Source of the DNA: Solirubrobacterales bacterium
GTDB taxonomy: Bacteria > Actinomycetota > Thermoleophilia > Solirubrobacterales > 70-9
Direction of reading: 5' to 3'
Assembly: GCA_035502495.1 (NCBI GenBank)
Contig: DATJUK010000141.1
Coordinates: 22,545 to 86,544, forward strand
Length of the DNA stretch: 64,000 bases
In this document: positions 1 through 64,000 of the stretch, in pieces
Layout of the letters: each line of letters starts with the position of its first letter
Position numbering within the stretch: position 1 is the first letter of the stretch
The notes under the pieces: generated by a model
Databases searched by the model: none
What the model saw: only the letters and a program-made list of their open reading frames with translations
What the model was told of the DNA's origin: nothing
Position numbers and translations under genes: made by a program

Positions 1-146
1 CGGGGCGTGGAAGCCGGTCGCGTCGGGGGCGGGCGAGGCGGTCCGCTTGAGATCGCGGAAGGCGCTCCGGGCGATCACCAGGAGGAACAGGAAGAGGACG
101 GCCAGGAAGCCGAATTTCAGCGCGGTCGATAGGGGGTCGTAGGCCA
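1..146 (-). CDS. Partial CDS (N-terminus only, continues past window start): small membrane-anchored protein, possibly FhaB/FipA-like
   Basis: GTG at 146 preceded by an AAGGTGA SD-like motif. Translation VAYDPLSTALKFGFLAVLFLFLLVIARSAFRDLKRT.. gives one hydrophobic helix. It lies directly downstream of the fhaA-like gene, where fhaB sits in actinobacteria. No FHA domain is visible inside the window, so the product is a guess. Confidence 0.3.
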
Positions 147-199
147 CTCGCTCGTCACCTTAGTGTCGGTCCAGGCCTGAGGCCAGATGGACATCGGCC

Positions 200-976
200 C
201 TACTGCTCGACGTCGAACAGGAAGGTCGTGGTGCCGACGGTCACCTGGTCGCCTGGGCTGAGCCGGGTGGAGGTGACGCGGCGGCCGTTCACCTTGATCC
301 CGTTGGTCGAGCCGAGGTCGACGATCTGCCATTCGCCCGAATCGGCGCGGCGCAGCTCGGCGTGACGACGGGACACGTTGGGGTCGGCGAGCACGCACTC
401 GGCCGACTTCGAGCGGCCGATCGTGGCGCGCGGGCCGTCGAAGACGTAGCGGCGGTCGTCGAGCGAGATCACCGCCCGGGTGGAGACCAGCGCGCGGACG
501 TCCTGCTCGGGTTCTTTGGGGCGGGTGCGGTCGCGCTCGCGGACCGCCGAGTAGACCATCGTGTGGCCCTCTTCGCCCTGCCGCGGGGCCTCGCCCTCGT
601 GGACCGGCGCCTTCACCATCCGCGGCTGGATCCCGAACTCGCCGAGGCGGAGCCGCTCGTCGGTCTGGAATTCCACCGCGGGCCGGGTCAGCAGGTCATA
701 ACCGCGGCGGCGGGCGTGCTCGAGCAGGTAGCCGGAGAGCTCCTGCTCCAGCGAGCGCTCGTAGCCTTCGAGCTTCGAGCGGTCCTGGCGCGAGAGGAAC
801 ACCGTGTACTCGTTGGGGACGTAGACGCGCTGCACCGACGCCGTCTTGTGGGCGTCCATTTCCTTCGCCAGTTTGCGGGCCAGTTCGACCGGCTGCACCT
901 CGGAGCTGAAGGCGCGCGAGAAGACACCCTCGACGAGGCCTTCGATCCCGGACTCGAGTCTGCGGAGAAGAGCGAT
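200..976 (-). CDS. fhaA: FhaA-like protein (DUF3662-type N-domain plus C-terminal FHA domain)
   Basis: C-terminus ..GRSKSAECVLADPNVSRRHAELRR..WQIVDLGSTNGIKVNGRRV.. is a typical FHA domain. N-terminal LLRRLESGIEGLVEGVFSRAFSSEVQPVELARKL matches the FhaA N-domain. Stop at 200-202. The start is unresolved: first canonical in-frame start is GTG at 898, and the conserved N-terminus reaches at least an ATC codon at 976. Confidence 0.8.
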   Translation of the reverse strand: MALLRRLESGIEGLVEGVFSRAFSSEVQPVELARKLAKEMDAHKTASVQRVYVPNEYTVFLSRQDRSKLEGYERSLEQELSGYLLEHARRRGYDLLTRPAVEFQTDERLRLGEFGIQPRMVKAPVHEGEAPRQGEEGHTMVYSAVRERDRTRPKEPEQDVRALVSTRAVISLDDRRYVFDGPRATIGRSKSAECVLADPNVSRRHAELRRADSGEWQIVDLGSTNGIKVNGRRVTSTRLSPGDQVTVGTTTFLFDVEQ

Positions 977-1047
977 CGGAACTGCTCCTTCGGTGACTAG
1001 TGCGTGGGCAGGGTCAAGTCTCCGCCTCGGCGGAGGAAGCGCAGATT

Positions 1048-1962
1048 CTACGGGAGGACCAGCCCATGGCCGAGCACGAGCAGCGCGCCGACGGTGGCGG
1101 CGATCCCGATCGCGCCGAGCCTGAGGCCGATGTGAGAGGGCCCTGAGTGGGGATGGTCGGCGAGCTGGTCGAGGGAGTCCTCGATCGCCGTGCCCAGTTC
1201 CTCCAGCGAGGGCCGGTGGCGCGGGCGCGGGTCGAGGCAGGCGTCGATCTCCTCGGTCAGCTCGCGCGGCAGGTCGGGACGCAGCCGGTGCAGCGGCCGG
1301 GCGCGCCTGCCGATCGAGCGGACGGTGGCCACCGCGTTGCCGCGGCGGTGCGGATTTTCGCCGCTCCAGCACTCGTACAGGGTGAGGGCGAGCGAGTAGA
1401 CGTCGGCCTCGGGGCCGGCCTCGCGCCCCTCCGCCTGCTCCGGCGACATGTAGGCGAGCGTGCCGACCACGTCGCCGGTGGCGGTCAGGCCCGCGGCGTC
1501 GGCGACCAGGGCGATGCCGAAGTCCATCAGCTTGGCCCGCGGCTGGCCGTCGACCACCTGGACGTTCTGCGGCTTGATGTCGCGATGGACGACGCCGCGC
1601 GAGTGGGCGTGGTCGAGCGCTTCGCAGAGGTCGGCGCCGATCTCGCCGATCTCGCGGTCCGAGAGGGCTTCCTCGGCGGCGCAGCCGGCGAGCGTCTCGC
1701 CCTCGACCAGCTCGGAGACGAGCAGCGCGTTGCCGTCCTCCTCCCCCATCTCGTAGAGGGTGACGATGCCGGGATGGTTGAGCCGGGCGGCGGCCTGCGC
1801 CTCGCGCAGGACCCGGCGCCCCGCCTCGCCGCGCTGCTCGATCGCCTTCACCGCCACCGGGCGCTCGAGCCTGCCGTCCCAGGCCTCGTAGACGACGCCG
1901 AAGCCGCCGCTGCCGATGCGGCGCTCGATCAGGAAGCGATCCAATACCAGCGAGCCGACCAA
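1048..1962 (-). CDS. Hanks-type Ser/Thr protein kinase with a single C-terminal transmembrane helix
   Basis: GSGGFGVVY..VAVK (ATP site), HRDIKPQN (catalytic loop), DFG, and APE-like SPEQ motifs. C-terminal LRLGAIGIAATVGALLVLGHGLVLP is hydrophobic. TTG start at 1962. Confidence 0.9.
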   Translation of the reverse strand: MVGSLVLDRFLIERRIGSGGFGVVYEAWDGRLERPVAVKAIEQRGEAGRRVLREAQAAARLNHPGIVTLYEMGEEDGNALLVSELVEGETLAGCAAEEALSDREIGEIGADLCEALDHAHSRGVVHRDIKPQNVQVVDGQPRAKLMDFGIALVADAAGLTATGDVVGTLAYMSPEQAEGREAGPEADVYSLALTLYECWSGENPHRRGNAVATVRSIGRRARPLHRLRPDLPRELTEEIDACLDPRPRHRPSLEELGTAIEDSLDQLADHPHSGPSHIGLRLGAIGIAATVGALLVLGHGLVLP

Positions 1963-2183
1963 AGCCTCTACGTCTTCGCCGGGGAGCTCCTTCCTCCTGC
2001 GCGGCTATGGTTGGGAAAAAGGCACCGCACGCGGCAGGTCGAAAGGGATGGCGATCCGCAGTCGCCATACTCCCCCGCCAGCCAAACCAGCCCTTGGAGA
2101 GCCGTTTCTTGGAGTACTCGACCTCACGCGGCGCGAGCCGGCGCCCCCGCCGGCCCAGCCGCCGCCCCGAACGCCAGCAGATC

Positions 2184-3152
2184 ATGCTGCGGCGCCTGCT
2201 CGCCCTCGGCGGGGCCCTGATCGTGCTGATCCTGATCGTGCTCGGGGTGAAGGGGTGCCTTGACGCGCGGGCTCGCGGGGCGCTCTCCGACTACGCGCGG
2301 AACGTCGAACAGATCGTCAACGAGACGAATCAGACGAGCAAGTCCTTCTTCGGGCTGCTCGAAGATCCCCACAACCTCTCGGTCACCGAATTCACCGGCA
2401 AGGTGAACGCCGAACGCAGCGCGATGGAGAACTACCTCTCGCGCGTCGAAGGGCTGAGCGCTCCGGGCGAAATGGGAAGCGCGCAGAAGTCGCTCGAACT
2501 CGTCTACGTGCTGCGCAACTCGGCGATGGAACAGATCGCCGAGAAAATGCCTACCGCGCTCGGCGAAGCCGGGGCGCCGAAGGCCACCGCGGCGATCGCC
2601 CGCCAGATGCAGAAGCTGCTCGCCGGCGACGTGATCTACGAAACCGTGACCCGACCCGAAATCGACGGCAAGCTCGCCGACAACGGGCTGGAAAGCGACG
2701 ACGTGCCGAAGAGCACCTTCCTCCCCGACGGCACCAAGTGGCTCGACGAAGCCGAAGTGAAGGCCGCGGTGGGCAAGGTGAGCGGGTCGAGCGCCGGCAA
2801 CACCACCTCCGGCCTGCACGGCCTCGGCCTGATCGGCGTGCGGATCGGCGAAACCGAACTCTCCAGCGAAGTCCCGACCACGGTGGTCACCGAAGGCACG
2901 CCGGAAGTCGAAGTCGAAGTCCAGAACCAGGGCGAATCGACCGAGAACGGGGTCACCGTGGTGGTGACCGCGAACGGGAAAGAAACGACGCAGGAAATCC
3001 CGGCGATCGAAGCCGGTGCCACCGAAACCGCGGTGGTGCCGCTGACGCCGACGCCGGAAGGCGAAACGACGCTCGAAGTCGAAGCCGAACCGGTGCCGGG
3101 CGAGCACGTGACCGAAAACAACGAAGCCACCTACACGGTCAACTTTGAATAG
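2184..3152 (+). CDS. Membrane-anchored exported protein with C-terminal CARDB-like beta domain
   Basis: ATG at 2184 followed by the TM helix LLALGGALIVLILIVLGV. The C-terminal EVEVEVQNQGESTENGVTVVVTANG...ENNEATYTVNF pattern resembles CARDB domains. The upstream part of track ORF 2007..3152 is Arg/Pro-rich and not credible. Confidence 0.7.
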   Translation: MLRRLLALGGALIVLILIVLGVKGCLDARARGALSDYARNVEQIVNETNQTSKSFFGLLEDPHNLSVTEFTGKVNAERSAMENYLSRVEGLSAPGEMGSAQKSLELVYVLRNSAMEQIAEKMPTALGEAGAPKATAAIARQMQKLLAGDVIYETVTRPEIDGKLADNGLESDDVPKSTFLPDGTKWLDEAEVKAAVGKVSGSSAGNTTSGLHGLGLIGVRIGETELSSEVPTTVVTEGTPEVEVEVQNQGESTENGVTVVVTANGKETTQEIPAIEAGATETAVVPLTPTPEGETTLEVEAEPVPGEHVTENNEATYTVNFE

Positions 3153-3176
3153 CGCGAGCCAGGTGGCTACTCACTG

Positions 3177-4019
3177 ATGCGGATCGCCTACCTGGGACCG
3201 GCCGGGACCTTCACCGAAGACGCGCTCACCGAAGCGCTCGGCGGCAACGACTTCGAGCCGCTGCGCACCGACACCGTCTTCGACGCGATCAGCGCCGTGA
3301 TCCAGGGCAGCGCCGACCGGGCGCTGGCCCCCTACGAGAACTCGATCGAGGGCTCGGTGCGGGGGACGCTCGACATCCTCGCCTTCGAAGCGCCGGACGT
3401 CGCGATCGTCGGCGAGCACGACTACCCGGTGCGCCAGCACCTGATCGTCAAGGAGGGCGTCGAGCTCGGCCAGGTCGAGGCCGTCCTCTCCCACCAGCAG
3501 GGCCTGGCCCAGACCGCCCGGTTCCTGCGCGAGAACCTGCCCGGGGTCGAACTGCGGAGCGTCAGCTCGACCGCGGCGGCGGTGCGGATGGTCTCCGAGT
3601 CCCCGCGGCCGTGGGCGGCGATCGGCTCGCGCGCGGCGGCGCGGCTCTACGGCTGCGAGATCCTGCGCGAGGGGATCCAGGACGAGGCGAACAACGTCAC
3701 CCGCTTCGTCTGGGTGGCCCCGGAGGGCGCCGAGCCGGAGCCCGCGGCGGCCGACGCGCAGTGGAAGACCTCGCTGATCTTCTCCGAGCTCGGCGAGGAT
3801 CATCCCGGCGCCCTGGTCGCGGCGCTGAGCGAGTTCTCCTCGCGGGGGCTCAACCTCTCGCGGATCGAGTCGCGCCCCCTGCGCTCCGAACTCGGCCGCT
3901 ACTTCTTCTTCGTCGACGTCGACGGAAAGCTCGACCTCGAGCCCGTGGCCGAGGCGATCGAGGCGCTGCGCGGCAAGGCCGAATCGGTCCGCATCCTCGG
4001 CTCCTACCCGATCATCTGA
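3177..4019 (+). CDS. pheA: Prephenate dehydratase (PDT plus ACT domains)
   Basis: MRIAYLGPAGTFTE.., NVTRFVWV and ESRP..GRYFFFVDVDG motifs typical of PheA. Confidence 0.9.
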   Translation: MRIAYLGPAGTFTEDALTEALGGNDFEPLRTDTVFDAISAVIQGSADRALAPYENSIEGSVRGTLDILAFEAPDVAIVGEHDYPVRQHLIVKEGVELGQVEAVLSHQQGLAQTARFLRENLPGVELRSVSSTAAAVRMVSESPRPWAAIGSRAAARLYGCEILREGIQDEANNVTRFVWVAPEGAEPEPAAADAQWKTSLIFSELGEDHPGALVAALSEFSSRGLNLSRIESRPLRSELGRYFFFVDVDGKLDLEPVAEAIEALRGKAESVRILGSYPII

Positions 4020-4055
4020 GTCGCCGCTTCCGTCCCCGCTTACAATTCCCGCACC

Positions 4056-4565
4056 ATGGCCAGGGTGCTGGTGCTCAATGCGACGTATGAGCCGATCAAC
4101 GTCTGCACTTTGCGACGCGCCGCCGTGCTGCTCCTGAAGGAAAAGGCCGAGCTCCTCGAGCAGCGTGACGGCGGCGCCCTCCACTCCGAGCACATGACGA
4201 TGGAGCGCCCCGACGTGATCCGCCTGGTCAACTACGTCCGCATCCCCCGCGAGGCCCACCGCCGCAAGATCACCCGCCGCGCCGTCCTCGCCCGTGACTC
4301 CTGGACCTGCCAGTACTGCGGCTCGACCAAGTCCGGCCTCACCGTCGACCACGTCATCCCCCGCTCCCGCGGCGGCGAATCGGTCTGGGAGAACATCGTC
4401 GCCGCCTGCGCCACCTGCAACCGCAAGAAGGGCAATCGGCTGCCGCGGGAGATCCACATGCATCCGAAGAACTCCCCCAAGGCTCCTGCCCCGACGGTGT
4501 TCATCCAGGTCGCCAGCCCGAAGATCCCGGCGACCTGGCAGCAGTACTTGCCGCAGGCTGCTTAG
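4056..4565 (+). CDS. HNH endonuclease family protein
   Basis: CQYCG..LTVDHVIPRSRGG..WENIVAACATCNRKKGNR is a Cys4 plus HNH motif. Confidence 0.85.
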   Translation: MARVLVLNATYEPINVCTLRRAAVLLLKEKAELLEQRDGGALHSEHMTMERPDVIRLVNYVRIPREAHRRKITRRAVLARDSWTCQYCGSTKSGLTVDHVIPRSRGGESVWENIVAACATCNRKKGNRLPREIHMHPKNSPKAPAPTVFIQVASPKIPATWQQYLPQAA

Positions 4566-4582
4566 TTCGGAGGGTTTGCGAG

Positions 4583-4696
4583 GGAGGGAGGCCTGACCCT
4601 CACCTCACTCAGACTCGCGCTGGATCGCCGGTGGCCCGTCCGAGATCGCCACCGGGCGCTCGTTCACGTCGTTCGGAGAGGGTCAGGCCTCCCTCC
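4583..4696 (+). repeat. Hairpin repeat element, type 1 (CTGACCCTC-type arms), copy A
   Basis: The 19-bp arm GGAGGGAGGCCTGACCCTC (4583-4601) is the exact reverse complement of 4678-4696. Core CTCACTCAGACTCGCGCTGG..GGGCGCTCGTTCACGTCGTTCGGAG is shared with copies at 15900, 16246 and (degraded) 4789. Inner 6-bp hairpin GGTGGC/GCCACC. Confidence 0.85.
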
Positions 4697-4788
4697 ACCG
4701 GCCAGCGCCCAGGGTTCGCAACCAGCTCTCGACCAGGTGCGGACGGGACGAGCCTCGGTGGGGCTTCGGCCGACTCCCGCGTCCGTTA

Positions 4789-4898
4789 GAGGGGGCTGGG
4801 GCACCCTCCGAACGGCGTGAACGAGGGGCCGCAAACATCCTCGGACGGGAGCCGGCAACCATCCCCGAGTCTAGTGAGGAGGGTGCCCCAGCCCCCTC
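4789..4898 (-). repeat. Hairpin repeat element, type 2 (GGGGCACCCTCC-type arms), copy B, inverted relative to copy A
   Basis: Perfect 21-bp arms GAGGGGGCTGGGGCACCCTCC / GGAGGGTGCCCCAGCCCCCTC. The core is the reverse complement of the family core, but more diverged, and the inner hairpin is lost. Confidence 0.8.
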
Positions 4899-4916
4899 CC
4901 CCTGTGGCCTGTTGAG

Positions 4917-7475
<2,559 letters not shown>

Positions 7476-7577
7476 CAGCTGACCCTCCTGCAATTCGGGG
7501 CATCTCGGCGTCCTCGGTCGACTCGCTCCCCGCGTCCACCGACCTGCTTGATTTTCGGAGGCTCAGAAGCCAGGTGG

Positions 7578-10445
<2,868 letters not shown>

Positions 10446-10449
<4 letters not shown>

Positions 10450-11570
10450 GCGGCCTCCGCGCCGGGCTCGGCGCTCTCGTCCGCGCTGCCGTCGTCGACC
10501 GCTCCCGGGCTCGGCATCCGCACCGTCGACTCGCGCGCCCGCGCGGGCAGCGACTCTTCGTCGGCCGCCGTGATCAGCGTCTGCCCCCCGGCCGCGAGGC
10601 GGGCGACGAGCAGCTCGCGTCGGCCCGGGTCGAGCTCGCTCATCACGTCGTCGAGCAGCAGCAGCGGGGTGACCCGCCGGGCGTGGAGGAGCGCCTCGCG
10701 CTCGGCGAAGAGCAGGGCCAGGAGGGCGGCGCGCTGCTGGCCCTGCGAGCCGTACTTGCGCAGCGCCCGGCCGCCGGCGTTCAGCTTCACCTCGTCGAGG
10801 TGGGGGCCCCAGGAGCCGCGCCCCAGTTTGAGGTCGGCGTCGCGGCGCTCGCGCAGGCCTTCGCGGATCGCCGCAGCGTCGCCCTCCGCCCGCGGCGCGT
10901 AGACCAGCTCGCCATCGGCGAGCCCGAGCTCCTCCAGCGCCGCGGCGAAGGCGGGCGCCAGCTCCTCGACCGCCTCGGCCCGCGCCGCCACCAACGGCGC
11001 GGCGGCCTCGGCGAGGCCGGCGTCCCAGACGTCGAGCGCCTCGGTTGACCCGTATCCGGCGGCGACGCGGGAGACCATCGCGTTGCGCTGGGCGAGCGCC
11101 TGGCCGAAGCGCTTGCGCAGCTCGCCGCGGGCGGGCCAACGGGCGGCGAGAAAGCCGTCGAGATGGGCGCGGCGCTGCGCCGGCGGGCCCTTGACCAGGT
11201 TCAGGCGGTCGGGCGCGAAGACCGCCACCGGCGGCCGCGAGCGGGCGATCGTCGCCGGGTCGGCGGCCTGGCCGTCGAGCAGGTGGCGGCGGCCCTCGGT
11301 GCGGCTCACCGAGGCGAGCAGGCGCCGCTCGATCCCGTCCTCGTCGCGCACCGTCGCCTCGGCCCGCGCCAGGCCGGCGCCGAACGGGATCAGGTCGCGC
11401 CGGTCCGAGGTCCGGAACGAGCGGCCGGTGAGGGCGAAGTAGAGCGCCTCGGCCAGGTTGGTCTTGCCGACGCCGTTGGGCCCGACGACGCTGGTGATCC
11501 CCGGCCCCAGCGGCACGCGGACGCGCTCGAGGCTGCGGAGCGGGCGGGCCTCGATCGCGGTGACCAGCAC
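10446..11570 (-). CDS. recF: DNA replication and repair protein RecF
   Basis: Walker A GPNGVGKTNLAEALY, signature ..GSQGQQRAALLAL.., Walker B LLLLDDV. Confidence 0.95.
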
Positions 11571-11585
11571 CGGACCTCGCCCGCC

Positions 11586-12692
11586 CTAGACGTTCAGGCG
11601 GATCGGCATCACGAGGTAGCGGAAGTCCTCGTTGTCGACCGGCTGCATCAGGCCCGGTCGCAGCGGCGAGATCAGCCGCAGCAGCACCTCGTCCCCGGCG
11701 ACGCTTTCGATCCCCTCGCGCAGGTAGTCGGGGTTGAAGCCGATCTCCATCGGCTCGCCCTCGAAGGCCGCGGGCATCGTCTCGCGCGCGTCGCCGACGT
11801 CCGGCGTCTCCGCCGACACGGTCAGCTCGCCCGGCTCGAAGGAGAACCGCAGCGGCGCGTTGCGCTGGGCCAGCTGGCTGATCCGGCGGGCCACGTCGAG
11901 GAATTCGCCGCGCGGCAGGCGCACGTCGTGCTCGTAGGACTCGGGGAGCAGCTGGCGGAAGTTCGGGAACTGGCCCTCGATCAGCCGCGTGGTCAGGGTG
12001 ATCGACCCGGCCTCGAAGATCGCCTGGTTGGTCTGCAGGGTTATCGCCGCCGCGTCGACGCCCTCGCCGGCCAGGATCCGGGCCAGCTCGCGCAGCGCCC
12101 GGGCCGGGATGTTGGCCTCGATCTCGCCGGTCAGCGGCGTCTCCAGCTCGGTCCGCTTCACCGCGAGGCGGTAGGAGTCGGTGGCGACCATGGTCATCTC
12201 GTTCCCGGCGGCGGTGACGAAGACCCCGGTCAGCACCGGGCGCATGTCGTCGCGCGAGGCGGCGCGGGCGACGAGGTCGATGCTCTCGGCCAGGGCCGGC
12301 GCCGGGATCCGGATCGGCTCGCCGTCGGTGCTCGGCAGCGTCGGGAAGTCCTCGGCCGGCAGCACCCGCAGGTGGAAGCTGGAGCCGCCGCTGCGGATCT
12401 CGACGTCGCGCTCGGCCTCGCGCGTCTCGATCTCCACCGTGTCGTCGGCGAGCGAGCGAGCGACTTCGGCCAACAGTTTGCCGGGGAGGAGGACCGAGCC
12501 GTCGGTCTCCACGGTGGCCTCGACCGCGGTGCGCAGGCCGAGGTCGAGGTCGGTGGCGGACAGGGTCACCGAGCCCTCGCCCGCCTCGAGCAGGACGCCG
12601 GAGAGGGCCTGGGTCGCGGCGCGGGTCGAGACCGCACGCGAGACGGTGGAGAGCTTGGCGACGAGTTCTTCGCGTTTGGTCGTGAGCTTCAA
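11586..12692 (-). CDS. dnaN: DNA polymerase III beta sliding clamp
   Basis: Full-length DnaN-like three-domain protein ending ..YLVMPIRLNV. Canonical position between dnaA and recF. Confidence 0.95.
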   Translation of the reverse strand: MKLTTKREELVAKLSTVSRAVSTRAATQALSGVLLEAGEGSVTLSATDLDLGLRTAVEATVETDGSVLLPGKLLAEVARSLADDTVEIETREAERDVEIRSGGSSFHLRVLPAEDFPTLPSTDGEPIRIPAPALAESIDLVARAASRDDMRPVLTGVFVTAAGNEMTMVATDSYRLAVKRTELETPLTGEIEANIPARALRELARILAGEGVDAAAITLQTNQAIFEAGSITLTTRLIEGQFPNFRQLLPESYEHDVRLPRGEFLDVARRISQLAQRNAPLRFSFEPGELTVSAETPDVGDARETMPAAFEGEPMEIGFNPDYLREGIESVAGDEVLLRLISPLRPGLMQPVDNEDFRYLVMPIRLNV

Positions 12693-12880
12693 AAGATCGA
12701 GATTGCCTTGTGGAGTTGGTTTAGGTCCTGTGGAAAGAAGACGGGATGAAGACTATTCCGCGACGCAAGGCCGAATGCGGCCTGTGGATGCGGCTGTGGG
12801 CGGGCGTGGATTCTGACAGTGGCGGCGGCGGGCCGGGCTCAGGCCTGTGGGCGGCCCGCGGTGGGGCTGTGGATGGCTGT
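12693..12880. promoter_or_regulatory. Candidate oriC: cluster of same-orientation DnaA-box-like TGTGGA motifs in the dnaA-dnaN spacer
   Basis: TGTGGAGTT 12709, TGTGGAAAG 12729, TGTGGATGC 12783, CGTGGATTC 12805 and TGTGGATGG 12868, plus weaker TGTGGGCGG at 12795 and 12846 (reverse complement of TTATCCACA-type boxes). The locally AT-richer stretch aaaagatcgagatt lies at about 12690. Confidence 0.6.
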
Positions 12881-14167
12881 GCGTAACTCGGCGACCTTCT
12901 GGCTGAGCGCCTGGTCCTCGCCGAGGCTCGCTTCGACCCGGCGCAGGCTGTTCAGCACCGTCGTGTGATCGCGGCCGCCGTAGAGCCGGCCGATCTGCGG
13001 GAGCGAGAGCTCGGTCAGCTCGCGGGTCAGGTAGATCGCCACCTGACGAGCCCGCAGCGGCGTGGCGGCACGGCTCGAACCGACCAGCTCGGCGCGGGAG
13101 ATGCCGAAGCGTTCGGCGACCTGCTGCTGGATCTCCTCCACGGACGTGGCCTGGGCGCTCCTGCTGCCGCGCGGGATCACCTCGGCGATCAGCTCGGAGC
13201 TGAGCGGCTTGGCGAGCAGGGAGGCGTGGGCGATCACCCGGGTCAGGGCACCGTGCAGTTGGCGGACGTTGGCATCGATCCGCTGGGCGAGCTCGCCTAG
13301 CGCTTCGGAGTCGGCGATCTCGATCCCGGCCTCCTCGACCAGGTGGCGGAGGACGGTGAGCCGGGTAGCCAGGTTCGGCGGCTCGACCGGGATCGTCAGG
13401 CCCCACTCGAAGCGATCGCGGAGGCGTGAGGCGAGGGTCGAGAGCTCGCTCGGGATGCGGTCGGCGCTGAGCACGAGCTGGCTGCCGGACTCGTACAGGG
13501 CGTTGAAGGTGTGGAAGAACTCCTCTTCGGTGGCGGGCTTGCCCTCGAGGAACTGGACGTCGTCGATGAGCAGCACGTCGATGTCCCGGTAGCGCGCCTT
13601 GAAGGCATCGGCGCCTGTCGATTTGAGCGCCCCGACGAACTCGTTGGTGAACGACTCGGCGGTGGTGTAGCGGACGCTGAGGCCCGGAGCGTTGTCGTTC
13701 AGGTAGTTGGCGATCGCCGCCAGCAGGTGGGTCTTGCCGAGCCCCGGCGGGCCGTGCAGGAAGAGCGGGTTGTAGGCCTCCGAGGGAGCCTCGGCGACGG
13801 CGAGCGCGGCACCGTGGGCGAGGCGGTTGCCGGGACCGATGACGAAGCGGTCGAAGGTGTAGCTGGGGTTCAGCTCGGGGCCGGGGGAGATCGCCTCGGC
13901 CAGCTCGCGCGGCATCGTGAAGCTCACCTGGCTCAGCCCGCTGCCGCCCGCGCCGAGGGCCTGGGAGATCAGTCCCGAGTAGCGTCGTTCGGCCCAGGCC
14001 CGGATCCCCTCCGGAGCTTCCAGGTAGAGCGTGTCGGCGTCGGACCCGACCGCTTTCAGCGGCTCCAGCCAGAGGCGGTAGGTCGACTCCGGGACCGATC
14101 CTTCTAGGCGTTCCTGGGCGGTTCGCCAGAGGGCGTCGAGGTCTGTTGGGGAGGAGTCGTCAGGCAC
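12839..14167 (-). CDS. dnaA: Chromosomal replication initiator protein DnaA
   Basis: AAA+ Walker [12 protein letters not shown], box VII, and C-terminal DNA-binding ..[15 protein letters not shown]. Start set at GTG 14167. The track ORF start at 14278 would overlap rpmH. Confidence 0.96.
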
Positions 14168-14251
14168 CGGGGGCGGCGACGATAGCGCCGTGATTTGCTG
14201 GGGGATCCGGGCCAACCGCAAATGCCGGGGAAAAGATTTCTCGCGGGTCCC

Positions 14252-14257
14252 TATACT
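14252..14257 (+). promoter_or_regulatory. Possible -10 element (TATACT) for rpmH, implying a very short or absent leader
   Basis: TATACT fits the TANNNT form and lies 11 nt upstream of the rpmH ATG. No convincing -35 was seen. Confidence 0.25.
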
Positions 14258-14267
14258 CCCGCCGGCA

Positions 14268-14402
14268 ATGAAGCGCACTTACCAGCCAAAGAAGCGGAAG
14301 CGGGCGAAGACCCACGGTTTCCGCGCCCGCATGAGCACCCGCGGTGGCCGCGCCGTCCTGCAGCGTCGCCGGCGCAAAGGTCGGAAGCGCCTCACCCCCT
14401 GA
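14268..14402 (+). CDS. rpmH: 50S ribosomal protein L34
   Basis: [44 protein letters not shown]. Confidence 0.96.
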
Positions 14403-14407
14403 GCCCG

Positions 14408-14776
14408 ATGCCGCCGAAGCGCCGTCGGCTCTCGCGCAGCGGCGAGTTCGACCGCGTCTATCGCGACGGCTCATCGCATGCGACCCGCTATCTCGTCCTC
14501 TACTCGTTTCCTCGTCGCGACGAGGAGCGCGAAGACGTGAGGCTCGGCGTGTCGGTATCGCGCAAGGTGGGCGGATCCGTGGACCGCAACAAGGTCAAGC
14601 GGACCCTGCGTGAAGCCTTCTGGTCGCTCTCCGAGCGCCTGCCGGACAAACATGACTTCGTAATCGTCGCCCGGGCCGACATCGGCGGGTTGATCGAGAA
14701 GGAAGGAACCGCCGGGGTGACCAAATCGCTCGAAGAGGCGATGGACGCCAGCTTCGGCGGGGGCCGTTCCACGTGA
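14408..14776 (+). CDS. rnpA: Ribonuclease P protein component
   Basis: Basic ~120-aa protein (..RLSRSGEFDRVYRDG.., ..VSRKVGGSVDRNKVKRTLREAF..) directly after rpmH. Confidence 0.9.
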   Translation: MPPKRRRLSRSGEFDRVYRDGSSHATRYLVLYSFPRRDEEREDVRLGVSVSRKVGGSVDRNKVKRTLREAFWSLSERLPDKHDFVIVARADIGGLIEKEGTAGVTKSLEEAMDASFGGGRST

Positions 14777-14780
14777 AACG
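14765..14780. promoter_or_regulatory. parS-like site 1 (CGTTCCACGTGAAACG)
   Basis: The central 14 nt GTTCCACGTGAAAC fit the parS consensus tGTTNCACGTGAAACa. It contains the rnpA stop (TGA 14774-76) and the first yidD start candidate (GTG 14773). Confidence 0.75.
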
Positions 14781-15087
14781 GCCGGCCGAGTCCACCGAGG
14801 ATGCGTTCCACGTGAAACGCGTGGCCCTGGCTCCCATCCGCGCCTATCAGCGCTGGATCTCGCCTTCGCGCCCCCGTCGCTGCAAGTACGAGCCGACCTG
14901 CTCTTCCTACACCGTCGAGGCGGTCGAGCGCTTCGGCGTGCTCCGGGGCCTCCTCCTCGGCTCCTGGCGCCTCCTGCGCTGCAACCCGTTCTCCCACGGG
15001 GGCTTCGACCCGGTCCCGGACCGCTTCACCCTCCGCGGCCTCGGTCACGTCCACCCGGCCGACTACCACGGTGAGGCGCGCTCCTGA
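14773..15087 (+). CDS. yidD: Membrane protein insertion efficiency factor YidD
   Basis: ..IRAYQRWISPSRPRRCKYEPTCSSYTVEAVERFGVLRGLLLGSWRLLRCNPFSHGGFDPVP. The start is either GTG 14773 or GTG 14812. Confidence 0.9.
   Translation: MKRPAESTEDAFHVKRVALAPIRAYQRWISPSRPRRCKYEPTCSSYTVEAVERFGVLRGLLLGSWRLLRCNPFSHGGFDPVPDRFTLRGLGHVHPADYHGEARS
14804..14819. promoter_or_regulatory. parS-like site 2 (CGTTCCACGTGAAACG)
   Basis: Identical 16-mer 39 bp downstream of site 1. It contains the second in-frame GTG start candidate of yidD (14812). Confidence 0.75.
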
Positions 15088-15857
15088 TGTTCATCCCCGA
15101 CGCGAACATCCTGCAGCCGCTGATCGACGTCGCCAACGCGGTCCTCAAGTTCTTCCACGACAACGTCGGCCTCTCCTGGGGCATGTCGATCATCGCGATC
15201 ACCGTCTGCACCCGGGCGCTTCTGATCCCGCTGACCTACAAACAGCTCAAAGGCATGCGGGCGATGCAGGCGCTCCAGCCGCAGATCAAAGAGATCCAGG
15301 AGAAATACAAAAACGACAAACAGCGCATGCAGCAGGAAATGATGCGCTTCTACAAAGAGAACAAAGTCAACCCGTTCGCTTCCTGCATCCCGCTGCTGGC
15401 TCAGCTCCCGGTCTTCATCACCCTCTTCTACACGCTCCGCCACGAGCTCCCGAAAGACATCTGCTCGAACCTCGGGCTCGCGGAAGGCTGCGAAACCGCC
15501 GGCCACGCGTCCTTCCTCTTCATCAACGACCTGACCGCGAAGGCGCACGGCGCCGAACTGATCGCGCTCCTGGTCCTCTACGTCGGCACCCAGCTGATCT
15601 CCGGCTTCTTCATGTCGGTGACGGCCGACAAATCGCAGCGGACGATGATGTTCGTCCTACCGCTGATCTTCGTGCCCTTCGTGATCAGCTTCCCGGCGGG
15701 CCTGATCCTCTACTGGATCACGACCAATATCTGGACGATCGGCCAGGGCCTCGTGATCAAACGGATCATCCCGGCGCCGCACGTGCCTACGGTGGAGGAG
15801 AAACGGGCGGCCAAACCGCCGCCTAAACCGCCCAAAAAAAAGAAGAGGCGGCGCTGA
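15087..15857 (+). CDS. yidC: YidC/Oxa1-family membrane protein insertase (short form)
   Basis: ..IIAITVCTRALLIPLTYKQLKGMRAMQALQPQIKEIQEKYKNDKQRMQQEMMRFYKENKVNPFASCIPLLAQLPVF.. with a basic C-tail. Its ATG overlaps the yidD stop (TGATG). Confidence 0.93.
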   Translation: MFIPDANILQPLIDVANAVLKFFHDNVGLSWGMSIIAITVCTRALLIPLTYKQLKGMRAMQALQPQIKEIQEKYKNDKQRMQQEMMRFYKENKVNPFASCIPLLAQLPVFITLFYTLRHELPKDICSNLGLAEGCETAGHASFLFINDLTAKAHGAELIALLVLYVGTQLISGFFMSVTADKSQRTMMFVLPLIFVPFVISFPAGLILYWITTNIWTIGQGLVIKRIIPAPHVPTVEEKRAAKPPPKPPKKKKRRR

Positions 15858-15899
15858 AAGGGGGCTCCTGATCGAGGGGCCCTTTTTTGGGTTTGCGGG

Positions 15900-16012
15900 G
15901 AGAGCGTTCTGACCCTCTCCTCACTCAAACTCGCGCTGGTATCGGTGCGGCCTGGCCGAGGTCGCCGCAGGGCGCTCGTTACAAGCCGTTCGGAGAGGGT
16001 CAGAACGCTCTC
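15900..16012 (+). repeat. Hairpin repeat element, type 1, copy C
   Basis: Perfect 21-bp arms GAGAGCGTTCTGACCCTCTCC / GGAGAGGGTCAGAACGCTCTC. Inner hairpin TGCGGC-CTGGCCGAGGTC-GCCGCA. The core is homologous to copy A. Confidence 0.88.
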
Positions 16013-16085
16013 TGCGGGCCATGGAGGGGGGCCCCTTGGCGCCCCGCGCTTGCTGGCTGTCTGCGGCCTCGCCTCGGGTCGCGGT

Positions 16086-16152
16086 CAGCACCAGTCGGCC
16101 GATCAGCATCGGACAGCCGACCAGCACAAGTCGCCGATCAGCACCACGAAGC
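16086..16152. repeat. Degenerate ~18-bp tandem repeat (about 3.5 units) in the spacer between copies C and D
   Basis: CAGCACCAGTCGGCCGAT / CAGCATCGGACAGCCGAC / CAGCACAAGTCGCCGAT / CAGCACCACGAAGC.. Confidence 0.45.
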
Positions 16153-16245
16153 TGTGGTCTATTCCGGCGCTTCGAGGTGTCTCAACCGGCGCCTCGGGTG
16201 ACTCACGTCGACCACACCGGCACTGGAGGATTCCCGGGCTTGTGA

Positions 16246-16358
16246 GAGGGGGTCGGGGCACCCTCCGAACGGCTTGTAACGAGCGCCCTGCGGCGACCTC
16301 GGCCAGGCCGCAACCGATCCAGCGCGAGTTTGAGAGAGGAGGGTGCCCCGACCCCCTC
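16246..16358 (-). repeat. Hairpin repeat element, type 2, copy D, inverted relative to copy C
   Basis: Perfect 21-bp arms GAGGGGGTCGGGGCACCCTCC / GGAGGGTGCCCCGACCCCCTC. The 71-nt core is the near-exact reverse complement of the copy C core (one substitution and one 1-nt shift by eye). Confidence 0.88.
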
Positions 16359-16377
16359 CCTCAGGGCCTCACCCCAA

Positions 16378-17067
16378 CTACCCGCGCGGCCGCTTCTTCG
16401 CCATCCCAGACTTGCGAGGGAGGTCCGCCGGCGTCGGACCCGACTTGCGGAGGACGTGGAGGTGGCGATGCTCTGACCCCGCCCGCCCGCCGACGTCGAG
16501 GATCGACTCGGGGGTCATCGCCAGGGACGCCCCGGCGCGGGCCATCTGGGCCTCTTCCCCTTCGTCGCGCCTGCCCTTCCAGGCGACCAGGACGCCGCCT
16601 TCGCGCAGGAGCGGCGAGGCGAGCTCGGCGAGGGTCGAGAGGCGGCCGACGGCGCGGGCGGTGACCACGTCGTAGGACTCGCGGCCGCCGGCCGGAGGCT
16701 CGACCCGGGCGACGTCCTCGGCCCGGGCGGTGATCGCGACGGCGTCGGCGATGCCCGCCGCGGCCGCCGCGCGCTCGATGAAGGCGGTCTTACGGCCCAC
16801 CGACTCGATCATGTCGACCCGCGCCAGGGGCAGGGAGGTCGCCAGGACGAGGCCCGGAAAGCCGGCTCCAGAGCCGATATCCGCGATTCGGGAGGCCTCG
16901 CGGAGCTCCGGCACCTCGAGCCCGGTGAGGCTGTCCTCGACATGGACCTTCCAGGCGCGCTCGTCCACCACGCTGCTGACCGAGGCGCGCTCGGCGGCGA
17001 GGAGCTCGAGGACGGTTTCCAGGGAGCGGCGCCCGGCGTCGGTGAGCGACGCGGCCGGATCGCTCAC
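16378..17067 (-). CDS. rsmG: 16S rRNA (guanine527-N7)-methyltransferase RsmG (GidB)
   Basis: ..IADIGSGAGFPGLVLA.. SAM motif, ..YDVVTARAVGRLSTLAELASPLLREGGVLVAWKG... The GTG start overlaps the jag stop (GTGA). Confidence 0.93.
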   Translation of the reverse strand: MSDPAASLTDAGRRSLETVLELLAAERASVSSVVDERAWKVHVEDSLTGLEVPELREASRIADIGSGAGFPGLVLATSLPLARVDMIESVGRKTAFIERAAAAAGIADAVAITARAEDVARVEPPAGGRESYDVVTARAVGRLSTLAELASPLLREGGVLVAWKGRRDEGEEAQMARAGASLAMTPESILDVGGRAGSEHRHLHVLRKSGPTPADLPRKSGMAKKRPRG

Positions 17068-17546
17068 TCGGAGACGAGCGGCGCGACGATCACGCAGCGG
17101 TGGGGCTCGTCGCCCTCGCTGTAGGTCTCGACCCCGGAGCGGCCTTTCAGACGTTCGTGGACGACGCGACGCTCCTGGGCGCTCATCGGGTCCATCTCGA
17201 CCACGCGATTGTTGGTCAGCGCCTGCTCGGCGGCGCGGTCGGCGCGGCTCTCGAGCGTCTCCTTGCGCCTGCCGCGATAGCCCGCGGCGTCGACGATCAC
17301 CCGTTTGCGGTCGCGCAGCCCGCGGAAGGCCGCCTGGTAGCAGAGCAGCTGCAGCGCGTCGATGGTCTGTCCCCGTTTGCCGATCAGGAGGCCGTAGTCG
17401 TCGCCGCCGACGACGGTGACCATGATCCGGTCGTCGTCCTCCTCGATCTCCACCTCGCCGTCGAGGTCGAGCTCGTCGAGCACGCCCTCGACCAGCTCGC
17501 GGACGCGCTCGGCAGGCGAATCGGGCCAGTCGGCCAGGTCGGACAC
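17064..17546 (-). CDS. jag: Jag/KhpB-type RNA-binding protein (KH plus R3H domains)
   Basis: ..LLIGKRGQTIDALQLL.. (KH) and ..MSAQERRVVHERLKGRSGVETYSEGDEPHRCVIV (R3H). Confidence 0.9.
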   Translation of the reverse strand: MSDLADWPDSPAERVRELVEGVLDELDLDGEVEIEEDDDRIMVTVVGGDDYGLLIGKRGQTIDALQLLCYQAAFRGLRDRKRVIVDAAGYRGRRKETLESRADRAAEQALTNNRVVEMDPMSAQERRVVHERLKGRSGVETYSEGDEPHRCVIVAPLVSE

Positions 17547-17654
17547 GCGCCCAGGCTATCCGACCGCCGCCCACCGCGGGGCACGAATCGGCCCGCCGCG
17601 CCAGATTCCGCGCTTGCCCACTCCAGACAGGACACTCATCTAGTCTGGGCGCCG

Positions 17655-18413
17655 ATGGGCACCGTCTACGCGATCGCGAACCAGAAGGGTGGCGTCGGCA
17701 AGACGACGAGCGCCGTCAACCTCGCCTCCTGCACCGCCTCCGAAGGCGAGCAGACGCTGCTGGTCGACCTCGATCCCCAGTGCAACGCGACCGTCGCGCT
17801 GGGCGGCGATCGGGACCTGCACCCCTCCTCCTACGACTGCCTCACCGGCGACACCGAGGTCGCCGCCGCCGCGCGCCCGGCCGGGCCCGACAACCTCTGG
17901 CTGGTCCCCGCCAACGTCGACCTGGCCGGGGCCGCGATCGAGCTCCCCCGGATCGAGAACTCCGAGACCCGTCTGCGCGACCGCCTCGGCCCGGTGCGGG
18001 AGCGCTTCGCCCGCACCTTCCTCGACTGCCCGCCCTCGCTCGGCCCGGTCTCGGTCAACGCCCTGGTCGCCGCCGACCGCGTCATCGTCCCGGTGCAGGC
18101 CGAGTACCTGGCGCTCGAGGGGCTGGTCCAGTTCCTGGAGACGCTGGGCCTGATCCGCCGCCGGCTGAACCCGCGCCTGGAGGTGTCGGGATTGCTCATA
18201 ACCATGCATGACGAGCGCACGCGGCTGGCCCAGGATGTCGAGGCCGAGCTGCGCGACCAGTTCCCCGGGATGGTCTTCGAGACGGTGATCCCGCGCAGCG
18301 TCAGGGTCGCCGAGTCGCCTAGCTATGGTCTCCCCGTGACCGAGCACGCCCCCACCTCGCGCGGTGCCCTCGCCTACAAGGCGCTGGCCAGGGAGCTCGT
18401 CACCCGTGGCTAG
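17655..18413 (+). CDS. parA: Chromosome partitioning ATPase ParA (Soj)
   Basis: Deviant Walker A: IANQKGGVGKTTSAVNLA. ..LLVDLDPQCNAT... Confidence 0.95.
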   Translation: MGTVYAIANQKGGVGKTTSAVNLASCTASEGEQTLLVDLDPQCNATVALGGDRDLHPSSYDCLTGDTEVAAAARPAGPDNLWLVPANVDLAGAAIELPRIENSETRLRDRLGPVRERFARTFLDCPPSLGPVSVNALVAADRVIVPVQAEYLALEGLVQFLETLGLIRRRLNPRLEVSGLLITMHDERTRLAQDVEAELRDQFPGMVFETVIPRSVRVAESPSYGLPVTEHAPTSRGALAYKALARELVTRG

Positions 18414-19284
18414 CGGGACCAAGCGCCGCGCCGGGCTCGGCCGCGGCCTGGCGGCGATCCTCCCGGAGACGCCCGCCGACGCCGCCACGGGTGAGCTGTT
18501 CGAGCTGCCGGTCGCCCTGATCAAGCCGAACCCGAGCCAGCCCCGCACCACCTTCGACCCCGACGCCCTCACTGCCCTCGCCGCCTCGATCGAGGCCACC
18601 GGCGTGGTCCAGCCGCTGCTCGTCCGCCCCCTCGCCGACGGCAGCTATGAGCTGGTCGCCGGCGAGCGCCGCTGGCGGGCCGCCCAGCAGGCCGGGCTGG
18701 AGAAGGTCCCGGCGGTGGTCCGCGACCAGGCCGAGCCGGAGCGCCTGCAGGCGGCGCTGATCGAGAACATGGTGCGCGAGGACCTCAACCCGGTCGAGGA
18801 GGCGAAGGCCTGCGCCGCCCTGGTCGAGGACCTCGGGCTGACCAAAGAGGAGCTGGCGCGCCGGGTCGGCCGCAGCCGCCCCGCGGTCTCCAACCTGATC
18901 CGCCTGCTGGAGCTGCCCGACGAGGCGCTCGACATGCTGCAGTCCGGTGAGCTCAGCGAGGGCCACGGACGCGCCCTCCTCGGCGCCAACGGCAACGACG
19001 TGCGGCGGCGGCTCGCGCGCGAGGCCGCGGCGGGGGGGTGGTCGGTCCGCGAGACCGAGAACCGGGTTCGGCTGGCCGGCCAGCCAAAAGCCAGGCCGAG
19101 GAGGGCCCCGGCCGATCCCGACCAGCGGGCCGCGCTCGAGGACGCGGGCGACGCGCTCGAGTCGGCGCTCGGCCAGGAGGTCGCCGTCAAGGCCCGCGGC
19201 ACCGGCATCGTCGTCGAGCTCCGCTTCGACGACCTGCGCGAAGCCCACGAGCTGGCCCGCCGGCTGCGTCGGCGGGGCAAGTGA
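18406..19284 (+). CDS. parB: Chromosome partitioning protein ParB (Spo0J)
   Basis: ..GLGRGLAAILPE.., ..QPRTTFD.., ..LVAGERRWRAAQQAGL.., HTH ..TKEELARRVGRSRPAVSNLIRLL... The GTG at 18406 overlaps the parA stop. Confidence 0.95.
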   Translation: MASGTKRRAGLGRGLAAILPETPADAATGELFELPVALIKPNPSQPRTTFDPDALTALAASIEATGVVQPLLVRPLADGSYELVAGERRWRAAQQAGLEKVPAVVRDQAEPERLQAALIENMVREDLNPVEEAKACAALVEDLGLTKEELARRVGRSRPAVSNLIRLLELPDEALDMLQSGELSEGHGRALLGANGNDVRRRLAREAAAGGWSVRETENRVRLAGQPKARPRRAPADPDQRAALEDAGDALESALGQEVAVKARGTGIVVELRFDDLREAHELARRLRRRGK

Positions 19285-19320
19285 TCGGCCCGCCGCCGCG
19301 CCGCTATCATCGCCGTCCCC

Positions 19321-19394
<74 letters not shown>

Positions 19395-19456
19395 CTCGGC
19401 CCCGTACACTTTTGGCCTCGACCTCTAGTTACGGCGGGAGCGACCTCTTGCAGCAG

Positions 19457-19939
19457 ATGCAGATCTACGGCGTGAGCTTCGACATGGTCGGCAAGCAGCC
19501 GATCGTCTTGTTGAAGACCGTGGACGGCAACCGGTTCCTGCCGATCTGGATCGGGCACCCGGAGGCGGCGGCGATCCTGATGAAGCTGCAGGGGGCCTCG
19601 ACGCCGCGGCCGATGACCCACGACCTGCTCTCCGACGTACTCGAGAACCTCGACGCGAAGTGCGAGCGGGTGGCGGTCACCGAACTGCGCGACAACACCT
19701 TCTACGCCTCGATCACCGTCTCCGTCGCCGGCTCGGAAATCGAGATCGACTCGCGCCCCTCCGACGCCCTCGCCCTGGCCGTCCGCGTCGCCGCCCCGAT
19801 CTTCGCCGCCGAGGAGGTCATCGAGGAGTCGGCGATCGAGTTCGAGCACGAGGTCGAGGACACGGAGGAAGTCGTCGACAAATTCAAAGACTTTCTGGAC
19901 GAGGTCTCGCCAGAAGATTTTGCGTCCGGCGATTCCTAG
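19457..19939 (+). CDS. Bifunctional nuclease (BFN/DUF151) family protein
   Basis: MQIYGVSFDMVGKQPIVLLK...FLPIWIGHPEAAAI...RPMTHDLL...SRPSDALALAVR... The track ORF starts 15 codons earlier, at TTG 19412. Confidence 0.8.
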   Translation: MQIYGVSFDMVGKQPIVLLKTVDGNRFLPIWIGHPEAAAILMKLQGASTPRPMTHDLLSDVLENLDAKCERVAVTELRDNTFYASITVSVAGSEIEIDSRPSDALALAVRVAAPIFAAEEVIEESAIEFEHEVEDTEEVVDKFKDFLDEVSPEDFASGDS

Positions 19940-20862
19940 ACCTGCAAACCGGCTAAGTGGAGGATACGCTCCACTAATTCCTCGAAGGACATCCCGGCTG
20001 CCTCGGCGGCCTGGGGGAGGAGGCTGGTGTCGGTGAGGCCGGGGATCGCGTTGGCCTCGAGGACCCAGGGGCCGTCGGCGGCGAGGATGATGTCGACGCG
20101 GGCGAAGCCCTCGCAGCCGAGCGCCTTGCAGGTGGCGAGGGCGGCGTCGGTGACCGCGGCGCGCTCGGTGGGGGAGAGGTCGGCGGGACAGACGAAGCGG
20201 GTGCGGCCGATCTCGTAGCGGGCCTCGAAGTCGTAGCGGTCGCCGCCGTCGGGGATCGCCTCGACGATCGGCAGCGGCTCGGTGCCGAGGACGCTGACCG
20301 CCAGCTCGCGGCCCGCGGCGTAGCGCTCCAGCATCACCCGGTCGTCGTAGGAGAAGGCGGCGACGAGGGCGCCGGGGACCTCGGCCGGCGCGCCCGCGAA
20401 CTTGATCCCGAGGGAGGAGCCGCCGCGGCTCGGCTTCACCACCAGGGGGAAGCCGAGGGTGCCCTCGAGGTCGGCGAGCGCGTCGGCGGCGCCGAGCTCG
20501 CGGAACGCGGTCTGGGTGAAGGCGAACGAATCGGGGGTGGGGATGCCGCCGCCGCGCATCGCCGCCTTCGCCATCACCTTGTCGATGCAGCGGGCGCAGG
20601 CGGCGGCGTCGGGCCCGGTGAAGGGGATGCCGAGGATTTCGAGCAGCTCCTGCGCGGTGCCGTCCTCGCCACCGACCCCGTGCATGGCGACGAAGGCGAC
20701 CTCGGGCCGCTCGGCGCGGAGGCGTTTCACGAGGTCCGGGCCGACGTCGATCGGGAGCGCCTCGTGGCCGAGGCGCTCGAGCGCGTCCTCGACCCGGGCG
20801 GCGGAGCGGAGCGAGACCCCGCGCTCGAGCGAGCGGCCGCCTTTGAGGACGGCGACCTTCAC
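19936..20862 (-). CDS. ddl: D-alanine--D-alanine ligase
   Basis: MKVAVLKGGRSLERGVSLRS..., ..FVAMHGVGGEDGTAQELLEILGIPFTG.., ATP-grasp C-terminus ..EANAIPGLT... Confidence 0.95.
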   Translation of the reverse strand: MKVAVLKGGRSLERGVSLRSAARVEDALERLGHEALPIDVGPDLVKRLRAERPEVAFVAMHGVGGEDGTAQELLEILGIPFTGPDAAACARCIDKVMAKAAMRGGGIPTPDSFAFTQTAFRELGAADALADLEGTLGFPLVVKPSRGGSSLGIKFAGAPAEVPGALVAAFSYDDRVMLERYAAGRELAVSVLGTEPLPIVEAIPDGGDRYDFEARYEIGRTRFVCPADLSPTERAAVTDAALATCKALGCEGFARVDIILAADGPWVLEANAIPGLTDTSLLPQAAEAAGMSFEELVERILHLAGLQV

Positions 20863-22247
20863 CCGTTCGCGCCCCCGGCCTTCCGCAGCGGGAAGACGTT
20901 GTCGGCCTCGTCGGCCTCGTCGGCGGCCGGGCGAGGGGCGGCCGTGGAGGGCACCTCGGCGGGACCGGGCGCCAGGGTCTCGTAGAGCTCGACCTGTTCG
21001 CGGATCACCCGCCCGATCCGGGCGATCCCCTCGCGGATTTCGGCGTCGGTGACGCCGCTGAAGTTCAGCCTCATGGAGTTCGCGCCGCGCCCGTCGACGT
21101 AGGCCGCCCGCCCCGGCACGAACGCCACGTCGCTGCGCAGCGCCTTCGCCAGCAGGTCTTCGGTGTCGATGTACTCGGGCAGCGTCGCCCAGATGAAGAG
21201 GCCGCCCTCGGGTTCGGTCCAGGTGGCGGCGGCGGGGAAGTGCTCGGCGAGCGCCGCCAGCATCGTGTCGCGTCGCCCCCGGTAGAGGCCGACCAGGTCG
21301 CCCACGTAGTTCTTCCAGCCCCCTTCGGCGAAGTACTGCCGGACGAAGAACTGGGTCAGGGTGGAGGTGCAGAGGTCGGCGGCGCCCTTGCCGAGCACGA
21401 CTTTCTCCAGCACCGGCGGCGGCGCCACCACCCAGCCGAGGCGGATCCCGGGGGAGAGGATCTTCGAGAACGTCCCCAGGTAGATGACGAAGTCACCGCC
21501 GTCGAGCTGGTAGAGCGGCGCCGGCGCCTCGCCGCCGTAGCGGAGCAGCCCGTAGGGATTGTCCTCGACCACCAGCAGCTCGTGCTCCTGGGCGAGCTCG
21601 ACCAGCCGCGCGCGCCGCTCGAGCGAGAGTGTCACCCCGCCCGGGTTCTGGAAGGTGGGCACGGTGTAGATGAACTTCGGCCGCCGCCCCGCCGCCCGCA
21701 GCTCGGCCAGCAGCTCCTCGAGCAGGTCGATGCGCATCCCCTCGGCGTCCATCTCCACCTGCCGCACGTCGGCCTGGTAGCTGCAGAAGACCGGCACCGC
21801 GCCGGGGTAGGTGGGCGCCTCGCAGATCACCACGTCGCCGGGGTCGATCAAGGTCTTGGCGACCAGGTCGATCGCCTGCTGGCCGCCGGTGGTGACGACG
21901 ATGTCGTCGGGATCGGGCAGCATCCCCTCGGCCGCCATCACCTCGACGATGCAGTCTTTGGTCTCGTCGAAGCCCTCGGTCGGCCCGTACTGGAGCGCCG
22001 CCGCCGCCGACTCGGCCGCGACCCGGCTCATCTGCGCGGCGAGGCTCTCCGCCGGGAAGGTCGAGGTGTCCGGCAGCCCGCCCGCCAGCGAGATCACTTC
22101 CGGGCGCGCGGTGACCGCCATCAGGTCGCGCATCGCCGAGGAGCGCATCACCGTGGTGCGCTCGGCGAAGAGCCCGGCGTAGCGCTCGAGGTCGCGGGTC
22201 GAGGTGTGCGCGCGGCGTTTGTGCGGCGGCTGGGGGACCTCAGTCAT
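20859..22247 (-). CDS. PLP-dependent aminotransferase, class I/II (2-aminoadipate/MocR-like catalytic type)
   Basis: ..ISLAGGLPD.., ..YGPTEG.., ..VVEDNPYG.., ..GTFSKILSPGIRLGWVV.. (PLP lysine). ATG at 22247. The upstream 140 codons of the track ORF are low-complexity shadow. Confidence 0.9.
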   Translation of the reverse strand: MTEVPQPPHKRRAHTSTRDLERYAGLFAERTTVMRSSAMRDLMAVTARPEVISLAGGLPDTSTFPAESLAAQMSRVAAESAAAALQYGPTEGFDETKDCIVEVMAAEGMLPDPDDIVVTTGGQQAIDLVAKTLIDPGDVVICEAPTYPGAVPVFCSYQADVRQVEMDAEGMRIDLLEELLAELRAAGRRPKFIYTVPTFQNPGGVTLSLERRARLVELAQEHELLVVEDNPYGLLRYGGEAPAPLYQLDGGDFVIYLGTFSKILSPGIRLGWVVAPPPVLEKVVLGKGAADLCTSTLTQFFVRQYFAEGGWKNYVGDLVGLYRGRRDTMLAALAEHFPAAATWTEPEGGLFIWATLPEYIDTEDLLAKALRSDVAFVPGRAAYVDGRGANSMRLNFSGVTDAEIREGIARIGRVIREQVELYETLAPGPAEVPSTAAPRPAADEADEADNVFPLRKAGGANG

Positions 22248-22302
22248 GCACGGAAGTGTGGCGGATTGCGGCCGGTGTGCCCACAGCGTTAGGTTTCCGG
22301 CC

Positions 22303-22707
22303 GTGCAATTTCTCACCGACCTCGGCATCGGCTTCGCGATCGGCATGCTCGCCGGCACCACCGGCACCCAGGGTGGAGCCCGCGGGCGCATGGTCCTGCT
22401 GGCCGCGATCGTCGGCCTCGTCGTCGGCTTCCTGATCGACGGGGTGCTCGGCGCGGTGGTCGCCGCGCTCGGCGGCGCGGTCGCCTGCCTGGTGATCTCC
22501 GACCTCGTCTTCGGCGCCTCCAGACGCGAAGGCTCAGGGGCCGGGGCGCTCGGCTTCATCGTCGCCCTGGCGGCCTTGGTGGTGCTGGCGGCGGCGCTGC
22601 TCTTCTCCTGGCTGATCATCGTCGTCGCGATCGCCCTGGCCTGGCTCGGGGTCAGCCGCCACCGCCGCGCCCGGCGCAAACACGCCGGGCTCCGCGTCCT
22701 CCGTTAA
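22303..22707 (+). CDS. Small polytopic membrane protein, unknown function
   Basis: GTG 22303. Three or four Gly/Ala/Val-rich hydrophobic segments and a basic tail RHRRARRKHAG. Confidence 0.5.
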   Translation: MQFLTDLGIGFAIGMLAGTTGTQGGARGRMVLLAAIVGLVVGFLIDGVLGAVVAALGGAVACLVISDLVFGASRREGSGAGALGFIVALAALVVLAAALLFSWLIIVVAIALAWLGVSRHRRARRKHAGLRVLR

Positions 22708-22757
22708 CGCCCCCCGGCCACGGCCGAGGTCCGCCGTCCGCGATCATCGACCCAGCG

Positions 22758-24287
22758 ATGCCCGGCGCCCGCCGCAAGAAGCTGATCCTCACCTACGTCG
22801 ACTCGCTGCGCACCGACATGCTGCGCCGCGCGATCGAGGCCGGGCGCGCGCCCAGCTTCGGCGCCTTGGTCGAGCGCGGGGTGCTGATCGAGGACTGCGT
22901 CTCCAGCTTCCCCTCGGTGACCCCGGTCGCCTGCTCGGAGATGGTCACCGGGGTGGGCGCCGACGAGCACTGGATCAGCGGTATGAACTGGTACCACCGG
23001 CTCGAGCGGCGCTACGTCGAGTACGGCTCCTCGCTCGAGGCGACCCGCGCCTTCGGCGTCTTCCGGGCGCTCTACGACCTCGTCTACAACATGAACCTCG
23101 CGCACCTCTCGCCCGAGATCGAGACGCTCTGGGAGCAGCTCGACGACGCCGGCGCCCGGACCGCCTGCACGCCGTACCTGATCTACCGCGGCCGGCACCG
23201 CCACGAAGTCTCGCTCGACGGGCTGCTGCGGATGGCGGTCGACGCGACCCGGCTCAAGTTCCGCCACCACACCTGGGGCCCGAAGGAGCTCTTCTACGGT
23301 GACCTCTACGCGAGCCAGGAGGTCCCCTGCAAGTCGACCTCGATCCCCGGCGTCCGCGATCCCTACGCCGCCTGCTGCGCGGTCGAGCTGATGAAGGAGG
23401 ACGGCTTCGACTTCCTCCTCCTCTCGCTGCCCGACAACGACAATTACTCGCACCGCCACGGGCCCGAGGCCTCGGTCGAGTCGATCGCCAGGGCCGACGA
23501 ATGCTTCGGCACGCTGATCGAGCAGGCGGGCGGGCTCGACCCCTTCCTCGCCGCGCACGCGGTGATCCTGGTCGCCGACCACGCCCAGACCGAGGTCGAC
23601 CGGGGCCTGCCGCTGGCCGACATCCTCGCCGCCGAGTGGTCGGTGCTGCAGCCCTCGGAGGAGAAGCCGGAGCTGGCCCAGCTGGCGGTCAGCCCGACCG
23701 GGCGCGCCGCCCACGTCTACCTCCTGCCCGGCGAGGGCGAGCGCGCCGACCCGGTCGCGGTGGGGGAGAGGCTGGCCGAGATCGAGGGCGTCGACCTGGT
23801 CTGCCGGCTGCTCGACGCGGCGGGCGCGCCGCTCTACCGGCCCGAGCCCGGGATGCCGGCGTCCGGCGACGAGTGGGCGACGGTCGAGCGGGGCGGAGCC
23901 CGCATCCGCTTCCGGCCCGGCACCGACGTCACCGACCTGCGCGGCGGCCGCTGGGAGGTCGAGGGGGAGCTCGGCGTGCTGGAGGCGACGGTCGCGGACG
24001 GCAAGCTGCGCAGCGAGGCCTACCCCGACCCGCTGCAGCGGGTCTGGTCGGCGCTGACCGCGCCCCACTCGGGGGACTTCGTGCTCTCGCTGGCCGCCGG
24101 CTTCGAGGCGGTCGACTGGGGCGGCACCAGCCACGCCGGCGGCGGCAGCCACGGCGCGCTCCACGCCGGGGACAGCCTCGGGCCGCTGCTCTTCGTCGGC
24201 TGCGGGCCGGAGTCGGCCGCCGAGCGCGAGCAGTGGTCCCTGCGCGACGTCGCTCCGGCGGTGCGCGCACACTTCGGACTCCTATGA
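22758..24287 (+). CDS. Alkaline-phosphatase-superfamily enzyme (nucleotide pyrophosphatase/phosphodiesterase-like)
   Basis: DSLRTD.., FPSVTPVACSEMVTG (nucleophile Thr context), DNDNYSHRHGP, ADHAQTE, GGSHGAL metal-site motifs. Confidence 0.8.
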   Translation: MPGARRKKLILTYVDSLRTDMLRRAIEAGRAPSFGALVERGVLIEDCVSSFPSVTPVACSEMVTGVGADEHWISGMNWYHRLERRYVEYGSSLEATRAFGVFRALYDLVYNMNLAHLSPEIETLWEQLDDAGARTACTPYLIYRGRHRHEVSLDGLLRMAVDATRLKFRHHTWGPKELFYGDLYASQEVPCKSTSIPGVRDPYAACCAVELMKEDGFDFLLLSLPDNDNYSHRHGPEASVESIARADECFGTLIEQAGGLDPFLAAHAVILVADHAQTEVDRGLPLADILAAEWSVLQPSEEKPELAQLAVSPTGRAAHVYLLPGEGERADPVAVGERLAEIEGVDLVCRLLDAAGAPLYRPEPGMPASGDEWATVERGGARIRFRPGTDVTDLRGGRWEVEGELGVLEATVADGKLRSEAYPDPLQRVWSALTAPHSGDFVLSLAAGFEAVDWGGTSHAGGGSHGALHAGDSLGPLLFVGCGPESAAEREQWSLRDVAPAVRAHFGLL

Positions 24288-26017
24288 AGCGTCGTCGCCT
24301 CGCGCCGCTCGTGGCGCTGTTCCTCGCGATCGCCCTGCTCGGGCCCGCGACGGCGGCCGCGGCGGGCGAAGAAGAACCGGGCCCTGGCGACGTCACCCAG
24401 GCCGAAGCGCAGGCTGCCGCGGCGCGGGACCCCAACGTCCACAAGGAGGAACGCGAGCACCCGCACCTGCTCCCCAGCGCGACCTTCGAGCACGAAAAAT
24501 GGGAAGTCGGCTGGTTCGAAGGCGACCACGAGTACGCGCTGGTGATGGTCGATCCGAAGACGGGCGAAGTGACCGAATCCTGGACCGGCTACCAGGTCGC
24601 CTGGGAAATGGCCCGCGGCTACTCCGGCGAGTTCGCCCACTCGCTGAACTCGCCGTTCATCTGGATCCCGCTCTGCCTGATCTTCCTCGTCGGCCTGTTC
24701 GACTGGCGGCGCTGGCGGCGGATCGCCAACCTCGACCTGCTGGTCCTGCTCGGCTTCGGCGTCTCCCACTTCTTCTTCAACCTGGGGAACATCGGGCTCT
24801 CGGTGCCGCTCGCCTACCCGGTGCTCGTCTACCTGCTGGCGCGCTGCCTCTGGATCGGCTTCCGCGGTCGTGGCGTCGGGCTGCGCCCGGTCTGGCCGAC
24901 GATGTGGCTGCTGATCGCGGCGCTCTTCCTGATGGGCTTCCGGGTCGGGCTGAACATGGCCGACGCGGGGGCGATCGACGTCGGCTACGCGGGCGTCACC
25001 GGCGCCCACCGGATCCTCCACGGCGAGCAGCTCTACGGCGACTGGCCCGAAGACATCCACTCCGGCGACACCTACGGGCCGGTCAACTACGCCGCCTACG
25101 TCCCCTTCGAGCTGATCTGGCCCTACACCGGCGAATGGGACGACCTTCCCGCCGCCCACGGCGCCTCGATCGCCTTCGACGTCCTCACCTTCATCCTGCT
25201 GATCGTCCTCGGCATCCGCATCCGCCCCGGACCGGCGGGGAAACGCCTCGGCGCGATCCTCGCCTTCGGCTGGGCCGCCTTCCCCTACACCGCCTACGTG
25301 CTCGAGTCGGACTCCAACGACTCGCTGATCGCCGCCTTGCTGGTGGCGACCTTGGTGCTCTTGGCCAAGCCGCTCTGGCGCGGCGTGACCCTCTCCCTCG
25401 CGACGTGGGCGAAGTTCTCCCCGCTGATCCTGGCCCCGATGCTCCTCACCTACGACCCGAACCCCGAACCGCGTGCCGTGTCGGGAGAACAGGGCGTCCG
25501 AGCACGTATGCGTCGCGCGCAGAATGCCCTTTTCTCCCGCCGCACGGGCTTGTTCGTCCTTGGATTCGCCGTAGTCACCGTCGCCGCCATGCTCTGGCCA
25601 ACCATCGATCCGGGCCTCAAGGTCTTCTACGAACGCACCATCGCCGCCCAGGCCGGTCGCAGCTCCCCGTTCTCGATCTGGGGACAGGACGAATCGCTGG
25701 AGCCGATCCGGGTCGCGATCCTCGCCGCCACCGGTGTCCTCGCGATCGCCCTCGCCTTCGTCCCGCGCAAGAAGTCCCCGCTCCAGGTCGCCGCCTTCTC
25801 GGCGGCGCTGATGCTGGGCGTGCAGATCACCCTGCACCACTGGTTCTACCTCTACATCGTCTGGTTCTTCCCGCTGCTCCTGATCGCCCTGGCGCTGCTC
25901 GAGCCGAGCGAGGAGCCGGACCCCGCCGAGGTGCCCGACCCGCGCCGGCGGCTCAGGCGCCGGCGGGAGCCGGGACCATCACCGGCTCGATCGAGTCCGC
26001 CAGTCCCGACCGGTTGA
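24284..26017 (+). CDS. Polytopic membrane protein, GT-C-like glycosyltransferase (DUF2029/GT87-like)
   Basis: Signal/TM start MKRRRLAPLVALFLAIALL, a soluble ~90-aa segment, then more than 10 hydrophobic helices. The ATG overlaps the previous stop (ATGA). The family assignment rests on architecture only. Confidence 0.6.
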   Translation: MKRRRLAPLVALFLAIALLGPATAAAAGEEEPGPGDVTQAEAQAAAARDPNVHKEEREHPHLLPSATFEHEKWEVGWFEGDHEYALVMVDPKTGEVTESWTGYQVAWEMARGYSGEFAHSLNSPFIWIPLCLIFLVGLFDWRRWRRIANLDLLVLLGFGVSHFFFNLGNIGLSVPLAYPVLVYLLARCLWIGFRGRGVGLRPVWPTMWLLIAALFLMGFRVGLNMADAGAIDVGYAGVTGAHRILHGEQLYGDWPEDIHSGDTYGPVNYAAYVPFELIWPYTGEWDDLPAAHGASIAFDVLTFILLIVLGIRIRPGPAGKRLGAILAFGWAAFPYTAYVLESDSNDSLIAALLVATLVLLAKPLWRGVTLSLATWAKFSPLILAPMLLTYDPNPEPRAVSGEQGVRARMRRAQNALFSRRTGLFVLGFAVVTVAAMLWPTIDPGLKVFYERTIAAQAGRSSPFSIWGQDESLEPIRVAILAATGVLAIALAFVPRKKSPLQVAAFSAALMLGVQITLHHWFYLYIVWFFPLLLIALALLEPSEEPDPAEVPDPRRRLRRRREPGPSPARSSPPVPTG

Positions 26018-26732
26018 CGTCGACCACCGCGCCCATCACCCAGACGTCCTCGTCGGCGGTCTCGAAGCGGGTCGGCATCTGGGTGATCAGGGCGCCGAGC
26101 GCGTCCTCGATCCGCACCCCGAGGATGCTCTGCCGCGCGCCGGTCATGCCGACGTCGGAGATGAACGCGGTCCCCTTCGGCAGCACCCGGGCGTCGGCGG
26201 TGGGGACGTGGGTGTGGGTGCCGAGCACGGCGGCGACGCGGCCGTCGAGGTGCCAGCCCATCGCCACCTTCTCACTGGTCACCTCGGCGTGGAAGTCGAC
26301 GATCGTCGCGTCGGCCTCGGTCCGCTCGAGGATCGCGTCGACCGCGTCGAAGGGCGAGCGCGCCACCTTCAGCCCGACCCCGCCGCTGAGGTTGATCACC
26401 GCGACCCGCATCCCGCCCGCCTCGACCACGGTGTGGCCGTGGCCGGGGTTCGCGCTCGGGTAGTTCGCCGGCCTGATCACGCGCTCGGCGCGTTCGAGGA
26501 AGGGGTAGGCGTCGCGGTGGCGGTAGACGTGGTTGCCGGTGGTGATCACGCCGGCGCCGGTGTCGAAGATGTCGTTGGCGGTCCGCTCGGTGATCCCCAT
26601 GCCGCCCGCCGAGTTCTCGCCGTTGACGACGATCAGGTCGGGCGCGTGGCGCTCGCGCAGCGAGGGCATCGTCTCGCGCAGCCCGCGCCGGCCCGGCCCG
26701 CCGACCACGTCGCCGATGAAGAGGAGGCGCAT
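25953..26732 (-). CDS. ymdB: YmdB-like metallophosphoesterase (TIGR00282 family)
   Basis: MRLLFIGDVVGGPGR.., ..VNGENSAGGMGIT.., ..TGNHVY.., ..DFHAEVTSEK.., ..GTHTHVPTAD... Confidence 0.88.
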   Translation of the reverse strand: MRLLFIGDVVGGPGRRGLRETMPSLRERHAPDLIVVNGENSAGGMGITERTANDIFDTGAGVITTGNHVYRHRDAYPFLERAERVIRPANYPSANPGHGHTVVEAGGMRVAVINLSGGVGLKVARSPFDAVDAILERTEADATIVDFHAEVTSEKVAMGWHLDGRVAAVLGTHTHVPTADARVLPKGTAFISDVGMTGARQSILGVRIEDALGALITQMPTRFETADEDVWVMGAVVDVNRSGLADSIEPVMVPAPAGA

Positions 26733-26787
26733 GGCGGCGAGCCTAGAGGGTGAAGGCCGGGCGGGCTTGCTGTGCGAGGGTGATTGC

Positions 26788-27468
26788 GTGGACACGCCGG
26801 CCGACACCGACGCGCTCGTGCGGCGGGCGCTCGCCTACCCGTACGACCCGCCCGCGGGGTCCTTCGTCCAGGTAGGCGAGCGCACGTTGCCGGTCCCACC
26901 GCAGGCGATCGACGTCGAGGGACGCCGCGCCCTGCTCGCCTACGGGGCGAACGCCTCGCCCGAGGCGCTGACCCGCAAGCTCGCCCACCTGGAGCCGCGC
27001 CCGATCGCGGTGCTGCGCGTCGCGCTCAGCGGCTGGGACGTCGTCTACTCCGCCCACGTCACCCGCTACGGCTCGGTGCCCGCGGCGGTCGTCGCCAGCC
27101 CCGGCACCGTGGCGAGCGTCCACCTCGTCTTCCCCGACGACGAGCAGCTCGCCGCCCTGGCCGCGACCGAGGGGCAGAACTACCGGCTCGAGCGGCTCGT
27201 CGACTTCACCGGCGAGCTCGAGACCGGCGGCGAATGCCCGGCCGAGATCGACGCCTTCGTCAGCGTCCACGGCCCCGTTCTCCTCGACGGCTCCCCCGTC
27301 GCCCTGGCCGCGATCCCCGCCCGCGACCGCGCCTTCCCCGAGCTGACCACCCCCCAGATGATCGACCGCGTCCGCACCGCCCTCCATCCCGACCTCACCA
27401 CCCCCGAGTTCATCCACCACTACGTGCACCGCCAGGGCCTCCGCCCCCTCCCCGAACTACGCGGTTGA
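26788..27468 (+). CDS. Hypothetical protein, weakly GGCT/AIG2-like
   Basis: GTG 26788. ..LLAYGANASPEALTRKL...ALSGWDVVYSAH...ASVHLVF..DEQLAALAATEG..YRLERL resembles the gamma-glutamylcyclotransferase-like fold pattern. Low certainty. Confidence 0.5.
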   Translation: MDTPADTDALVRRALAYPYDPPAGSFVQVGERTLPVPPQAIDVEGRRALLAYGANASPEALTRKLAHLEPRPIAVLRVALSGWDVVYSAHVTRYGSVPAAVVASPGTVASVHLVFPDDEQLAALAATEGQNYRLERLVDFTGELETGGECPAEIDAFVSVHGPVLLDGSPVALAAIPARDRAFPELTTPQMIDRVRTALHPDLTTPEFIHHYVHRQGLRPLPELRG

Positions 27469-27512
27469 TGGGCCGAAAAGCGCTGATATAGAGCGCTTTT
27501 CGGCCCATCAAC
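27464..27512. terminator. Perfect 21-bp-arm hairpin filling the gap between convergent genes (putative bidirectional terminator)
   Basis: GTTGATGGGCCGAAAAGCGCT-GATATAG-AGCGCTTTTCGGCCCATCAAC. The left arm contains the upstream TGA (27466-68). The right arm ends 1 nt before the ABC-2 permease stop (27514-16). Confidence 0.6.
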
Positions 27513-27513
27513 A

Positions 27514-28866
27514 TCAGGCGCGGGCGAAGCGGCGGAGGGCGAGGCGGGCGAGTAGGGCGTAGGCGACGGCGAGGATCGCGAGGTGGAGCAGCGGGGTGCC
27601 GAGGCTGCCGTTGCCGGATTCGAGCGCCGCGGTGATCGCTTCCAGCGCCGGCTTGAAGGGGAAGAGCGCGGTGATCACCTTGATCACGCCGTAGAGGCCG
27701 GCGCCGACCGTGCCCGCCGGGACGAGCGAGAGGAAGGCGATCGGCAGGGTGACCATGAAGGCGAGGAGGGAGACGGCGCGGACCTCGCGCGCGGCGGCGC
27801 CGAGCGCCGCGCCGGAGGCGGCGAGGGCCGCCGCGCCGACCAGGATCGCGGCGAGCCAGAGGGCGAAGCGGCCCCATTCGAGCGGCACGAAGATCTGCAG
27901 GCCGGCCAGCATCAGGATCGTGACGACCAGGCCGACGACGATCCCGAGCAGGACCTTCTCGCCGAGCAGCGTCGCGGTCGAGACCAGCCCGCGGGTGAGC
28001 CGCGGGTAGGCGTTCTCCTCGCGCTCCAGCGCCAGCGACCCCGCCACCAGGAGCACGGTGACGAAGGCCAGGGTGAGGGTCGCGGCGATCGCGATGGCGA
28101 AGGTTTCCAGCGGCGGCGAGGAGCCCCCGACCGGGACCTTGTGGACCTCGATCGGCTGCGCGAGGCGTTCGATCAGCGGCCCGGCGATGTCGAGGTTTTC
28201 CGCCGCCTCGTTGGCGAACTCGATCACCTCTCCGAGCGCCACCCGCAGCGGCCCCTTCGGCAGCGCCGGCTCGATCGCTTCGAGGATGTGGGCACTCGAT
28301 TGGAGCCCGAGGATGTGGATCGCCCCGCCCAGCACCGGCAGGTCGCCGCCCTTGATCACCAGGTTCAGGTACTTGCCGCCTTCGATCGCGATCCGCTTGG
28401 CGATCGCCAGGTTCGCCTGGGCGAGGAGCGCGGCGATCTTGTCGTCGACGGCGCTCGCCTTCAGCGGGTCCGATTCGTTGACCAGCACTTCCACCTTCGG
28501 CGTCCCGGGGGAGAGGGTGGAGAGGGAGTTGATCTTGTTGATCAGGTCTTCGGGCAGGATCAGCGCCGCGAGCACGTCGCCGGATTCGACCTTCTTCGCC
28601 GCTTCCTCGCGCGAGTGGACCTGAACGCACTCGACCTTTTCGCAGATGCGGTGCTGGACGTTGGCGGAGGGGAGCTTCTTGCCGCTGAGGGAAATGCGCG
28701 CGTTCTGCGGCACTTCGTTGAGGAAGGCGACCTTCGGCTTTTCCGGTCCGCGCGAGACCGCCAGCCCGACCAGGATCGCGATCAGCACCGGGTAGGCGAC
28801 CAGGAGCACCGCCTGCAGGGGCGAGCGGCGGAGGATCTGCAGGTCCTTCAGCAGCAGCCAGCGCAT
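27514..28866 (-). CDS. ABC-2 type transporter permease with a large extracytoplasmic loop
   Basis: N-terminal TM, ~190-aa loop, and five C-terminal TM helices. Follows the ATPase gene. Confidence 0.85.
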   Translation of the reverse strand: MRWLLLKDLQILRRSPLQAVLLVAYPVLIAILVGLAVSRGPEKPKVAFLNEVPQNARISLSGKKLPSANVQHRICEKVECVQVHSREEAAKKVESGDVLAALILPEDLINKINSLSTLSPGTPKVEVLVNESDPLKASAVDDKIAALLAQANLAIAKRIAIEGGKYLNLVIKGGDLPVLGGAIHILGLQSSAHILEAIEPALPKGPLRVALGEVIEFANEAAENLDIAGPLIERLAQPIEVHKVPVGGSSPPLETFAIAIAATLTLAFVTVLLVAGSLALEREENAYPRLTRGLVSTATLLGEKVLLGIVVGLVVTILMLAGLQIFVPLEWGRFALWLAAILVGAAALAASGAALGAAAREVRAVSLLAFMVTLPIAFLSLVPAGTVGAGLYGVIKVITALFPFKPALEAITAALESGNGSLGTPLLHLAILAVAYALLARLALRRFARA

Positions 28867-28869
28867 CGC

Positions 28870-29640
28870 TCAGTGCCCCCGGTGGTGGAGGTAGGCGACG
28901 AAGGCGGTCTCGAAGTCGCGGTCGGCCGCCGTCGCCCCGGCCTCGTCGGACTCGCGGCGCACGGTCTCGCGCAGCTCGTCCGGCGAGCCGTCGAAGAGCG
29001 CCTCGCCGTCGGCCAGGACCAAGAGCCGGCCGCCGTAGCGCTCGGCCTCCTGGATGTCGTGGGTGGAGAAGATCACCGTCGTCCCCCGCCCGGCGAGCCC
29101 GGCGACGAACTCCCAGAGCTTCGCCCGCTGGCGCGGGTCGAGGCCGACGCTCGGCTCGTCGAGCAGCAGCACGCTGGGGCGGGCGAGGAGGCCGATCGCG
29201 ATGTTGATGCGCTGCTGGTTGCCGCCGGAGAGGCGGGCGACGATCTCCGCGCGCCGCTCGCCGAGGCCGGTCAGCTCGAGCATCTCGGCGACCGAGGCGC
29301 GCGGGTCCGGGTGCTTCTCCAGCCGCGCGAACAGCAGCAGGTTCTCCTCCACGGTCAGCCGCCGGTAGAGCGCCGCCTGCTGCGGCACCCAGCCGACCGC
29401 GCCGGAGCCGAGGATCAGCTCGCCGCCGTCCGCGGCGAGGATCCCGGCGAGGATCGAGAGCAGCGTCGTCTTGCCCGCCCCGTTGGGGCCGATGATCGCC
29501 ACCAGCTCCCCCGCCGCGGCCTCGAAGCTCACCCCCCGCAGCGCTTCGCGGTCCCCGAACCGCTTGACCAAGCCCCGTGCCTGCACGCGAGCAAAGCTAG
29601 CGACCGGTGAGGAGGGTCGGGGGTGTGCCTCACCGGACAC
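28870..29640 (-). CDS. ABC transporter ATP-binding protein
   Basis: Walker A GPNGAGKTTLL, signature LSGGNQQR, Walker B LLLLDEP. Alternative GTG start at 29586. Confidence 0.92.
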   Translation of the reverse strand: MSGEAHPRPSSPVASFARVQARGLVKRFGDREALRGVSFEAAAGELVAIIGPNGAGKTTLLSILAGILAADGGELILGSGAVGWVPQQAALYRRLTVEENLLLFARLEKHPDPRASVAEMLELTGLGERRAEIVARLSGGNQQRINIAIGLLARPSVLLLDEPSVGLDPRQRAKLWEFVAGLAGRGTTVIFSTHDIQEAERYGGRLLVLADGEALFDGSPDELRETVRRESDEAGATAADRDFETAFVAYLHHRGH

Positions 29641-29727
29641 TCAAGGCGGGCGAAGCGTCGCCTGTCCGGGGAGGCGCACCACCGACCCTCCCTGGCAAAC
29701 CCAAGACCTCCCTAAACTCAGGGCCCG

Positions 29728-30702
29728 ATGCCTTTCCCCGCCACCCGCATGCGCCGCCTGCGGAGCTCGCCGACCTTCCGCTCCCTGGTCCGCGAGACCG
29801 AGCTGTCCCCGGCCCACCTGATCATGCCCGCCTTCGTCATCGCCGGCGAGGGCGTCCGCGAGGAGATCCCCTCGATGCCGGGGATCGAGCGCTACTCGAT
29901 CTCCAACCTGGTCGAGCACGCGGGCGAGGTCGCCGCGGCCGGGATCGGGGCGATGCTGCTCTTCGGCATCCCCGCCGACAAGGACGAGTACGGGACCGGC
30001 GCCTACGACGACGAGGGGATCGTCCAGATGGCGGTGCGGGCGCTGAAGGAGGCGCACCCCGACCTCACCGTGATCACCGACGTCTGCCTCTGCGAGTACA
30101 CCTCGCACGGCCACTGCGGCATCCCCGACGCCGACGGCAAGGTCCAGAACGACCTCAGCGTCGAGCTGATCGCGAAAACCGCGATCTCGCACGCCGACGC
30201 GGGCGCCGACGCGGTGGCGCCGAGCGACATGATGGACGGCCGGGTCGGGGCGATCCGCTTCCAGCTCGACGAGGAGGGGCACCCCGACGTGCCGATCATC
30301 GCCTACAGCGCCAAGTACGCCTCGGCCTTCTACGGGCCGTTCCGCGACGCCGCCGAGTCGACCCCCGGCTTCGGCGACCGGCGCGGGTACCAGATGGATC
30401 CCTCCAACGGCGCCGAAGCGGTGCGCGAGGCCGAGCTCGACCTCGAGGAGGGCGCCGACATGCTGATGGTCAAGCCCGCCACCCCTTACATGGACGTCAT
30501 CCGCCGGGTCAAGGACGCGACCGGGGCGCCCGTCGCCGCCTACCATGTGTCCGGCGAGTACTCGGCGCTGAAGGCCGCCGCCCTGAACGGTTGGCTGGAC
30601 GAGCGCCAGGCCGTCCTCGAGACGCTGACCGGAATCCGCCGCGCCGGCGCCGACGCGATCATCACCTACTACGCGAAGGAGGCCGCAGGTTGGCTTCAGT
30701 GA
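29728..30702 (+). CDS. hemB: Porphobilinogen synthase (Zn-type, CLCEYTSHGHC)
   Basis: ..RMRRLR.., ..DVCLCEYTSHGHCG.., ..APSDMMDGRV.., ..YSAKYASAFYGPFRDA.., ..MVKPA... Confidence 0.95.
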   Translation: MPFPATRMRRLRSSPTFRSLVRETELSPAHLIMPAFVIAGEGVREEIPSMPGIERYSISNLVEHAGEVAAAGIGAMLLFGIPADKDEYGTGAYDDEGIVQMAVRALKEAHPDLTVITDVCLCEYTSHGHCGIPDADGKVQNDLSVELIAKTAISHADAGADAVAPSDMMDGRVGAIRFQLDEEGHPDVPIIAYSAKYASAFYGPFRDAAESTPGFGDRRGYQMDPSNGAEAVREAELDLEEGADMLMVKPATPYMDVIRRVKDATGAPVAAYHVSGEYSALKAAALNGWLDERQAVLETLTGIRRAGADAIITYYAKEAAGWLQ

Positions 30703-31765
30703 AGACGTCAGCGAAGACCCCCCAGTCGAAGGCGCGGACGCGCAAGGACGGGGCCGCGATCCCGCTCGACGAGACCGACAAGCGGCTGATGAACCTGTTG
30801 CAGTCGAACTTCCCGCTCGACCCCGAACCCTTCGCCCTGGTCGCCGGCGAGGCCGACCTGGAGCTGGACGACGTGCTCGGCCGCACCCAGCGCCTGCTCG
30901 ACAACCGGATCATCCGCGAGATCACGCCGATCTTCGACACCCGCGCGCTCGGCTACGAATCGATGCTGGTTGCCGCCAAAGTCGACTCCGAGCACCCGCA
31001 GCGGGCGGCGAAGCTGGTCAACGCCCACCCCGGCGTCTCCCACAACTACCTGCGCACCCATGACTTCAACCTCTGGTTCACGATCGCCACGCCGCCCGAC
31101 TCGAAGCTCGGGCTGAAAGGGTCGATCGAGGCGCTGATGGAGGAGACCGGGGCGGTGTCGATGCGCGAACTGCCGACCCTCACCCTGTTCAAGATCAACA
31201 TGAACCTGGAGATGGAGGGCGACACCGACGCCCTCGCCGCCGCGGTCGAGGCAGCGCCGCCGCGCGAGCTGGAAGCGCAGCCCTACGACGAGACCGACAT
31301 CGCGATAATCAAGGCGCTGCAGGGGCCGATGCAGGCGACCCCGCGACCCTACGACGAGGCGGCGCAGGAGGTCGGGCTCTCGACCGAGGAGCTGCTCGAC
31401 CACCTCGGCAACATGGTCGACCGCCACCTCCTCCGCCGCGTGGCGGCGATCCTCTATCACCGCCGCGCCGGCTTCTCCGCCAACGGGATGGGCGTCTGGA
31501 AGGTCCCCGAGGACCAGATCCTCGAGGTCGGCGGCCGCATGGCGGCGACCCGCGGGATCAGCCACTGCTACCAGCGCCCGACCTACGAGGACTGGCCCTA
31601 CAGCGTCTTCACCATGGCCCACGGCCGCTCGAAGGAGGAGTGCGACGCGGTGCTCGACTCGATCGCCGAGAAGTGCGAGATGGGCCCCGACGACCGCGCC
31701 ACCCTCTACTCCTCGACCGAGTACAAGAAGATCCGCCTCCACTACTTCACGCCGGACTACGCCGA

Positions 31766-31787
<22 letters not shown>
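30699..31787 (+). CDS. ahbAB: Fused siroheme decarboxylase (AhbA/AhbB = NirD/L/G/H family, two Lrp/AsnC-like halves)
   Basis: Half 1: LMNLLQSNFPLDPEPFALVA...IIREITPIFDTRALGYESMLVAAKV...AHPGVSHNYLRTHDFNLWFTIA. Half 2: IIKALQGPMQATPRPYDEAA...RRVAAILYHRRAGFSANGMGVWKV...GISHCYQRPTYEDWPYSVFTMAHG. The GTG overlaps the hemB stop. Confidence 0.8.
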
Positions 31788-33039
<1,252 letters not shown>

Positions 33040-33043
<4 letters not shown>

Positions 33044-33423
33044 GCGGCGCGCTGCAGGTCCTCGCCGCGCAGCTGCGGGCCGAGGACACCCCGATCGCGG
33101 CCCACGTCGTCGATCCCGTCGGCGCCGCGGCGCCGGGGATGAGCGAGGAGTACGCGGTGGTGTTCGAGGCGGTGCGGGAGGGCTACCTGCTCCACTACGG
33201 GGAGTCGCGGCTGCTGGCCGGACACGACGACGACCTCGGCCTGCTCGCCGGCGACTACCTGTACGCGCTGGGGCTCGATCGCCTCGCCGCCATGGGGGAC
33301 ACGGCGGCCGTCGCGGTGCTCTCGGAGCTGATCGGGAGGTGCGCGCAGCTGCACGCCGAGGGACGGGTCGGCGAGGTCGAGCCGCTGTGGGAAGACGCGG
33401 CAAGCAAGCTTGGCAAGCGCTGA
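33040..33423 (+). CDS. Hypothetical 127-aa protein translationally coupled to hemL
   Basis: The GTG overlaps the hemL stop (GTGA). High GC3 in this frame. ..DDDLGLLAGDYLYALGLDRLA.. is faintly polyprenyl-synthase-like but has no DDxxD motif. Confidence 0.5.
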
Positions 33424-33459
33424 GCCGAGCCATCTCGCGGGCGGCTCGGTCTCCGACTT

Positions 33460-33509
33460 CGCGCTCTCGACTTTTGAGCCCCTATAGGGGCCAATAAGTC
33501 GAGAGCGCG
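33460..33509. terminator. Nested palindrome between convergent genes (putative bidirectional terminator)
   Basis: Outer arms CGCGCTCTCGACTT / AAGTCGAGAGCGCG (14 bp) enclose the inner palindrome GCCCC-TATA-GGGGC. Confidence 0.55.
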
Positions 33510-33532
33510 GAATCCTCGCCGCCTCCGCCGAG

Positions 33533-35185
33533 CTAGGCGCGGGCGAGCGGCTTCAGCCGCGTCGCTTCGACCTTTGCCAGCTTCTTCTTCAGCCGCACGA
33601 ACTGGGCCTCCTGGGCCGGGGTCCGTTCGTAGCCGGAGAAGGCGAGGTTGACTTCCTCGTTCGGGTCCGTCTTCAGGTCGTACATCTCCCACTGCGGCGG
33701 TTCCGAGCCCTTGATTTCGACCGGCTTGCCGTTTTTCACCACCGTTTTGATGTCGACGTATTTCGCCAGCTTCCAGCGCTTCTCGCGGATCGAGCGCACG
33801 TGGCTGGGCTGTTTGGGGTAGGGCGTGGGGTGCGACTGGCCGGACTGGAAGTCGTCGTAGGTGAAGGCGACGTAGTCCTGGGGCTCCTTGCCCTTCCCCG
33901 AGTTGAGGACGATGTCGGAGTAGTCGACGCCCTGCCAGTTGCGACGCGCGACCTTGGGGGCGTCGGCGAGGCTCGCGAGCGTGGGGAGGAGGTCGACGTG
34001 CGAGACCAGCGCGTCGGAGGTGACCGGGCGGGGGAACATCTTCGGGTTCGAGTAGACGAGGGGGACTTTCAGCGACTCCTCGTAGAAGTTGAAGTTCTTC
34101 TGCCGCAGGCCGCCGTGCGAAAGCCCCATCTCCCCGTGGTCGGAGGTGCGGATGATCAGCGTGTCTTCGTAGAGGCCTTTCGCTTCCAGCTTGTTGAGGA
34201 CTTCGACCAGGTAGTTGTCGGAGCTCCGCATCAGGTTGCCGTAGAAGTTCAGGTAGGCTCGCTTTTCGGCGTCGTTCTTGGGCTTCCCGGTGAGGTTGAA
34301 GATCTTGAGGAATTCTTCCTGCGCCGTGGGCTTGGTCGAGAGGTCTTCTTCGTTGGTCGGCGGCACTTCCATGTCGCCCGCCAGCCAGGAGGAGTCGTAG
34401 CCCGAGTCTTCGAACTTCGAGCTCGGGTAGAAGAGCACGTCGTGCGGGTTGACCAGAGAGATGACGAGGAAGAACGGTCGCTGCCGGTGTTTGTCGGCGC
34501 CGATCGTCTCGAGGTACTGCAACGCCCCTTCTTTTTCGGCTCCCGTCCCCGTCGATTCGATGATGCGGCCGTCGTTGTCGGTGTAGCCGCCGCCCGCCTG
34601 GTCGATGTGCTGGTTGGCGCCCGCGTCAGGCGGGTCCCAGCGCATGAAGCCGTAGCGTTCGAGGTCGGACGTCGCGTCGGTTTCTCCGGCCGGTTTGGCG
34701 CAGTGCCACTTGCCCTTGTAGACGACCTCGTAGCCGGCCGCGCGCATCACCGTGCCGAGGTTCGGCAGCGATTCCGGCAGCGGCAGGTTGACCTGCGGAT
34801 ATTTGTCTTCAGGCATTTCCGACTCGAGCGTGTATTTGACCCCGTGCTGGGCGGGGAAGTAGCCGGTCATCAGGCTGGAGCGCGAGGGCGAGCACATGCA
34901 GGCCGCCGTGCAGGCGGTTTCGAAGCTCAGGCCGTGGCGGCGCAGACGCCGCATCCCCGGCAGGTTTTCCCGCATCCAGTCGGCCGGGAAGTGCTGGATC
35001 GCCCGCTCCTGGTCGGTGAGGAAGAGGATCACGTTCTTGCCGCTCAGCCCCTCGCCCTGGGGCGCGCCGAACGCCGAGTCGACCCCGAGCCCGCGCGAGA
35101 GCAGCGCCGCCGCCGCGGCACCCGCGCCGGTGCCGAGCAGCTGTTTGCGGGTCAGGCCGCCTGCGCGGCGGTCAGCGTCACTCAT
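33533..35185 (-). CDS. Cys-type sulfatase with twin-arginine-like signal peptide
   Basis: ..CTAACMCSPSRSSLMTGY.. (CxPxR formylglycine motif), ..LFLTDQ.., ..TSDHGEM... N-terminus MSDADRRAGGLTRKQLLGTGAGAAAAALL. AGGAGG SD. The ATG overlaps the upstream stop (ATGA). Confidence 0.92.
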   Translation of the reverse strand: MSDADRRAGGLTRKQLLGTGAGAAAAALLSRGLGVDSAFGAPQGEGLSGKNVILFLTDQERAIQHFPADWMRENLPGMRRLRRHGLSFETACTAACMCSPSRSSLMTGYFPAQHGVKYTLESEMPEDKYPQVNLPLPESLPNLGTVMRAAGYEVVYKGKWHCAKPAGETDATSDLERYGFMRWDPPDAGANQHIDQAGGGYTDNDGRIIESTGTGAEKEGALQYLETIGADKHRQRPFFLVISLVNPHDVLFYPSSKFEDSGYDSSWLAGDMEVPPTNEEDLSTKPTAQEEFLKIFNLTGKPKNDAEKRAYLNFYGNLMRSSDNYLVEVLNKLEAKGLYEDTLIIRTSDHGEMGLSHGGLRQKNFNFYEESLKVPLVYSNPKMFPRPVTSDALVSHVDLLPTLASLADAPKVARRNWQGVDYSDIVLNSGKGKEPQDYVAFTYDDFQSGQSHPTPYPKQPSHVRSIREKRWKLAKYVDIKTVVKNGKPVEIKGSEPPQWEMYDLKTDPNEEVNLAFSGYERTPAQEAQFVRLKKKLAKVEATRLKPLARA

Positions 35186-36663
35186 CGAATCCTCCTGAAG
35201 ATGTCGACCGCAGAGCTCGCCTGCGAGGTCGAGTAGACGTTGCGGCCGTCGGGACTGACGACCACCGAGCCGGTCAGCCCGAGGGCGCGGCCGGGAGCGC
35301 AACCGCCGACTTTCGGCGAGGCGAGACAGCCTCGTTCGCCCGGCTTCTGGTTGACGGCGCCGGTTTCGCCGTCGCGGTCGAGGACGTCGATCGCCCCGCT
35401 GAGGAAGGCGGAGACGTAGAGGTTGGTCCCCGTCGGCGAGAGCGCCAGCCCCTCCGGCACCGACATCGCGCGGCCGAACGAGCAGCCGGGCGAGCGCAGG
35501 TAGACCAGGCAGCCTTCCGGATCGCCGAGCCCGGCGGGGACGCCTTCTTCCTGCGGCCGCGCGGGCTGGGCGAGGCCGCCGCCTTCGGTCGGGCGGAACA
35601 TCGTCACGCTGTTGCTGGTCAGCGAGGTGGCGTAGACGTTGCCCCCTTTGGGCGAGACGACCAGCGCGTTGACGCCGGCGAACTGGTAGCCCCGGGTGCA
35701 GACGGGTGCTTCTTCGGCTTCCACGGTGATGCAGCCGTTGCCGTCGCCGGCCTGGGTCAGCGCCCCGGTCGACCGGTCCCGCTGGAGGATGTCGATCGCG
35801 TTGGAGAACGGCGCGGCGGCGTAGACGGTGGAGCCGCGCGAGTTGATCGCCATCCCCTCGACGTGGTCCATCCGCAGGCCCTTGGCGCAGCCTTCGGCCC
35901 CCGCTTCGGTGATGCAGCCGGCGGTCCCGGCGAGCTGGGTCAGCGCTCCCGAGCCGCGGGCGCGGGAGAACGAGATCACCCCGGAGCCGGCGAAGTCGCC
36001 GACGTAGACGTTGCCGCCGTCGGGCGAGACGACGACGACGTCGGGCCACTTCAGCGCCCGGCCGAGGGTGCAGCCGGGGATCGCCTGGCCGGAGATGCAG
36101 CCGGAGGCGCCCGGCGGCAGCTGGGTCAGCGCGCCGGTCTTGCCGTTGCGGTGGAAGGTGGTGATCGAGGAGCCGGTGCGCGAGGTGGCGTAGACGGTGC
36201 GCCCGTCGGGGCTGACCTGGACCGAGTTGGGCCCGATCAGGCCGATCGCGACGCCGCAGCTCTCACCTTTGGCGGTGCCGACCACGGCGGCGACGCAGCC
36301 CCGCCTGCCCCGCGGCTGGGTGAGCGCCCCGGTGACCGGGTTGCGGTCGAAGACGGCGATCGCGTCGGCGCCGGAGGCGGCGACGTAGACGTTGCGACCG
36401 TCGGGACTCACCGCGATCGCGCGCGAGCCGACGCCCGGCCCGGCGCCTTTCAGCGCCCGTCCCCGGCCGCAGACCCTCTTCGCGGCCTTGCCGGAGGAGA
36501 GGCAGCCGAGCCGCCCCGGCAGCTGTTCGAGCGCGCCGACGTTGGTTTCGGCGGGCGGCACCAGGTCAGGTTCTTCCGCCGCCGCGGCGAAGGCCGGGAG
36601 GCCGAGCAGCGCCAGCGCGGCGAGCAGGCCGACCAGCGAGCGGTGGAGGAGGCGAGGGGTCAT
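35182..36663 (-). CDS. Secreted beta-propeller repeat protein (lactonase-like SPDG.NVY blades, each with a Cys-x(n)-Cys loop)
   Basis: Signal peptide MTPRLLHRSLVGLLAALALLGLPAFAAAA. Repeated units ..TGALTQ..G..GC(I/L)....C..G(R)AL....V(V)VSPDG.NVY... Confidence 0.8.
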   Translation of the reverse strand: MTPRLLHRSLVGLLAALALLGLPAFAAAAEEPDLVPPAETNVGALEQLPGRLGCLSSGKAAKRVCGRGRALKGAGPGVGSRAIAVSPDGRNVYVAASGADAIAVFDRNPVTGALTQPRGRRGCVAAVVGTAKGESCGVAIGLIGPNSVQVSPDGRTVYATSRTGSSITTFHRNGKTGALTQLPPGASGCISGQAIPGCTLGRALKWPDVVVVSPDGGNVYVGDFAGSGVISFSRARGSGALTQLAGTAGCITEAGAEGCAKGLRMDHVEGMAINSRGSTVYAAAPFSNAIDILQRDRSTGALTQAGDGNGCITVEAEEAPVCTRGYQFAGVNALVVSPKGGNVYATSLTSNSVTMFRPTEGGGLAQPARPQEEGVPAGLGDPEGCLVYLRSPGCSFGRAMSVPEGLALSPTGTNLYVSAFLSGAIDVLDRDGETGAVNQKPGERGCLASPKVGGCAPGRALGLTGSVVVSPDGRNVYSTSQASSAVDIFRRIR

Positions 36664-36746
36664 GGTCCGTCGGCCGGCGTCGCCCTGTCCCGTCGACGAC
36701 CGTGGGGAAAATTTCCCCGTCCGGTCGGACGGAAATTCCGCCCTTT

Positions 36747-38072
36747 TCACCTGGAGCCCTGGTTCAGGAGCGTCCCGATCACGCCGATCCGGAACCCCAG
36801 CCACGGGTAGGTCGCGGTGAAGAAGCTGTTCTTCTGCGGCTGCAGGCCGATCGCCGAGAGCCAGAGCTGGTAGACGGGCGCGTTGGGGACGCCGCCGTGC
36901 AGGCGCCGCCAGACTCGGTGGCCCTTGGCGCCGAACGGCGGCGGCGTGATCGTGTCGGTCCACTCGACCGCGTTGCCGCCCTGTTCGAGCGTGCCCCACG
37001 GCCCGTAGGTCTTCGCCTGCCCGACCGTGTTGAGGCTGCCCTGGAAGGCCTTTTCGTAGGCCTTCGCCGGCATGTGGAGCGGGTTCACCGTGTCGCAGGC
37101 TTCCTGGGTCTGGTTCGACGGGCACCAGGTCGCCGCCGCCTGGCCTTCGGCATGGAAGTTGGCCAGCGGCTGGGTGCTCGCGTTGACCACGTCGCCGGTC
37201 AGCGGGTCGAGCTGCGCCGGGAAGGGCACCGCCGGGTTGGCGGCGGTGAGCTTGCCGAATTCGCCTTCGTTGGTCGGGTACTGCCAGTAGGAGAAGGTGC
37301 CGCCCCCCTTCGGGTCGTAGTAGGCGGCCTTGATCCACTCGTTCTGGCTCGGGATGACGAAGCCGGTCGCGGCGGTGCGCACCGGGGCGCGCTTGCGCAT
37401 GTCGTACATGCCGGTCGCGGTGCGGCGCGAGAGGCGCACCTTGTAGGTGACGTAGTCGAAGCCGTTCGCGCTGGAGCTCGTCCGCGCCAGCACCTTGCCG
37501 TCGGCCACCGAGTTGTCGAAGCGGGCGGCGCGGAGGAAGTTGGCGAAGCCGTAGGGCTTGTCGTTCCATTCCGCCGCCGCGGCGGCGTAGTGGCGGCCGG
37601 CGCGGGCCAGGGCCGAGTAGTCGATCTGGCCGAAGCGCGGCCAGGCGGCGCCGCTCTCGTCCGCCGAGTAGAGGCCCATCTGGTTGCGGCCGAACGGGTC
37701 GACCGTGTTGAGGAAGGCGACGTACTGTTCGACCGTCACTTCGACCTCGCCGATCCCGTATTCGTAGCCGACGCCGCCGACTTCCTGGCAGGGATCCGGC
37801 AGGTTCGTCGGTTCGACCTTCGGTTCCTTCGGCGCCGCCGCGCAGTCGGCGTAGATCGCGTTGGTGAAGGGGACGATCGCGACCGAGGGGTTGTTCGGCT
37901 TACCGACCTTGGCGACCGTGAAGGTCAGCACCGCGGGCTTCGGCAGGGAGACCCGCGGCCGGGCCGCGGCGACGCTCGGCAGCGCCGCCGCGGCGAGCGT
38001 CGCGAGCGCGACGATCAAGCCGAGCAGGCGGCGCGTGGACAGGGGCCGGGTGACCGCGAGAGCATTCGTCAT
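36747..38072 (-). CDS. Exported FGE-sulfatase-fold (SUMF1/DUF323 family) protein lacking the canonical catalytic Cys pair
   Basis: EVTVEQYVAFLN, IPSQNEWIKAAYY, GGNAVEWTD, RRLHGG and LGFRIG follow the order of FGE-domain motifs. The N-terminus ..STRRLLGLIVALATLAAAALPSVAAA looks like a signal peptide. Confidence 0.7.
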   Translation of the reverse strand: MTNALAVTRPLSTRRLLGLIVALATLAAAALPSVAAARPRVSLPKPAVLTFTVAKVGKPNNPSVAIVPFTNAIYADCAAAPKEPKVEPTNLPDPCQEVGGVGYEYGIGEVEVTVEQYVAFLNTVDPFGRNQMGLYSADESGAAWPRFGQIDYSALARAGRHYAAAAAEWNDKPYGFANFLRAARFDNSVADGKVLARTSSSANGFDYVTYKVRLSRRTATGMYDMRKRAPVRTAATGFVIPSQNEWIKAAYYDPKGGGTFSYWQYPTNEGEFGKLTAANPAVPFPAQLDPLTGDVVNASTQPLANFHAEGQAAATWCPSNQTQEACDTVNPLHMPAKAYEKAFQGSLNTVGQAKTYGPWGTLEQGGNAVEWTDTITPPPFGAKGHRVWRRLHGGVPNAPVYQLWLSAIGLQPQKNSFFTATYPWLGFRIGVIGTLLNQGSR

Positions 38073-38090
38073 GGCGTCTGATTCGCCGTT

Positions 38091-38933
38091 TCATTCGGAA
38101 ACCTTTAGCGGTAGGGGTCGACTTCCCCCCGTCCGGCAGGTGCGGACGAGCGTGTCGGTGACGCTCCGTTCGCCGACGAAGGAGTAGCCGGCCCGCAGCA
38201 GGGGGAAGGTGGCGCTGGTGAATCCGGCCGGCGCCGGGCAGCCCGCGCTGAGGTAGCTGCGCCGTTCGCCTTCGGCTTCGAACACCCGGTGGAGCCGCAG
38301 CGAGAAGTCGGTGATGTGGGCGGTGCGCCGGGTCTGCGCGGGCACGGTGGCGACCAGGCGGGTGCCGAAGGTCCCGGCCCGCCGTTCGACCCGGAAGGCG
38401 AGGACGAAGGAGAGCGGGGCCGGGCGGGGGGTGAAGAGGTGGGCGAGGATCGCGGGCGAGCCGTCCGGCAGCCGGCCGTTGAAGGCGACCACGCGGCCGC
38501 CGAACTCGCTCGGTTCCTGTTCGGGCAGGACGATGGCGCCGCTGACGCGGCCTTCGCCGACCAGCGCCGGCCCGCAGGCTTCCAGCGCGGCCGCCGTGCT
38601 CGCCGCGCGCAGCCGGCCCGCCGGGCAGACCGGCAGCCCGCGCCGGTCGAGCACCCCGAGGCGGTTGACCTCGATCGCGATCCGCCGCAGCGAGGGCGGC
38701 GGCCCGCCCGCCAGCGCCTTGACCCGCCCGCGGATCGCCACCGAGACCGGGGTGGTCCCCGTCCGCGGCAGCCGCTTCGGCGCCACGCTGCCGCCGAAGG
38801 AGACCTGCAGGCCACCCTGGCGCACCGTCTCGCCGCCCGCGCCGCCGACCAGGAGCCCGCTCCCGATCAGCGCCCCGAGCAGGGCGATCGAGGCGCTAGT
38901 CCATATCGTCACCAGTCCTCTGTGTCGCGGCAT
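38091..38933 (-). CDS. P-family member P0: exported 4-Cys protein of unknown function (first gene of the sulfatase operon)
   Basis: N-terminal TM ..SASIALLGALIGSGLLV. Shares the ordered motifs GLPxC...AxxxC..(V/I/L)G.G, FNG, AHxx, S(Y/F)..A.C and the terminal C with ORFs at 45504, 46268, 47050 and 51224. Confidence 0.7.
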   Translation of the reverse strand: MPRHRGLVTIWTSASIALLGALIGSGLLVGGAGGETVRQGGLQVSFGGSVAPKRLPRTGTTPVSVAIRGRVKALAGGPPPSLRRIAIEVNRLGVLDRRGLPVCPAGRLRAASTAAALEACGPALVGEGRVSGAIVLPEQEPSEFGGRVVAFNGRLPDGSPAILAHLFTPRPAPLSFVLAFRVERRAGTFGTRLVATVPAQTRRTAHITDFSLRLHRVFEAEGERRSYLSAGCPAPAGFTSATFPLLRAGYSFVGERSVTDTLVRTCRTGGSRPLPLKVSE

Positions 38934-38983
38934 CCTGGGAGTCTCCCTTTTGAATAGACTGCGCGGCCGAGCGGCGAGCGAAC

Positions 38984-39658
38984 GTGCCAGACGACGCGGA
39001 CAACATCAACGTGCCCTACCGGGCGCCCCAGCAGGTGCGGGACGAACCGCCTCCCCCCGGGTACTTCGAGGGAGAGTCGATGACCCGGCGCAAGGTCTTC
39101 ACGATCGCGGCCCAGGGTCTCGGCGGCCTGGCGGGCGCGGCGATCATCCTGCCCGCGGTCGGCTTCGCCGTGGCGCCGATCTTCCACCGCGGCAAGGAGC
39201 GCTGGGAGGCGATCGGCTCGACCTCGAACTTCGTCGAAGACACCTACCGTCAGGTCACCTTCACCGAAGTCCCCGGGATCGGCGACGCCGGCAAGACGCT
39301 CGCCTACGTGCGCAAAAGCTCGAAGGAACTGGGCGAAGAACCGGGCCAGTACGTCGCCGTCTCGAACCGCTGCGCCCACCTCGGCTGCCCGGTCCGCTTC
39401 GTCGAGGCGGCGGGCAACTTCATCTGCCCGTGCCACGGCGGCGTCTACGACTTCCAGGGCAAGCGGATCGGCGGCCCGCCGGTGCGCCCGCTCGACCGCT
39501 TCCAGACCCGGGTCAACAAAGGCCAGGTCGAAGTCGGCCCGCGCTACAGCGTCACCTCGCAGCTGAAGCCGGTCCGCGCCCGCGATCCCGGCGAGTTCAC
39601 CGGCGGGATCTGGGAATACCTGTACCCGCCGCGGCCCTCGACCTTCCCGGCCCCCTGA
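38984..39658 (+). CDS. qcrA: Rieske [2Fe-2S] subunit of a menaquinol:cytochrome c reductase
   Basis: CAHLGCPV..x..CPCHGGVYD Rieske boxes. Twin-arginine MTRRKVFTIAAQGLGGLAGAA. GTG 38984 or the internal ATG 39080 could be the start. Confidence 0.9.
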   Translation: MPDDADNINVPYRAPQQVRDEPPPPGYFEGESMTRRKVFTIAAQGLGGLAGAAIILPAVGFAVAPIFHRGKERWEAIGSTSNFVEDTYRQVTFTEVPGIGDAGKTLAYVRKSSKELGEEPGQYVAVSNRCAHLGCPVRFVEAAGNFICPCHGGVYDFQGKRIGGPPVRPLDRFQTRVNKGQVEVGPRYSVTSQLKPVRARDPGEFTGGIWEYLYPPRPSTFPAP

Positions 39659-40620
39659 TGCCCAAGCTTTCCGACCTACTCGTCCCCGCCCCGCTGCGGA
39701 AGACGCCGAAGCCCGGCGAAACCGGCGTGCCCAACCAGCCTGCCCCGCAGGACCTCAAGGACAACCCGCCGGAGCGCCCGAGCGACTACCAGCGGCTCGG
39801 GCAGCAGGCGCTGGAAGCGCCGATGGAGTCGGTCGCCTGGATCGACCAGCGGCTGGCGACGAGCGGCTTCCTCACCGGGATGCTGTTCCGCAAGGTGCCG
39901 AAAGGGACCAACTGGTTCTACACGCTCGGCTCCGCCGCGCTCTTCGCCTTCATCGTGCAGGCGGTGACCGGGGTCTTCCTGGCGATGTTCTACACGCCGT
40001 CGACGACCCAGGCCTACACCTCGATCGCCCACATCAACAACGACGTCTTCCTCGGCCAGCTGGTGCACGGCATGCACAAGTGGGGCGCCAGCGTGATGGT
40101 GATCCTGGTCTTCCTCCACATGGGCCGGACCTTCTTCTTCGGCGCCTACAAGTACCCGCGCGAGCTCAACTGGGTGATCGGCGTGGTGATCCTGATCCTG
40201 ACGATGACGATGGCCTTCACCGGCTACCTGCTGCCGTTCGACCAGCGCTCCTACTGGGCCTCGATCGTCGGCATCAACATCAACGGGACCGGGCCGATCG
40301 TCGGCCCCTACCTGAGTGACTTCCTGCGCGCCGGGCCGGAGCTCGGGGCGACCACCCTGTCGCGCTTCTACGCGATCCACATGCTGCTGGTGCCCGGTGC
40401 GCTGATCGCGCTGATCGGCGCCCACATGTACCTGGTGGTGAAGCTCGGCACCACCGCCCCGCCGTGGACCAAGGTCGGCAAACCGCGGGTCGCCGAGCCG
40501 ACCGCGAACCTCGACGCCGGGGTCTCCTCGGGCAACGGCTACCGACCGAACGGCAGCGGCCCGACGATCGCCGGCGTCCAGCTCGAGACCACCGACGGAG
40601 ACGGGACGGCACAGGCCTGA
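39658..40620 (+). CDS. qcrB: Cytochrome b (b6-like, four-helix N-terminal half)
   Basis: ..NWFYTLGSAALFAFIVQAVTGVFLAMFYTP.., ..HGMHKWGASVMVILVFLHMGRTFFFGAYKYPRELNW.., ..FYAIHMLLVP... The ATG overlaps the qcrA stop. Confidence 0.9.
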   Translation: MPKLSDLLVPAPLRKTPKPGETGVPNQPAPQDLKDNPPERPSDYQRLGQQALEAPMESVAWIDQRLATSGFLTGMLFRKVPKGTNWFYTLGSAALFAFIVQAVTGVFLAMFYTPSTTQAYTSIAHINNDVFLGQLVHGMHKWGASVMVILVFLHMGRTFFFGAYKYPRELNWVIGVVILILTMTMAFTGYLLPFDQRSYWASIVGININGTGPIVGPYLSDFLRAGPELGATTLSRFYAIHMLLVPGALIALIGAHMYLVVKLGTTAPPWTKVGKPRVAEPTANLDAGVSSGNGYRPNGSGPTIAGVQLETTDGDGTAQA

Positions 40621-41321
40621 TGAAGCCCGCGGATAAGCAGGCATACCTCGAGGAATACGAGGTCCTGAAGAAGAAAGGGAAGCCGTTCTTCCCCTACGCC
40701 GTGCTGAAGGACTCGGCGATGGCGCTGATCGTGGTCGGCGTGATCATCGCGATGTCGATCATCCTCGGCGCCGAGCAGGGCCCGAAGGCCGACCCGACGA
40801 CGACCACCTACGTGCCGCGTCCCGAGTGGTACTTCTTCTTCCTCTTCGAGGTCCTGCGCGTGATCAAACCGCCGGAGCTGGTGCCGGTGGCGACGATCGG
40901 GATCCCGACCATCTGCATGGTCCTGCTGCTGCTGCTGCCGTTCTACGACCGCGGCCCGGAGCGGCGCCCGGAGCGCCGGCCGCTGGCGACTACCGCCGGG
41001 ATCCTGACGATCCTCGCGATGGGCTACCTGACCTACGCCGGCGCCACCTCGGGGTCGCCTACCGAGATCGACATGAAGGTCGCGCCCCAATACAAGGCGG
41101 GATCGGAGATCGTCGCCTCTTCCGGTTGCCTGGCCTGCCACAAACTGGGCGAGAACGGCAACAACGGGCCGGGTCCCGAACTGACCCACATCGGCGCCCG
41201 CATCCCGCGCGCGGCGATCATCCGCTCGGTCGAAATCGGCCCGAGCATCATGCCTTCCTTCCGCGAACTGTCGAAAAAGAAGCTCGACGAGTTGGCGGAT
41301 TTCCTCTCTTCCTTGAACTGA
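40620..41321 (+). CDS. qcrC: Cytochrome b C-terminal half (subunit IV-like) fused to a mono-haem cytochrome c
   Basis: ..PRPEWYFFFLFEVLR.. (subunit IV motif), three TM helices, then CLACH haem c site. The ATG overlaps the qcrB stop. Confidence 0.85.
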   Translation: MKPADKQAYLEEYEVLKKKGKPFFPYAVLKDSAMALIVVGVIIAMSIILGAEQGPKADPTTTTYVPRPEWYFFFLFEVLRVIKPPELVPVATIGIPTICMVLLLLLPFYDRGPERRPERRPLATTAGILTILAMGYLTYAGATSGSPTEIDMKVAPQYKAGSEIVASSGCLACHKLGENGNNGPGPELTHIGARIPRAAIIRSVEIGPSIMPSFRELSKKKLDELADFLSSLN

Positions 41322-41380
41322 TCCGGCGCCGGGCGGCGTAGGCAGGCGCAGGGAGGACGGGTAACGTCTTCCCCAGAGCG

Positions 41381-42124
41381 ATGGACACGATCAACGACAA
41401 CCGCTCCTCGTCCGACTTCGCCGGGCAGGTCAACCGCATGTTCGACCGGGTCGCCGGGCGCTACGACGCGCTGAACGAGGTGATGACCGCCGGGCTGCAC
41501 CATCGCTGGCGCGAGCAGGCGGCGGACCGGGCGGCGCTGGGCCCGGGCGAGACGGCGCTCGACGTCTGCTGCGGCACCGGGGACTTCGCCTTCGAGCTCG
41601 CCCGTCGGGTGGCCCCCGGCGGCCGCGTGGTCGGCTGCGACTTCTCCGAGCCGATGCTCGACCTGGCCCGCGACAAGGCCGCGGCGCGAGGCGCCGAGGG
41701 CGTCCGCTTCGAGTGGGCCGACGCGCTCGAGCTGCCCTACGACGGCGAGCGCTTCGACGCGGTGACGGTCGGCTTCGGCGTCCGCAACCTGGCCGACCTC
41801 GACCGCAGCCTGCGCGAGATGGCCCGGGTGCTGAAGCCGGGCGGGCGCCTGGTGATCCTCGAGATCACGACGCCGACCCGGCCGCCGCTCTCCTTCTTCT
41901 TCTCGCTCTGGTTCGACCGCGTCGTGCCGCTGCTCGGGGTGCTGTCAGACGAGCCCGAGGCCTACAGCTACCTGCCCGAGTCGGTGCGCAGCTTCCCCTC
42001 GCCGCACGGCCTGGCGGAGAAGATGGACCACGCCGGCTTCGCCGCGATTCGCTACACGGTGCTGGCCGGCGGGATCATCGCGATCCACAGCGGCGTCAAA
42101 GGCCCGCTTCACGACAGCCACTGA
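41381..42124 (+). CDS. menG: Demethylmenaquinone methyltransferase (UbiE/MenG)
   Basis: ..VNRMFDRVAGRYDALNEVMTAGLHHRWR.., ..LDVCCGTGD.., ..FGVRNLADLD.., ..LKPGGRLVILE... Confidence 0.9.
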   Translation: MDTINDNRSSSDFAGQVNRMFDRVAGRYDALNEVMTAGLHHRWREQAADRAALGPGETALDVCCGTGDFAFELARRVAPGGRVVGCDFSEPMLDLARDKAAARGAEGVRFEWADALELPYDGERFDAVTVGFGVRNLADLDRSLREMARVLKPGGRLVILEITTPTRPPLSFFFSLWFDRVVPLLGVLSDEPEAYSYLPESVRSFPSPHGLAEKMDHAGFAAIRYTVLAGGIIAIHSGVKGPLHDSH

Positions 42125-43089
42125 TGGCCCCCGGATCGGCCGTGCCACCGCCGGTGACGGCGGTCCTCGACGCCTCCCAGCGGTGGCTGCCGGCCCGGCT
42201 GGGCGAGGTCGAGGAGATGCTGCGGGCGTCGATCGAGGGTTGGGGCGGCCCGCTCGGCGAAGACGCCGGAGCGACCCTGGCCGCCGGCGGCAAGCGGTTG
42301 CGCCCGATGCTGGTGCTGCTCTGCGCGGGCGAGTCGGGAGGGACGGAGGCGGTGCGGGCGGCGACCGCGATCGAGCTCGTCCACATGGCGACCCTGGTCC
42401 ACGACGACGTGCTCGACGAGGCGCCGCTGCGGCGCGGGCTGCCGACCGTGGCGGCGACCTCGGGCCGGGCCCGGGCGCTGGCGACCGGCGACCTGCTGCT
42501 CTCGCGCGCCTTCTCCCTGCTGAGCGAGGCGGGTGACCGGCACGCGGTGCTGCTGCTCGCCGACGCCGCCGTGGCGCTGGCCCGCGGCGAGCTCGCCCAG
42601 CGCCAGGACGCCTTCGACCTCGGCATCGGCGAGGAGCGCTACCTCCACCGCTGCCGGTTGAAGACCGCGACGCTCTTCGAATGCGCGGTGTCGCTGGGGC
42701 GCGACGACCCCGAGCTGCGCCGCTTCGGCGCCGAGGTCGGCCTCGCCTTCCAGCTGCTCGACGACGTCCTCGACGTGACCGGCCCGCCGGAGCGGACCGG
42801 CAAGGCGCGGGGCACCGACCTGCTCGACGGCACCGTGACGCTGCCGCTGATCGTCGCCGCCGAGCGCGACCCGAGCCTGCGCACGATCGACCTGCCGGGC
42901 CTCGACCCGGAGGCCGCCGAGGAGGTCTGCGAACGGATCGCGGCGACCGGCGCGCTGGGGACGGTCAGGGCGCGGGCGCTCGAGCTGGTCGCCGCCGGCA
43001 AGCGCCGGCTGGCCGGCGCCGGGTTCGACGCCGAAGGCCGCAGGCTGCTGGAGCTCGTGGCTGACGGCGTGGTTCAGCGCTACAGCTGA
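42124..43089 (+). CDS. Polyprenyl diphosphate synthase (long-chain, HepT/IspB-like)
   Basis: GKRLRPMLVLL, first DDxxD (LVHDDVLDE), second DDxxD (QLLDDVLD), GKARGTDLLDG. The ATG overlaps the menG stop. Confidence 0.88.
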   Translation: MAPGSAVPPPVTAVLDASQRWLPARLGEVEEMLRASIEGWGGPLGEDAGATLAAGGKRLRPMLVLLCAGESGGTEAVRAATAIELVHMATLVHDDVLDEAPLRRGLPTVAATSGRARALATGDLLLSRAFSLLSEAGDRHAVLLLADAAVALARGELAQRQDAFDLGIGEERYLHRCRLKTATLFECAVSLGRDDPELRRFGAEVGLAFQLLDDVLDVTGPPERTGKARGTDLLDGTVTLPLIVAAERDPSLRTIDLPGLDPEAAEEVCERIAATGALGTVRARALELVAAGKRRLAGAGFDAEGRRLLELVADGVVQRYS

Positions 43090-43124
43090 TCCAGAGAGCC
43101 CCAACTCTCGTTACCATTGTGTAG

Positions 43125-43406
43125 ATGCTCGGAAATATCGGCCCCCTCGAGATCATCATCGTCCTCATCATCGCGCTGATCGTGTTCGGTCCCAAACGGC
43201 TGCCGGAGCTCGGCAACAGCCTCGGCAAAGGGATCCGCGAGTTCAAAGACTCGGTCACCGGCGAGCACCGGGACGACCAGGCGGTCGAAGATCCCGAGGT
43301 GAAGACGATCGGCACCCCGCAGGCCACCACCACGCCGGTCGAGCCGCCGACGACCCACCGGGTCGAAGCGGACCAGGCCGAGGTCGTCCACGACAAAAAC
43401 GGCTGA
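43125..43406 (+). CDS. tatA: Twin-arginine translocase TatA/E family protein
   Basis: MLGNIGPLEIIIVLIIALIVFGPKRLPELGNSLGKGIREFK. Confidence 0.9.
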   Translation: MLGNIGPLEIIIVLIIALIVFGPKRLPELGNSLGKGIREFKDSVTGEHRDDQAVEDPEVKTIGTPQATTTPVEPPTTHRVEADQAEVVHDKNG

Positions 43407-43412
43407 GCCATC

Positions 43413-44192
43413 GTGGCCCGTCGCCCGCGCCGAGTCCGGGCGGTCTCCCACGAAGACCAGCTGAGCCTGGTCGAGCACCTCGACGAGCTGCGCCACCGGC
43501 TGATCGTCTGCCTGGTCGTCTTCGCGGTCGCCCTGGCGCTCTGCTTCTGGCAGAACCACCTGCTGCTGGAAATCGCCCAGCACCCGCTGCCCAGCGGCCA
43601 CAAGAAGCTGACCACCTTCAGCGTCACCGAGCCGTTCACCACGACCTTGACCGTGAGCGCCTACGGGGCGGCGATCCTCTCGGCGCCGTTCATCCTCTGG
43701 GAGCTCTACGCCTACGTCCTGCCCGCCTTCAGCCCGTCCGAGAAGCGGGTGGTGCTGCCGATCCTGCTGCTCTTCCCGTTCCTCTTCATCGCCGGGATCG
43801 GGTTCGGCTACTTCGCCGTGATGCCCGCCGCCCTCCACTTCCTGCTCAACTTCAACGACGAACAGTTCAACATCCAGGTCCGGGCGGGCGATTACTACAG
43901 CTTCTTCTCGATGACGATGCTCGCTTGCGGGCTGGTCTTCCAGCTGCCGATGGCGATCCTGGCGATCACCCGGCTGGGGATCGTCTCGGTCGATCAGATC
44001 AGCAAGAACCGCCGCTACGCCTACCTGGTGATCGCGATCATCGCCGCGGCGCTGCCCGGGGTGGACCCGATTTCGATGCTGATCGAGATGGTCCCGCTGC
44101 TGGTTCTGTTCGAGTTGAGTATCTTGCTTGCTCGTTGGTTCGGCCGACCGAGCGAAGCGGCAGGCGCGGCCGAACCCTCCACGCAGGAGTGA
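43413..44192 (+). CDS. tatC: Twin-arginine translocase subunit TatC
   Basis: ..LSLVEHLDELRHRL.., six TM helices, ..FSVTEPF.., ..PFILWELYAYVLPA... Confidence 0.93.
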   Translation: MARRPRRVRAVSHEDQLSLVEHLDELRHRLIVCLVVFAVALALCFWQNHLLLEIAQHPLPSGHKKLTTFSVTEPFTTTLTVSAYGAAILSAPFILWELYAYVLPAFSPSEKRVVLPILLLFPFLFIAGIGFGYFAVMPAALHFLLNFNDEQFNIQVRAGDYYSFFSMTMLACGLVFQLPMAILAITRLGIVSVDQISKNRRYAYLVIAIIAAALPGVDPISMLIEMVPLLVLFELSILLARWFGRPSEAAGAAEPSTQE

Positions 44193-44201
44193 GAAGGGGC
44201 A

Positions 44202-45011
44202 ATGGCGCAGGGCAGCAACGAGCACAGGATGGTCTTCGACATCCGCGGCCGCAGGCGGTACGTGGTCAAAGTCGTCTACGCGATTCTCGCCGTCCTGATG
44301 GCCGCCAGCCTCTTCCTGGTCACCGGCGCGATCAACATCAACTCGATCCTGGGCACCGCCTCGAGCGGCGAAAGCGCCACCACGAGCCTCGAAAAGCAGG
44401 CCGAGCGGATCGAAGCCAAACTGGCGAAAGCGCCGGCGGACGAGGACATGCTGCTGAACCTGACCCGGACCCGGATCAACGTCGCCAACACGATGATCAC
44501 CAACGGCGCCAGCGGCCAGAGCGGCGCCGAAGAAGTCAAGCACCAGCTGGCGCTGGCGAGCGAAGACTGGTCGAGATACCTGAAGGCGGCGAAGGAACCG
44601 AGCCCGGGCCTGGCGATCCAGGCCTCGCCGGCGTTGTTCCAGCTGGCCGAACTCTCGACCACCGGCGAAGAGGCGCTGGAAAACGTCGCCGCCGCGACCG
44701 AAGCGCAGAAGATCGTCGCCGAAGCGCGTCCGAGCCTCAACAGCCTCAGCACGCTGGCGATCTATCAGCTGTTCGCGCAGGAATACAAGGCCGCCGAAAC
44801 CTCGCTCAAAGAAGCGACCAAATTCGCCGGCACCAAGTTCGAACGCGAATCGCTCGAAAACAAATTCGAAGAAGTCGAAAAAAACGCCAAAGAATTCGGC
44901 AAAGGTCTGAAAGCCGAAAAAGCGGCGGCGAAGAGCAGCAAGTCGTCGGGCAAAGAAGCGCTGGAAAACCCGCTTAACAGCCTCGGCGGCTCCTCGCTCG
45001 GCGGCGAATAG
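44202..45011 (+). CDS. Membrane-anchored, largely helical exported protein of unknown function
   Basis: Single TM VVKVVYAILAVLMAASLFLV, then an Ala/Glu/Lys-rich domain. Lies 10 nt after tatC. Clear coding periodicity. Confidence 0.7.
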   Translation: MAQGSNEHRMVFDIRGRRRYVVKVVYAILAVLMAASLFLVTGAININSILGTASSGESATTSLEKQAERIEAKLAKAPADEDMLLNLTRTRINVANTMITNGASGQSGAEEVKHQLALASEDWSRYLKAAKEPSPGLAIQASPALFQLAELSTTGEEALENVAAATEAQKIVAEARPSLNSLSTLAIYQLFAQEYKAAETSLKEATKFAGTKFERESLENKFEEVEKNAKEFGKGLKAEKAAAKSSKSSGKEALENPLNSLGGSSLGGE

Positions 45012-45072
45012 CCCTACCCAACATAAGTCCAGAGCCCTACTAAGAAGTTAGTATCGCTCTCGACCAGGGAAG

Positions 45073-45348
45073 TTGGGGGGCATGGAAGAAGGAGCACGCG
45101 ACGTGCGCCTCGTCGCCAGCCCAGGCGACGAGCCTCTCCCCGCCGAAGGTCCCCGCGACCCGGGGCTCACCGCCGCGGACCTCGACGTGGCCCGCGAGCT
45201 GGCCGAGTTCCACCGCCTGCTCGCCGCCGACCTGGCGCCGCGCTCGCAGCTGCGCGGCCTGGTCCTCCGCTGTGCCGGCCACTGGTCGCGACTCGGCGCG
45301 ATCCCCCGCAACGGCCTCGCCGAGGTCGAACGCCGCGACCGCGGCTGA
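45073..45348 (+). CDS. Hypothetical small protein (91 aa)
   Basis: High GC3 in this frame only. No recognisable motif. Confidence 0.4.
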   Translation: MGGMEEGARDVRLVASPGDEPLPAEGPRDPGLTAADLDVARELAEFHRLLAADLAPRSQLRGLVLRCAGHWSRLGAIPRNGLAEVERRDRG

Positions 45349-45367
45349 CCAGGCCGGGTCTCCAGAG

Positions 45368-45440
45368 TGGGCCGTGTAGGGCTCGAACCTACGACCTTGA
45401 GATTAAGAGTCTCCTGCTCTACCAACTGAGCTAACGGCCC
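45368..45440 (-). tRNA. tRNA-Lys (anticodon CTT)
   Basis: Minus strand GGGCCGTTAGCTCAGTTGGTAGAGCAGGAGACTCTTAATCTCAAGGTCGTAGGTTCGAGCCCTACACGGCCCA. Acceptor GGGCCGT/ACGGCCC, anticodon loop CTCTTAA. Confidence 0.93.
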
Positions 45441-45503
45441 GAACGGCGGATTATAGGAAGCCGGGGCGGGCCGGCGCCCGGCCCTCCGCGCGCCGGGACC
45501 GAC

Positions 45504-46286
45504 TCAGCGCTGGGCGCAGTACTTTTCGAGCCCGACGCCTTCGATCGTCAGGCCGTTGGAGAAGGTGAAGGCGCCGTGGCTGCGCAGGATGTGGTCGCTG
45601 CAGCGGGCGGCGACGTAGCTGCGCTGCTTGCCGCCGGCGGTGTAGCGGCGGCCGACCTTGATGCTGATCTTGGTGATCGCGCCGAGCCCGCCCGCCAGCG
45701 GCGGGATGTTCGCCACCGCCCGGTAGCGGAATTCCCCGCGGCGCTTTTCGATCGGCACGGTGAAGGCGTAGGTCTGGGTCGCCGGCACCGTGGTGCGGGC
45801 GTGGACGATCACGGTCGGCTTGCCTCCCAGGCGCGGGCCGTTGAAGAGGGTCAGCGGCGAGCCGGTCGGGACCAGGTTGCCGGAGACCGGGAGGGCGACC
45901 AGGGCTTCGACCTTGCCGGTGCCGACGATCGCGCCCTTGCAGATCCGCCGCGCTTCTTCGACGCTCACTTCGTCGATCGAGGCCGGCGCGCAGGTCGGCA
46001 GCCCGGCGACGTCGAGGCGGCCGTCGCGGTCGAAGTCGAGGACCACCTGCTGCAGGGCCGGCGGCTGCCCGCCGCCCGGTTTGGAGACGTCGAGAAAGCC
46101 GGAGAACTGGACCGGGGCGAAGCTCTTCACCGGCAGGTCACGGGGCTGGAAGGCGGCGTTGACTTCGATCCGCACTTCGCGCGTTTCGACCATCGCCGTG
46201 GCCCCGGCGACGGCGGCGCATAGCGCGCAGGCGAGGAGGAGGATCGCGAGGACGGGGAGGAGCCGCTTCAGCTTTCGAAGTGGCAT
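45504..46286 (-). CDS. P-family member P1: exported 4-Cys protein (possible lipobox LLAC)
   Basis: MPLRKLKRLLPVLAILLLACALCAAVAG.. signal. Motifs GLPTC..EEARRIC.GAIVGTG, LFNGP, HA, IPPLAGGLG, SYVAARC and the terminal C. The start overlaps the end of P2 by 19 nt. Confidence 0.75.
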   Translation of the reverse strand: MPLRKLKRLLPVLAILLLACALCAAVAGATAMVETREVRIEVNAAFQPRDLPVKSFAPVQFSGFLDVSKPGGGQPPALQQVVLDFDRDGRLDVAGLPTCAPASIDEVSVEEARRICKGAIVGTGKVEALVALPVSGNLVPTGSPLTLFNGPRLGGKPTVIVHARTTVPATQTYAFTVPIEKRRGEFRYRAVANIPPLAGGLGAITKISIKVGRRYTAGGKQRSYVAARCSDHILRSHGAFTFSNGLTIEGVGLEKYCAQR

Positions 46287-47068
46287 GGCGAGGTGAGCAG
46301 CGACTGCAGGAAGCTGCCGTCGGTGAAGATGAGTTCGCCGTGGACCTGGAGTCGGCCGCCGGAGCATTCGGCTTCGGCGTACCCGACCTTGCGGCCGTGG
46401 CGCTTATAGGTGCGACCGAACTGCGCTTCGGCGAGGATCGCCGAGCCGTCGCCGCCGGCGATCGGCGGCAGTTCCAGTTCGGCCCGGTAGCCGTAGCGGC
46501 CGTGGCTGATCTTTTCGACCGTGAACGGGACCAACAGCGCCTGCGGCGAGGGCACGGTCTCGTAGGCGTGGGCGATCAGGGCCGGTTTGCCGCCTTCCGG
46601 GGGCGCGTTGAAGATCGAGATCGGCGAGGTCATCACGAAGGGTGGCTTGCCGGGGAGGTCGACGCGGGCTTTGCCGACGCCGGTGCCGAGCAGCGCCGCG
46701 CCGCAGCGCTTGCGCGCTTCGTCGGGGGTGGTGCCTTCCAGCTTTGCCACCGTGCAGGTCGGCAGGCCCTTGAAGTTCAGCTTGCCGTGCTTGTCGAATT
46801 CGAAGATCAGCGTCTTCAGCGCCGGCGGCCGTTCCCCGTTCACGGTCTTGATCCGGACGATGCTGCCGAAGCTGGCCGGCAGGGTGCCGTGCTGGGGGAA
46901 CGCCCGCGGCTGGAATTCGGCGGTGGCGCTGACCTTCAGGTTGCCGATCTGGGTGGTGACCGCGTAGGCGACCGCACCGCCGACCAGGCTCACGACGAGC
47001 AGGAGGGTCGCGACCGTCCCGACCCGCCTGCCGCGTGAGCCGCGGCGCCTCAATTCTTCCCCGTGCAC
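46268..47068 (-). CDS. P-family member P2: exported 4-Cys protein
   Basis: TM ..VATLLLVVSLVGGAVAYA. GLPTC..DEARKRCGAALLGTG, IFNAP, AHAY, LPPIAGGDG, GYAEAEC and the terminal C. GTG 47068 was chosen because the junction mirrors the P2/P1 junction. TTG 47053 is an alternative. Confidence 0.72.
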   Translation of the reverse strand: MHGEELRRRGSRGRRVGTVATLLLVVSLVGGAVAYAVTTQIGNLKVSATAEFQPRAFPQHGTLPASFGSIVRIKTVNGERPPALKTLIFEFDKHGKLNFKGLPTCTVAKLEGTTPDEARKRCGAALLGTGVGKARVDLPGKPPFVMTSPISIFNAPPEGGKPALIAHAYETVPSPQALLVPFTVEKISHGRYGYRAELELPPIAGGDGSAILAEAQFGRTYKRHGRKVGYAEAECSGGRLQVHGELIFTDGSFLQSLLTSPCHFES

Positions 47069-47817
47069 TGTTTGAGGATCAGCCCGCTCAGTTTGGTCGA
47101 GTCGGTGAATTCGGTTTCGATTTTCGCCTGCAGCTTGCCGCTGGGGCAGCTGGCGTTGACGTAGCTCAGCCGCTGACCCTTGAAGGTCCATTTTTTGCCG
47201 ATCGTCAGGCTGCCTTCGAGCGGGATCCCGGCGCCGCCGGCGATCTTCGGGATCGTCGCTTCGGTGCGGAAGCCGAAGGGCCCGTTGCGCACCCTCTGGA
47301 TTTCGACCGGGACGATGTAGGTGGTCGGCGCGGGCACGCTCAGGTAGGCGTGGGCGAGCACCGTCGGGTTGCCGTTGTGGGGCGGCGCGTTGAAGATCGT
47401 GATCGGCGAGCTCGCCCTGAACGGCCGCTGTTCGGGGAAGGCGATGACCGCGGTGCCGTGACCCTCGCCGACGATCGAGCCGCCGCAGACTTTGCGCGCC
47501 TGCTGCGAGGTGGTCGCCGCCAGCTTCGCTTTGGTGCAGTAGGGCAGGCCCTTGGTGATGACTTCGCCGTGTTTGTCGTACCAGACGGTGAGCTTGTGCA
47601 GGATCGGCGGCAGCGAGCCGTCGGTGGTCCCGATGCTGCCTTCACCGTGGATCGTGATCGGCGCGAATTCGTGCTTCGGCAGCGTCGTCGGCGAGAAGCC
47701 GCCTTCGCCCACCACTTCGATCGGCCCCGCGCGCAGCACGATCGCCAAGGCCGCACCGCTCATCGTCAGCAGTGCGACGGCGGTCAAGATGACCATCCTT
47801 AACACGTTCTTCCGCAT
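47050..47817 (-). CDS. P-family member P3: exported 4-Cys protein
   Basis: MRKNVLRMVILTAVALLTMSGAALA signal. GLPYC..QQARKVCGGSIVGEG, IFNAP, AHAY, IPKIAGGAG, SYVNASC and the terminal C. Confidence 0.78.
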   Translation of the reverse strand: MRKNVLRMVILTAVALLTMSGAALAIVLRAGPIEVVGEGGFSPTTLPKHEFAPITIHGEGSIGTTDGSLPPILHKLTVWYDKHGEVITKGLPYCTKAKLAATTSQQARKVCGGSIVGEGHGTAVIAFPEQRPFRASSPITIFNAPPHNGNPTVLAHAYLSVPAPTTYIVPVEIQRVRNGPFGFRTEATIPKIAGGAGIPLEGSLTIGKKWTFKGQRLSYVNASCPSGKLQAKIETEFTDSTKLSGLILKQCTGKN

Positions 47818-47859
47818 AGGTTCGCTCCTCCCGTAGCCCCGAGCGGCAAACTACCACGG

Positions 47860-50800
47860 GTGGGAAGGAGTAGGAGCAGGGGAGGGGACCGGCCTCGGGA
47901 TTCGGCGACCGCGCGACGGCAGCCTTGGCTGCTGCGGCATCCGCGCGAGATCCTGCTGATCGCCGGGATCGTCCTGGCGGCGCTGGCCGTGATCGGCACC
48001 GGGGTCGACAAGCGCCTCGACCCGACCACGCTCGCCGTGCCCGGCAGCTCGGCGACGGAAGCGAACCAGCTGCTGGAAGAACACTTCGGGCCCTCGGCGC
48101 CGTTCGCGATCCTGCTGCAGGGGCCCGCCGCGGCGCTGGACGAACAGGGCCCGGGCCTGGTCGAAGCGTTGCGCGACGAACCGGGGGTCACGACGATCTC
48201 ACCCTGGGACAAGGGCACGGTCGAAGGCCTGCGACCGCATCCCGGAGACGCGCTGATCCTCGCCGACTTCCACGTCGGCACCAAAACGGCGGTCAACCAG
48301 ACCGTCCCCCACGTCGAACAACTTCTGCAAGAACACGTGAGCGCGCCGGTGACCGCGACGCAGACCGGGTACGCGACGCTGTCGCGGGCGCTGCAGGAGG
48401 AAACCATCGACTCCGCCGAGCACGACGAGCTGATCGCGCTGCCGATCCTGCTGGTCGTCCTCCTGCTCGTCTTCCGCTCGCCGATCGCCGCGGTGATCCC
48501 GCTCGGCTTCGGCGCGATCACCGTGCTCTCCTCGCGCGGGATCCTCTACTTCCTCACCTCCTGGTTCTCGATCGACGCCTTCGCGCTGACCGTCTGCACG
48601 ATGATCGGGCTGGCGCTGGGGGTGGACTACGCCCTCTTGATGGTCTCGCGCTTCCGCGAGGAGCTGGCCGACGGGGCGGAGCCGATCGAAGCGGCGCGGA
48701 GGACGCGCAAGCACGCCGGGCGCACGGTCGCCTTCGCCGGCTCGACCCTCCTGGTCTCGATGCTGGTCTCGCTGCTGATCCTGCCCGGGTCGCTGCTGAT
48801 CTCGCTGGCGGGGACGGTGGCGATGGTCGTCGTCCTCTCGGTGACCGTGGCGACGCTGGTCGGCCCGGCGGTCCTGACCCTGGCGGGAACCAACGTGAAC
48901 CGCTGGCGGATCGGCAAGGCGGCCAGCGCCGACCGCTCCGCGGTGATGGCGTTCGTCAACGCGGCGCTGCGCCGACCGCTGGTCGCGGCGCTGGTGATCG
49001 GCGGCGTGCTGCTGGCGCTGGCGGCGCCGGCGATCGGGCTGAAGCTGGGGCCGCCGAGCCCCGAACAGCTCTCCAAGGACTCGCCCACGCGCCAGAACCA
49101 GGAACTGATCGACGACACGATCGGGCCGGGCTGGGACGCGCCGTTCCAGGTGGTCGCCGTCAACCCCACCGGGCCGGTCACCGACCCGGGCAGCATGGCG
49201 GCGCTGGAACGGTTCCAGCGCCGGATCGCCTCGTTCGGCGGCGTCAAAGTCGTGATCGGCCCGACCGCGGCGACCAAGCGGGTCGAGCCGCTGCAGGAAC
49301 TCGGCAACGCGGCGCTCTCGTCGAAGGGGAACATCGGCCCGGTCAAGGAACTCGGGCACCTGGGCAAGGAACTGAACGTGGCGGCCGGCGGGGTGGGGGC
49401 GCTGCGGGCCGGGATCGGCGAAGCAAGCGACGGCGCCGGGCTGCTGGCGCAGGGCTCCGAACACGCGACCGAAGGCGCGCAGCTGCTCGCCCACGGGTTG
49501 GAGCGGGCGGCGGGCGGCAGCCGGCGGGCGATCGACGCCCTCGAACGGTTCGCGAAAGGCTCGGAAAAGCTGGTCGAATTCCAGCTGGAAGCCGCGATCG
49601 GCACGCAACAGATCCGCGCCGCGACGGAGACCTTCGTCGGCCCGACCCTCCGCTACAACGGCCTCCAGACCCAGCGCAACCTGGTCCGCCGGCTGCTCGC
49701 CGAGGCGAACGAAACGCTGCCCAGGTTGCTGAAGCCGGCCCAGGAGACGGTGGAAAAGCTGCAGGCGGCGGAAGCGAGGCTGAAGGAAGCGACGGCCGGC
49801 GATCCGGCTGCCGCGGCGGCGCTGGAAGAGGTGCAGGCGGCGCTGACCGCGATGACCGGCACCGACCCGGCGACCGGCGCGCACTACGAAGAAGGCTACG
49901 CGGGGCTGGTCGGCGAAATCGAAGCGCTCGAGCGGCGGCTCGGCCACGACGGCGCCGAAGCCCACAAAGTCGCCACCTTCATCCACTCGACGATCACCGA
50001 AATGCACCGGGTCTCAAACGAAATGGGCCGCCTGATCTCGGGCCTCTACAAAATGCACAAAGCGACCAACACGCTCGCCCACGGGGCCCGCAAGCTGGCC
50101 AACGCGGCGGGCACGCTGGGCAAAGGGATCGAACGGCTGAGCGGCGGCGCCGACTCGCTGGCCAGCGGGCTCGCCCGCCTGGTCGGCGGCGCCGAATCGC
50201 TGGAACAGAATCTCGCCGAGGGCGTGACGAAGTCCGAACCGCTGGAAACCGGGCTGGAAGAAGCCAGCGTCCAGGTGCTGGAAGGCAAGTCGAAGATCCA
50301 CCGCCAGGCCGCGAAGGTGCAGGAGCAGTCGCCAGGCCTCTTCAACTCGGGGTACTTCGTGCTCTCGGCCCTCGACGGTGCGCCCCCCGGGACGCGCGAA
50401 AAGATCGGTCAGACGATCAACGTGGAAAAAGGTGGGCAGGCGGCCGCGGTCCTGGTGATCTCGAAGTACGAATTCAACTCGCCCGGCTCGATCGCGCTGA
50501 ACCGGCGGCTCGCGGGGGCGGCGACGGAACTGGGCCAGGACGCGAGCCTCGAGACCGGGGTCGCGGGCGGCGCCGCGCAGCTGAACGACTACAGCCACAT
50601 CACCCGCGAACGGATCCCCTGGATCATCGCGATCATCACCCTGGTCACCTTCCTGGTGCTGGTCGTGGTCCTGCGAGCGCTGCCGCTGGCGGCGATCGCG
50701 GTGGGGCTGAACCTGCTCACCGTCGGCGTCGCCTTCGGCATCCTCACGATCCTCTTCCACGTGCCGAAGGACTGGCCGTTGGGCGGCCACGACTACGTCG

Positions 50801-51174
50801 ACGCGGTCGGCTCCTGCATGATCTTCGCCCTCGTCTTCGGGCTCTCGATCGACTACGCGGTCTTCCTCCTGACGCGGATGCGGGAGCGCTACGAGGCGGG
50901 CGACGACAACGCCACCGCGGTGCGCTTCGCGCTGGACAAGACGGCGCGGGTGATCACCGGCGCGGCGGCGATCATGCTGGCCGTCTTCATCGCCTTCGCC
51001 GGGGCGCCGATCGCGACCGTGAGCCAACTCGGGGTCGGCCTCACCGTCGCGGTGGTGCTCGACGCCACCGTGGTGCGGATCGTCCTGCTGCCCGCCCTGA
51101 TGCTCCTGCTCGGCGACCGCGTCTGGTGGCTGCCGCGCCCGCTCCAGCGGGTGCTGCCGCGGTTCGAGGTATGA
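47860..51174 (+). CDS. MMPL-family (RND superfamily) transporter with a very large second ectodomain carrying helical Ala/Gly/Leu-rich repeats
   Basis: Two 6-TM bundles (..GLALGVDYALLMVSRFREE.. and ..GLSIDYAVFLLTRMRE..). First ectodomain is about residues 50-190 and the second about 395-918 by my count. The second includes YhgE/Pip-like repeats (..GAQLLAHGLERAAGG.., ..LSGGADSLASGLARLVGGAESLEQNL..). Confidence 0.92.
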   Translation: MGRSRSRGGDRPRDSATARRQPWLLRHPREILLIAGIVLAALAVIGTGVDKRLDPTTLAVPGSSATEANQLLEEHFGPSAPFAILLQGPAAALDEQGPGLVEALRDEPGVTTISPWDKGTVEGLRPHPGDALILADFHVGTKTAVNQTVPHVEQLLQEHVSAPVTATQTGYATLSRALQEETIDSAEHDELIALPILLVVLLLVFRSPIAAVIPLGFGAITVLSSRGILYFLTSWFSIDAFALTVCTMIGLALGVDYALLMVSRFREELADGAEPIEAARRTRKHAGRTVAFAGSTLLVSMLVSLLILPGSLLISLAGTVAMVVVLSVTVATLVGPAVLTLAGTNVNRWRIGKAASADRSAVMAFVNAALRRPLVAALVIGGVLLALAAPAIGLKLGPPSPEQLSKDSPTRQNQELIDDTIGPGWDAPFQVVAVNPTGPVTDPGSMAALERFQRRIASFGGVKVVIGPTAATKRVEPLQELGNAALSSKGNIGPVKELGHLGKELNVAAGGVGALRAGIGEASDGAGLLAQGSEHATEGAQLLAHGLERAAGGSRRAIDALERFAKGSEKLVEFQLEAAIGTQQIRAATETFVGPTLRYNGLQTQRNLVRRLLAEANETLPRLLKPAQETVEKLQAAEARLKEATAGDPAAAAALEEVQAALTAMTGTDPATGAHYEEGYAGLVGEIEALERRLGHDGAEAHKVATFIHSTITEMHRVSNEMGRLISGLYKMHKATNTLAHGARKLANAAGTLGKGIERLSGGADSLASGLARLVGGAESLEQNLAEGVTKSEPLETGLEEASVQVLEGKSKIHRQAAKVQEQSPGLFNSGYFVLSALDGAPPGTREKIGQTINVEKGGQAAAVLVISKYEFNSPGSIALNRRLAGAATELGQDASLETGVAGGAAQLNDYSHITRERIPWIIAIITLVTFLVLVVVLRALPLAAIAVGLNLLTVGVAFGILTILFHVPKDWPLGGHDYVDAVGSCMIFALVFGLSIDYAVFLLTRMRERYEAGDDNATAVRFALDKTARVITGAAAIMLAVFIAFAGAPIATVSQLGVGLTVAVVLDATVVRIVLLPALMLLLGDRVWWLPRPLQRVLPRFEV

Positions 51175-51184
51175 GGGCCTGGAG

Positions 51185-51216
51185 GGCCGTGTCAGGCAAG
51201 CTCGCCTGACACGGCC
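51185..51216. terminator. 13-bp-arm hairpin between convergent MMPL and P4 genes
   Basis: GGCCGTGTCAGGC-AAGCTC-GCCTGACACGGCC. Confidence 0.55.
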
Positions 51217-51223
51217 ACCGGCG

Positions 51224-52027
51224 CTACTTCTTCTTCGGCTTCTTCGGTTCGGCCTTCGGCGTGCAGGCTTGGCTGTGGGTGGCTTCGATCGTGGTGCCGT
51301 CTTTGTAGGTGAAGGCGCCGCGGTACTTGAGCTTCTTCGAGGCCGGGCATTTGGCGTTGATGAAGCTCATCTTCTTGCCTTTGTAGGTCCAGGTCTTCTG
51401 GATCTTCACCTTGAAGTCGGTGATCGCGCCGGAACCGCCGGCGATCGGCGGGATCGTCACGTCGAGGCGCGGGCCGTAGCCTTCCTTGCCGTAGTTGGAG
51501 ACGACCCCGGTCAGGACCAGGGTGGTCTGGACCGGCGAGGTGCCGTAGGCGTGCAGGAGGACCACCGGTCTACCGCCCTGCGGGACGCCGTTGAAGGCGG
51601 TCACCTTGGTCGGCTCGGTGTAGAGGACGCCCAGGGGCAGCAAAGTGGTCGCTTCGCCGCTGCCGATCTTGGCCTTGGCGCACACCCGTTCGGCGACTTC
51701 GGTCGAGGCGCTCTGCAGCTGCGAGGCGTTGCAGGTCGGCAGGCCCTTGGTCGCCAGCGCGAGGTTCTGGTCGAAGTCGATGACGTCGTGGACCGCCGGG
51801 CTCGGGGCGCCGGTGGTCGAGTTGGTGCTTCCCGTCTTGACGTCGACGAAGAGCGAGCCCGGCGAGAAGGTCTTCTTGTAGAGCGCCTTGGGCGAGACCG
51901 TCGCTTCCATCGACTGGGTGTTGCCGTCGGGGCCGGTCACGGTTTCCCCGGCGAGGGCCGCGGAGACGGGGATCGCGATCGCCACGAGGGCGGCAAGGCT
52001 CGCGATCAAAATGAAACGTTTGCGCAT
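51224..52027 (-). CDS. P-family member P4: exported 4-Cys protein with a Lys/Pro-rich tail
   Basis: MRKRFILIASLAALVAIAIPVSAALA signal, AGGAG SD. GLPTC..EVAERVCAKAKIGSG, AFNGVP, LHAY, IPPIAGGSG, SFINAKC, terminal C, then ..KAEPKKPKKK. Confidence 0.78.
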   Translation of the reverse strand: MRKRFILIASLAALVAIAIPVSAALAGETVTGPDGNTQSMEATVSPKALYKKTFSPGSLFVDVKTGSTNSTTGAPSPAVHDVIDFDQNLALATKGLPTCNASQLQSASTEVAERVCAKAKIGSGEATTLLPLGVLYTEPTKVTAFNGVPQGGRPVVLLHAYGTSPVQTTLVLTGVVSNYGKEGYGPRLDVTIPPIAGGSGAITDFKVKIQKTWTYKGKKMSFINAKCPASKKLKYRGAFTYKDGTTIEATHSQACTPKAEPKKPKKK

Positions 52028-52217
52028 TGAGTTGCTCCTGAATCGGAAATTTGCGGATCGCCTCCCAGTTCCCCAACCGGTCCGCGGCGCCAGAGTAGCG
52101 CGTTGATTTCCAGTTAAGTCCCCGCTCAGGCGCCGTTTAGCCGGGAATGGCTCGGATACGATTCGCGCGCCCGTTCCGCAGGGTCGAGGGGGCCAGGGAG
52201 GGGGCAAGCGACGACCC

Positions 52218-53618
52218 GTGGCTGCGAAACCCCAAGGCGAGGAGAAACGCTCGGCTCCGAGCCGAGGGACCACTCCTGCCCGGCTCGCGGCGATCGGGGC
52301 CCTGGCGGCGGTGGTGATCGTGCTCGCGATCGTGCTCTTCAGCGGCGGCGGCGGCCACAAGTACACCTTCATGTTCCAGAACGCCGGCCAGCTGGTGAAC
52401 GACAACCAGGTGCTGATCGGCGGCTCGCCGGTGGGGACCGTCTCCAGCATCGAACTGAGCCCCGAGAACCTGGCCGAAGTCAACGTCGAAGTCGAACAGG
52501 AACTGCACGAAGGGACGACGGCGGTGATCCGCGCGACCTCGCTCTCCGGCGTCGCCAACCACTACCTCTCGATCAGCCCTGGCCCGAACTCGAATCCGGC
52601 GCTCGAAGAAGGGGCCACGCTGGGCCTCTCCTCGACCACGACGCCCGTCGATATCGACCAGTTCTTCAACAGCTTCCCGCCGAAGGTGCGCGAAGGCCTG
52701 CAGAACTTCATCAAAGGCAACGGGCAGATCTATGCCGGGCGCGGCAAGGAAGCCAACGAAAGCTACAAGTACTTCGGCACGGCGCTGAACAGGAGCGCTC
52801 ATTTCGCCTCCGAACTGAACGCCGACGAACAGCTGCTCTCGCACTTCCTGGTCAGCTCGGCGAAGCTGACCTCGGCGATCTCCGGACGCGGCGCCCAGCT
52901 CTCCAGCGCGATCTCCAACGCGACCACCGCGTTCCAGTCGATCAACACCCAGAACGTCGCCCTCGACCAGGCCCTGCAGGAGCTGCCCCCGGTCCTGCGC
53001 CAGTCGAACACCACCTTCGTCAACCTGCGCGCCGCGCTCGACGACGTCGAACCGCTGATCAACACGGCCAAGCCGGCGACGAAGAACCTGGCCCCGTTCC
53101 TCGCCGAACTGCGCCCGGTGATCAGCAAATTCATCCCGTTCACGCGCAACTTCGGCCTGGCGCTGAGCAGGCCCGGCCCGCACAACGACACGCAAGAGCT
53201 CCTGGCGATCATGCCGACCGTCCAGACGCGCGCCTCCCGCACCTTCCCCCACGCCGAAGGGGCGATCGCCGCCTTCCAGCCGCAGTTGAGCTTCCTCCGC
53301 TCCTACACCCCGGATTTCTTCAACGGGATCTCGAAGCTGGGGCAGATCAGCGGCTACTACGACGGCAACGGCAACTACGTCCGCGCGGCGACGACGTTGC
53401 AGAACATGTTCAAGAACGAAAACGGGACGCTGAACGTGATCCCGAAGTCGGAACAGCTCGCCCCCCTCGGCGGGCCTTCGGCGACGCCGACGCGTTGCCC
53501 GGGCGGAGCGGCGCAGGCGCCCGCCGACAACTCGGCTCCCTACGTGAACCCGCCGCACGGCGGCAGCGGCGTCGGCGCATCGGACTGCAACCCCTCGCAG
53601 GCGGTGGGCGGTCCGTGA
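52218..53618 (+). CDS. MCE/MlaD-family protein 1 of 6
   Basis: N-terminal TM, MCE domain (YTFMFQNAGQLVNDNQVLIGGSPVGTVSSIEL...LSGVANHYLSISPG), long helical region, Cys-pair tail. Confidence 0.9.
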   Translation: MAAKPQGEEKRSAPSRGTTPARLAAIGALAAVVIVLAIVLFSGGGGHKYTFMFQNAGQLVNDNQVLIGGSPVGTVSSIELSPENLAEVNVEVEQELHEGTTAVIRATSLSGVANHYLSISPGPNSNPALEEGATLGLSSTTTPVDIDQFFNSFPPKVREGLQNFIKGNGQIYAGRGKEANESYKYFGTALNRSAHFASELNADEQLLSHFLVSSAKLTSAISGRGAQLSSAISNATTAFQSINTQNVALDQALQELPPVLRQSNTTFVNLRAALDDVEPLINTAKPATKNLAPFLAELRPVISKFIPFTRNFGLALSRPGPHNDTQELLAIMPTVQTRASRTFPHAEGAIAAFQPQLSFLRSYTPDFFNGISKLGQISGYYDGNGNYVRAATTLQNMFKNENGTLNVIPKSEQLAPLGGPSATPTRCPGGAAQAPADNSAPYVNPPHGGSGVGASDCNPSQAVGGP

Positions 53619-55165
53619 AAAAGCTGATCGCCGGAGCAGTGGTGGTGGCCGCGATCGTCGTCGCGGTGATCCTGATCGCGGGCGGCGGCTCGGGCGAAGG
53701 CTACGTCGTGCGCGCCGTCTTCGACCAAGGCTCGTTCATGGTCAGCGGTGAGCAGGTGCGCGTCGCCGGCGCCAACGTGGGGGAAATCAAGTCGGTGGGG
53801 GTCTCCTTGCCGGGCGAACCGACGGCGATCGAAGACGGCAAGTTCAAGGACGTCCCGGGCAAGGCGATCATCGAGCTCGAAATCACCGATCCCGGCTTCC
53901 AGGACTTCCGCCAGGACGCCAGCTGCGAAATCCGGCCGCAGTCGCTGATCGGCGAGAAGTACGTCAACTGCACGCCGACCGTGCCGCGGGCGCCGGGCCA
54001 GCAGGAGGCCCCGCCGCTGAAACAGATCCCGGCAGGCGAACCTGGCGCGGGCCAGTATCTGCTGCCGCTCGGCAGCAACACGACCAGCGTCGATCCCGAC
54101 CTGATCAACGACATCCAGTCGCTCCCCTACGCGCAGCGCTTCCGGCTGATCTTCAACGAACTCGGGGCCGGGCTGGCGGGCCGCGGGGAAGACCTGGAAG
54201 CGGCGATCAAGCGCGCCAACCCGACCTTGCGCAACGTCGACCTCCTGTTCAAGCAACTGACCGAAGAGAAGCATCAGCTCGCCCAACTGGCCTCCGACTC
54301 GAAGGAAATCCTCGAACCGCTGACGCGCGAAAAGCAACACGTGGTCGGCTTCCTCGCCCATTCCGGCGAAGCGGCCGAAGCGAGCTCGGCGCACGGGCCG
54401 GAACTCGAAGAGGCGCTGCAGAAGTTCCCCCGGTTCCTGACCGAGTTCCGCGCGACGATGGCCAATCTCAAGGAGTTCTCCGACGCGGGCACGCCGCTGC
54501 TCGAAGACCTCGGGGTGGCGGCGCCGTCGCTGACCGACGCGACCCGGGCCCTGACGCCGTTCTCGAAAGCGACGACGACGGCGCTCACCAGCCTCGGCAG
54601 CGTGGGCGAAGAAGCGGGCCCGGTCTTCGCGGAAGCGACGCCGGTGGTGCGGAAGGCGAGCAAGCTGGCGATCAGCGGCGAAGTGTCGACCGCCGAACTC
54701 GCCCATCTGTTCGTCAGCATCAAGGAAACCGGTGGGTGGAACGGTCTCACCGAACTGATCTACAACACGGCGCTTTCGCTGAACGGCTTCGACAAATACG
54801 GCCACTACGGCCGCACGCTGCTCAATCTGACCGCCTGCATCGAATACATCCCGCATCCGGGCGGCTACAGCGGCTGCGTGGCGCGGTTCCACGGATACCA
54901 GGCGTCGGAAAGCGAAACGGAAACCAGCGCCCGGGCGCTGGTGCGTCTGATCAATCGCCTCGACACCGAACGAGCGGAACTGGCCGAAGCCGAAAACGGG
55001 GGTACCGCCGCCGAGAAGCCCGCCGCCACCCTGGGCGGGGCGCGCTCGGCCGAAGGAACCGCGCCCGCGCGACGCGGCGGCGGCGAAGGCAACCCGGGCC
55101 TCGGTGAAGCGACGACCACCGAAGGGGCGACCGAACCCCTTCTCGACTACCTCCTGGGCCAATGA
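53615..55165 (+). CDS. MCE/MlaD-family protein 2 of 6
   Basis: The GTG overlaps the previous stop (GTGA). TM, MCE domain (YVVRAVFDQGSFMVSGEQVRVAGANVGEIKSV...LIGEKYVNCTP), helical region, acidic/Gly tail. Confidence 0.9.
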   Translation: MKKLIAGAVVVAAIVVAVILIAGGGSGEGYVVRAVFDQGSFMVSGEQVRVAGANVGEIKSVGVSLPGEPTAIEDGKFKDVPGKAIIELEITDPGFQDFRQDASCEIRPQSLIGEKYVNCTPTVPRAPGQQEAPPLKQIPAGEPGAGQYLLPLGSNTTSVDPDLINDIQSLPYAQRFRLIFNELGAGLAGRGEDLEAAIKRANPTLRNVDLLFKQLTEEKHQLAQLASDSKEILEPLTREKQHVVGFLAHSGEAAEASSAHGPELEEALQKFPRFLTEFRATMANLKEFSDAGTPLLEDLGVAAPSLTDATRALTPFSKATTTALTSLGSVGEEAGPVFAEATPVVRKASKLAISGEVSTAELAHLFVSIKETGGWNGLTELIYNTALSLNGFDKYGHYGRTLLNLTACIEYIPHPGGYSGCVARFHGYQASESETETSARALVRLINRLDTERAELAEAENGGTAAEKPAATLGGARSAEGTAPARRGGGEGNPGLGEATTTEGATEPLLDYLLGQ

Positions 55166-56604
55166 GGAACCGGCACGGAGGATTCGCGGTGAGCCCGGTG
55201 CTGGTCGGCGCCGTGACGGTGCTGGTGATCATCGTCGCCGTCTTCCTCGCCTACAACGCCAACAACGGCCTGCCGTTCGTCTCGACCTACGACCTGAAGG
55301 CGCGGCTGCCCAACGCCGACGCGCTGGTGAAGGCGAACGAGGTGCGGATCGGCGGCGCCCGGGTCGGGGTGGTCAAGTCGGTGGTCCCGGTGCAGAGGAA
55401 GAACGGGGCGGTCGAAGCGGAACTCACCCTGAGCCTCGACAAGAGCGCCGAACCGATCCCCAACGACTCGACCATCGAGGTGCGGCCGAAATCGCCGCTC
55501 GGCCTCAAGTACCTGCAGATCACCCCGGGAAGCTCGACCGTCGGCTACAAGGCCGGCGAAACGATCCCGGTCCGCTACGCGACGCCGGAACCGGGGGACA
55601 TCGACAAATTCTTCGACATGTTCAACACGCCGACCCGCAAGGCGATCCAGCGCAACCTGGCGGGCTTCGGCAACGCCCTGGCCGGGCGCGGGCCGCAGCT
55701 GAACGAAGCGATCGGGGCATTGCGCGGCTTTCTCGAAGAAGGCGAACCGGCCTCGGCGACCCTGGCCTCGCCGACGACCAACTTCGCCGGCTTCTTCCGC
55801 GCGGTGGCGGCGCTCTCGGCGACGGTGGCCCCGGTGGCGGGAGAGCAGGCGAGCATGTTCGTCGCCCTCGACCGGACCTTCGCCGCCTTCGCCCACGTCT
55901 CCAGCCCCTACATCGAAGAAACGATCGAAAAGGGCCCGCCGACGCTGGACACGGTCAACGCCGGGCTGCCGAAGATCAACCCGTTCCTGCACGACACCGC
56001 GCGCTTCTTCACCGCCCTGCGCCCTGGCGCCAAGGCGCTGGAGGAAACCTCGCCGATCATCGCCGAATCCCTCCACGCCGGGATCCCGGCGCTGAACGCC
56101 TCGCCGGTCCTCAACAACCAGCTGCTGCCGACCGCGCAGGCGCTGGTCGCCTTCCAGGAAGCCGAAGGGACGATGACCGGCCTGCAGCTGCTCACCGACC
56201 TGAACGAAAACCTCGAAGCGCCGCTGCGGTTCATCACCCCGGCGCAGACCACCTGCAACTACTTCTCCTTGACCTTCACCCAGGTGGCGAGCGCGTCTGG
56301 AGGCGGCAACAAGTACGGCAAGTGGCTGAACTTCATCTCCTTCCCGCCCCCGGAAGGAACCAACAGCGAGTCCGGGCAGGCTTCGGCGCCCGCGAACGGT
56401 CCCAAAGGCAATCATCTCCACTACAACCCGCTGCCCAACACCGCGGCGCCCGGCCAGGCGCGCGGCTGCGAAGCCGGTAACGCGAAATACGCGGAAGGCC
56501 AGACCGTGATCGGCGAAGCACCGCAGGTGTGGTCGGAACAGACCGAAGGCATCTCGCAGGCCAGCGGATCGGAATCCGGATCCGGGGGAGGCGGCAGCGA
56601 ATGA
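55162..56604 (+). CDS. MCE/MlaD-family protein 3 of 6
   Basis: ATGA overlap. TM, MCE domain (YDLKARLPNADALVKANEVRIGGARVGVVKSV...PLGLKYLQITPG). Confidence 0.9.
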   Translation: MRNRHGGFAVSPVLVGAVTVLVIIVAVFLAYNANNGLPFVSTYDLKARLPNADALVKANEVRIGGARVGVVKSVVPVQRKNGAVEAELTLSLDKSAEPIPNDSTIEVRPKSPLGLKYLQITPGSSTVGYKAGETIPVRYATPEPGDIDKFFDMFNTPTRKAIQRNLAGFGNALAGRGPQLNEAIGALRGFLEEGEPASATLASPTTNFAGFFRAVAALSATVAPVAGEQASMFVALDRTFAAFAHVSSPYIEETIEKGPPTLDTVNAGLPKINPFLHDTARFFTALRPGAKALEETSPIIAESLHAGIPALNASPVLNNQLLPTAQALVAFQEAEGTMTGLQLLTDLNENLEAPLRFITPAQTTCNYFSLTFTQVASASGGGNKYGKWLNFISFPPPEGTNSESGQASAPANGPKGNHLHYNPLPNTAAPGQARGCEAGNAKYAEGQTVIGEAPQVWSEQTEGISQASGSESGSGGGGSE

Positions 56605-58073
56605 ACCGCCGACGACAGCGGATCCCGAACTGGCTGATCGCCGTGATCTTCATCCTCGTCTTCACGGTCGGCCCGTACCTGGCCTTCACCAAACACATCC
56701 CGTTCACCAGCTACGGCTACGAGCTGAAGGCGACCTTCGCCAACTCGGCGAACATCGCCGAGAAATCGCCGGTGCGCATCGCCGGGGTCGAAGTCGGCAA
56801 AGTCATCTCCAGCGAACGGGACGGCGACGCGACCACGGTCACCTTCACCGTCGACGACACCGGCCGGCCGATCCACGAGAACGCCTTCGCCTCGATCCGG
56901 CCGCGGATCTTCCTCGAGGGCAACTTCTTCATCGAACTCGACCCGGGCAGTCCGGGCGCCCCCGAACTGAAGAGCGGCGGCACGATCCCGCTCAGCCGCA
57001 CCTCGACCGCGGTGCAGATCGACGAAGTGCTGACCGCGCTGCAGTCGCCGGTCCGCGCCGACCTCGGCCGGCTGCTGGAGAGCTACGGCAGCGCGCTGAC
57101 CCATGAACCGTCGCCTGCCGAAGACCTCGATCAGCTGCCGCAGGTGTCGGGTCTCTCCGGCGGTCAGGCGCTGAACAAGGTCTTCGAATTCGGCGGCGAA
57201 GCGGGCAAATACACGTCCCAGGTGACCCAGGCGTTGACCGGGACCGAACCGCATGACCTCGCCCGCCTGGTCGCCGGGACCGGGCGCACCGCGGCGGCCT
57301 TCGCCGCCGACCAGCAGGATCTGCAGGGGCTGATCGACAACTTCAACACCTTCACCGGGGCGCTCGCCAACCAGTCGGACAACCTGGCGACCACGGTTCA
57401 CCTGCTGGCCCCGACCCTGAAGACCGCGCATACCTCGCTGGTCAGCCTCAACAACTCGCTGCCGCCGCTGCGCACCTACGCGATCGAGTTGACCCCGGCG
57501 GTCGCCGAGCTGCCCGGGCTGATCAAGGCCTCGAAACCGTGGCTCGCCCAGGTGCGGCCGCTGCTCTCCGGCAAGGAGGGGGGAGGAGCGGTGAGGCTGC
57601 TGGCCGAATCGACCCCGGGGCTGGCCGGCGCGGCGCAGGCGGGTAACCAGGTCGCGCTGCCGCAACTGAACCGACTCAGCCTCTGCACCACCCAGGTGCT
57701 GGTGCCGACGGGCAACCAGGTGATCAAGGACCAGTTCAGCACCGGCCAGCCGAACTACCGCGAATTCCTCTACGACCTCACCAACTTCGCGGCCGCGGCG
57801 CAGAACTTCGACGGCAACGGCCCGTTCCTCCGCGCCAACGCGGGCGGTGGGGCGACGCTCGTCGGCGAACCGAACCCGAGCGGCAACCTCGAAAGCGACA
57901 AGATCAACTACTCGCACGTGGCCGAAGTCCCGCTCGGCACGCAGCCCCAGCCGGGCACCAAGCCGCCGCTGAAGCCCGAAGTGCGCTGCGACACGAACCC
58001 GGTTCCCGACGTGAACGGCGCGGCGAGCAGCGTCGGCCCCGCTTCCCCGTCGACCTCCGGAGTGGTCCATTGA
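56601..58073 (+). CDS. MCE/MlaD-family protein 4 of 6
   Basis: ATGA overlap. TM, MCE domain (YELKATFANSANIAEKSPVRIAGVEVGKVISS...FLEGNFFIELDPG). Confidence 0.9.
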   Translation: MNRRRQRIPNWLIAVIFILVFTVGPYLAFTKHIPFTSYGYELKATFANSANIAEKSPVRIAGVEVGKVISSERDGDATTVTFTVDDTGRPIHENAFASIRPRIFLEGNFFIELDPGSPGAPELKSGGTIPLSRTSTAVQIDEVLTALQSPVRADLGRLLESYGSALTHEPSPAEDLDQLPQVSGLSGGQALNKVFEFGGEAGKYTSQVTQALTGTEPHDLARLVAGTGRTAAAFAADQQDLQGLIDNFNTFTGALANQSDNLATTVHLLAPTLKTAHTSLVSLNNSLPPLRTYAIELTPAVAELPGLIKASKPWLAQVRPLLSGKEGGGAVRLLAESTPGLAGAAQAGNQVALPQLNRLSLCTTQVLVPTGNQVIKDQFSTGQPNYREFLYDLTNFAAAAQNFDGNGPFLRANAGGGATLVGEPNPSGNLESDKINYSHVAEVPLGTQPQPGTKPPLKPEVRCDTNPVPDVNGAASSVGPASPSTSGVVH

Positions 58074-59512
58074 GCGACCAGACGCCGAAACCCGCTCGCG
58101 GCCCCGCGCCCGAACGCCGCAGCCGGATCGGGCACTTCCGCGCCTGGCTCGGACGCCAGGCCCGCGGTCACCGCACCGACACGATCGCGATCCTGCTCCT
58201 CGCCTTCGTCGGCGTCGTGATGATGCTCGGGATCTTCACCCAGCAGAAAGCCTCGTTGCCATCGTGGCTCCCCGTGGTCGGCGAAGAATTCGACCACATC
58301 TCGGCCGAGTTCACCACCGCCCAGGCGGTCACCCCCGGCCAGGGGCAGGCGGTCGACGTCGCCGGCATCCAGATCGGCAAGGTCGCCTCGGTCAACCTCG
58401 AAGACGGCCACGCGGTGGTCGGGATGGAGATCGAGCCGAAGTACATGAAGCTGATCCACCCGGACGCGCAGTTCCTGCTGCGGCCGAAAACCGGCCTCAA
58501 CGACATGATCGTCGAGGTCGAACCGGGCAGTGGCGAAGGTGAGGTCAAGGACGGCCACGTGTTCGGTCTCTCCCAGACCGAACCGAACGTCAACCTCGAC
58601 CAGTTCCTCGCCAGCCTCGACGCCGACACGCGCCAGTACATCCAGCTGTTGGTGGCGGGCGGGGCGCAGGCCGTCGGCGGCCACAGCAAGGAGCTCGGCG
58701 ACGTGTTCCGCCGCTTCGAGCCGTTCGTCGAATACAACGCGAAGCTGAACAAGGCGCTCGCCGGTCGGCGCACGCAGCTTGCCCGGGTGATCCACCTGTT
58801 CGGCGAGCTCACCACCGAACTCGGCAGGCACGACCAGCAGGTCCGCCGCTTCGTCAGCTCCTCGAACAAGGCGCTCGGCAACTTCGCCAACCAACAGCAG
58901 GCGCTCGAAAAGACCTTCGAAGAGTTCCCCTCGACCTTGCGGGTGGCCGGCGAAGGCCTCGCCAGCTCGAACGAATTCTCCCAGGTGGCGCTGCCGACGC
59001 TGACCAAGCTGATCCCGCAGGCGCAGGCCTCGGCCCCGGCGTTCAAGGCGACCGAGAAGCTCTTCGCGAAGACGACCGAACCGATCCGGGACGGCATCCG
59101 GCCGCTCACGCGCGAAGTTCGCCCGCTGCTGGTCCAGGCCAACAAGGGCTCCGAACCCCTCGAAAAGACCGTGCGCAGCTTCGGCGAAAGCCTCGGCGGC
59201 CTCAACTCCTTCTTCAACGAGCTCGCCTACAAACCGAAGGGCGGCCAGAGCTATCTCTTCTACCTGCCCTGGGCCAACCACAACCTGAACAGTGCATTCA
59301 GCGTGCAGGACGCGAACGGGCCCGTGCTGCGCGGTCTGCTCGGGATCAGCTGCACGGGCGCGGAACTCGCGTACCAGGACGCGGAAAAACAGCGGCTGGA
59401 AAACAAACCGTTCCTCGAAACCCTCCTGCAGCTGCTCAACGTGCCGCAGAAGCAGGAAATCCCGGTGCCGTTCAAAACCTACTTCGGCCACTGCGAACGG
59501 ACGAAGAATTGA
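58070..59512 (+). CDS. MCE/MlaD-family protein 5 of 6
   Basis: TTGA overlap. TM, MCE domain (ISAEFTTAQAVTPGQGQAVDVAGIQIGKVASV...GLNDMIVEVEPG). Confidence 0.88.
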   Translation: MSDQTPKPARGPAPERRSRIGHFRAWLGRQARGHRTDTIAILLLAFVGVVMMLGIFTQQKASLPSWLPVVGEEFDHISAEFTTAQAVTPGQGQAVDVAGIQIGKVASVNLEDGHAVVGMEIEPKYMKLIHPDAQFLLRPKTGLNDMIVEVEPGSGEGEVKDGHVFGLSQTEPNVNLDQFLASLDADTRQYIQLLVAGGAQAVGGHSKELGDVFRRFEPFVEYNAKLNKALAGRRTQLARVIHLFGELTTELGRHDQQVRRFVSSSNKALGNFANQQQALEKTFEEFPSTLRVAGEGLASSNEFSQVALPTLTKLIPQAQASAPAFKATEKLFAKTTEPIRDGIRPLTREVRPLLVQANKGSEPLEKTVRSFGESLGGLNSFFNELAYKPKGGQSYLFYLPWANHNLNSAFSVQDANGPVLRGLLGISCTGAELAYQDAEKQRLENKPFLETLLQLLNVPQKQEIPVPFKTYFGHCERTKN

Positions 59513-61128
59513 GCAAGCGCGCCCCCAGCACCACGCAGCTCCTCGTGATCACGGCGTTCGCCCTTGCCTGCTTCGGGATCCTGCTCTTCCTCTGGGTCAC
59601 CTTCGGCGGCCCGACCCCGTTCAAAGCGAAGAGCTACCAGGTCAAGGTCCCGTTCACCGAGGCCTCGCAGCTGGCCGAACAGTCCGACGTCCGGATCTCG
59701 GGCGTCGACGTGGGCAAAGTCGAAAGCATCGAACTGGGGCCGAAGGGCAAGGAAGCGATGGCCCTCCTGAACATCGACGACAAGTACGCGCCCCTGCCGG
59801 CCTCGACCCGGGCGATGCTGCGGACGAAGACGCTGCTCGGCGAGACCTACGTCGAACTGACGCCCGGCGCCGCCGGGGAACCGCCGCTCGAGGACGGCGC
59901 CACCTTGCCCGCCGCGCAGGTGACCGAATCGGTGCAGCTCGACGAGATCTTCCAGGCCTTCAACCCGAAGACCCGCCGCGCCTTCCAGACCTGGATGCAG
60001 GAAGCGGCGGTGGCGATCGAAGGTCAGGGTCAGAACCTCTCCTACGCGATCGGCAGCCTCGAACCGACCTTCCGGGAATTCGAAGGCCTCTTCCGCGTCC
60101 TCAACAGCCAGGAAGCGGCGGTCTCCGCGCTGTTCAGCAACGGGGCGAAGACCTTCGAAGCGCTGCGCGGGCGCGAAGGGGAGCTGGCGAACCTGATCCG
60201 GAGCTCCAACGAGCTCTTCAAGACGACCGCGTCGCGCAACCAGGACATCGAAGCGCTGTTCCGCGCCTTCCCGACCTTCCAGGACGAGTCCCGCCTCACC
60301 GTCGATCGCCTCCAGCGCTTTGCCGTCAATGCCGACCCGCTCTCGAGACAGCTGGTGCCGGTCGCCGAACAGCTGTCGCCGACCCTGATCGCCTTCGGCA
60401 AGCTGGCGCCGGAAGCGAAGAAGCTCTTCGAAGCGCTGCCGCCGGTGATCAAGGAGGCGCCGACCGGCTTCCCGGCGCTGCGCAAGCTCTTCCGCGACGA
60501 CTTCCCGCCGCTGCTGCGCGCCTCCGAACCATTCGTCCGCAACCTGAATCCGGTGGTGACCGGCCTCGACCTCTACAAACGGGACATCGCCGCCTCCTTC
60601 GGCAACCTCGCCGCCGCCTTCCACGGTCGGCTGACCGCGAGCGAAACGGGCACCGCTGCCCACTACCTGCGGGTGATGGGCCCGATCAACGCCGAAACCT
60701 TGTCCACCTATCCGACTCGACTCACCAGCAACCGAAACAGCCCGTACAGCCCGTCCGGGTGGGCCGCGCTCCTCGCCGAAGGTTCGCTGCCCGTCTACGA
60801 CAACCGCCAATGCACCTCGGGCACCTCGGCCACGGTGGCGCCGACGCCGGGAAGCAACCCGGCCCTGCTGGAACGCATCCCCACCGAACGCTTCAAATAC
60901 AACCCGGCCCTGCCGAACGAAGAAGAAGTCGTCAAGCCCAGTCAGGAACAGCGCGAAAAAGAAGCCGAAGCGCTGCTCTCCTACCTGAAGACCTTCGCGT
61001 TCGGCGGTCAGTCCGGCACCGCCGGTTCCCCCGCCCCGGCCTGCAATCTGCAGAAGCCGTTCGAATCGATCTACGGCAGCGGCGAAAAGACCCAGTACCA
61101 GCACACCTACGAACAGACCGGCCGCTGA
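59509..61128 (+). CDS. MCE/MlaD-family protein 6 of 6
   Basis: TTGA overlap. TM, MCE domain (YQVKVPFTEASQLAEQSDVRISGVDVGKVESI...LLGETYVELTPG), long C-terminal tail. Confidence 0.9.
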   Translation: MSKRAPSTTQLLVITAFALACFGILLFLWVTFGGPTPFKAKSYQVKVPFTEASQLAEQSDVRISGVDVGKVESIELGPKGKEAMALLNIDDKYAPLPASTRAMLRTKTLLGETYVELTPGAAGEPPLEDGATLPAAQVTESVQLDEIFQAFNPKTRRAFQTWMQEAAVAIEGQGQNLSYAIGSLEPTFREFEGLFRVLNSQEAAVSALFSNGAKTFEALRGREGELANLIRSSNELFKTTASRNQDIEALFRAFPTFQDESRLTVDRLQRFAVNADPLSRQLVPVAEQLSPTLIAFGKLAPEAKKLFEALPPVIKEAPTGFPALRKLFRDDFPPLLRASEPFVRNLNPVVTGLDLYKRDIAASFGNLAAAFHGRLTASETGTAAHYLRVMGPINAETLSTYPTRLTSNRNSPYSPSGWAALLAEGSLPVYDNRQCTSGTSATVAPTPGSNPALLERIPTERFKYNPALPNEEEVVKPSQEQREKEAEALLSYLKTFAFGGQSGTAGSPAPACNLQKPFESIYGSGEKTQYQHTYEQTGR

Positions 61129-61138
61129 CGCCGGCGTG

Positions 61139-61174
61139 GCTCCTCTGACCTAGGCCTTTTCCGAGGTCAGGAGC
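61139..61174. terminator. Bulged hairpin between the convergent mce-6 and glycosyltransferase genes
   Basis: GCTCCT(CT)GACCT-AGGCCTTTTCCG-AGGTCAGGAGC. Confidence 0.45.
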
Positions 61175-61200
61175 TGGGCGCCGGCGACGAGGTGTCGCCG

Positions 61201-62502
61201 CTACCGAGGCGCCACGGCGCGCTCGATCAGGTCGGCGGCGCGCGCCGTCCCCGGGGCCGCCTGCAGCCGGCGCGAGGTCTGGGCGAGGCGATCGGCAAGC
61301 TTCGCGTCGTCGAGCAGCCGCGCGATCGTCCCGCGCAGCTCGTCGGGCCGGTGGGCGTAGGTGTCGAGGCGGACGCCGTAGCCGGTCTCGTCGATGCGCT
61401 GGGCGTTGTCGTGTTGGTCCCAGAAGATCGGCAGCACCACCATCGGCTTGCCGAAGAAGAGAGACTCGGTGACGGTGTTGTTGCCGCCGTGGGTGACCAC
61501 CAGGTCGACCTGGGGGAGGACCGAGGTCTGGGGGAGGAACTCGGCCCCGGCCATGTTCGGGGCGAGGTCGAACTCGGCGGCCTGCGGTCCCTTGGAGACG
61601 ACGAAGCGGTAGGGCGCCTCGGCGAGCTCCGCCACCAGGGTGCGCATCAGCTCGACGTCGGCCGAGCCGAGCGAGCCGAGGCTGAGGTAGACGAGCGGCT
61701 CCTCGCCGCCCGCCAGCTCGTCGGGAAGCCGCCAGTCGGGGTCGGTGGCCCGCACGCTCGCGCCCAGGTTGTGCCAGGTTGGGCCGAGCGGCTCGCGCCG
61801 CGGGTAGTCGACCTCCTCCGGATAGAGGTAGAGGTTCAGGGTCGGGCTGGCGTGGATGAAGTCGTCGCGGGGGAGGGGCGGGGCGCCGCGCTCGCGGCAG
61901 AACTCGTCGAAGTCGGCGTGCATCTCCGCGTGGGCGGCCCGGTAGGCCTCCCGGAACTCGGCCCAGCCGGAGCGGTCCTCGCTCGGCAGCCCGGAGAAGA
62001 CCGGCGGCAGGTCGGGGTCCTTGATCTCCAGCGGGTTGCAGGAGTCGATCCGCGCCCACGGTCGGCCGCCGGCGAAGAGGGCCGGGAAGGTGACCACGTT
62101 GTCCTCGACCACGAGGTCGGGCTCCAGCTCGCCGATGATCTCGGTGAGCCGCGCGTCGACGTACTTGGAGCCGTCGATCAGCGCCTGGAAGGTGGGCGCG
62201 ATGAACTCGGCGAGCTGGTCGATGGTCGGCTTGCGGAAGACCGGCGCGGTGTCGCGGATGAAGTCCTTCCAGAACTGGCCCGGCGCTTCCTCGGTCTCCG
62301 GCGGCGGGCCCAGGCGCATCGTCCGCTCCTCGAACCCCTGCGCCGCGAGCGTCCCGGCGAAGGACTCCTCGACTATGAAGACGACCCGGTGACCGCGGCG
62401 GCGGAGCACGTCGCCGATGCCGACGCAGTTGTTGGTCGGCCCGAAAGCACCCTCCGGGAAGAAGACGATCGTCGCGGCCGCCGCGCTCACGCTGCTAAAC
62501 AT
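61201..62502 (-). CDS. GT1-family (UDP-glycosyltransferase, MGT-like) glycosyltransferase
   Basis: ..IVFFPEGAFGPTNNCVGIGDVLRRRGHRVVF.., C-terminal ..VVTHGGNNTVTESLFFGKPMVVLPIFWDQHDNA.. nucleotide-sugar motif. Confidence 0.88.
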   Translation of the reverse strand: MFSSVSAAAATIVFFPEGAFGPTNNCVGIGDVLRRRGHRVVFIVEESFAGTLAAQGFEERTMRLGPPPETEEAPGQFWKDFIRDTAPVFRKPTIDQLAEFIAPTFQALIDGSKYVDARLTEIIGELEPDLVVEDNVVTFPALFAGGRPWARIDSCNPLEIKDPDLPPVFSGLPSEDRSGWAEFREAYRAAHAEMHADFDEFCRERGAPPLPRDDFIHASPTLNLYLYPEEVDYPRREPLGPTWHNLGASVRATDPDWRLPDELAGGEEPLVYLSLGSLGSADVELMRTLVAELAEAPYRFVVSKGPQAAEFDLAPNMAGAEFLPQTSVLPQVDLVVTHGGNNTVTESLFFGKPMVVLPIFWDQHDNAQRIDETGYGVRLDTYAHRPDELRGTIARLLDDAKLADRLAQTSRRLQAAPGTARAADLIERAVAPR

Positions 62503-63342
62503 ATGCGCAGGGTGGATTTCGGCATCGGATATTTCCCCACCGCCGACGCGGTAGGCCCGGGCGAGCTGGCCGCCTGGCTGGAGGAGCGCGGCTTCGAGTC
62601 GCTGGTCTTCGCCGAGCACACCCACATCCCGGCCAGTCGCGAGTCCCCCTATCCCGGCGGCGGCGAGCTGCCCCGCAAGTACACGGCGACGCTCGACCTC
62701 TTCGTCGCGCTGACCGCGGCGGCGGTGGCGACGACGCGCCTGCGGGTCGGCAGCGGCATCGCGCTGATCGTCGAGCGCGACCCGATCATCACCGCCAAAG
62801 AGGCGGCCTCGATCGACGTCCTCTCCGGCGGCCGCTTCGAGCTCGGCGTCGGCGCCGGCTGGAACCGCGAGGAGATGGAGAACCACGGCACCGATCCGCG
62901 TACGCGGATGCGCCTCTTCGCCGAGCGGACCGAAGCGATCAAGGCGATCTGGACCGAGCGCGAGGCGAGCTTCCACGGCGAGTTCGTCGACTTCGAGCGG
63001 ATCCTCTGCGAGCCGAAGCCGGCGCAGCGGCCCCACCCGCCGATCCTGGTCGGCGGGCTCGGGCCGACGGTGATCGACCGGGTCCTCGCCTTCGGCGACG
63101 CCTGGTTCCCGAACTGGACGCCGGACGTCCTCGACCGCGCCGCCGAGCTGCGCGCGCGGGCCGAACGGCCGATCGACTTCATGGCGATGGGCCCGCCCGC
63201 CAAGCCGGAGGTGCTGGAGGAGCTCTTCGAGGCGGGCACGCGGCGGGTCTCCTGGTGGGTGCCGAGCGCCGGGCGCAGCGTGATCGAGCCGCGGCTGGAG
63301 CGGATCGAGAAGGCGATCGCCGAATTCACCGGCGAGGCCTAG
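62503..63342 (+). CDS. LLM-class (luciferase-like) probable F420-dependent oxidoreductase
   Basis: ..FGIGYFPT.., ..LVFAEHTHIP.., ..LSGGRFELGVGAGWNREEME.., ..PPILVGG... Confidence 0.9.
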   Translation: MRRVDFGIGYFPTADAVGPGELAAWLEERGFESLVFAEHTHIPASRESPYPGGGELPRKYTATLDLFVALTAAAVATTRLRVGSGIALIVERDPIITAKEAASIDVLSGGRFELGVGAGWNREEMENHGTDPRTRMRLFAERTEAIKAIWTEREASFHGEFVDFERILCEPKPAQRPHPPILVGGLGPTVIDRVLAFGDAWFPNWTPDVLDRAAELRARAERPIDFMAMGPPAKPEVLEELFEAGTRRVSWWVPSAGRSVIEPRLERIEKAIAEFTGEA

Positions 63343-63376
63343 TGCCGTCCCGGAGGCATCCGGGGGCGCGGCGGGC

Positions 63377-63787
63377 GTGAGCCCGGAGGAGGCGCGCGAG
63401 CGGTTCGCCGCGGCCCGCGTCGCCCGGCTCGCCACCGCCGACGCCGCCGGCCGTCCCCACCTCGTGCCGATCGCCTTCGCGGTCGCGGGCGAGACGATCT
63501 ACAGCGCGGTCGACGCGAAACCGAAGCGCACCCGGGCGCTGCGCAGGCTCGCCAACGTGCGGGAGAACGCCGCCGTCTCGCTGCTGGTCGACCACTGGGA
63601 CGAGGAGGACTGGGAGCGGCTCTGGTGGGTGCGGGCCGACGGCGTCGGCAGGGTGCTCGACGCGGACGCGCCGGAGGCGAATCGCGCGCTCGGGCTGCTG
63701 CGCGAGCGCTACCCGCGCCAGCGCGAGGCGGGCGAGGTGCTCGCGGTGGACGTCGGGCGCTGGAGCGGCTGGAGCGGCTCGGGCTGA
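63377..63787 (+). CDS. PPOX-class (pyridoxamine 5'-phosphate oxidase-like) probable F420-dependent enzyme
   Basis: ..ARVARLATADAAGRPHLVPIAFAV.GETIYSAVD.KPK........RLANVRENAAVSLLVDHWDEEDWERLWWVRADG... Confidence 0.85.
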   Translation: MSPEEARERFAAARVARLATADAAGRPHLVPIAFAVAGETIYSAVDAKPKRTRALRRLANVRENAAVSLLVDHWDEEDWERLWWVRADGVGRVLDADAPEANRALGLLRERYPRQREAGEVLAVDVGRWSGWSGSG

Positions 63788-63831
63788 CCGGCGCCCGCGG
63801 CGTCACGCCCGCCGCGTAGATTGCCCGGTCG

Positions 63832-64000
63832 ATGGAGGCCCACCGTTCGATCGAGCGCTTCGAGTCGGGGCACCGCGCGGGCGGCGGAGAGCTCGACACG
63901 CCCCACTTCGCCCGCCAGGCGGCGCTCGTCGTCGCGGTGATGGCGGCCTTCCTCGCGATCGCCACCTTCCTCTCCAACGAGGCGGTGAAGGAGGTGGTCA
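63832..64000 (+). CDS. Partial CDS (runs off window end), DUF4337-like small membrane protein
   Basis: The ATG at 63832 opens a frame to the window edge: MEAHRSIERFESGHRAGGGELDTPHFARQAALVVAVMAAFLAIATFLSNEAVKEVV. High GC3. Not in the ORF track because no stop is reached. Confidence 0.4.
   Translation, partial: MEAHRSIERFESGHRAGGGELDTPHFARQAALVVAVMAAFLAIATFLSNEAVKEVV

Follow-up and report, generated by a model that had tools for sequence, protein, structure and literature searches.

A clade-specific family of interspersed palindromic intergenic repeats in uncultured Solirubrobacterales

Four repeat units at two intergenic loci

The window, by which we mean the whole 64-kb stretch of DNA analyzed here, has a G+C content of approximately 70% and derives from a wetland metagenome. 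Its minus strand carries the origin-region genes dnaA-dnaN-recF-gyrB-gyrA, while yidD-yidC lie on the plus strand, with rsmG and parA beyond them. A profile search of the 64 kb detected four copies only (A, B, C, and D) of a palindromic repeat unit, distributed between two intergenic loci. Copies A and B (locus 1; 4583–4898) are located between gyrA and a gene for a 181-aa HNH endonuclease, and copies C and D (locus 2) between the convergent yidC and rsmG genes. The features of both loci are as follows:

4583–4696, plus strand: copy A, with 22-nt arms at 4583–4604 and 4675–4696; it starts 18 nt past the stop codon of the HNH endonuclease gene
4789–4898, minus strand: copy B, with arms at 4789–4809 and 4878–4898 (perfect 21 bp) and a 68-nt core; 19 nt past the gyrA stop codon
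15860–15888, plus strand: terminator-like hairpin and T6 run of yidC, read from the sequence, between the yidC stop codon (15855–15857) and copy C
15888–15899, plus strand: G-rich motif GGGTTTGCGGG (consensus of the family, GGGCTTGCGGGG) bordering the 5′ arm on its outer side, recognized from the flank composition of 135 copies and from alignment A3
15900–15920, plus strand: 5′ arm of copy C (GAGAGCGTTCTGACCCTCTCC), a 21-nt inverted repeat 100% complementary to 15992–16012, the two arms lying 71 nt apart
15921–15991, plus strand: core of copy C, 71 nt, included in alignments A2 and A3; 95.8% identity to the reverse complement of the copy D core
15992–16012, plus strand: 3′ arm of copy C, the inverted-repeat partner of 15900–15920
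16013–16245, no strand assigned: spacer of the C/D doublet, 233 nt, holding an ~18-nt periodic repeat at about 16083–16146
16246–16266, minus strand: spacer-side arm of copy D (GAGGGGGTCGGGGCACCCTCC in plus-strand reading), a perfect 21-nt inverted repeat with 16338–16358
16267–16337, minus strand: core of copy D, 71 nt, inverted relative to the core of copy C
16338–16358, minus strand: arm of copy D on the rsmG side, 19 nt from the rsmG stop codon (16378–16380)

The initial annotation had described copies C and D at these positions, with perfect 21-bp arms and with cores that are near-exact reverse complements, and we recovered the same coordinates and sequences, the identity of the cores being calculated over 72 nt. 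The perfect 21 bp of copy D are nested in a 31-nt inverted repeat. In copy C the core consists of two conserved blocks, TC(A/T)CTCAAACTCG.GC on the 5′ side and G.CCTCGTTACAAGCCGTTC on the 3′ side, with a variable center between them. Copy A has a single A.A mismatch in its arms, at the third pair counted from the core, which the initial annotation had passed over, and copy B is the most diverged of the four. The GGCTTG of the flank motif is complementary to CAAGCC of the core, and both partners are nearly invariant.

The arms of C and D had been regarded as unrelated apart from CCCTC; this proved to be overstated, as 11 of the 21 positions agree and two recurrent arm types can be distinguished. 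Differences between arms are mirrored as had been proposed: the CT/TC change that separates B from D is matched on the partner arm, and all four arm differences between A and C are likewise compensated. Units C and D can also pair with each other in a 116-nt foldback that is 81% complementary across 231 nt. Folding of each of the units A–D, on both strands, gave z values from -5 to -7.4, with 0 of 200 shuffled sequences folding as well.

Anatomy, distribution and synteny of the family

Scanning one genome per species with an exact pattern returned 116 stretches, to which a metagenome scan added 64 further ones. Nearly all true matches came from MAGs labeled Solirubrobacterales, Actinomycetota or uncultured actinobacterium. 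By profile searches we collected 175 full copies, of which 149 were unique and 135 both unique and cleanly delimited. The complete chromosome OZ241364.1 (3.8 Mb) carries at least nine copies at seven loci (0.46, 1.35, 1.36, 1.59, 2.56, 2.95, and 3.29 Mb), a lower bound obtained with the exact pattern. An origin-proximal, parS-like role was ruled out by this dispersal around the complete chromosome. Several sequencing runs from soil and wetland contained the conserved 31-mers of the family at high depth; because these 31-mers are repeated, the source assembly breaks at these loci.

Searching the whole window against Rfam 15 at the gathering score gave two tRNAs only, and at E ≤ 10 no credible match was obtained over 15700–16600. 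Literature searches for motifs described in this clade found none. A HEARO element, suggested by the adjacent HNH gene, was also rejected: there is no Rfam match, the HNH protein has only 181 aa and most copies lack an HNH neighbor. We conclude that copies A–D belong to a new, clade-specific family of palindromic repeats interspersed in the intergenic regions of uncultured (soil) Solirubrobacterales.

The unit is ~113 bp long and is composed of two inverted arms around a core. Most stems are of 21–22 bp, and cores are mostly of 70–73 nt (range 68–74 nt). The arms are quasi-palindromes in their own right (GAGGGGGTC-CT-GACCCCCTC), so that the two arms of a unit are also near-direct repeats. Read in the D-like orientation (alignments A2 and A3), the order is the 5′ arm with consensus GAGGGGGTCCTGACCCCCTCC, then GAACGGCTTGTAACGAGGGC, a center of ~40 nt, GCCCGAGTTTGAGAGA and the 3′ arm; the center is variable and contains the motifs CTCGG, CGG, and CGATCC. 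In the consensus fold the helix is imperfectly extended through CUUG:UGAG and AAC:GUU, a 2 × 2 internal loop (GA/GA on the D-like strand and TC/TC on the opposite one) and a covarying GGGC:GCCC helix. The innermost four stem pairs are almost invariant and, beginning with the fifth, most pairs are free to vary in sequence, the outermost 8–10 bp being the most variable part of the element. The G-rich motif GGGCTTGCGGGG is found 5′ of many copies. Covariation of an inner 6-bp hairpin, reported in the initial annotation, was recovered within one core subfamily. For the family as a whole it was not: the best helix flanking CTCGG measured 4.1 bp vs. 3.9 bp in shuffled controls, and a family-wide inner hairpin was therefore discarded.

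All copies are intergenic, and they occur singly or in doublets. The site downstream of yidC is occupied in at least 19 genomes and the site downstream of the HNH gene, opposite gyrA, in at least 14; further shared junctions are secY/adk, smc/WS-DGAT gene and tgt/Ser-Thr kinase gene. Copies are syntenic across species whose flanks are just 80–85% identical, and a given junction is occupied in as many as 27 genomes or contigs, which does not agree with the idea that the palindromes are recent self-templated duplicates lacking conservation. Every adjacent doublet has the same inverted arrangement, a C-like copy followed by a D-like one (26 of 26 non-redundant pairs), with spacers of 31–350 nt across the family. 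In most locus groups the 5′ end of the C-like unit lies 2–45 nt past a co-oriented stop codon, and in three groups the element is placed upstream of a gene start, facing it. Orientation with respect to the direction of replication is inconsistent between loci. A partner copy can be gained or lost at the same locus between species, and at one locus (L026) a truncated copy adjoins a full one. Insertion into pre-existing palindromic targets was ruled out on the basis of constant arm length, a shared arm consensus and empty orthologous sites that hold no matching palindrome.

Stem pairing and its competing explanations

To the covariation test we submitted alignment A3 (135 unique members, 4454 cells), with 500 shuffles and slid partners as controls. 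Standard pairs filled 98.9% of the 4454 cells, compared to 84.1 ± 0.3% after shuffling, and double-change cells numbered 565 vs. 121 ± 8. The covariation score reached 0.381, against 0.094 for the shuffles and 0.03–0.09 for the slid partners; none of the 500 shuffles (0/500) matched the observed values of pairing or covariation. The mirrored arm changes first seen between the window copies therefore extend to the whole alignment: double changes affect 17 of the 21 pairs of helix 1, and in helix 2 they affect 3 of 12. Stems are perfect in 121 of the 135 copies. Frequent arm mismatches, which would have argued against covariation, were not encountered, as among the 18 interior stem pairs just 16 of 2430 cells were non-Watson-Crick (mismatch occupancy 0.5–0.7%). 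These 16 comprised nine cells of G.U type in the D-like orientation, two of G.U type in the opposite one and five other mismatches; despite the variability of the stem, G.U pairs are nearly absent. The covariation supports a conserved secondary structure, with which a hairpin formed in DNA is equally compatible. Pairing that is restricted to Watson-Crick pairs suggests that the hairpin matters on both strands or in DNA, or that a DNA process is the main source of the pairing. Read-through transcripts entering from both convergent neighbors would be one example of a role on both strands.

Searches of RNA-seq and metatranscriptome data with the window gave coverage of the yidC coding sequence only. 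A consensus-like query did retrieve related copies in metatranscriptome contigs, which are direction-less and may contain DNA. Terminator scans, as well as the flank composition of the 135 copies, revealed no U-tract or T-run after the big stem on either strand. The yidC gene has its own canonical terminator upstream of the element (a hairpin with T6 that a simple terminator scan missed and that is conserved in yidC orthologous loci), and the element is thus not simply a terminator. With no U-tract and a separate hairpin and T6 before copy C, a canonical intrinsic terminator was ruled out.

A possible, though rather doubtful, reading of the pairing is that the unit is a dedicated structured RNA, either a new sRNA or a new cis-regulatory motif, with transcription in the D-like direction, as copy D reads on the plus strand. 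A doublet would in that case comprise two divergent RNA genes, both driven from the spacer between them, a singleton would form part of the 3′ or 5′ UTR of a gene with the same direction and the covariation would reflect ordinary selection at the RNA level. Besides the strength of the stem covariation, this draws on the mismatches, since of the 11 transition-type interior ones 9 become G.U when read in the D-like orientation and 2 when read in the opposite one, and on the D-like fold, in which the 2 × 2 loop becomes a tandem GA/GA and G.U pairs let the CUUG:UGAG extension form. In the three groups of singletons located between co-directional genes, two of which are secY-adk and SMC-WS/DGAT, the D-like direction always agrees with that of the genes, and syntenic conservation and near-invariant loops suggest a conserved partner. 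Yet a ratio of 9:2 is no more than suggestive (p about 0.07, two-sided binomial test), and strand-biased C-to-T mutation could yield it; moreover, the scarcity of G.U pairs and the many transversion swaps are atypical for stems that evolve via G.U intermediates. Spacer scans found no promoter-like sites, there is neither a terminator tail nor a match to an Rfam family, and the regular spacing from stop codons belongs to the C-like orientation. Folding energies point both ways: for the whole element the D-like strand is favored in 56 copies and the opposite one in 30, whereas for the apical domain it is the C-like strand that gives the better fold in 95 copies and the D-like strand in 36. These contradictory preferences probably reflect base composition. 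The G.U mismatches, the GA/GA loop and the G.U helix extension are thus hints of a D-like RNA, opposed by the stop-codon spacing. Because the strand signals contradict each other, we place hairpin repeats first among the readings and a dedicated RNA gene second.

To see how the pairing is maintained, we compared the copies of nearest relatives. Their flanks are 5–13% diverged, and their stem pairs 5–20, counted outward from the core, have changed two to three times as much as the flanking genes (16–23%). Divergence amounts to 2.5–4.5% in the core flanks and to ~40% in the variable center, part of the latter being alignment noise. Among minimal steps, in which orthologous copies differ at one or two pairs, we counted 52 replacements of one Watson-Crick pair by another: 25 of transition type, 16 pair flips and 11 others of transversion type, so that transversions on both arms were needed in 27 of the 52 (52%). 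Where two pairs had changed, they were adjacent in 5 of 25 cases vs. about 4 expected (hand count). Two orthologous copies, L104 and L019, differ by one G:C to C:G flip only over 118 nt of alignment A2, with flanks 96% identical. Paired changes thus arise in situ between otherwise identical orthologous copies.

The cores follow a different course. In 26 of 72 copies the variable center is nearer to a paralogue of the same genome than to any orthologue, while the outer arms still match the locus type, as in copy C of the window and L101. This indicates that cores are exchanged by gene conversion and arms evolve in place, and that the cores undergo concerted evolution. What such paralogue-like cores show is exchange, not transposition. 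At some loci a whole arm type is replaced between close relatives: the yidC-proximal copy has the arm type ...CTGACCCTCTCC in the window and ...GGGGCACCCTCC in L005, L011, and L111, with homologous spacers on either side. Whole-copy replacement by paralogues could inflate the apparent rate of pair turnover.

Template switching during replication at quasipalindromes is a documented route by which hairpin stems are created and maintained (PMC8794818, PMC7202029). It is a mutational process and not an element family, and it extends a mutation of one arm to the other in one event, leaving the pair perfect, which fits the spectrum and rate seen here. Fast turnover, low mismatch and a transversion-rich spectrum are hard to obtain from two independent mutations and are expected if one arm is copied; from these rates and spectra we infer that template-switch correction probably operates in this family. 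We regard it as unlikely that classical compensatory evolution alone, i.e. two point mutations, each filtered by selection and with no templated correction, accounts for the stems. Rare intermediates do exist in the form of the 16 non-Watson-Crick cells, the secY-adk group shows both one-sided states of a C:G flip (C.C in L042 and G.G in L055), and in large bacterial populations double mutants can be fixed without fixation of the intermediate. Nevertheless, pair turnover exceeds flanking-gene divergence by a factor of two to three at a mismatch occupancy of about 0.6%, and paired-transversion steps, which under independent mutation should occur at a several-fold lower frequency than paired transitions and which lack a G.U bridge, make up 52% of the total. 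This explanation is weakened by these data, although part of the rate may stem from whole-copy replacement. The initial annotation had offered selection on the hairpin and a mechanism that regenerates palindromic ends as alternatives. Both parts are retained in our reading, the either-or is not: the data favor a mixture of the two.

Transposon hallmarks were not seen in the loci scanned. Adjacent direct repeats were no longer than in the shuffled control, no transposase (RAYT included) was present among the 18 flanking proteins scanned, about 180 loci contained no solitary ends, and BLAST against 72,556 plasmids gave no significant similarity. The TGCGGG that flanks copy C is an isolated case. 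It is accordingly quite improbable that the unit is a MITE, derived from a DNA transposon, in which two imperfect terminal inverted repeats of ~38–40 bp with a short filler would be mobilized in trans and recent transposition would leave perfect arms as a side effect. One candidate was a Tn3-family-like end, and the ends of the element bear some resemblance to Tn3/Tn21 inverted repeats. The anatomy in alignments A2 and A3 is indeed MITE-like, identical arm types such as GAGGGAGTCGGGGCACCCTCC recur at non-orthologous loci, and the gain or loss of partner copies between species and the truncated copy of L026 would be accommodated. However, target-site duplication does not exceed chance, and a transposase would need the outermost 8–10 bp, which here are the most variable. 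Neither solitary ends nor transposase genes appear in about 180 loci, copies are syntenic across species with flanks 80–85% identical, and no match exists among the 72,556 plasmids, which are rich in Tn3-family elements. The Tn3/Tn21-like terminal repeat was dropped for lack of plasmid matches and for its variable outer ends.

We give an equally slim chance to the idea that the perfect, locus-specific duplex of 21–22 bp is a payload on a conserved scaffold, with hairpins that would be either cut by RNase III or a related enzyme into locus-specific small duplex RNAs or used as addressable recognition modules by a structure-specific nuclease or recombinase. If so, the arms would be driven apart to avoid cross-pairing, hairpin-templated correction would keep each of them perfect, and the family would represent a bacterial analogue of guide-precursor hairpins and natural self-correcting palindromes. 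Finally, an inverton, in which recombination between the 21-bp inverted repeats would flip the 71-bp core, is close to refuted: perfect inverted repeats do bound a short asymmetric segment and both core orientations are present within the window, but core orientation relative to the flanking genes is fixed at every orthologous locus, one arrangement is found in 26 of 26 doublets, the source metagenome contigs contain no inversion joints, 71 bp is very short for synapsis, and the repeats differ between copies, unlike the sites of one recombinase.

Proposed mechanism and comparison with known repeat families

The reading that we prefer, and hold with moderate confidence, is that of REPIN/ERIC-like hairpin repeats which probably act as hairpins in transcripts, with arms kept by selection together with templated correction and with homogenized cores. 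The functional unit would be a long nucleic-acid hairpin, formed most probably in transcripts that enter from the adjacent genes, where it may serve as a 3′-end barrier or as a processing structure. The conserved internal loops could provide a binding platform for a shared, putative trans-acting factor; that they are near-invariant and homogenized within genomes implies a common trans-acting partner. Pairs next to the core would be constrained in sequence, and outer pairs would need only to pair. Complementarity of the arms could be preserved along two routes. In one, a point mutation would be copied to the other arm in a single step, through intrastrand template switching or hairpin-directed correction during replication; in the other, purifying selection on pairing would remove whatever stays uncorrected. 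The arms might thereby drift at about the neutral rate without a build-up of mismatches. Gene conversion would homogenize the cores among copies of the same genome, the outer arms staying locus-specific.

With 135 copies, orthologous series and near-neutral turnover of pairs, the family offers a clean natural data set on the maintenance of long stems, and the low mismatch level (about 0.6%) and transversion-rich spectrum make selection vs. templated correction directly testable. It also represents an unannotated conserved feature at core junctions (yidC/rsmG, gyrA, secY/adk, smc) of an abundant, uncultured order of soil actinobacteria, and it is worth modeling, e.g. by a covariance model, for the annotation of MAGs.

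In anatomy the family is closest to REPINs and ERIC elements. REPINs are inverted doublets of REP sequences spaced 71 bp apart, in which compensatory changes are common and either a clover or a hairpin may fold; they are mobilized by RAYT transposases (Bertels and Rainey, 2011; PMC3116915). The units described here resemble them in consisting of two inverted short palindromic units in an extragenic hairpin of ~110 bp, with ends ~71 bp apart, in their frequent compensatory changes, in the clover fold that the palindromic arms make possible and in the formation of higher-order clusters. They differ in that a REPIN has invariant REP ends and a variable spacer, whereas here the outer halves of the arms are variable and the core flanks nearly invariant. 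Moreover, REPINs as a rule number tens to hundreds per genome, with a cognate RAYT (Y1 transposase) gene that the repeats typically flank. Here the copy number is apparently low (at least nine in 3.8 Mb), the copies are syntenic across species, and neither a RAYT gene beside a copy nor a sign of excision was seen in the loci scanned.

ERIC (IRU) sequences of enterobacteria are imperfect palindromes of ~120 bp, present in a few tens of copies per genome within transcribed intergenic regions. They are unexpectedly conserved between species, and their function, possibly in mRNA stability, is debated. ERIC sequences share one consensus over their full length, while the stems of our family are bound to pairing and not to a particular sequence; the two also occur in different host clades. 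BIMEs, which are clusters of REP sequences in alternating orientation, and the mycobacterial TRIT motif are similar in being palindromic units between convergent genes, in their alternating orientation and in G+C-rich hairpins that have no U-tract. The units of both are simple hairpins of 35–50 nt with conserved stems. The 21–22-bp stem of our units, in contrast, carries a conserved asymmetric insert of 70 nt. The Correia (NEMIS) elements of Neisseria, 100–150 bp in length, have terminal inverted repeats that fold in mRNAs and are substrates of RNase III. Their terminal repeats of 26 bp are conserved and they are flanked by a TA target duplication, and in both respects they differ from the present family, which combines variable, locus-specific outer arms with nearly invariant core flanks.

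Gene layout of the origin region

The window covers the chromosomal origin region, in which dnaA, dnaN, recF, gyrB and gyrA share one strand and yidD-yidC lie on the opposite one. YidC and rsmG are convergent, not co-directional, with no jag-like gene between them in the window, and parA comes next on the plus strand after rsmG.

Genes and RNA features of the window (window positions)
4020-4565: small HNH endonuclease gene (181 aa), ending 18 nt before copy A
4917-14278, minus strand: dnaA, dnaN, recF, gyrB and gyrA; GyrA identified by Pfam, the other four names resting on gene order and size only
14656-15857, plus strand: yidD-yidC, with YidD and YidC domains confirmed by Pfam
15860-15888: terminator-like hairpin with a T6 run, directly 3′ of the yidC stop codon and 5′ of copy C
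about 16378-17000, minus strand: rsmG, GidB domain confirmed by Pfam
about 17600-18413, plus strand: parA, ParA-type domain confirmed by Pfam
19321-19394 (plus strand) and 45368-45440 (minus strand): two tRNA genes, the only Rfam matches in the window at gathering score

The proximity of the HNH gene to copy A, one of the palindromic hairpin elements, recurs: such a gene and the element adjoin each other in at least 14 genomes.

Sequences surrounding copies C and D

The hairpin and T run that follow yidC are kept across the yidC orthologous loci, which shows that the clade does use canonical terminators. In the window this hairpin was not called by a simple scan, as its stem is interrupted there.

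Copy C is bracketed by a 6-nt direct repeat, TGCGGG (15894-15899 and 16013-16018), exactly as a target-site duplication would bracket it. Among the 135 well-delimited copies of the family, flanking direct repeats were no commoner than in shuffled pairs, and the TGCGGG pair is therefore probably a product of chance combined with a conserved flank motif. The spacer separating copies C and D contains, at 16083-16146, about four copies of a degenerate unit of about 18 nt (GGTCAGCACCAGTCGGCC / GATCAGCATCGGACAGCC ...); spacers from other species showed no such repeat.

Other repeats and conserved blocks near the element

A second family of short repeats, unrelated to the hairpin element, shares the same intergenic regions. 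It takes the form of inverted pairs like GCGGTCGTCCTT...AAGGACGACCGC and of the motif (A)AGGGACG(A/G), and is found also 3′ of many element copies as AGCTGAAGGGACG and 3′ of stop codons as TAGGGACGG. The window lacks this family, with 0 matches where 2 would be expected by chance.

Second repeat family in spacers from the yidC-proximal copy to rsmG (stretches from other genomes or metagenomes)
L023: about 3300-3670
L064: about 7330-7430
L073: about 4560-4720

A conserved non-coding block (CCTGAGGGTCCGAAAACCAAGCAGGTCGGGGGATGCAGGGAG) follows the secY stop codon and precedes the element in L084 (about 4660-4740), and is present also in the orthologous secY-adk spacers of L042, L055, L051 and L001. 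The block, which reached a high depth of 60-70x in one run (X38; run type unrecorded), may be another structured RNA.

In L026, a truncated element copy (4031-4083) sits immediately upstream of a full one that points the same way; no other tandem arrangement was seen. The truncated copy retains the 5′ arm, the initial 18 nt of core sequence and, after these, a 3′-arm remnant, and provides evidence for decay and turnover.

What the first reader, a model, noticed from the sequence alone, without database searches (positions are those of the whole stretch)
45504..61128. Candidate undescribed envelope-transport locus: P-family triplet <-> MMPL, P4 <-> hexa-Mce
Within 15.6 kb, two machineries associated with lipid trafficking across actinobacterial envelopes lie side by side on the same strand. 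One is an RND-type MMPL exporter with a long stalk-like ectodomain. The other is a six-protein Mce assembly. Each is paired with divergently transcribed members of the same uncharacterised, disulfide-containing exported family. The Mce array lacks its usual ABC permease genes. A fifth family member heads an exported sulfatase operon 7 kb upstream. One reading is that P proteins are extracytoplasmic substrate-handling or wall-anchoring partners shared by the MMPL, Mce and sulfatase modules. A bolder reading is that the proton-driven MMPL, rather than a YrbE/MceG ABC unit, is the membrane partner of this Mce tunnel. Both are hypotheses from gene order only. The region also shows the A-ending Glu/Lys codon preference noted separately.
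Basis: inference. Interest (0 to 1): 0.8.

Follow-up and report, generated by a model that had tools for sequence, protein, structure and literature searches.

The report
Exported P-family flanking MMPL–Mce locus
In uncultured soil actinobacteria (Solirubrobacterales), a stalked MMPL lipid-exporter gene sits beside a six-gene Mce lipid-tunnel operon that lacks nearby permease genes, and both are flanked by genes of an undescribed secreted protein family that recurs next to such exporters and probably acts as their helper outside the membrane.

Summary
The window (Solirubrobacterales MAG, origin-proximal) carries P3-P2-P1 (minus strand), divergent from a 1104-aa MMPL with a ~330-aa helical insert. 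P4 follows on the minus strand, divergent from mceABCDEF. P5 heads a beta-propeller/sulfatase operon 7 kb upstream.

The P family has no Pfam, NCBIfam or PDB match. Its AlphaFold model is confident (pLDDT 95, all-beta, four conserved Cys) and has no significant Foldseek neighbour.

The layout is conserved. 66 of 70 related metagenomic loci have the MMPL upstream of mceA, 31 of them with no gene between. No YrbE/MlaE homologue was found within ±10 kb or in 2.1 Mb of related DNA. About 30% of sampled P genes lie within 1.8 kb of an MMPL or Mce gene, including a second MMPL paralogue with an MMPL-X-P operon.

An MmpS-like role at the MMPL stalk is my best guess.

The bold reading, MMPL replacing YrbE/MceG, is not excluded but is weakened. 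mce has its own conserved leader, four loci lack the MMPL, and published data show yrbE-less hexads alongside unlinked yrbE pairs in related genera.

A surprising by-product is that the Glu codon (GAA versus GAG) tracks membrane topology, even within single genes.

The parts
45504..46286 (-). P1, P-family paralogue (260 aa), last gene of the P3-P2-P1 operon
   Evidence: GC3 frame. P-family HMM hit at 1e-83. Start refined. Overlaps the end of P2 by 19 nt.
46268..47068 (-). P2, P-family paralogue (~266 aa; start GTG 47068 or TTG 47053)
47050..47817 (-). P3, P-family paralogue (255 aa), first gene of the operon, divergent from MMPL
   Evidence: 100% identical to a 'hypothetical protein' of a Solirubrobacterales MAG, with orthologues at 79-88% identity. 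AF2 pLDDT 94.9.
47860..51174 (+). MMPL-family RND transporter (1104 aa; exact start uncertain within the first ~20 codons) with a ~330-aa alpha-helical insert in periplasmic domain 2 (about residues 493-823)
   Evidence: PF03176. Closest PDB sequence is MmpL3 at 4e-52, versus MmpL4/5 at 1e-24. AF2 gives helices 533-643 and 683-785. xxxLxxG-like heptads are visible in the consensus.
51181..51212 (.). Perfect GC-rich hairpin between the convergent MMPL and P4 genes (terminator-like)
   Evidence: Read directly from the sequence: GGCCGTGTCAGGC-AAGCTC-GCCTGACACGGCC.
51224..52027 (-). P4, P-family paralogue (267 aa), divergent from mceA; present in only part of the related loci
   Evidence: Present between MMPL and mceA in 26 of 66 loci.
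52095..52217 (+). Conserved mceA leader/promoter region with the palindrome TTGAyTTCCAGTTAA and the invariant GGATACGAT
   Evidence: Alignment of 27 loci. Present whether or not P4 is inserted. No Rfam hit and no covariation.
52218..53618 (+). MceA (466 aa)
   Evidence: PF02470, PF11887, TIGR00996.
53495..55165 (+). MceB (start uncertain)
   Evidence: PF02470.
55162..56604 (+). MceC
   Evidence: PF02470.
56529..58073 (+). MceD
   Evidence: PF02470.
58070..59512 (+). MceE
   Evidence: PF02470.
59509..61128 (+). MceF
   Evidence: PF02470 at 3e-19, TIGR00996.
44202..45011 (+). CC269, a single-pass protein with a long helical ectodomain; always found between tatC and the P genes in related loci
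   Evidence: No Pfam hit. Synteny TatC-CC269-P1. Highest GAA use.
38091..38933 (-). P5, P-family paralogue heading the operon P5 - 441-aa unknown - beta-propeller - sulfatase
   Evidence: The P5-U441 gene order is seen in L001 (the flank ends there) and the full order with beta-propeller and sulfatase in L058.
33533..38072 (-). Rest of the P5 operon: unknown 441-aa exported protein (36747-38072), lactonase-type 7-bladed beta-propeller (35182-36663), Tat-signal sulfatase (33533-35185)
   Evidence: PF10282 and PF00884. CxPxR motif and twin-arginine signal read.

Best explanation
The region is a conserved envelope-lipid transport supercluster of a clade of small-genome soil Solirubrobacterales.

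**MMPL core.** The core is a proton-motive-force RND transporter of the MMPL family. Its second periplasmic domain carries a long antiparallel helical hairpin, roughly 15 nm. This resembles the coiled-coil stalk of mycobacterial MmpL4/5, although the core is closer to MmpL3.

**P proteins.** These are a previously undescribed family. Each has an N-terminal signal or anchor helix followed by a ~230-aa all-beta domain with two probable disulfides. I propose they are extracytoplasmic accessory subunits of these stalked MMPLs. They would play the role that the unrelated MmpS Ig-domain proteins and Rv0455c play for MmpL4/5: anchoring at the membrane, binding and stabilising the stalk, and perhaps tying it to the wall or passing on the lipid.

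**Operon and Mce.** P3, P2 and P1 are made from one translationally coupled operon, divergent from the MMPL gene. P4, and in other genomes a P gene after mceF, flank the mce operon and may do the same for the Mce needle. The six Mce proteins form a separate heterohexameric tunnel module that handles the same or a related lipid class. Its membrane and energy partner is most likely a YrbE/MceG set encoded elsewhere, as for the yrbE-less hexads in other Thermoleophilia listed in the published survey.

**Shown versus inferred.** Shown: gene content, family novelty, confident fold, conserved synteny, recurrent P-MMPL adjacency, and no yrbE nearby. Inferred: physical P-MMPL and P-Mce contact, trimeric stalk, lipid substrate, and permease supplied in trans.
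For: - **Family novelty.** No Pfam or NCBIfam hit. 2572 cluster representatives at E<1e-3. Confirmed P-gene hits in species-representative genomes carry Solirubrobacterales or less specific Actinomycetota/Actinomycetes titles, plus one untyped MAG.
- **Fold.** AF2 pLDDT 94.9, pTM 0.87, N-terminal helix followed by ~16 strands. No PDB or BFVD neighbour at E<1e-3.
- **Cysteines.** C94 and C111 are invariant, C224 and C251 are >=90% conserved in 118 sequences.
- **Synteny.** Identical order in L001. 66 of 70 MceA-selected loci have MMPL upstream, and 35 of 37 have two or three divergent P genes.
- **Independent P-MMPL pairing.** A second MMPL paralogue (48-54% identical) carries the operon MMPL-X-P in L024, L072 and L110, and probably in L042, L049, L018 and L064. 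A third, insert-less MMPL in L060 lies next to a P gene.
- **Enrichment.** About 30% of P domains are within 1.8 kb of an MMPL or Mce gene. I estimate roughly 1% for a random gene in a 2.7-Mb genome, assuming <=3 MMPL genes and one mce operon.
- **Stalk.** Helices 533-643 and 683-785 have pLDDT 65-79. The MmpL5 precedent is a 196-aa PD2 coiled coil of 13 nm, stabilised by the MmpS5 Ig domain and perhaps Rv0455c (PMC12501195).
- **Exported nature.** All five P genes, MMPL, Mce and CC269 share the GAA-Glu signature that marks extracytoplasmic domains in this lineage.
- **Permease in trans.** The published survey lists yrbE-less hexads alongside yrbE pairs in Thermoleophilum album and Patulibacter americanus (PMC10665443, supplementary file 3).
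Against: - All evidence for partnership is gene order. No interaction model or experiment exists.
- About 70% of P genes are not next to an MMPL or Mce gene within the 8-kb blocks seen. They neighbour large Cys-rich secreted proteins, TetR regulators and housekeeping genes, or are fused to NHL beta-propellers. The domain is therefore not dedicated to these transporters.
- P is not related to MmpS in sequence or fold and is twice its size.
- The number of P genes beside the MMPL varies from one to three.
- The MMPL model is poor overall (pLDDT 46).
- Most supporting loci are orthologous, so they represent few independent evolutionary events.
Confidence: 0.45

Rival explanations
1. P is a general cell-surface or wall-binding module of this lineage, whether structural, adhesive or an anchor for secreted enzymes. 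Envelope genes cluster together, so P genes often land near MMPL and mce without being subunits of either machine.
For: - The P domain occurs at the C-terminus of NHL beta-propeller plus InlB-B-repeat proteins. This is a typical position for anchoring domains.
- About 70% of P genes lie elsewhere. Many sit beside 1000-1400-aa Cys-rich secreted proteins that share only the Cys-hairpin motif.
- P5 heads a sulfatase/beta-propeller operon.
- The weak Foldseek hits include adhesin and lectin-like beta-sandwiches.
Against: - P genes are immediately adjacent to MMPL, often overlapping or translationally coupled with one another, at two or three different MMPL paralogues and on three sides of the MMPL-mce block.
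- P orthologues evolve about as slowly as the MMPL, with medians of 52-60% versus 62% identity. That is unlike fast-evolving surface adhesins.
Confidence: 0.25
2. The proton-driven MMPL, not a YrbE/MceG ABC unit, is the inner-membrane partner and engine of the hexameric Mce tunnel. The P proteins would act as collar or adaptor subunits of one combined machine.
For: - MMPL lies co-directionally upstream of mceA, in the slot where yrbEAB normally sit, in 66 of 70 loci. In 31 of these no gene intervenes.
- There is no YrbE/MlaE homologue within ±10 kb of about 80 loci, nor anywhere in the window or 2.1 Mb of related DNA.
- Inserts between MMPL and mceA are P4 or mobile/TA-like genes, never permeases.
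- MCE systems without an ABC unit exist in E. coli (PqiAB, LetAB; established knowledge).
Against: - A 130-150-bp spacer with an invariant promoter/operator-like leader always precedes mceA. In this window a perfect hairpin follows MMPL, so the two are separate transcription units.
- Four loci have mce without the MMPL. L158 has a Cys-rich secreted protein there instead, and L186 has unrelated genes.
- The paralogous stalked MMPL works without any Mce neighbour.
- Related genera keep yrbE pairs unlinked to some Mce hexads.
- The 2.1 Mb sampled is under one genome-equivalent, spread over many genomes, so absence of yrbE has little power.
Confidence: 0.13
3. P proteins are soluble or tethered lipid carriers, similar in function to LolA, LprG or LppX. 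They would take hydrophobic cargo from the MMPL or deliver it to the Mce tunnel across the wall.
For: - Several of the weak Foldseek hits are beta-barrels that hold hydrophobic ligands: nitrobindin, Rv2717c, LolA and LolA-like NE2245, and AvmM/PloI4 cyclases.
- The location next to lipid transporters fits. Multiple paralogues could reflect multiple cargoes.
Against: - All these hits are non-significant (E>1e-3, TM<=0.34 on the query).
- There is no match to LppX/LprG families in Pfam or PDB.
Confidence: 0.1

Closest known systems
MmpS4/5-MmpL4/5 of Mycobacterium tuberculosis (plus Rv0455c)
   Same: An MMPL-family RND pump carries a long antiparallel helical insert in periplasmic domain 2. Next to it is a gene for a small exported, N-terminally anchored beta-rich protein. 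In MmpS5L5 the MmpS Ig domain wraps and stabilises the coiled-coil tube (PMC12501195).
   Different: - The transporter core is closer to MmpL3 than to MmpL4/5.
- The insert is about 330 aa, versus 196 aa.
- P proteins are about 230-aa domains with no sequence or fold match to MmpS.
- There are one to three P genes, transcribed divergently rather than co-operonic with the MMPL at this locus.
- The host is taken to be a monoderm without a mycomembrane, as PMC10665443 describes the order.
Actinobacterial Mce transporters (Mce1-4 of M. tuberculosis; yrbEAB-mceABCDEF-mam operons, MceG in trans)
   Same: Six consecutive genes, each with an N-terminal TM helix, an MlaD/MCE domain and a long helical region. 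Lengths of 466-556 aa are like those of Mce1A-F. Small exported accessory genes flank the operon.
   Different: - No yrbEAB is upstream. An MMPL gene or P4 is there instead.
- The flanking accessory genes are P-family, with no match to any Pfam or NCBIfam family.
- There is no clear one-to-one orthology with Rhodococcus MceA-F.
yrbE-less Mce hexads in other Thermoleophilia (Thermoleophilum album, Patulibacter americanus, Conexibacter; dataset of Grasekamp et al. 2023, PMC10665443)
   Same: Members of the same class carry sets of six MlaD genes without an adjacent MlaE pair. The authors state that the function of these MlaDE homologues in monoderm Actinobacteria is unknown.
   Different: Those genomes do have MlaE pairs elsewhere. 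Whether an MMPL or P genes flank their hexads, and whether the present lineage has any MlaE, could not be checked.
E. coli PqiABC and LetAB (MCE tunnels without an ABC transporter)
   Same: These give precedent for MCE-domain tunnels that work with a non-ABC membrane partner.
   Different: Their MCE proteins are homohexamers with 3-7 tandem MCE domains, and their partners are PqiA/LetA-type proteins. No PqiA-like gene is present here.

Membership tests
MMPL family RND transporters (PF03176) | Two MMPL/RND half-domains, each with TM helices and a periplasmic domain | tested here: met
   PF03176 at 2.7e-66 with two stretches. 14 hydrophobic segments in two blocks. MmpL3 is the best PDB sequence match at 4e-52.
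Coiled-coil-bearing MmpL subclass (MmpL4/5-like) | Antiparallel coiled-coil insert within periplasmic domain 2 | tested here: inconclusive
   The insert lies between TM7 and TM8. AF2 predicts two ~105-residue helices with pLDDT 65-79, but the whole model has pLDDT 46. The core sequence is nearer MmpL3. Trimerisation was not testable.
MmpS family (for the P proteins) | ~140-aa protein with an N-terminal TM helix and a C-terminal Ig-like domain, recognised by the Pfam MmpS model | tested here: not met
   No Pfam or NCBIfam hit for any of the five P proteins. No PDB sequence hit. No MmpS chain appears among the top 50 Foldseek matches listed. Only the N-terminal helix and adjacency to an MMPL are shared.
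Actinobacterial Mce transporter | Six tandem genes, each with an N-terminal TM helix and one MCE/MlaD domain | tested here: met
   PF02470 in all six. TIGR00996 in MceA and MceF. N-terminal hydrophobic segments seen.
Actinobacterial Mce transporter | Paired YrbEA/YrbEB (MlaE-type) permease genes in the operon | tested here: not met
   None in the window, in ±10 kb of 80 related loci, or in 2.1 Mb of related DNA. The canonical layout was verified on Rhodococcus pROB01 for comparison.
Actinobacterial Mce transporter | MceG/Mkl ATPase (may be encoded elsewhere) | not testable with these tools
   Only generic ABC ATPases were seen. The one in the window (28873-29640) pairs with an ABC-2 permease. 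Whole genomes could not be searched.
P family (proposed new family) | N-terminal hydrophobic helix; motifs G-[LIV]-P-x-C ... A-x3-C-x2-A-x-V-G-x-G, F-N-G and P-x-I-A-G-G; four conserved Cys; ~230-aa all-beta domain | tested here: met
   All five window proteins score 1e-77 to 1e-101 against the family profile. Conservation. Fold.
Sulfatase (PF00884), for the P5 operon | Sulfatase domain with the C-x-P-x-R formylglycine motif and an export signal | tested here: met
   PF00884 at 4.8e-40. CMCSPSR and a twin-arginine signal read.

The most novel reading that the evidence does not exclude
A proton-driven stalked MMPL, a collar of P-family proteins and a YrbE-less heterohexameric Mce tunnel form one trans-envelope lipid machine in these Solirubrobacterales. 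An RND pump would then have replaced the ABC unit of an MCE system.
Probability: 0.12. Interest if true: 0.85.

Novelty: new variant of a known kind. Interest (0 to 1): 0.55.

Why it matters
- **An open question in mycobacteria.** Stalked MmpL pumps and Mce tunnels are the two known ways actinobacteria move lipids across a thick envelope. What the MmpL stalk hands its cargo to is still unknown.
- **What this lineage offers.** A lineage without mycolic acids keeps a stalked MMPL, a permease-less Mce hexad and a new exported protein family welded into one locus. That provides a natural comparison set and concrete candidate partners. It could show which accessory functions are generic.
- **If MMPL drives the Mce tunnel.** This would be a new coupling of an RND engine to an MCE conduit.
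- **Codon signal.** The Glu-codon/topology signal found along the way gives a sequence-only marker for extracytoplasmic domains in this lineage. It is also an unexplained case of strong site-specific selection on a synonymous codon.

Tried and rejected
- **Family alignments as locus queries.** I replaced it with a degenerate DNA motif scan. 114 of the 119 fetched stretches held true P genes.
- **First homologue search.** It timed out.
- **AF2 of the MMPL.** With 40 database homologues the model was poor (pLDDT 46), so only the secondary structure of the insert is used.
- **P versus the large Cys-rich neighbours.** Profile-profile comparison gave probability 3.7%, and HMM hits were sub-threshold. 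I report only a shared Cys-hairpin motif, not homology.
- **mceA leader.** Rfam and RNAalifold found no family and no covariation. I treat it as a DNA-level promoter/operator, not an RNA element.
- **Orthology with Rhodococcus MceA-F.** Scores were too weak to say whether the operon descends from a canonical yrbEAB-mce operon.
- **tRNA next to P1.** I checked whether it could explain the GAA bias. It is tRNA-Lys(CTT), so it cannot.
- **GAA reassignment.** In GyrA/GyrB, GAA positions align most often to Glu in E. coli, as GAG positions do. There is no sign of reassignment.

Full report
**1. Context**

The window has about 70% GC and is origin-proximal. It carries dnaA, dnaN, recF, gyrB, gyrA, yidC and a ParA-type ATPase gene. 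P3 is 100% identical to a hypothetical protein of a 'Solirubrobacterales bacterium' MAG. Its orthologues at 79-88% identity come from many soil metagenomes. Complete chromosomes of related MAGs are only 2.6-2.9 Mb.

**2. Gene map**

GC3 frame analysis, Pfam and NCBIfam give the following order.

| Coordinates | Strand | Gene |
|---|---|---|
| 33533-35185 | - | Tat-signal sulfatase |
| 35182-36663 | - | lactonase-type beta-propeller |
| 36747-38072 | - | 441-aa unknown |
| 38091-38933 | - | P5 |
| 38984-42124 | + | Rieske / cytochrome b / cytochrome c / ubiE |
| 43125-44192 | + | tatA, tatC |
| 44202-45011 | + | CC269, single-pass helical protein |
| 45367-45440 | - | tRNA-Lys |
| 45504-46286 | - | P1 |
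| 46268-47068 | - | P2 |
| 47050-47817 | - | P3 |
| 47860-51174 | + | MMPL |
| 51181-51212 | . | perfect hairpin |
| 51224-52027 | - | P4 |
| 52095-52217 | + | conserved mceA leader |
| 52218-61128 | + | mceA to mceF |
| 61201-63435 | - | GT1 glycosyltransferase |

Two things need correcting. Only Glu shows the A-ending codon preference, not Lys. MMPL and mce are separate transcription units.

**3. The P family**

- The five paralogues are 26-36% identical.
- None hits Pfam or NCBIfam, and a family profile hits nothing in the PDB.
- A profile search of 1.84 billion cluster representatives finds 2572 members at E<1e-3.
114 of them hold true P genes. Nearly all listed titles are Solirubrobacterales or unclassified Actinomycetota MAGs.
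- The consensus shows an N-terminal hydrophobic helix and the motifs GLPxC, Ax3Cx2AxVGxG, FNG and PxIAGGxGS. Four Cys are conserved: C94 and C111 are invariant, C224 and C251 are >=90%.
- AlphaFold2 with 118 sequences gives pLDDT 94.9 and pTM 0.87. The model is an N-terminal helix followed by an almost all-beta domain.
- Foldseek finds no PDB or viral-library neighbour at E<1e-3, and the best TM-score on the query is 0.34. The weak hits are a mixture of ligand-binding beta-barrels and adhesin or lectin-like sandwiches and cannot be used to name the fold.
- Some members are tandem duplicates. Others are C-terminal domains of NHL beta-propeller plus InlB-B-repeat proteins.

**4. Is the arrangement conserved?**

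A relative whose P3 is 88% identical has the identical order from P5 through the fourth mce gene, where the fetched flank ends. I fetched 80 metagenomic loci through MceA orthologues at 64-88% identity and annotated them with the window's proteins.

Of the 70 loci with enough upstream DNA:

| Arrangement upstream of mceA | Loci |
|---|---|
| MMPL directly upstream (no gene between) | 31 |
| MMPL, then divergent P4, then mceA | 26 |
| MMPL, then another insert (for example HipA-like or small wHTH-like genes), then mceA | 9 |
| No MMPL upstream | 4 |

- Inserts between MMPL and mceA are never permeases.
- Of the four loci without the MMPL, L158 has a large Cys-rich secreted protein in its place and L186 has unrelated genes.
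- Divergent from the MMPL there are three P genes in 21 loci, two in 14 and one in 2.
- A further P gene follows mceF in 9 of 34 loci.
- TatC-CC269 always precedes the P genes.
- Median identity to the window is 52-60% for P1-P3, 62% for MMPL, 61-71% for Mce and 77% for TatC.

**5. Is P linked to MMPL/Mce beyond this one orthologous locus?**

I clustered the 154 P domains found in the window, in L001-L002 and in the genome-scan loci at 55% identity, which gives 33 clusters. Thirteen clusters, holding about 30% of the domains, lie within 1.8 kb of an MMPL or Mce gene.

- A second MMPL paralogue is 48-54% identical to the window's and also carries the insert. It has the co-directional operon MMPL - X - P, where X is a ~150-aa secreted helical protein with two Cys and P is P5-like.
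- In L049 the order is P - large Cys-rich protein - MMPL - P.
- A third, insert-less MMPL (735 aa) in L060 abuts another P gene.
- For a 2.7-Mb genome with a few MMPL genes and one mce operon, I estimate that about 1% of random genes would lie this close. That figure rests on an assumed gene count, not a measurement. The enrichment is therefore large.
- The link is not exclusive. The other ~70% of P genes neighbour TetR regulators (14 of 131 neighbours), large Cys-rich secreted proteins without any Pfam domain, or ordinary genes.
- Those large proteins share the Cys-hairpin motif with P, but homology is not demonstrable.

**6. The MMPL**

- The closest solved sequences are MmpL3 (4e-52), ahead of MmpL4/5 (about 1e-24). 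The insert aligns to nothing.
- The consensus shows xxxLxxG-type heptads.
- The AF2 model is poor overall (pLDDT 46) because the alignment is shallow. Even so, residues 493-823 are predicted as long helices, 533-643 and 683-785, at pLDDT 65-79. These would be 15-16 nm if straight.
- This parallels the 196-aa PD2 coiled coil of MmpL5. That coiled coil forms a 13-nm tube in the trimer and is stabilised by the Ig domain of the adjacent MmpS5, and possibly by Rv0455c (PMC12501195).
- This parallel is the basis for proposing that P proteins are functional, not homologous, counterparts of MmpS.

**7. The missing permease**

- A canonical operon on Rhodococcus pROB01 (yrbEA, yrbEB, six mce genes, two small genes, an ATPase) was retrieved for comparison.
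- I searched with its YrbE proteins and with E. coli MlaE. Nothing was found in the window or in 2.1 Mb of related loci.
- The only ABC ATPase in the window pairs with an ABC-2 permease.
- This sample is less than one genome-equivalent spread over many genomes, so it cannot exclude an unlinked yrbEAB.
- The literature shifts the prior. Grasekamp et al. 2023 noted multiple MlaDE homologues of unknown function in monoderm Solirubrobacterales. Their supplementary table lists the following.

| Organism | MlaD | MlaE | Note |
|---|---|---|---|
| Thermoleophilum album | 12 | 2 | by accession order, the MlaE pair sits beside one of the two hexads |
| Patulibacter americanus | 12 | 2 | the nine MlaD ids shown lie on contig 1, the MlaE pair on contig 2 |
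| Conexibacter sp. Seoho-28 | 56 | 14 | |

Permease-less hexads alongside yrbE pairs elsewhere thus appear to be common in this class.

**8. Transcription units**

- The MMPL-mceA spacer of 130-150 bp contains an invariant block. It has the palindrome TTGAyTTCCAGTTAA and, about 45 bp downstream, GGATACGAT (a TAnnnT -10 candidate). Conserved sequence then continues to the GTG start.
- The block is present whether or not P4 is inserted.
- It has no Rfam match and no covariation. I read it as the mce promoter plus an operator for an unidentified regulator.
- Together with the hairpin after MMPL, this shows that mce is regulated on its own.

**9. Verdict on mechanism**

- Best supported (0.45): P proteins are extracytoplasmic accessory subunits of stalked MMPL transporters, and perhaps of the Mce needle. 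The Mce hexad is a neighbouring module whose permease is supplied in trans.
- Rivals: P is a general surface or wall-binding module (0.25). MMPL is the engine of the Mce tunnel (0.13). P is a lipid carrier (0.10).
- All functional steps are inferred from gene order and analogy.

**10. By-product: Glu codon choice tracks membrane topology**

At equal GC3 (~0.9), Glu codon choice separates cytoplasmic from extracytoplasmic protein segments.

- **Between genes in the window.** Cytoplasmic genes use GAA for 3-30% of Glu codons. P1-P5, CC269, MMPL, MceA-F, the 441-aa unknown, the sulfatase and a CARDB protein use GAA for 64-100%.
- **In relatives.** The signature is conserved in the orthologues of 80 loci. 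It holds across 462 genes from diverse Solirubrobacterales genomes. The median GAA fraction is 0.14 for genes without a hydrophobic segment and 0.50 for genes with exactly one.
- **Within MMPL.** Across 38 MMPL sequences, periplasmic Glu is 1240 GAA to 537 GAG, and cytoplasmic-loop Glu is 15 GAA to 239 GAG.
- **At invariant sites.** Invariant-Glu columns are nearly fixed for one codon. E190, E267, E268 and E1009 are GAG. E415, E521 and E686 are GAA.
- **Within MceA.** In MceA orthologues, the cytoplasmic N-tail is 5 GAA to 125 GAG, and the ectodomain is 985 GAA to 340 GAG.
- **Other amino acids.** Lys and Gln show no such pattern.
- **No reassignment.** GAA positions in GyrA/B align most often to Glu in E. 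coli.
- **Literature.** One text search of the held library returned no description of this among the ten papers listed.
- **Status.** The topology dependence is new here and remains unexplained.

Noticed in passing
whole window; clearest in 47860-51174 (MMPL), 52218-53618 (MceA), 44202-45011 (CC269); also loci L003-L201: Glu codon choice tracks cellular compartment at constant GC3. Extracytoplasmic domains use GAA (64-100%) and cytoplasmic proteins and loops use GAG. The split holds within single ORFs: MMPL periplasmic 1240 GAA/537 GAG versus cytoplasmic 15/239, and MceA N-tail 5/125 versus ectodomain 985/340. Invariant Glu columns are nearly fixed for one codon across proteins that are only 48-85% identical. 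Lys and Gln do not behave this way. GAA still appears to encode Glu in a gyrase comparison with E. coli..
   Followed up: partly
window 52095-52217; same block in L122-L200 just upstream of mceA: An invariant ~125-bp leader precedes mceA. It has the imperfect palindrome TTGAyTTCCAGTTAA and the motif GGATACGAT, and it is kept whether MMPL or P4 is the upstream neighbour. There is no Rfam family and no base-pair covariation. It is probably a promoter plus an operator for an unknown regulator.
   Followed up: partly
L049:403-3519, L115:317-4534, L025:113-3802, L158:170-3253 and others: A recurrent family of 1000-1400-aa, Cys-rich (13-24 Cys), signal-peptide proteins has no Pfam domain. These are frequent neighbours of P genes. 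In L049 one sits between a P gene and an MMPL, and in L158 one replaces the MMPL upstream of mceA. They share the 'LPxG..P..C...C..[VI]G' hairpin motif with P, but homology is not significant.
   Followed up: partly
L024:4128-4697(-), L072:966-1583(+), L110:365-955(+): A small secreted helical protein 'X' (~150 aa mature, two Cys, no Pfam) lies between a paralogous stalked MMPL and a P5-like gene. This gives a conserved MMPL-X-P operon.
   Followed up: partly
proteins P0061, P0062, P0070, P0113, P0131, P0150; locus L002: The P domain is fused to the C-terminus of NHL or SGL-type beta-propeller proteins, most of them also carrying InlB B-repeats. In L002 the fusion sits in a run of very large unannotated genes. 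In the window, the P5 operon carries a separate lactonase-type beta-propeller.
   Followed up: partly
window 45367-45440 (-): A tRNA-Lys(CTT) gene lies immediately downstream of P1, between the P operon and CC269.
   Followed up: yes
window 44202-45011 (+): CC269 is a single-pass protein with a long helical ectodomain and no family assignment. It follows tatC and precedes the P genes wherever both flanks are seen, and it has the most extreme GAA use (87%). It may belong to the system.
   Followed up: no
L199:8272-9546(-), L200:5661-6278(+), L188:7325-9896: The MMPL-mceA spacer is a hotspot for insertions in some genomes. One insert is an unassigned 425-aa ORF that looks HipA-like by eye. Others are small wHTH-like genes.
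   Followed up: no
window 51181-51212: A perfect 13-bp-stem hairpin (GGCCGTGTCAGGC/GCCTGACACGGCC) lies between the convergent MMPL and P4 stop codons. It is likely a bidirectional terminator.
   Followed up: no
published dataset, PMC10665443 supplementary file 3: Thermoleophilum album, Patulibacter americanus and Conexibacter genomes list many more MlaD than 3x MlaE genes. Some Mce hexads therefore lack an adjacent permease pair in cultured Thermoleophilia, which could serve as tractable models.
   Followed up: partly
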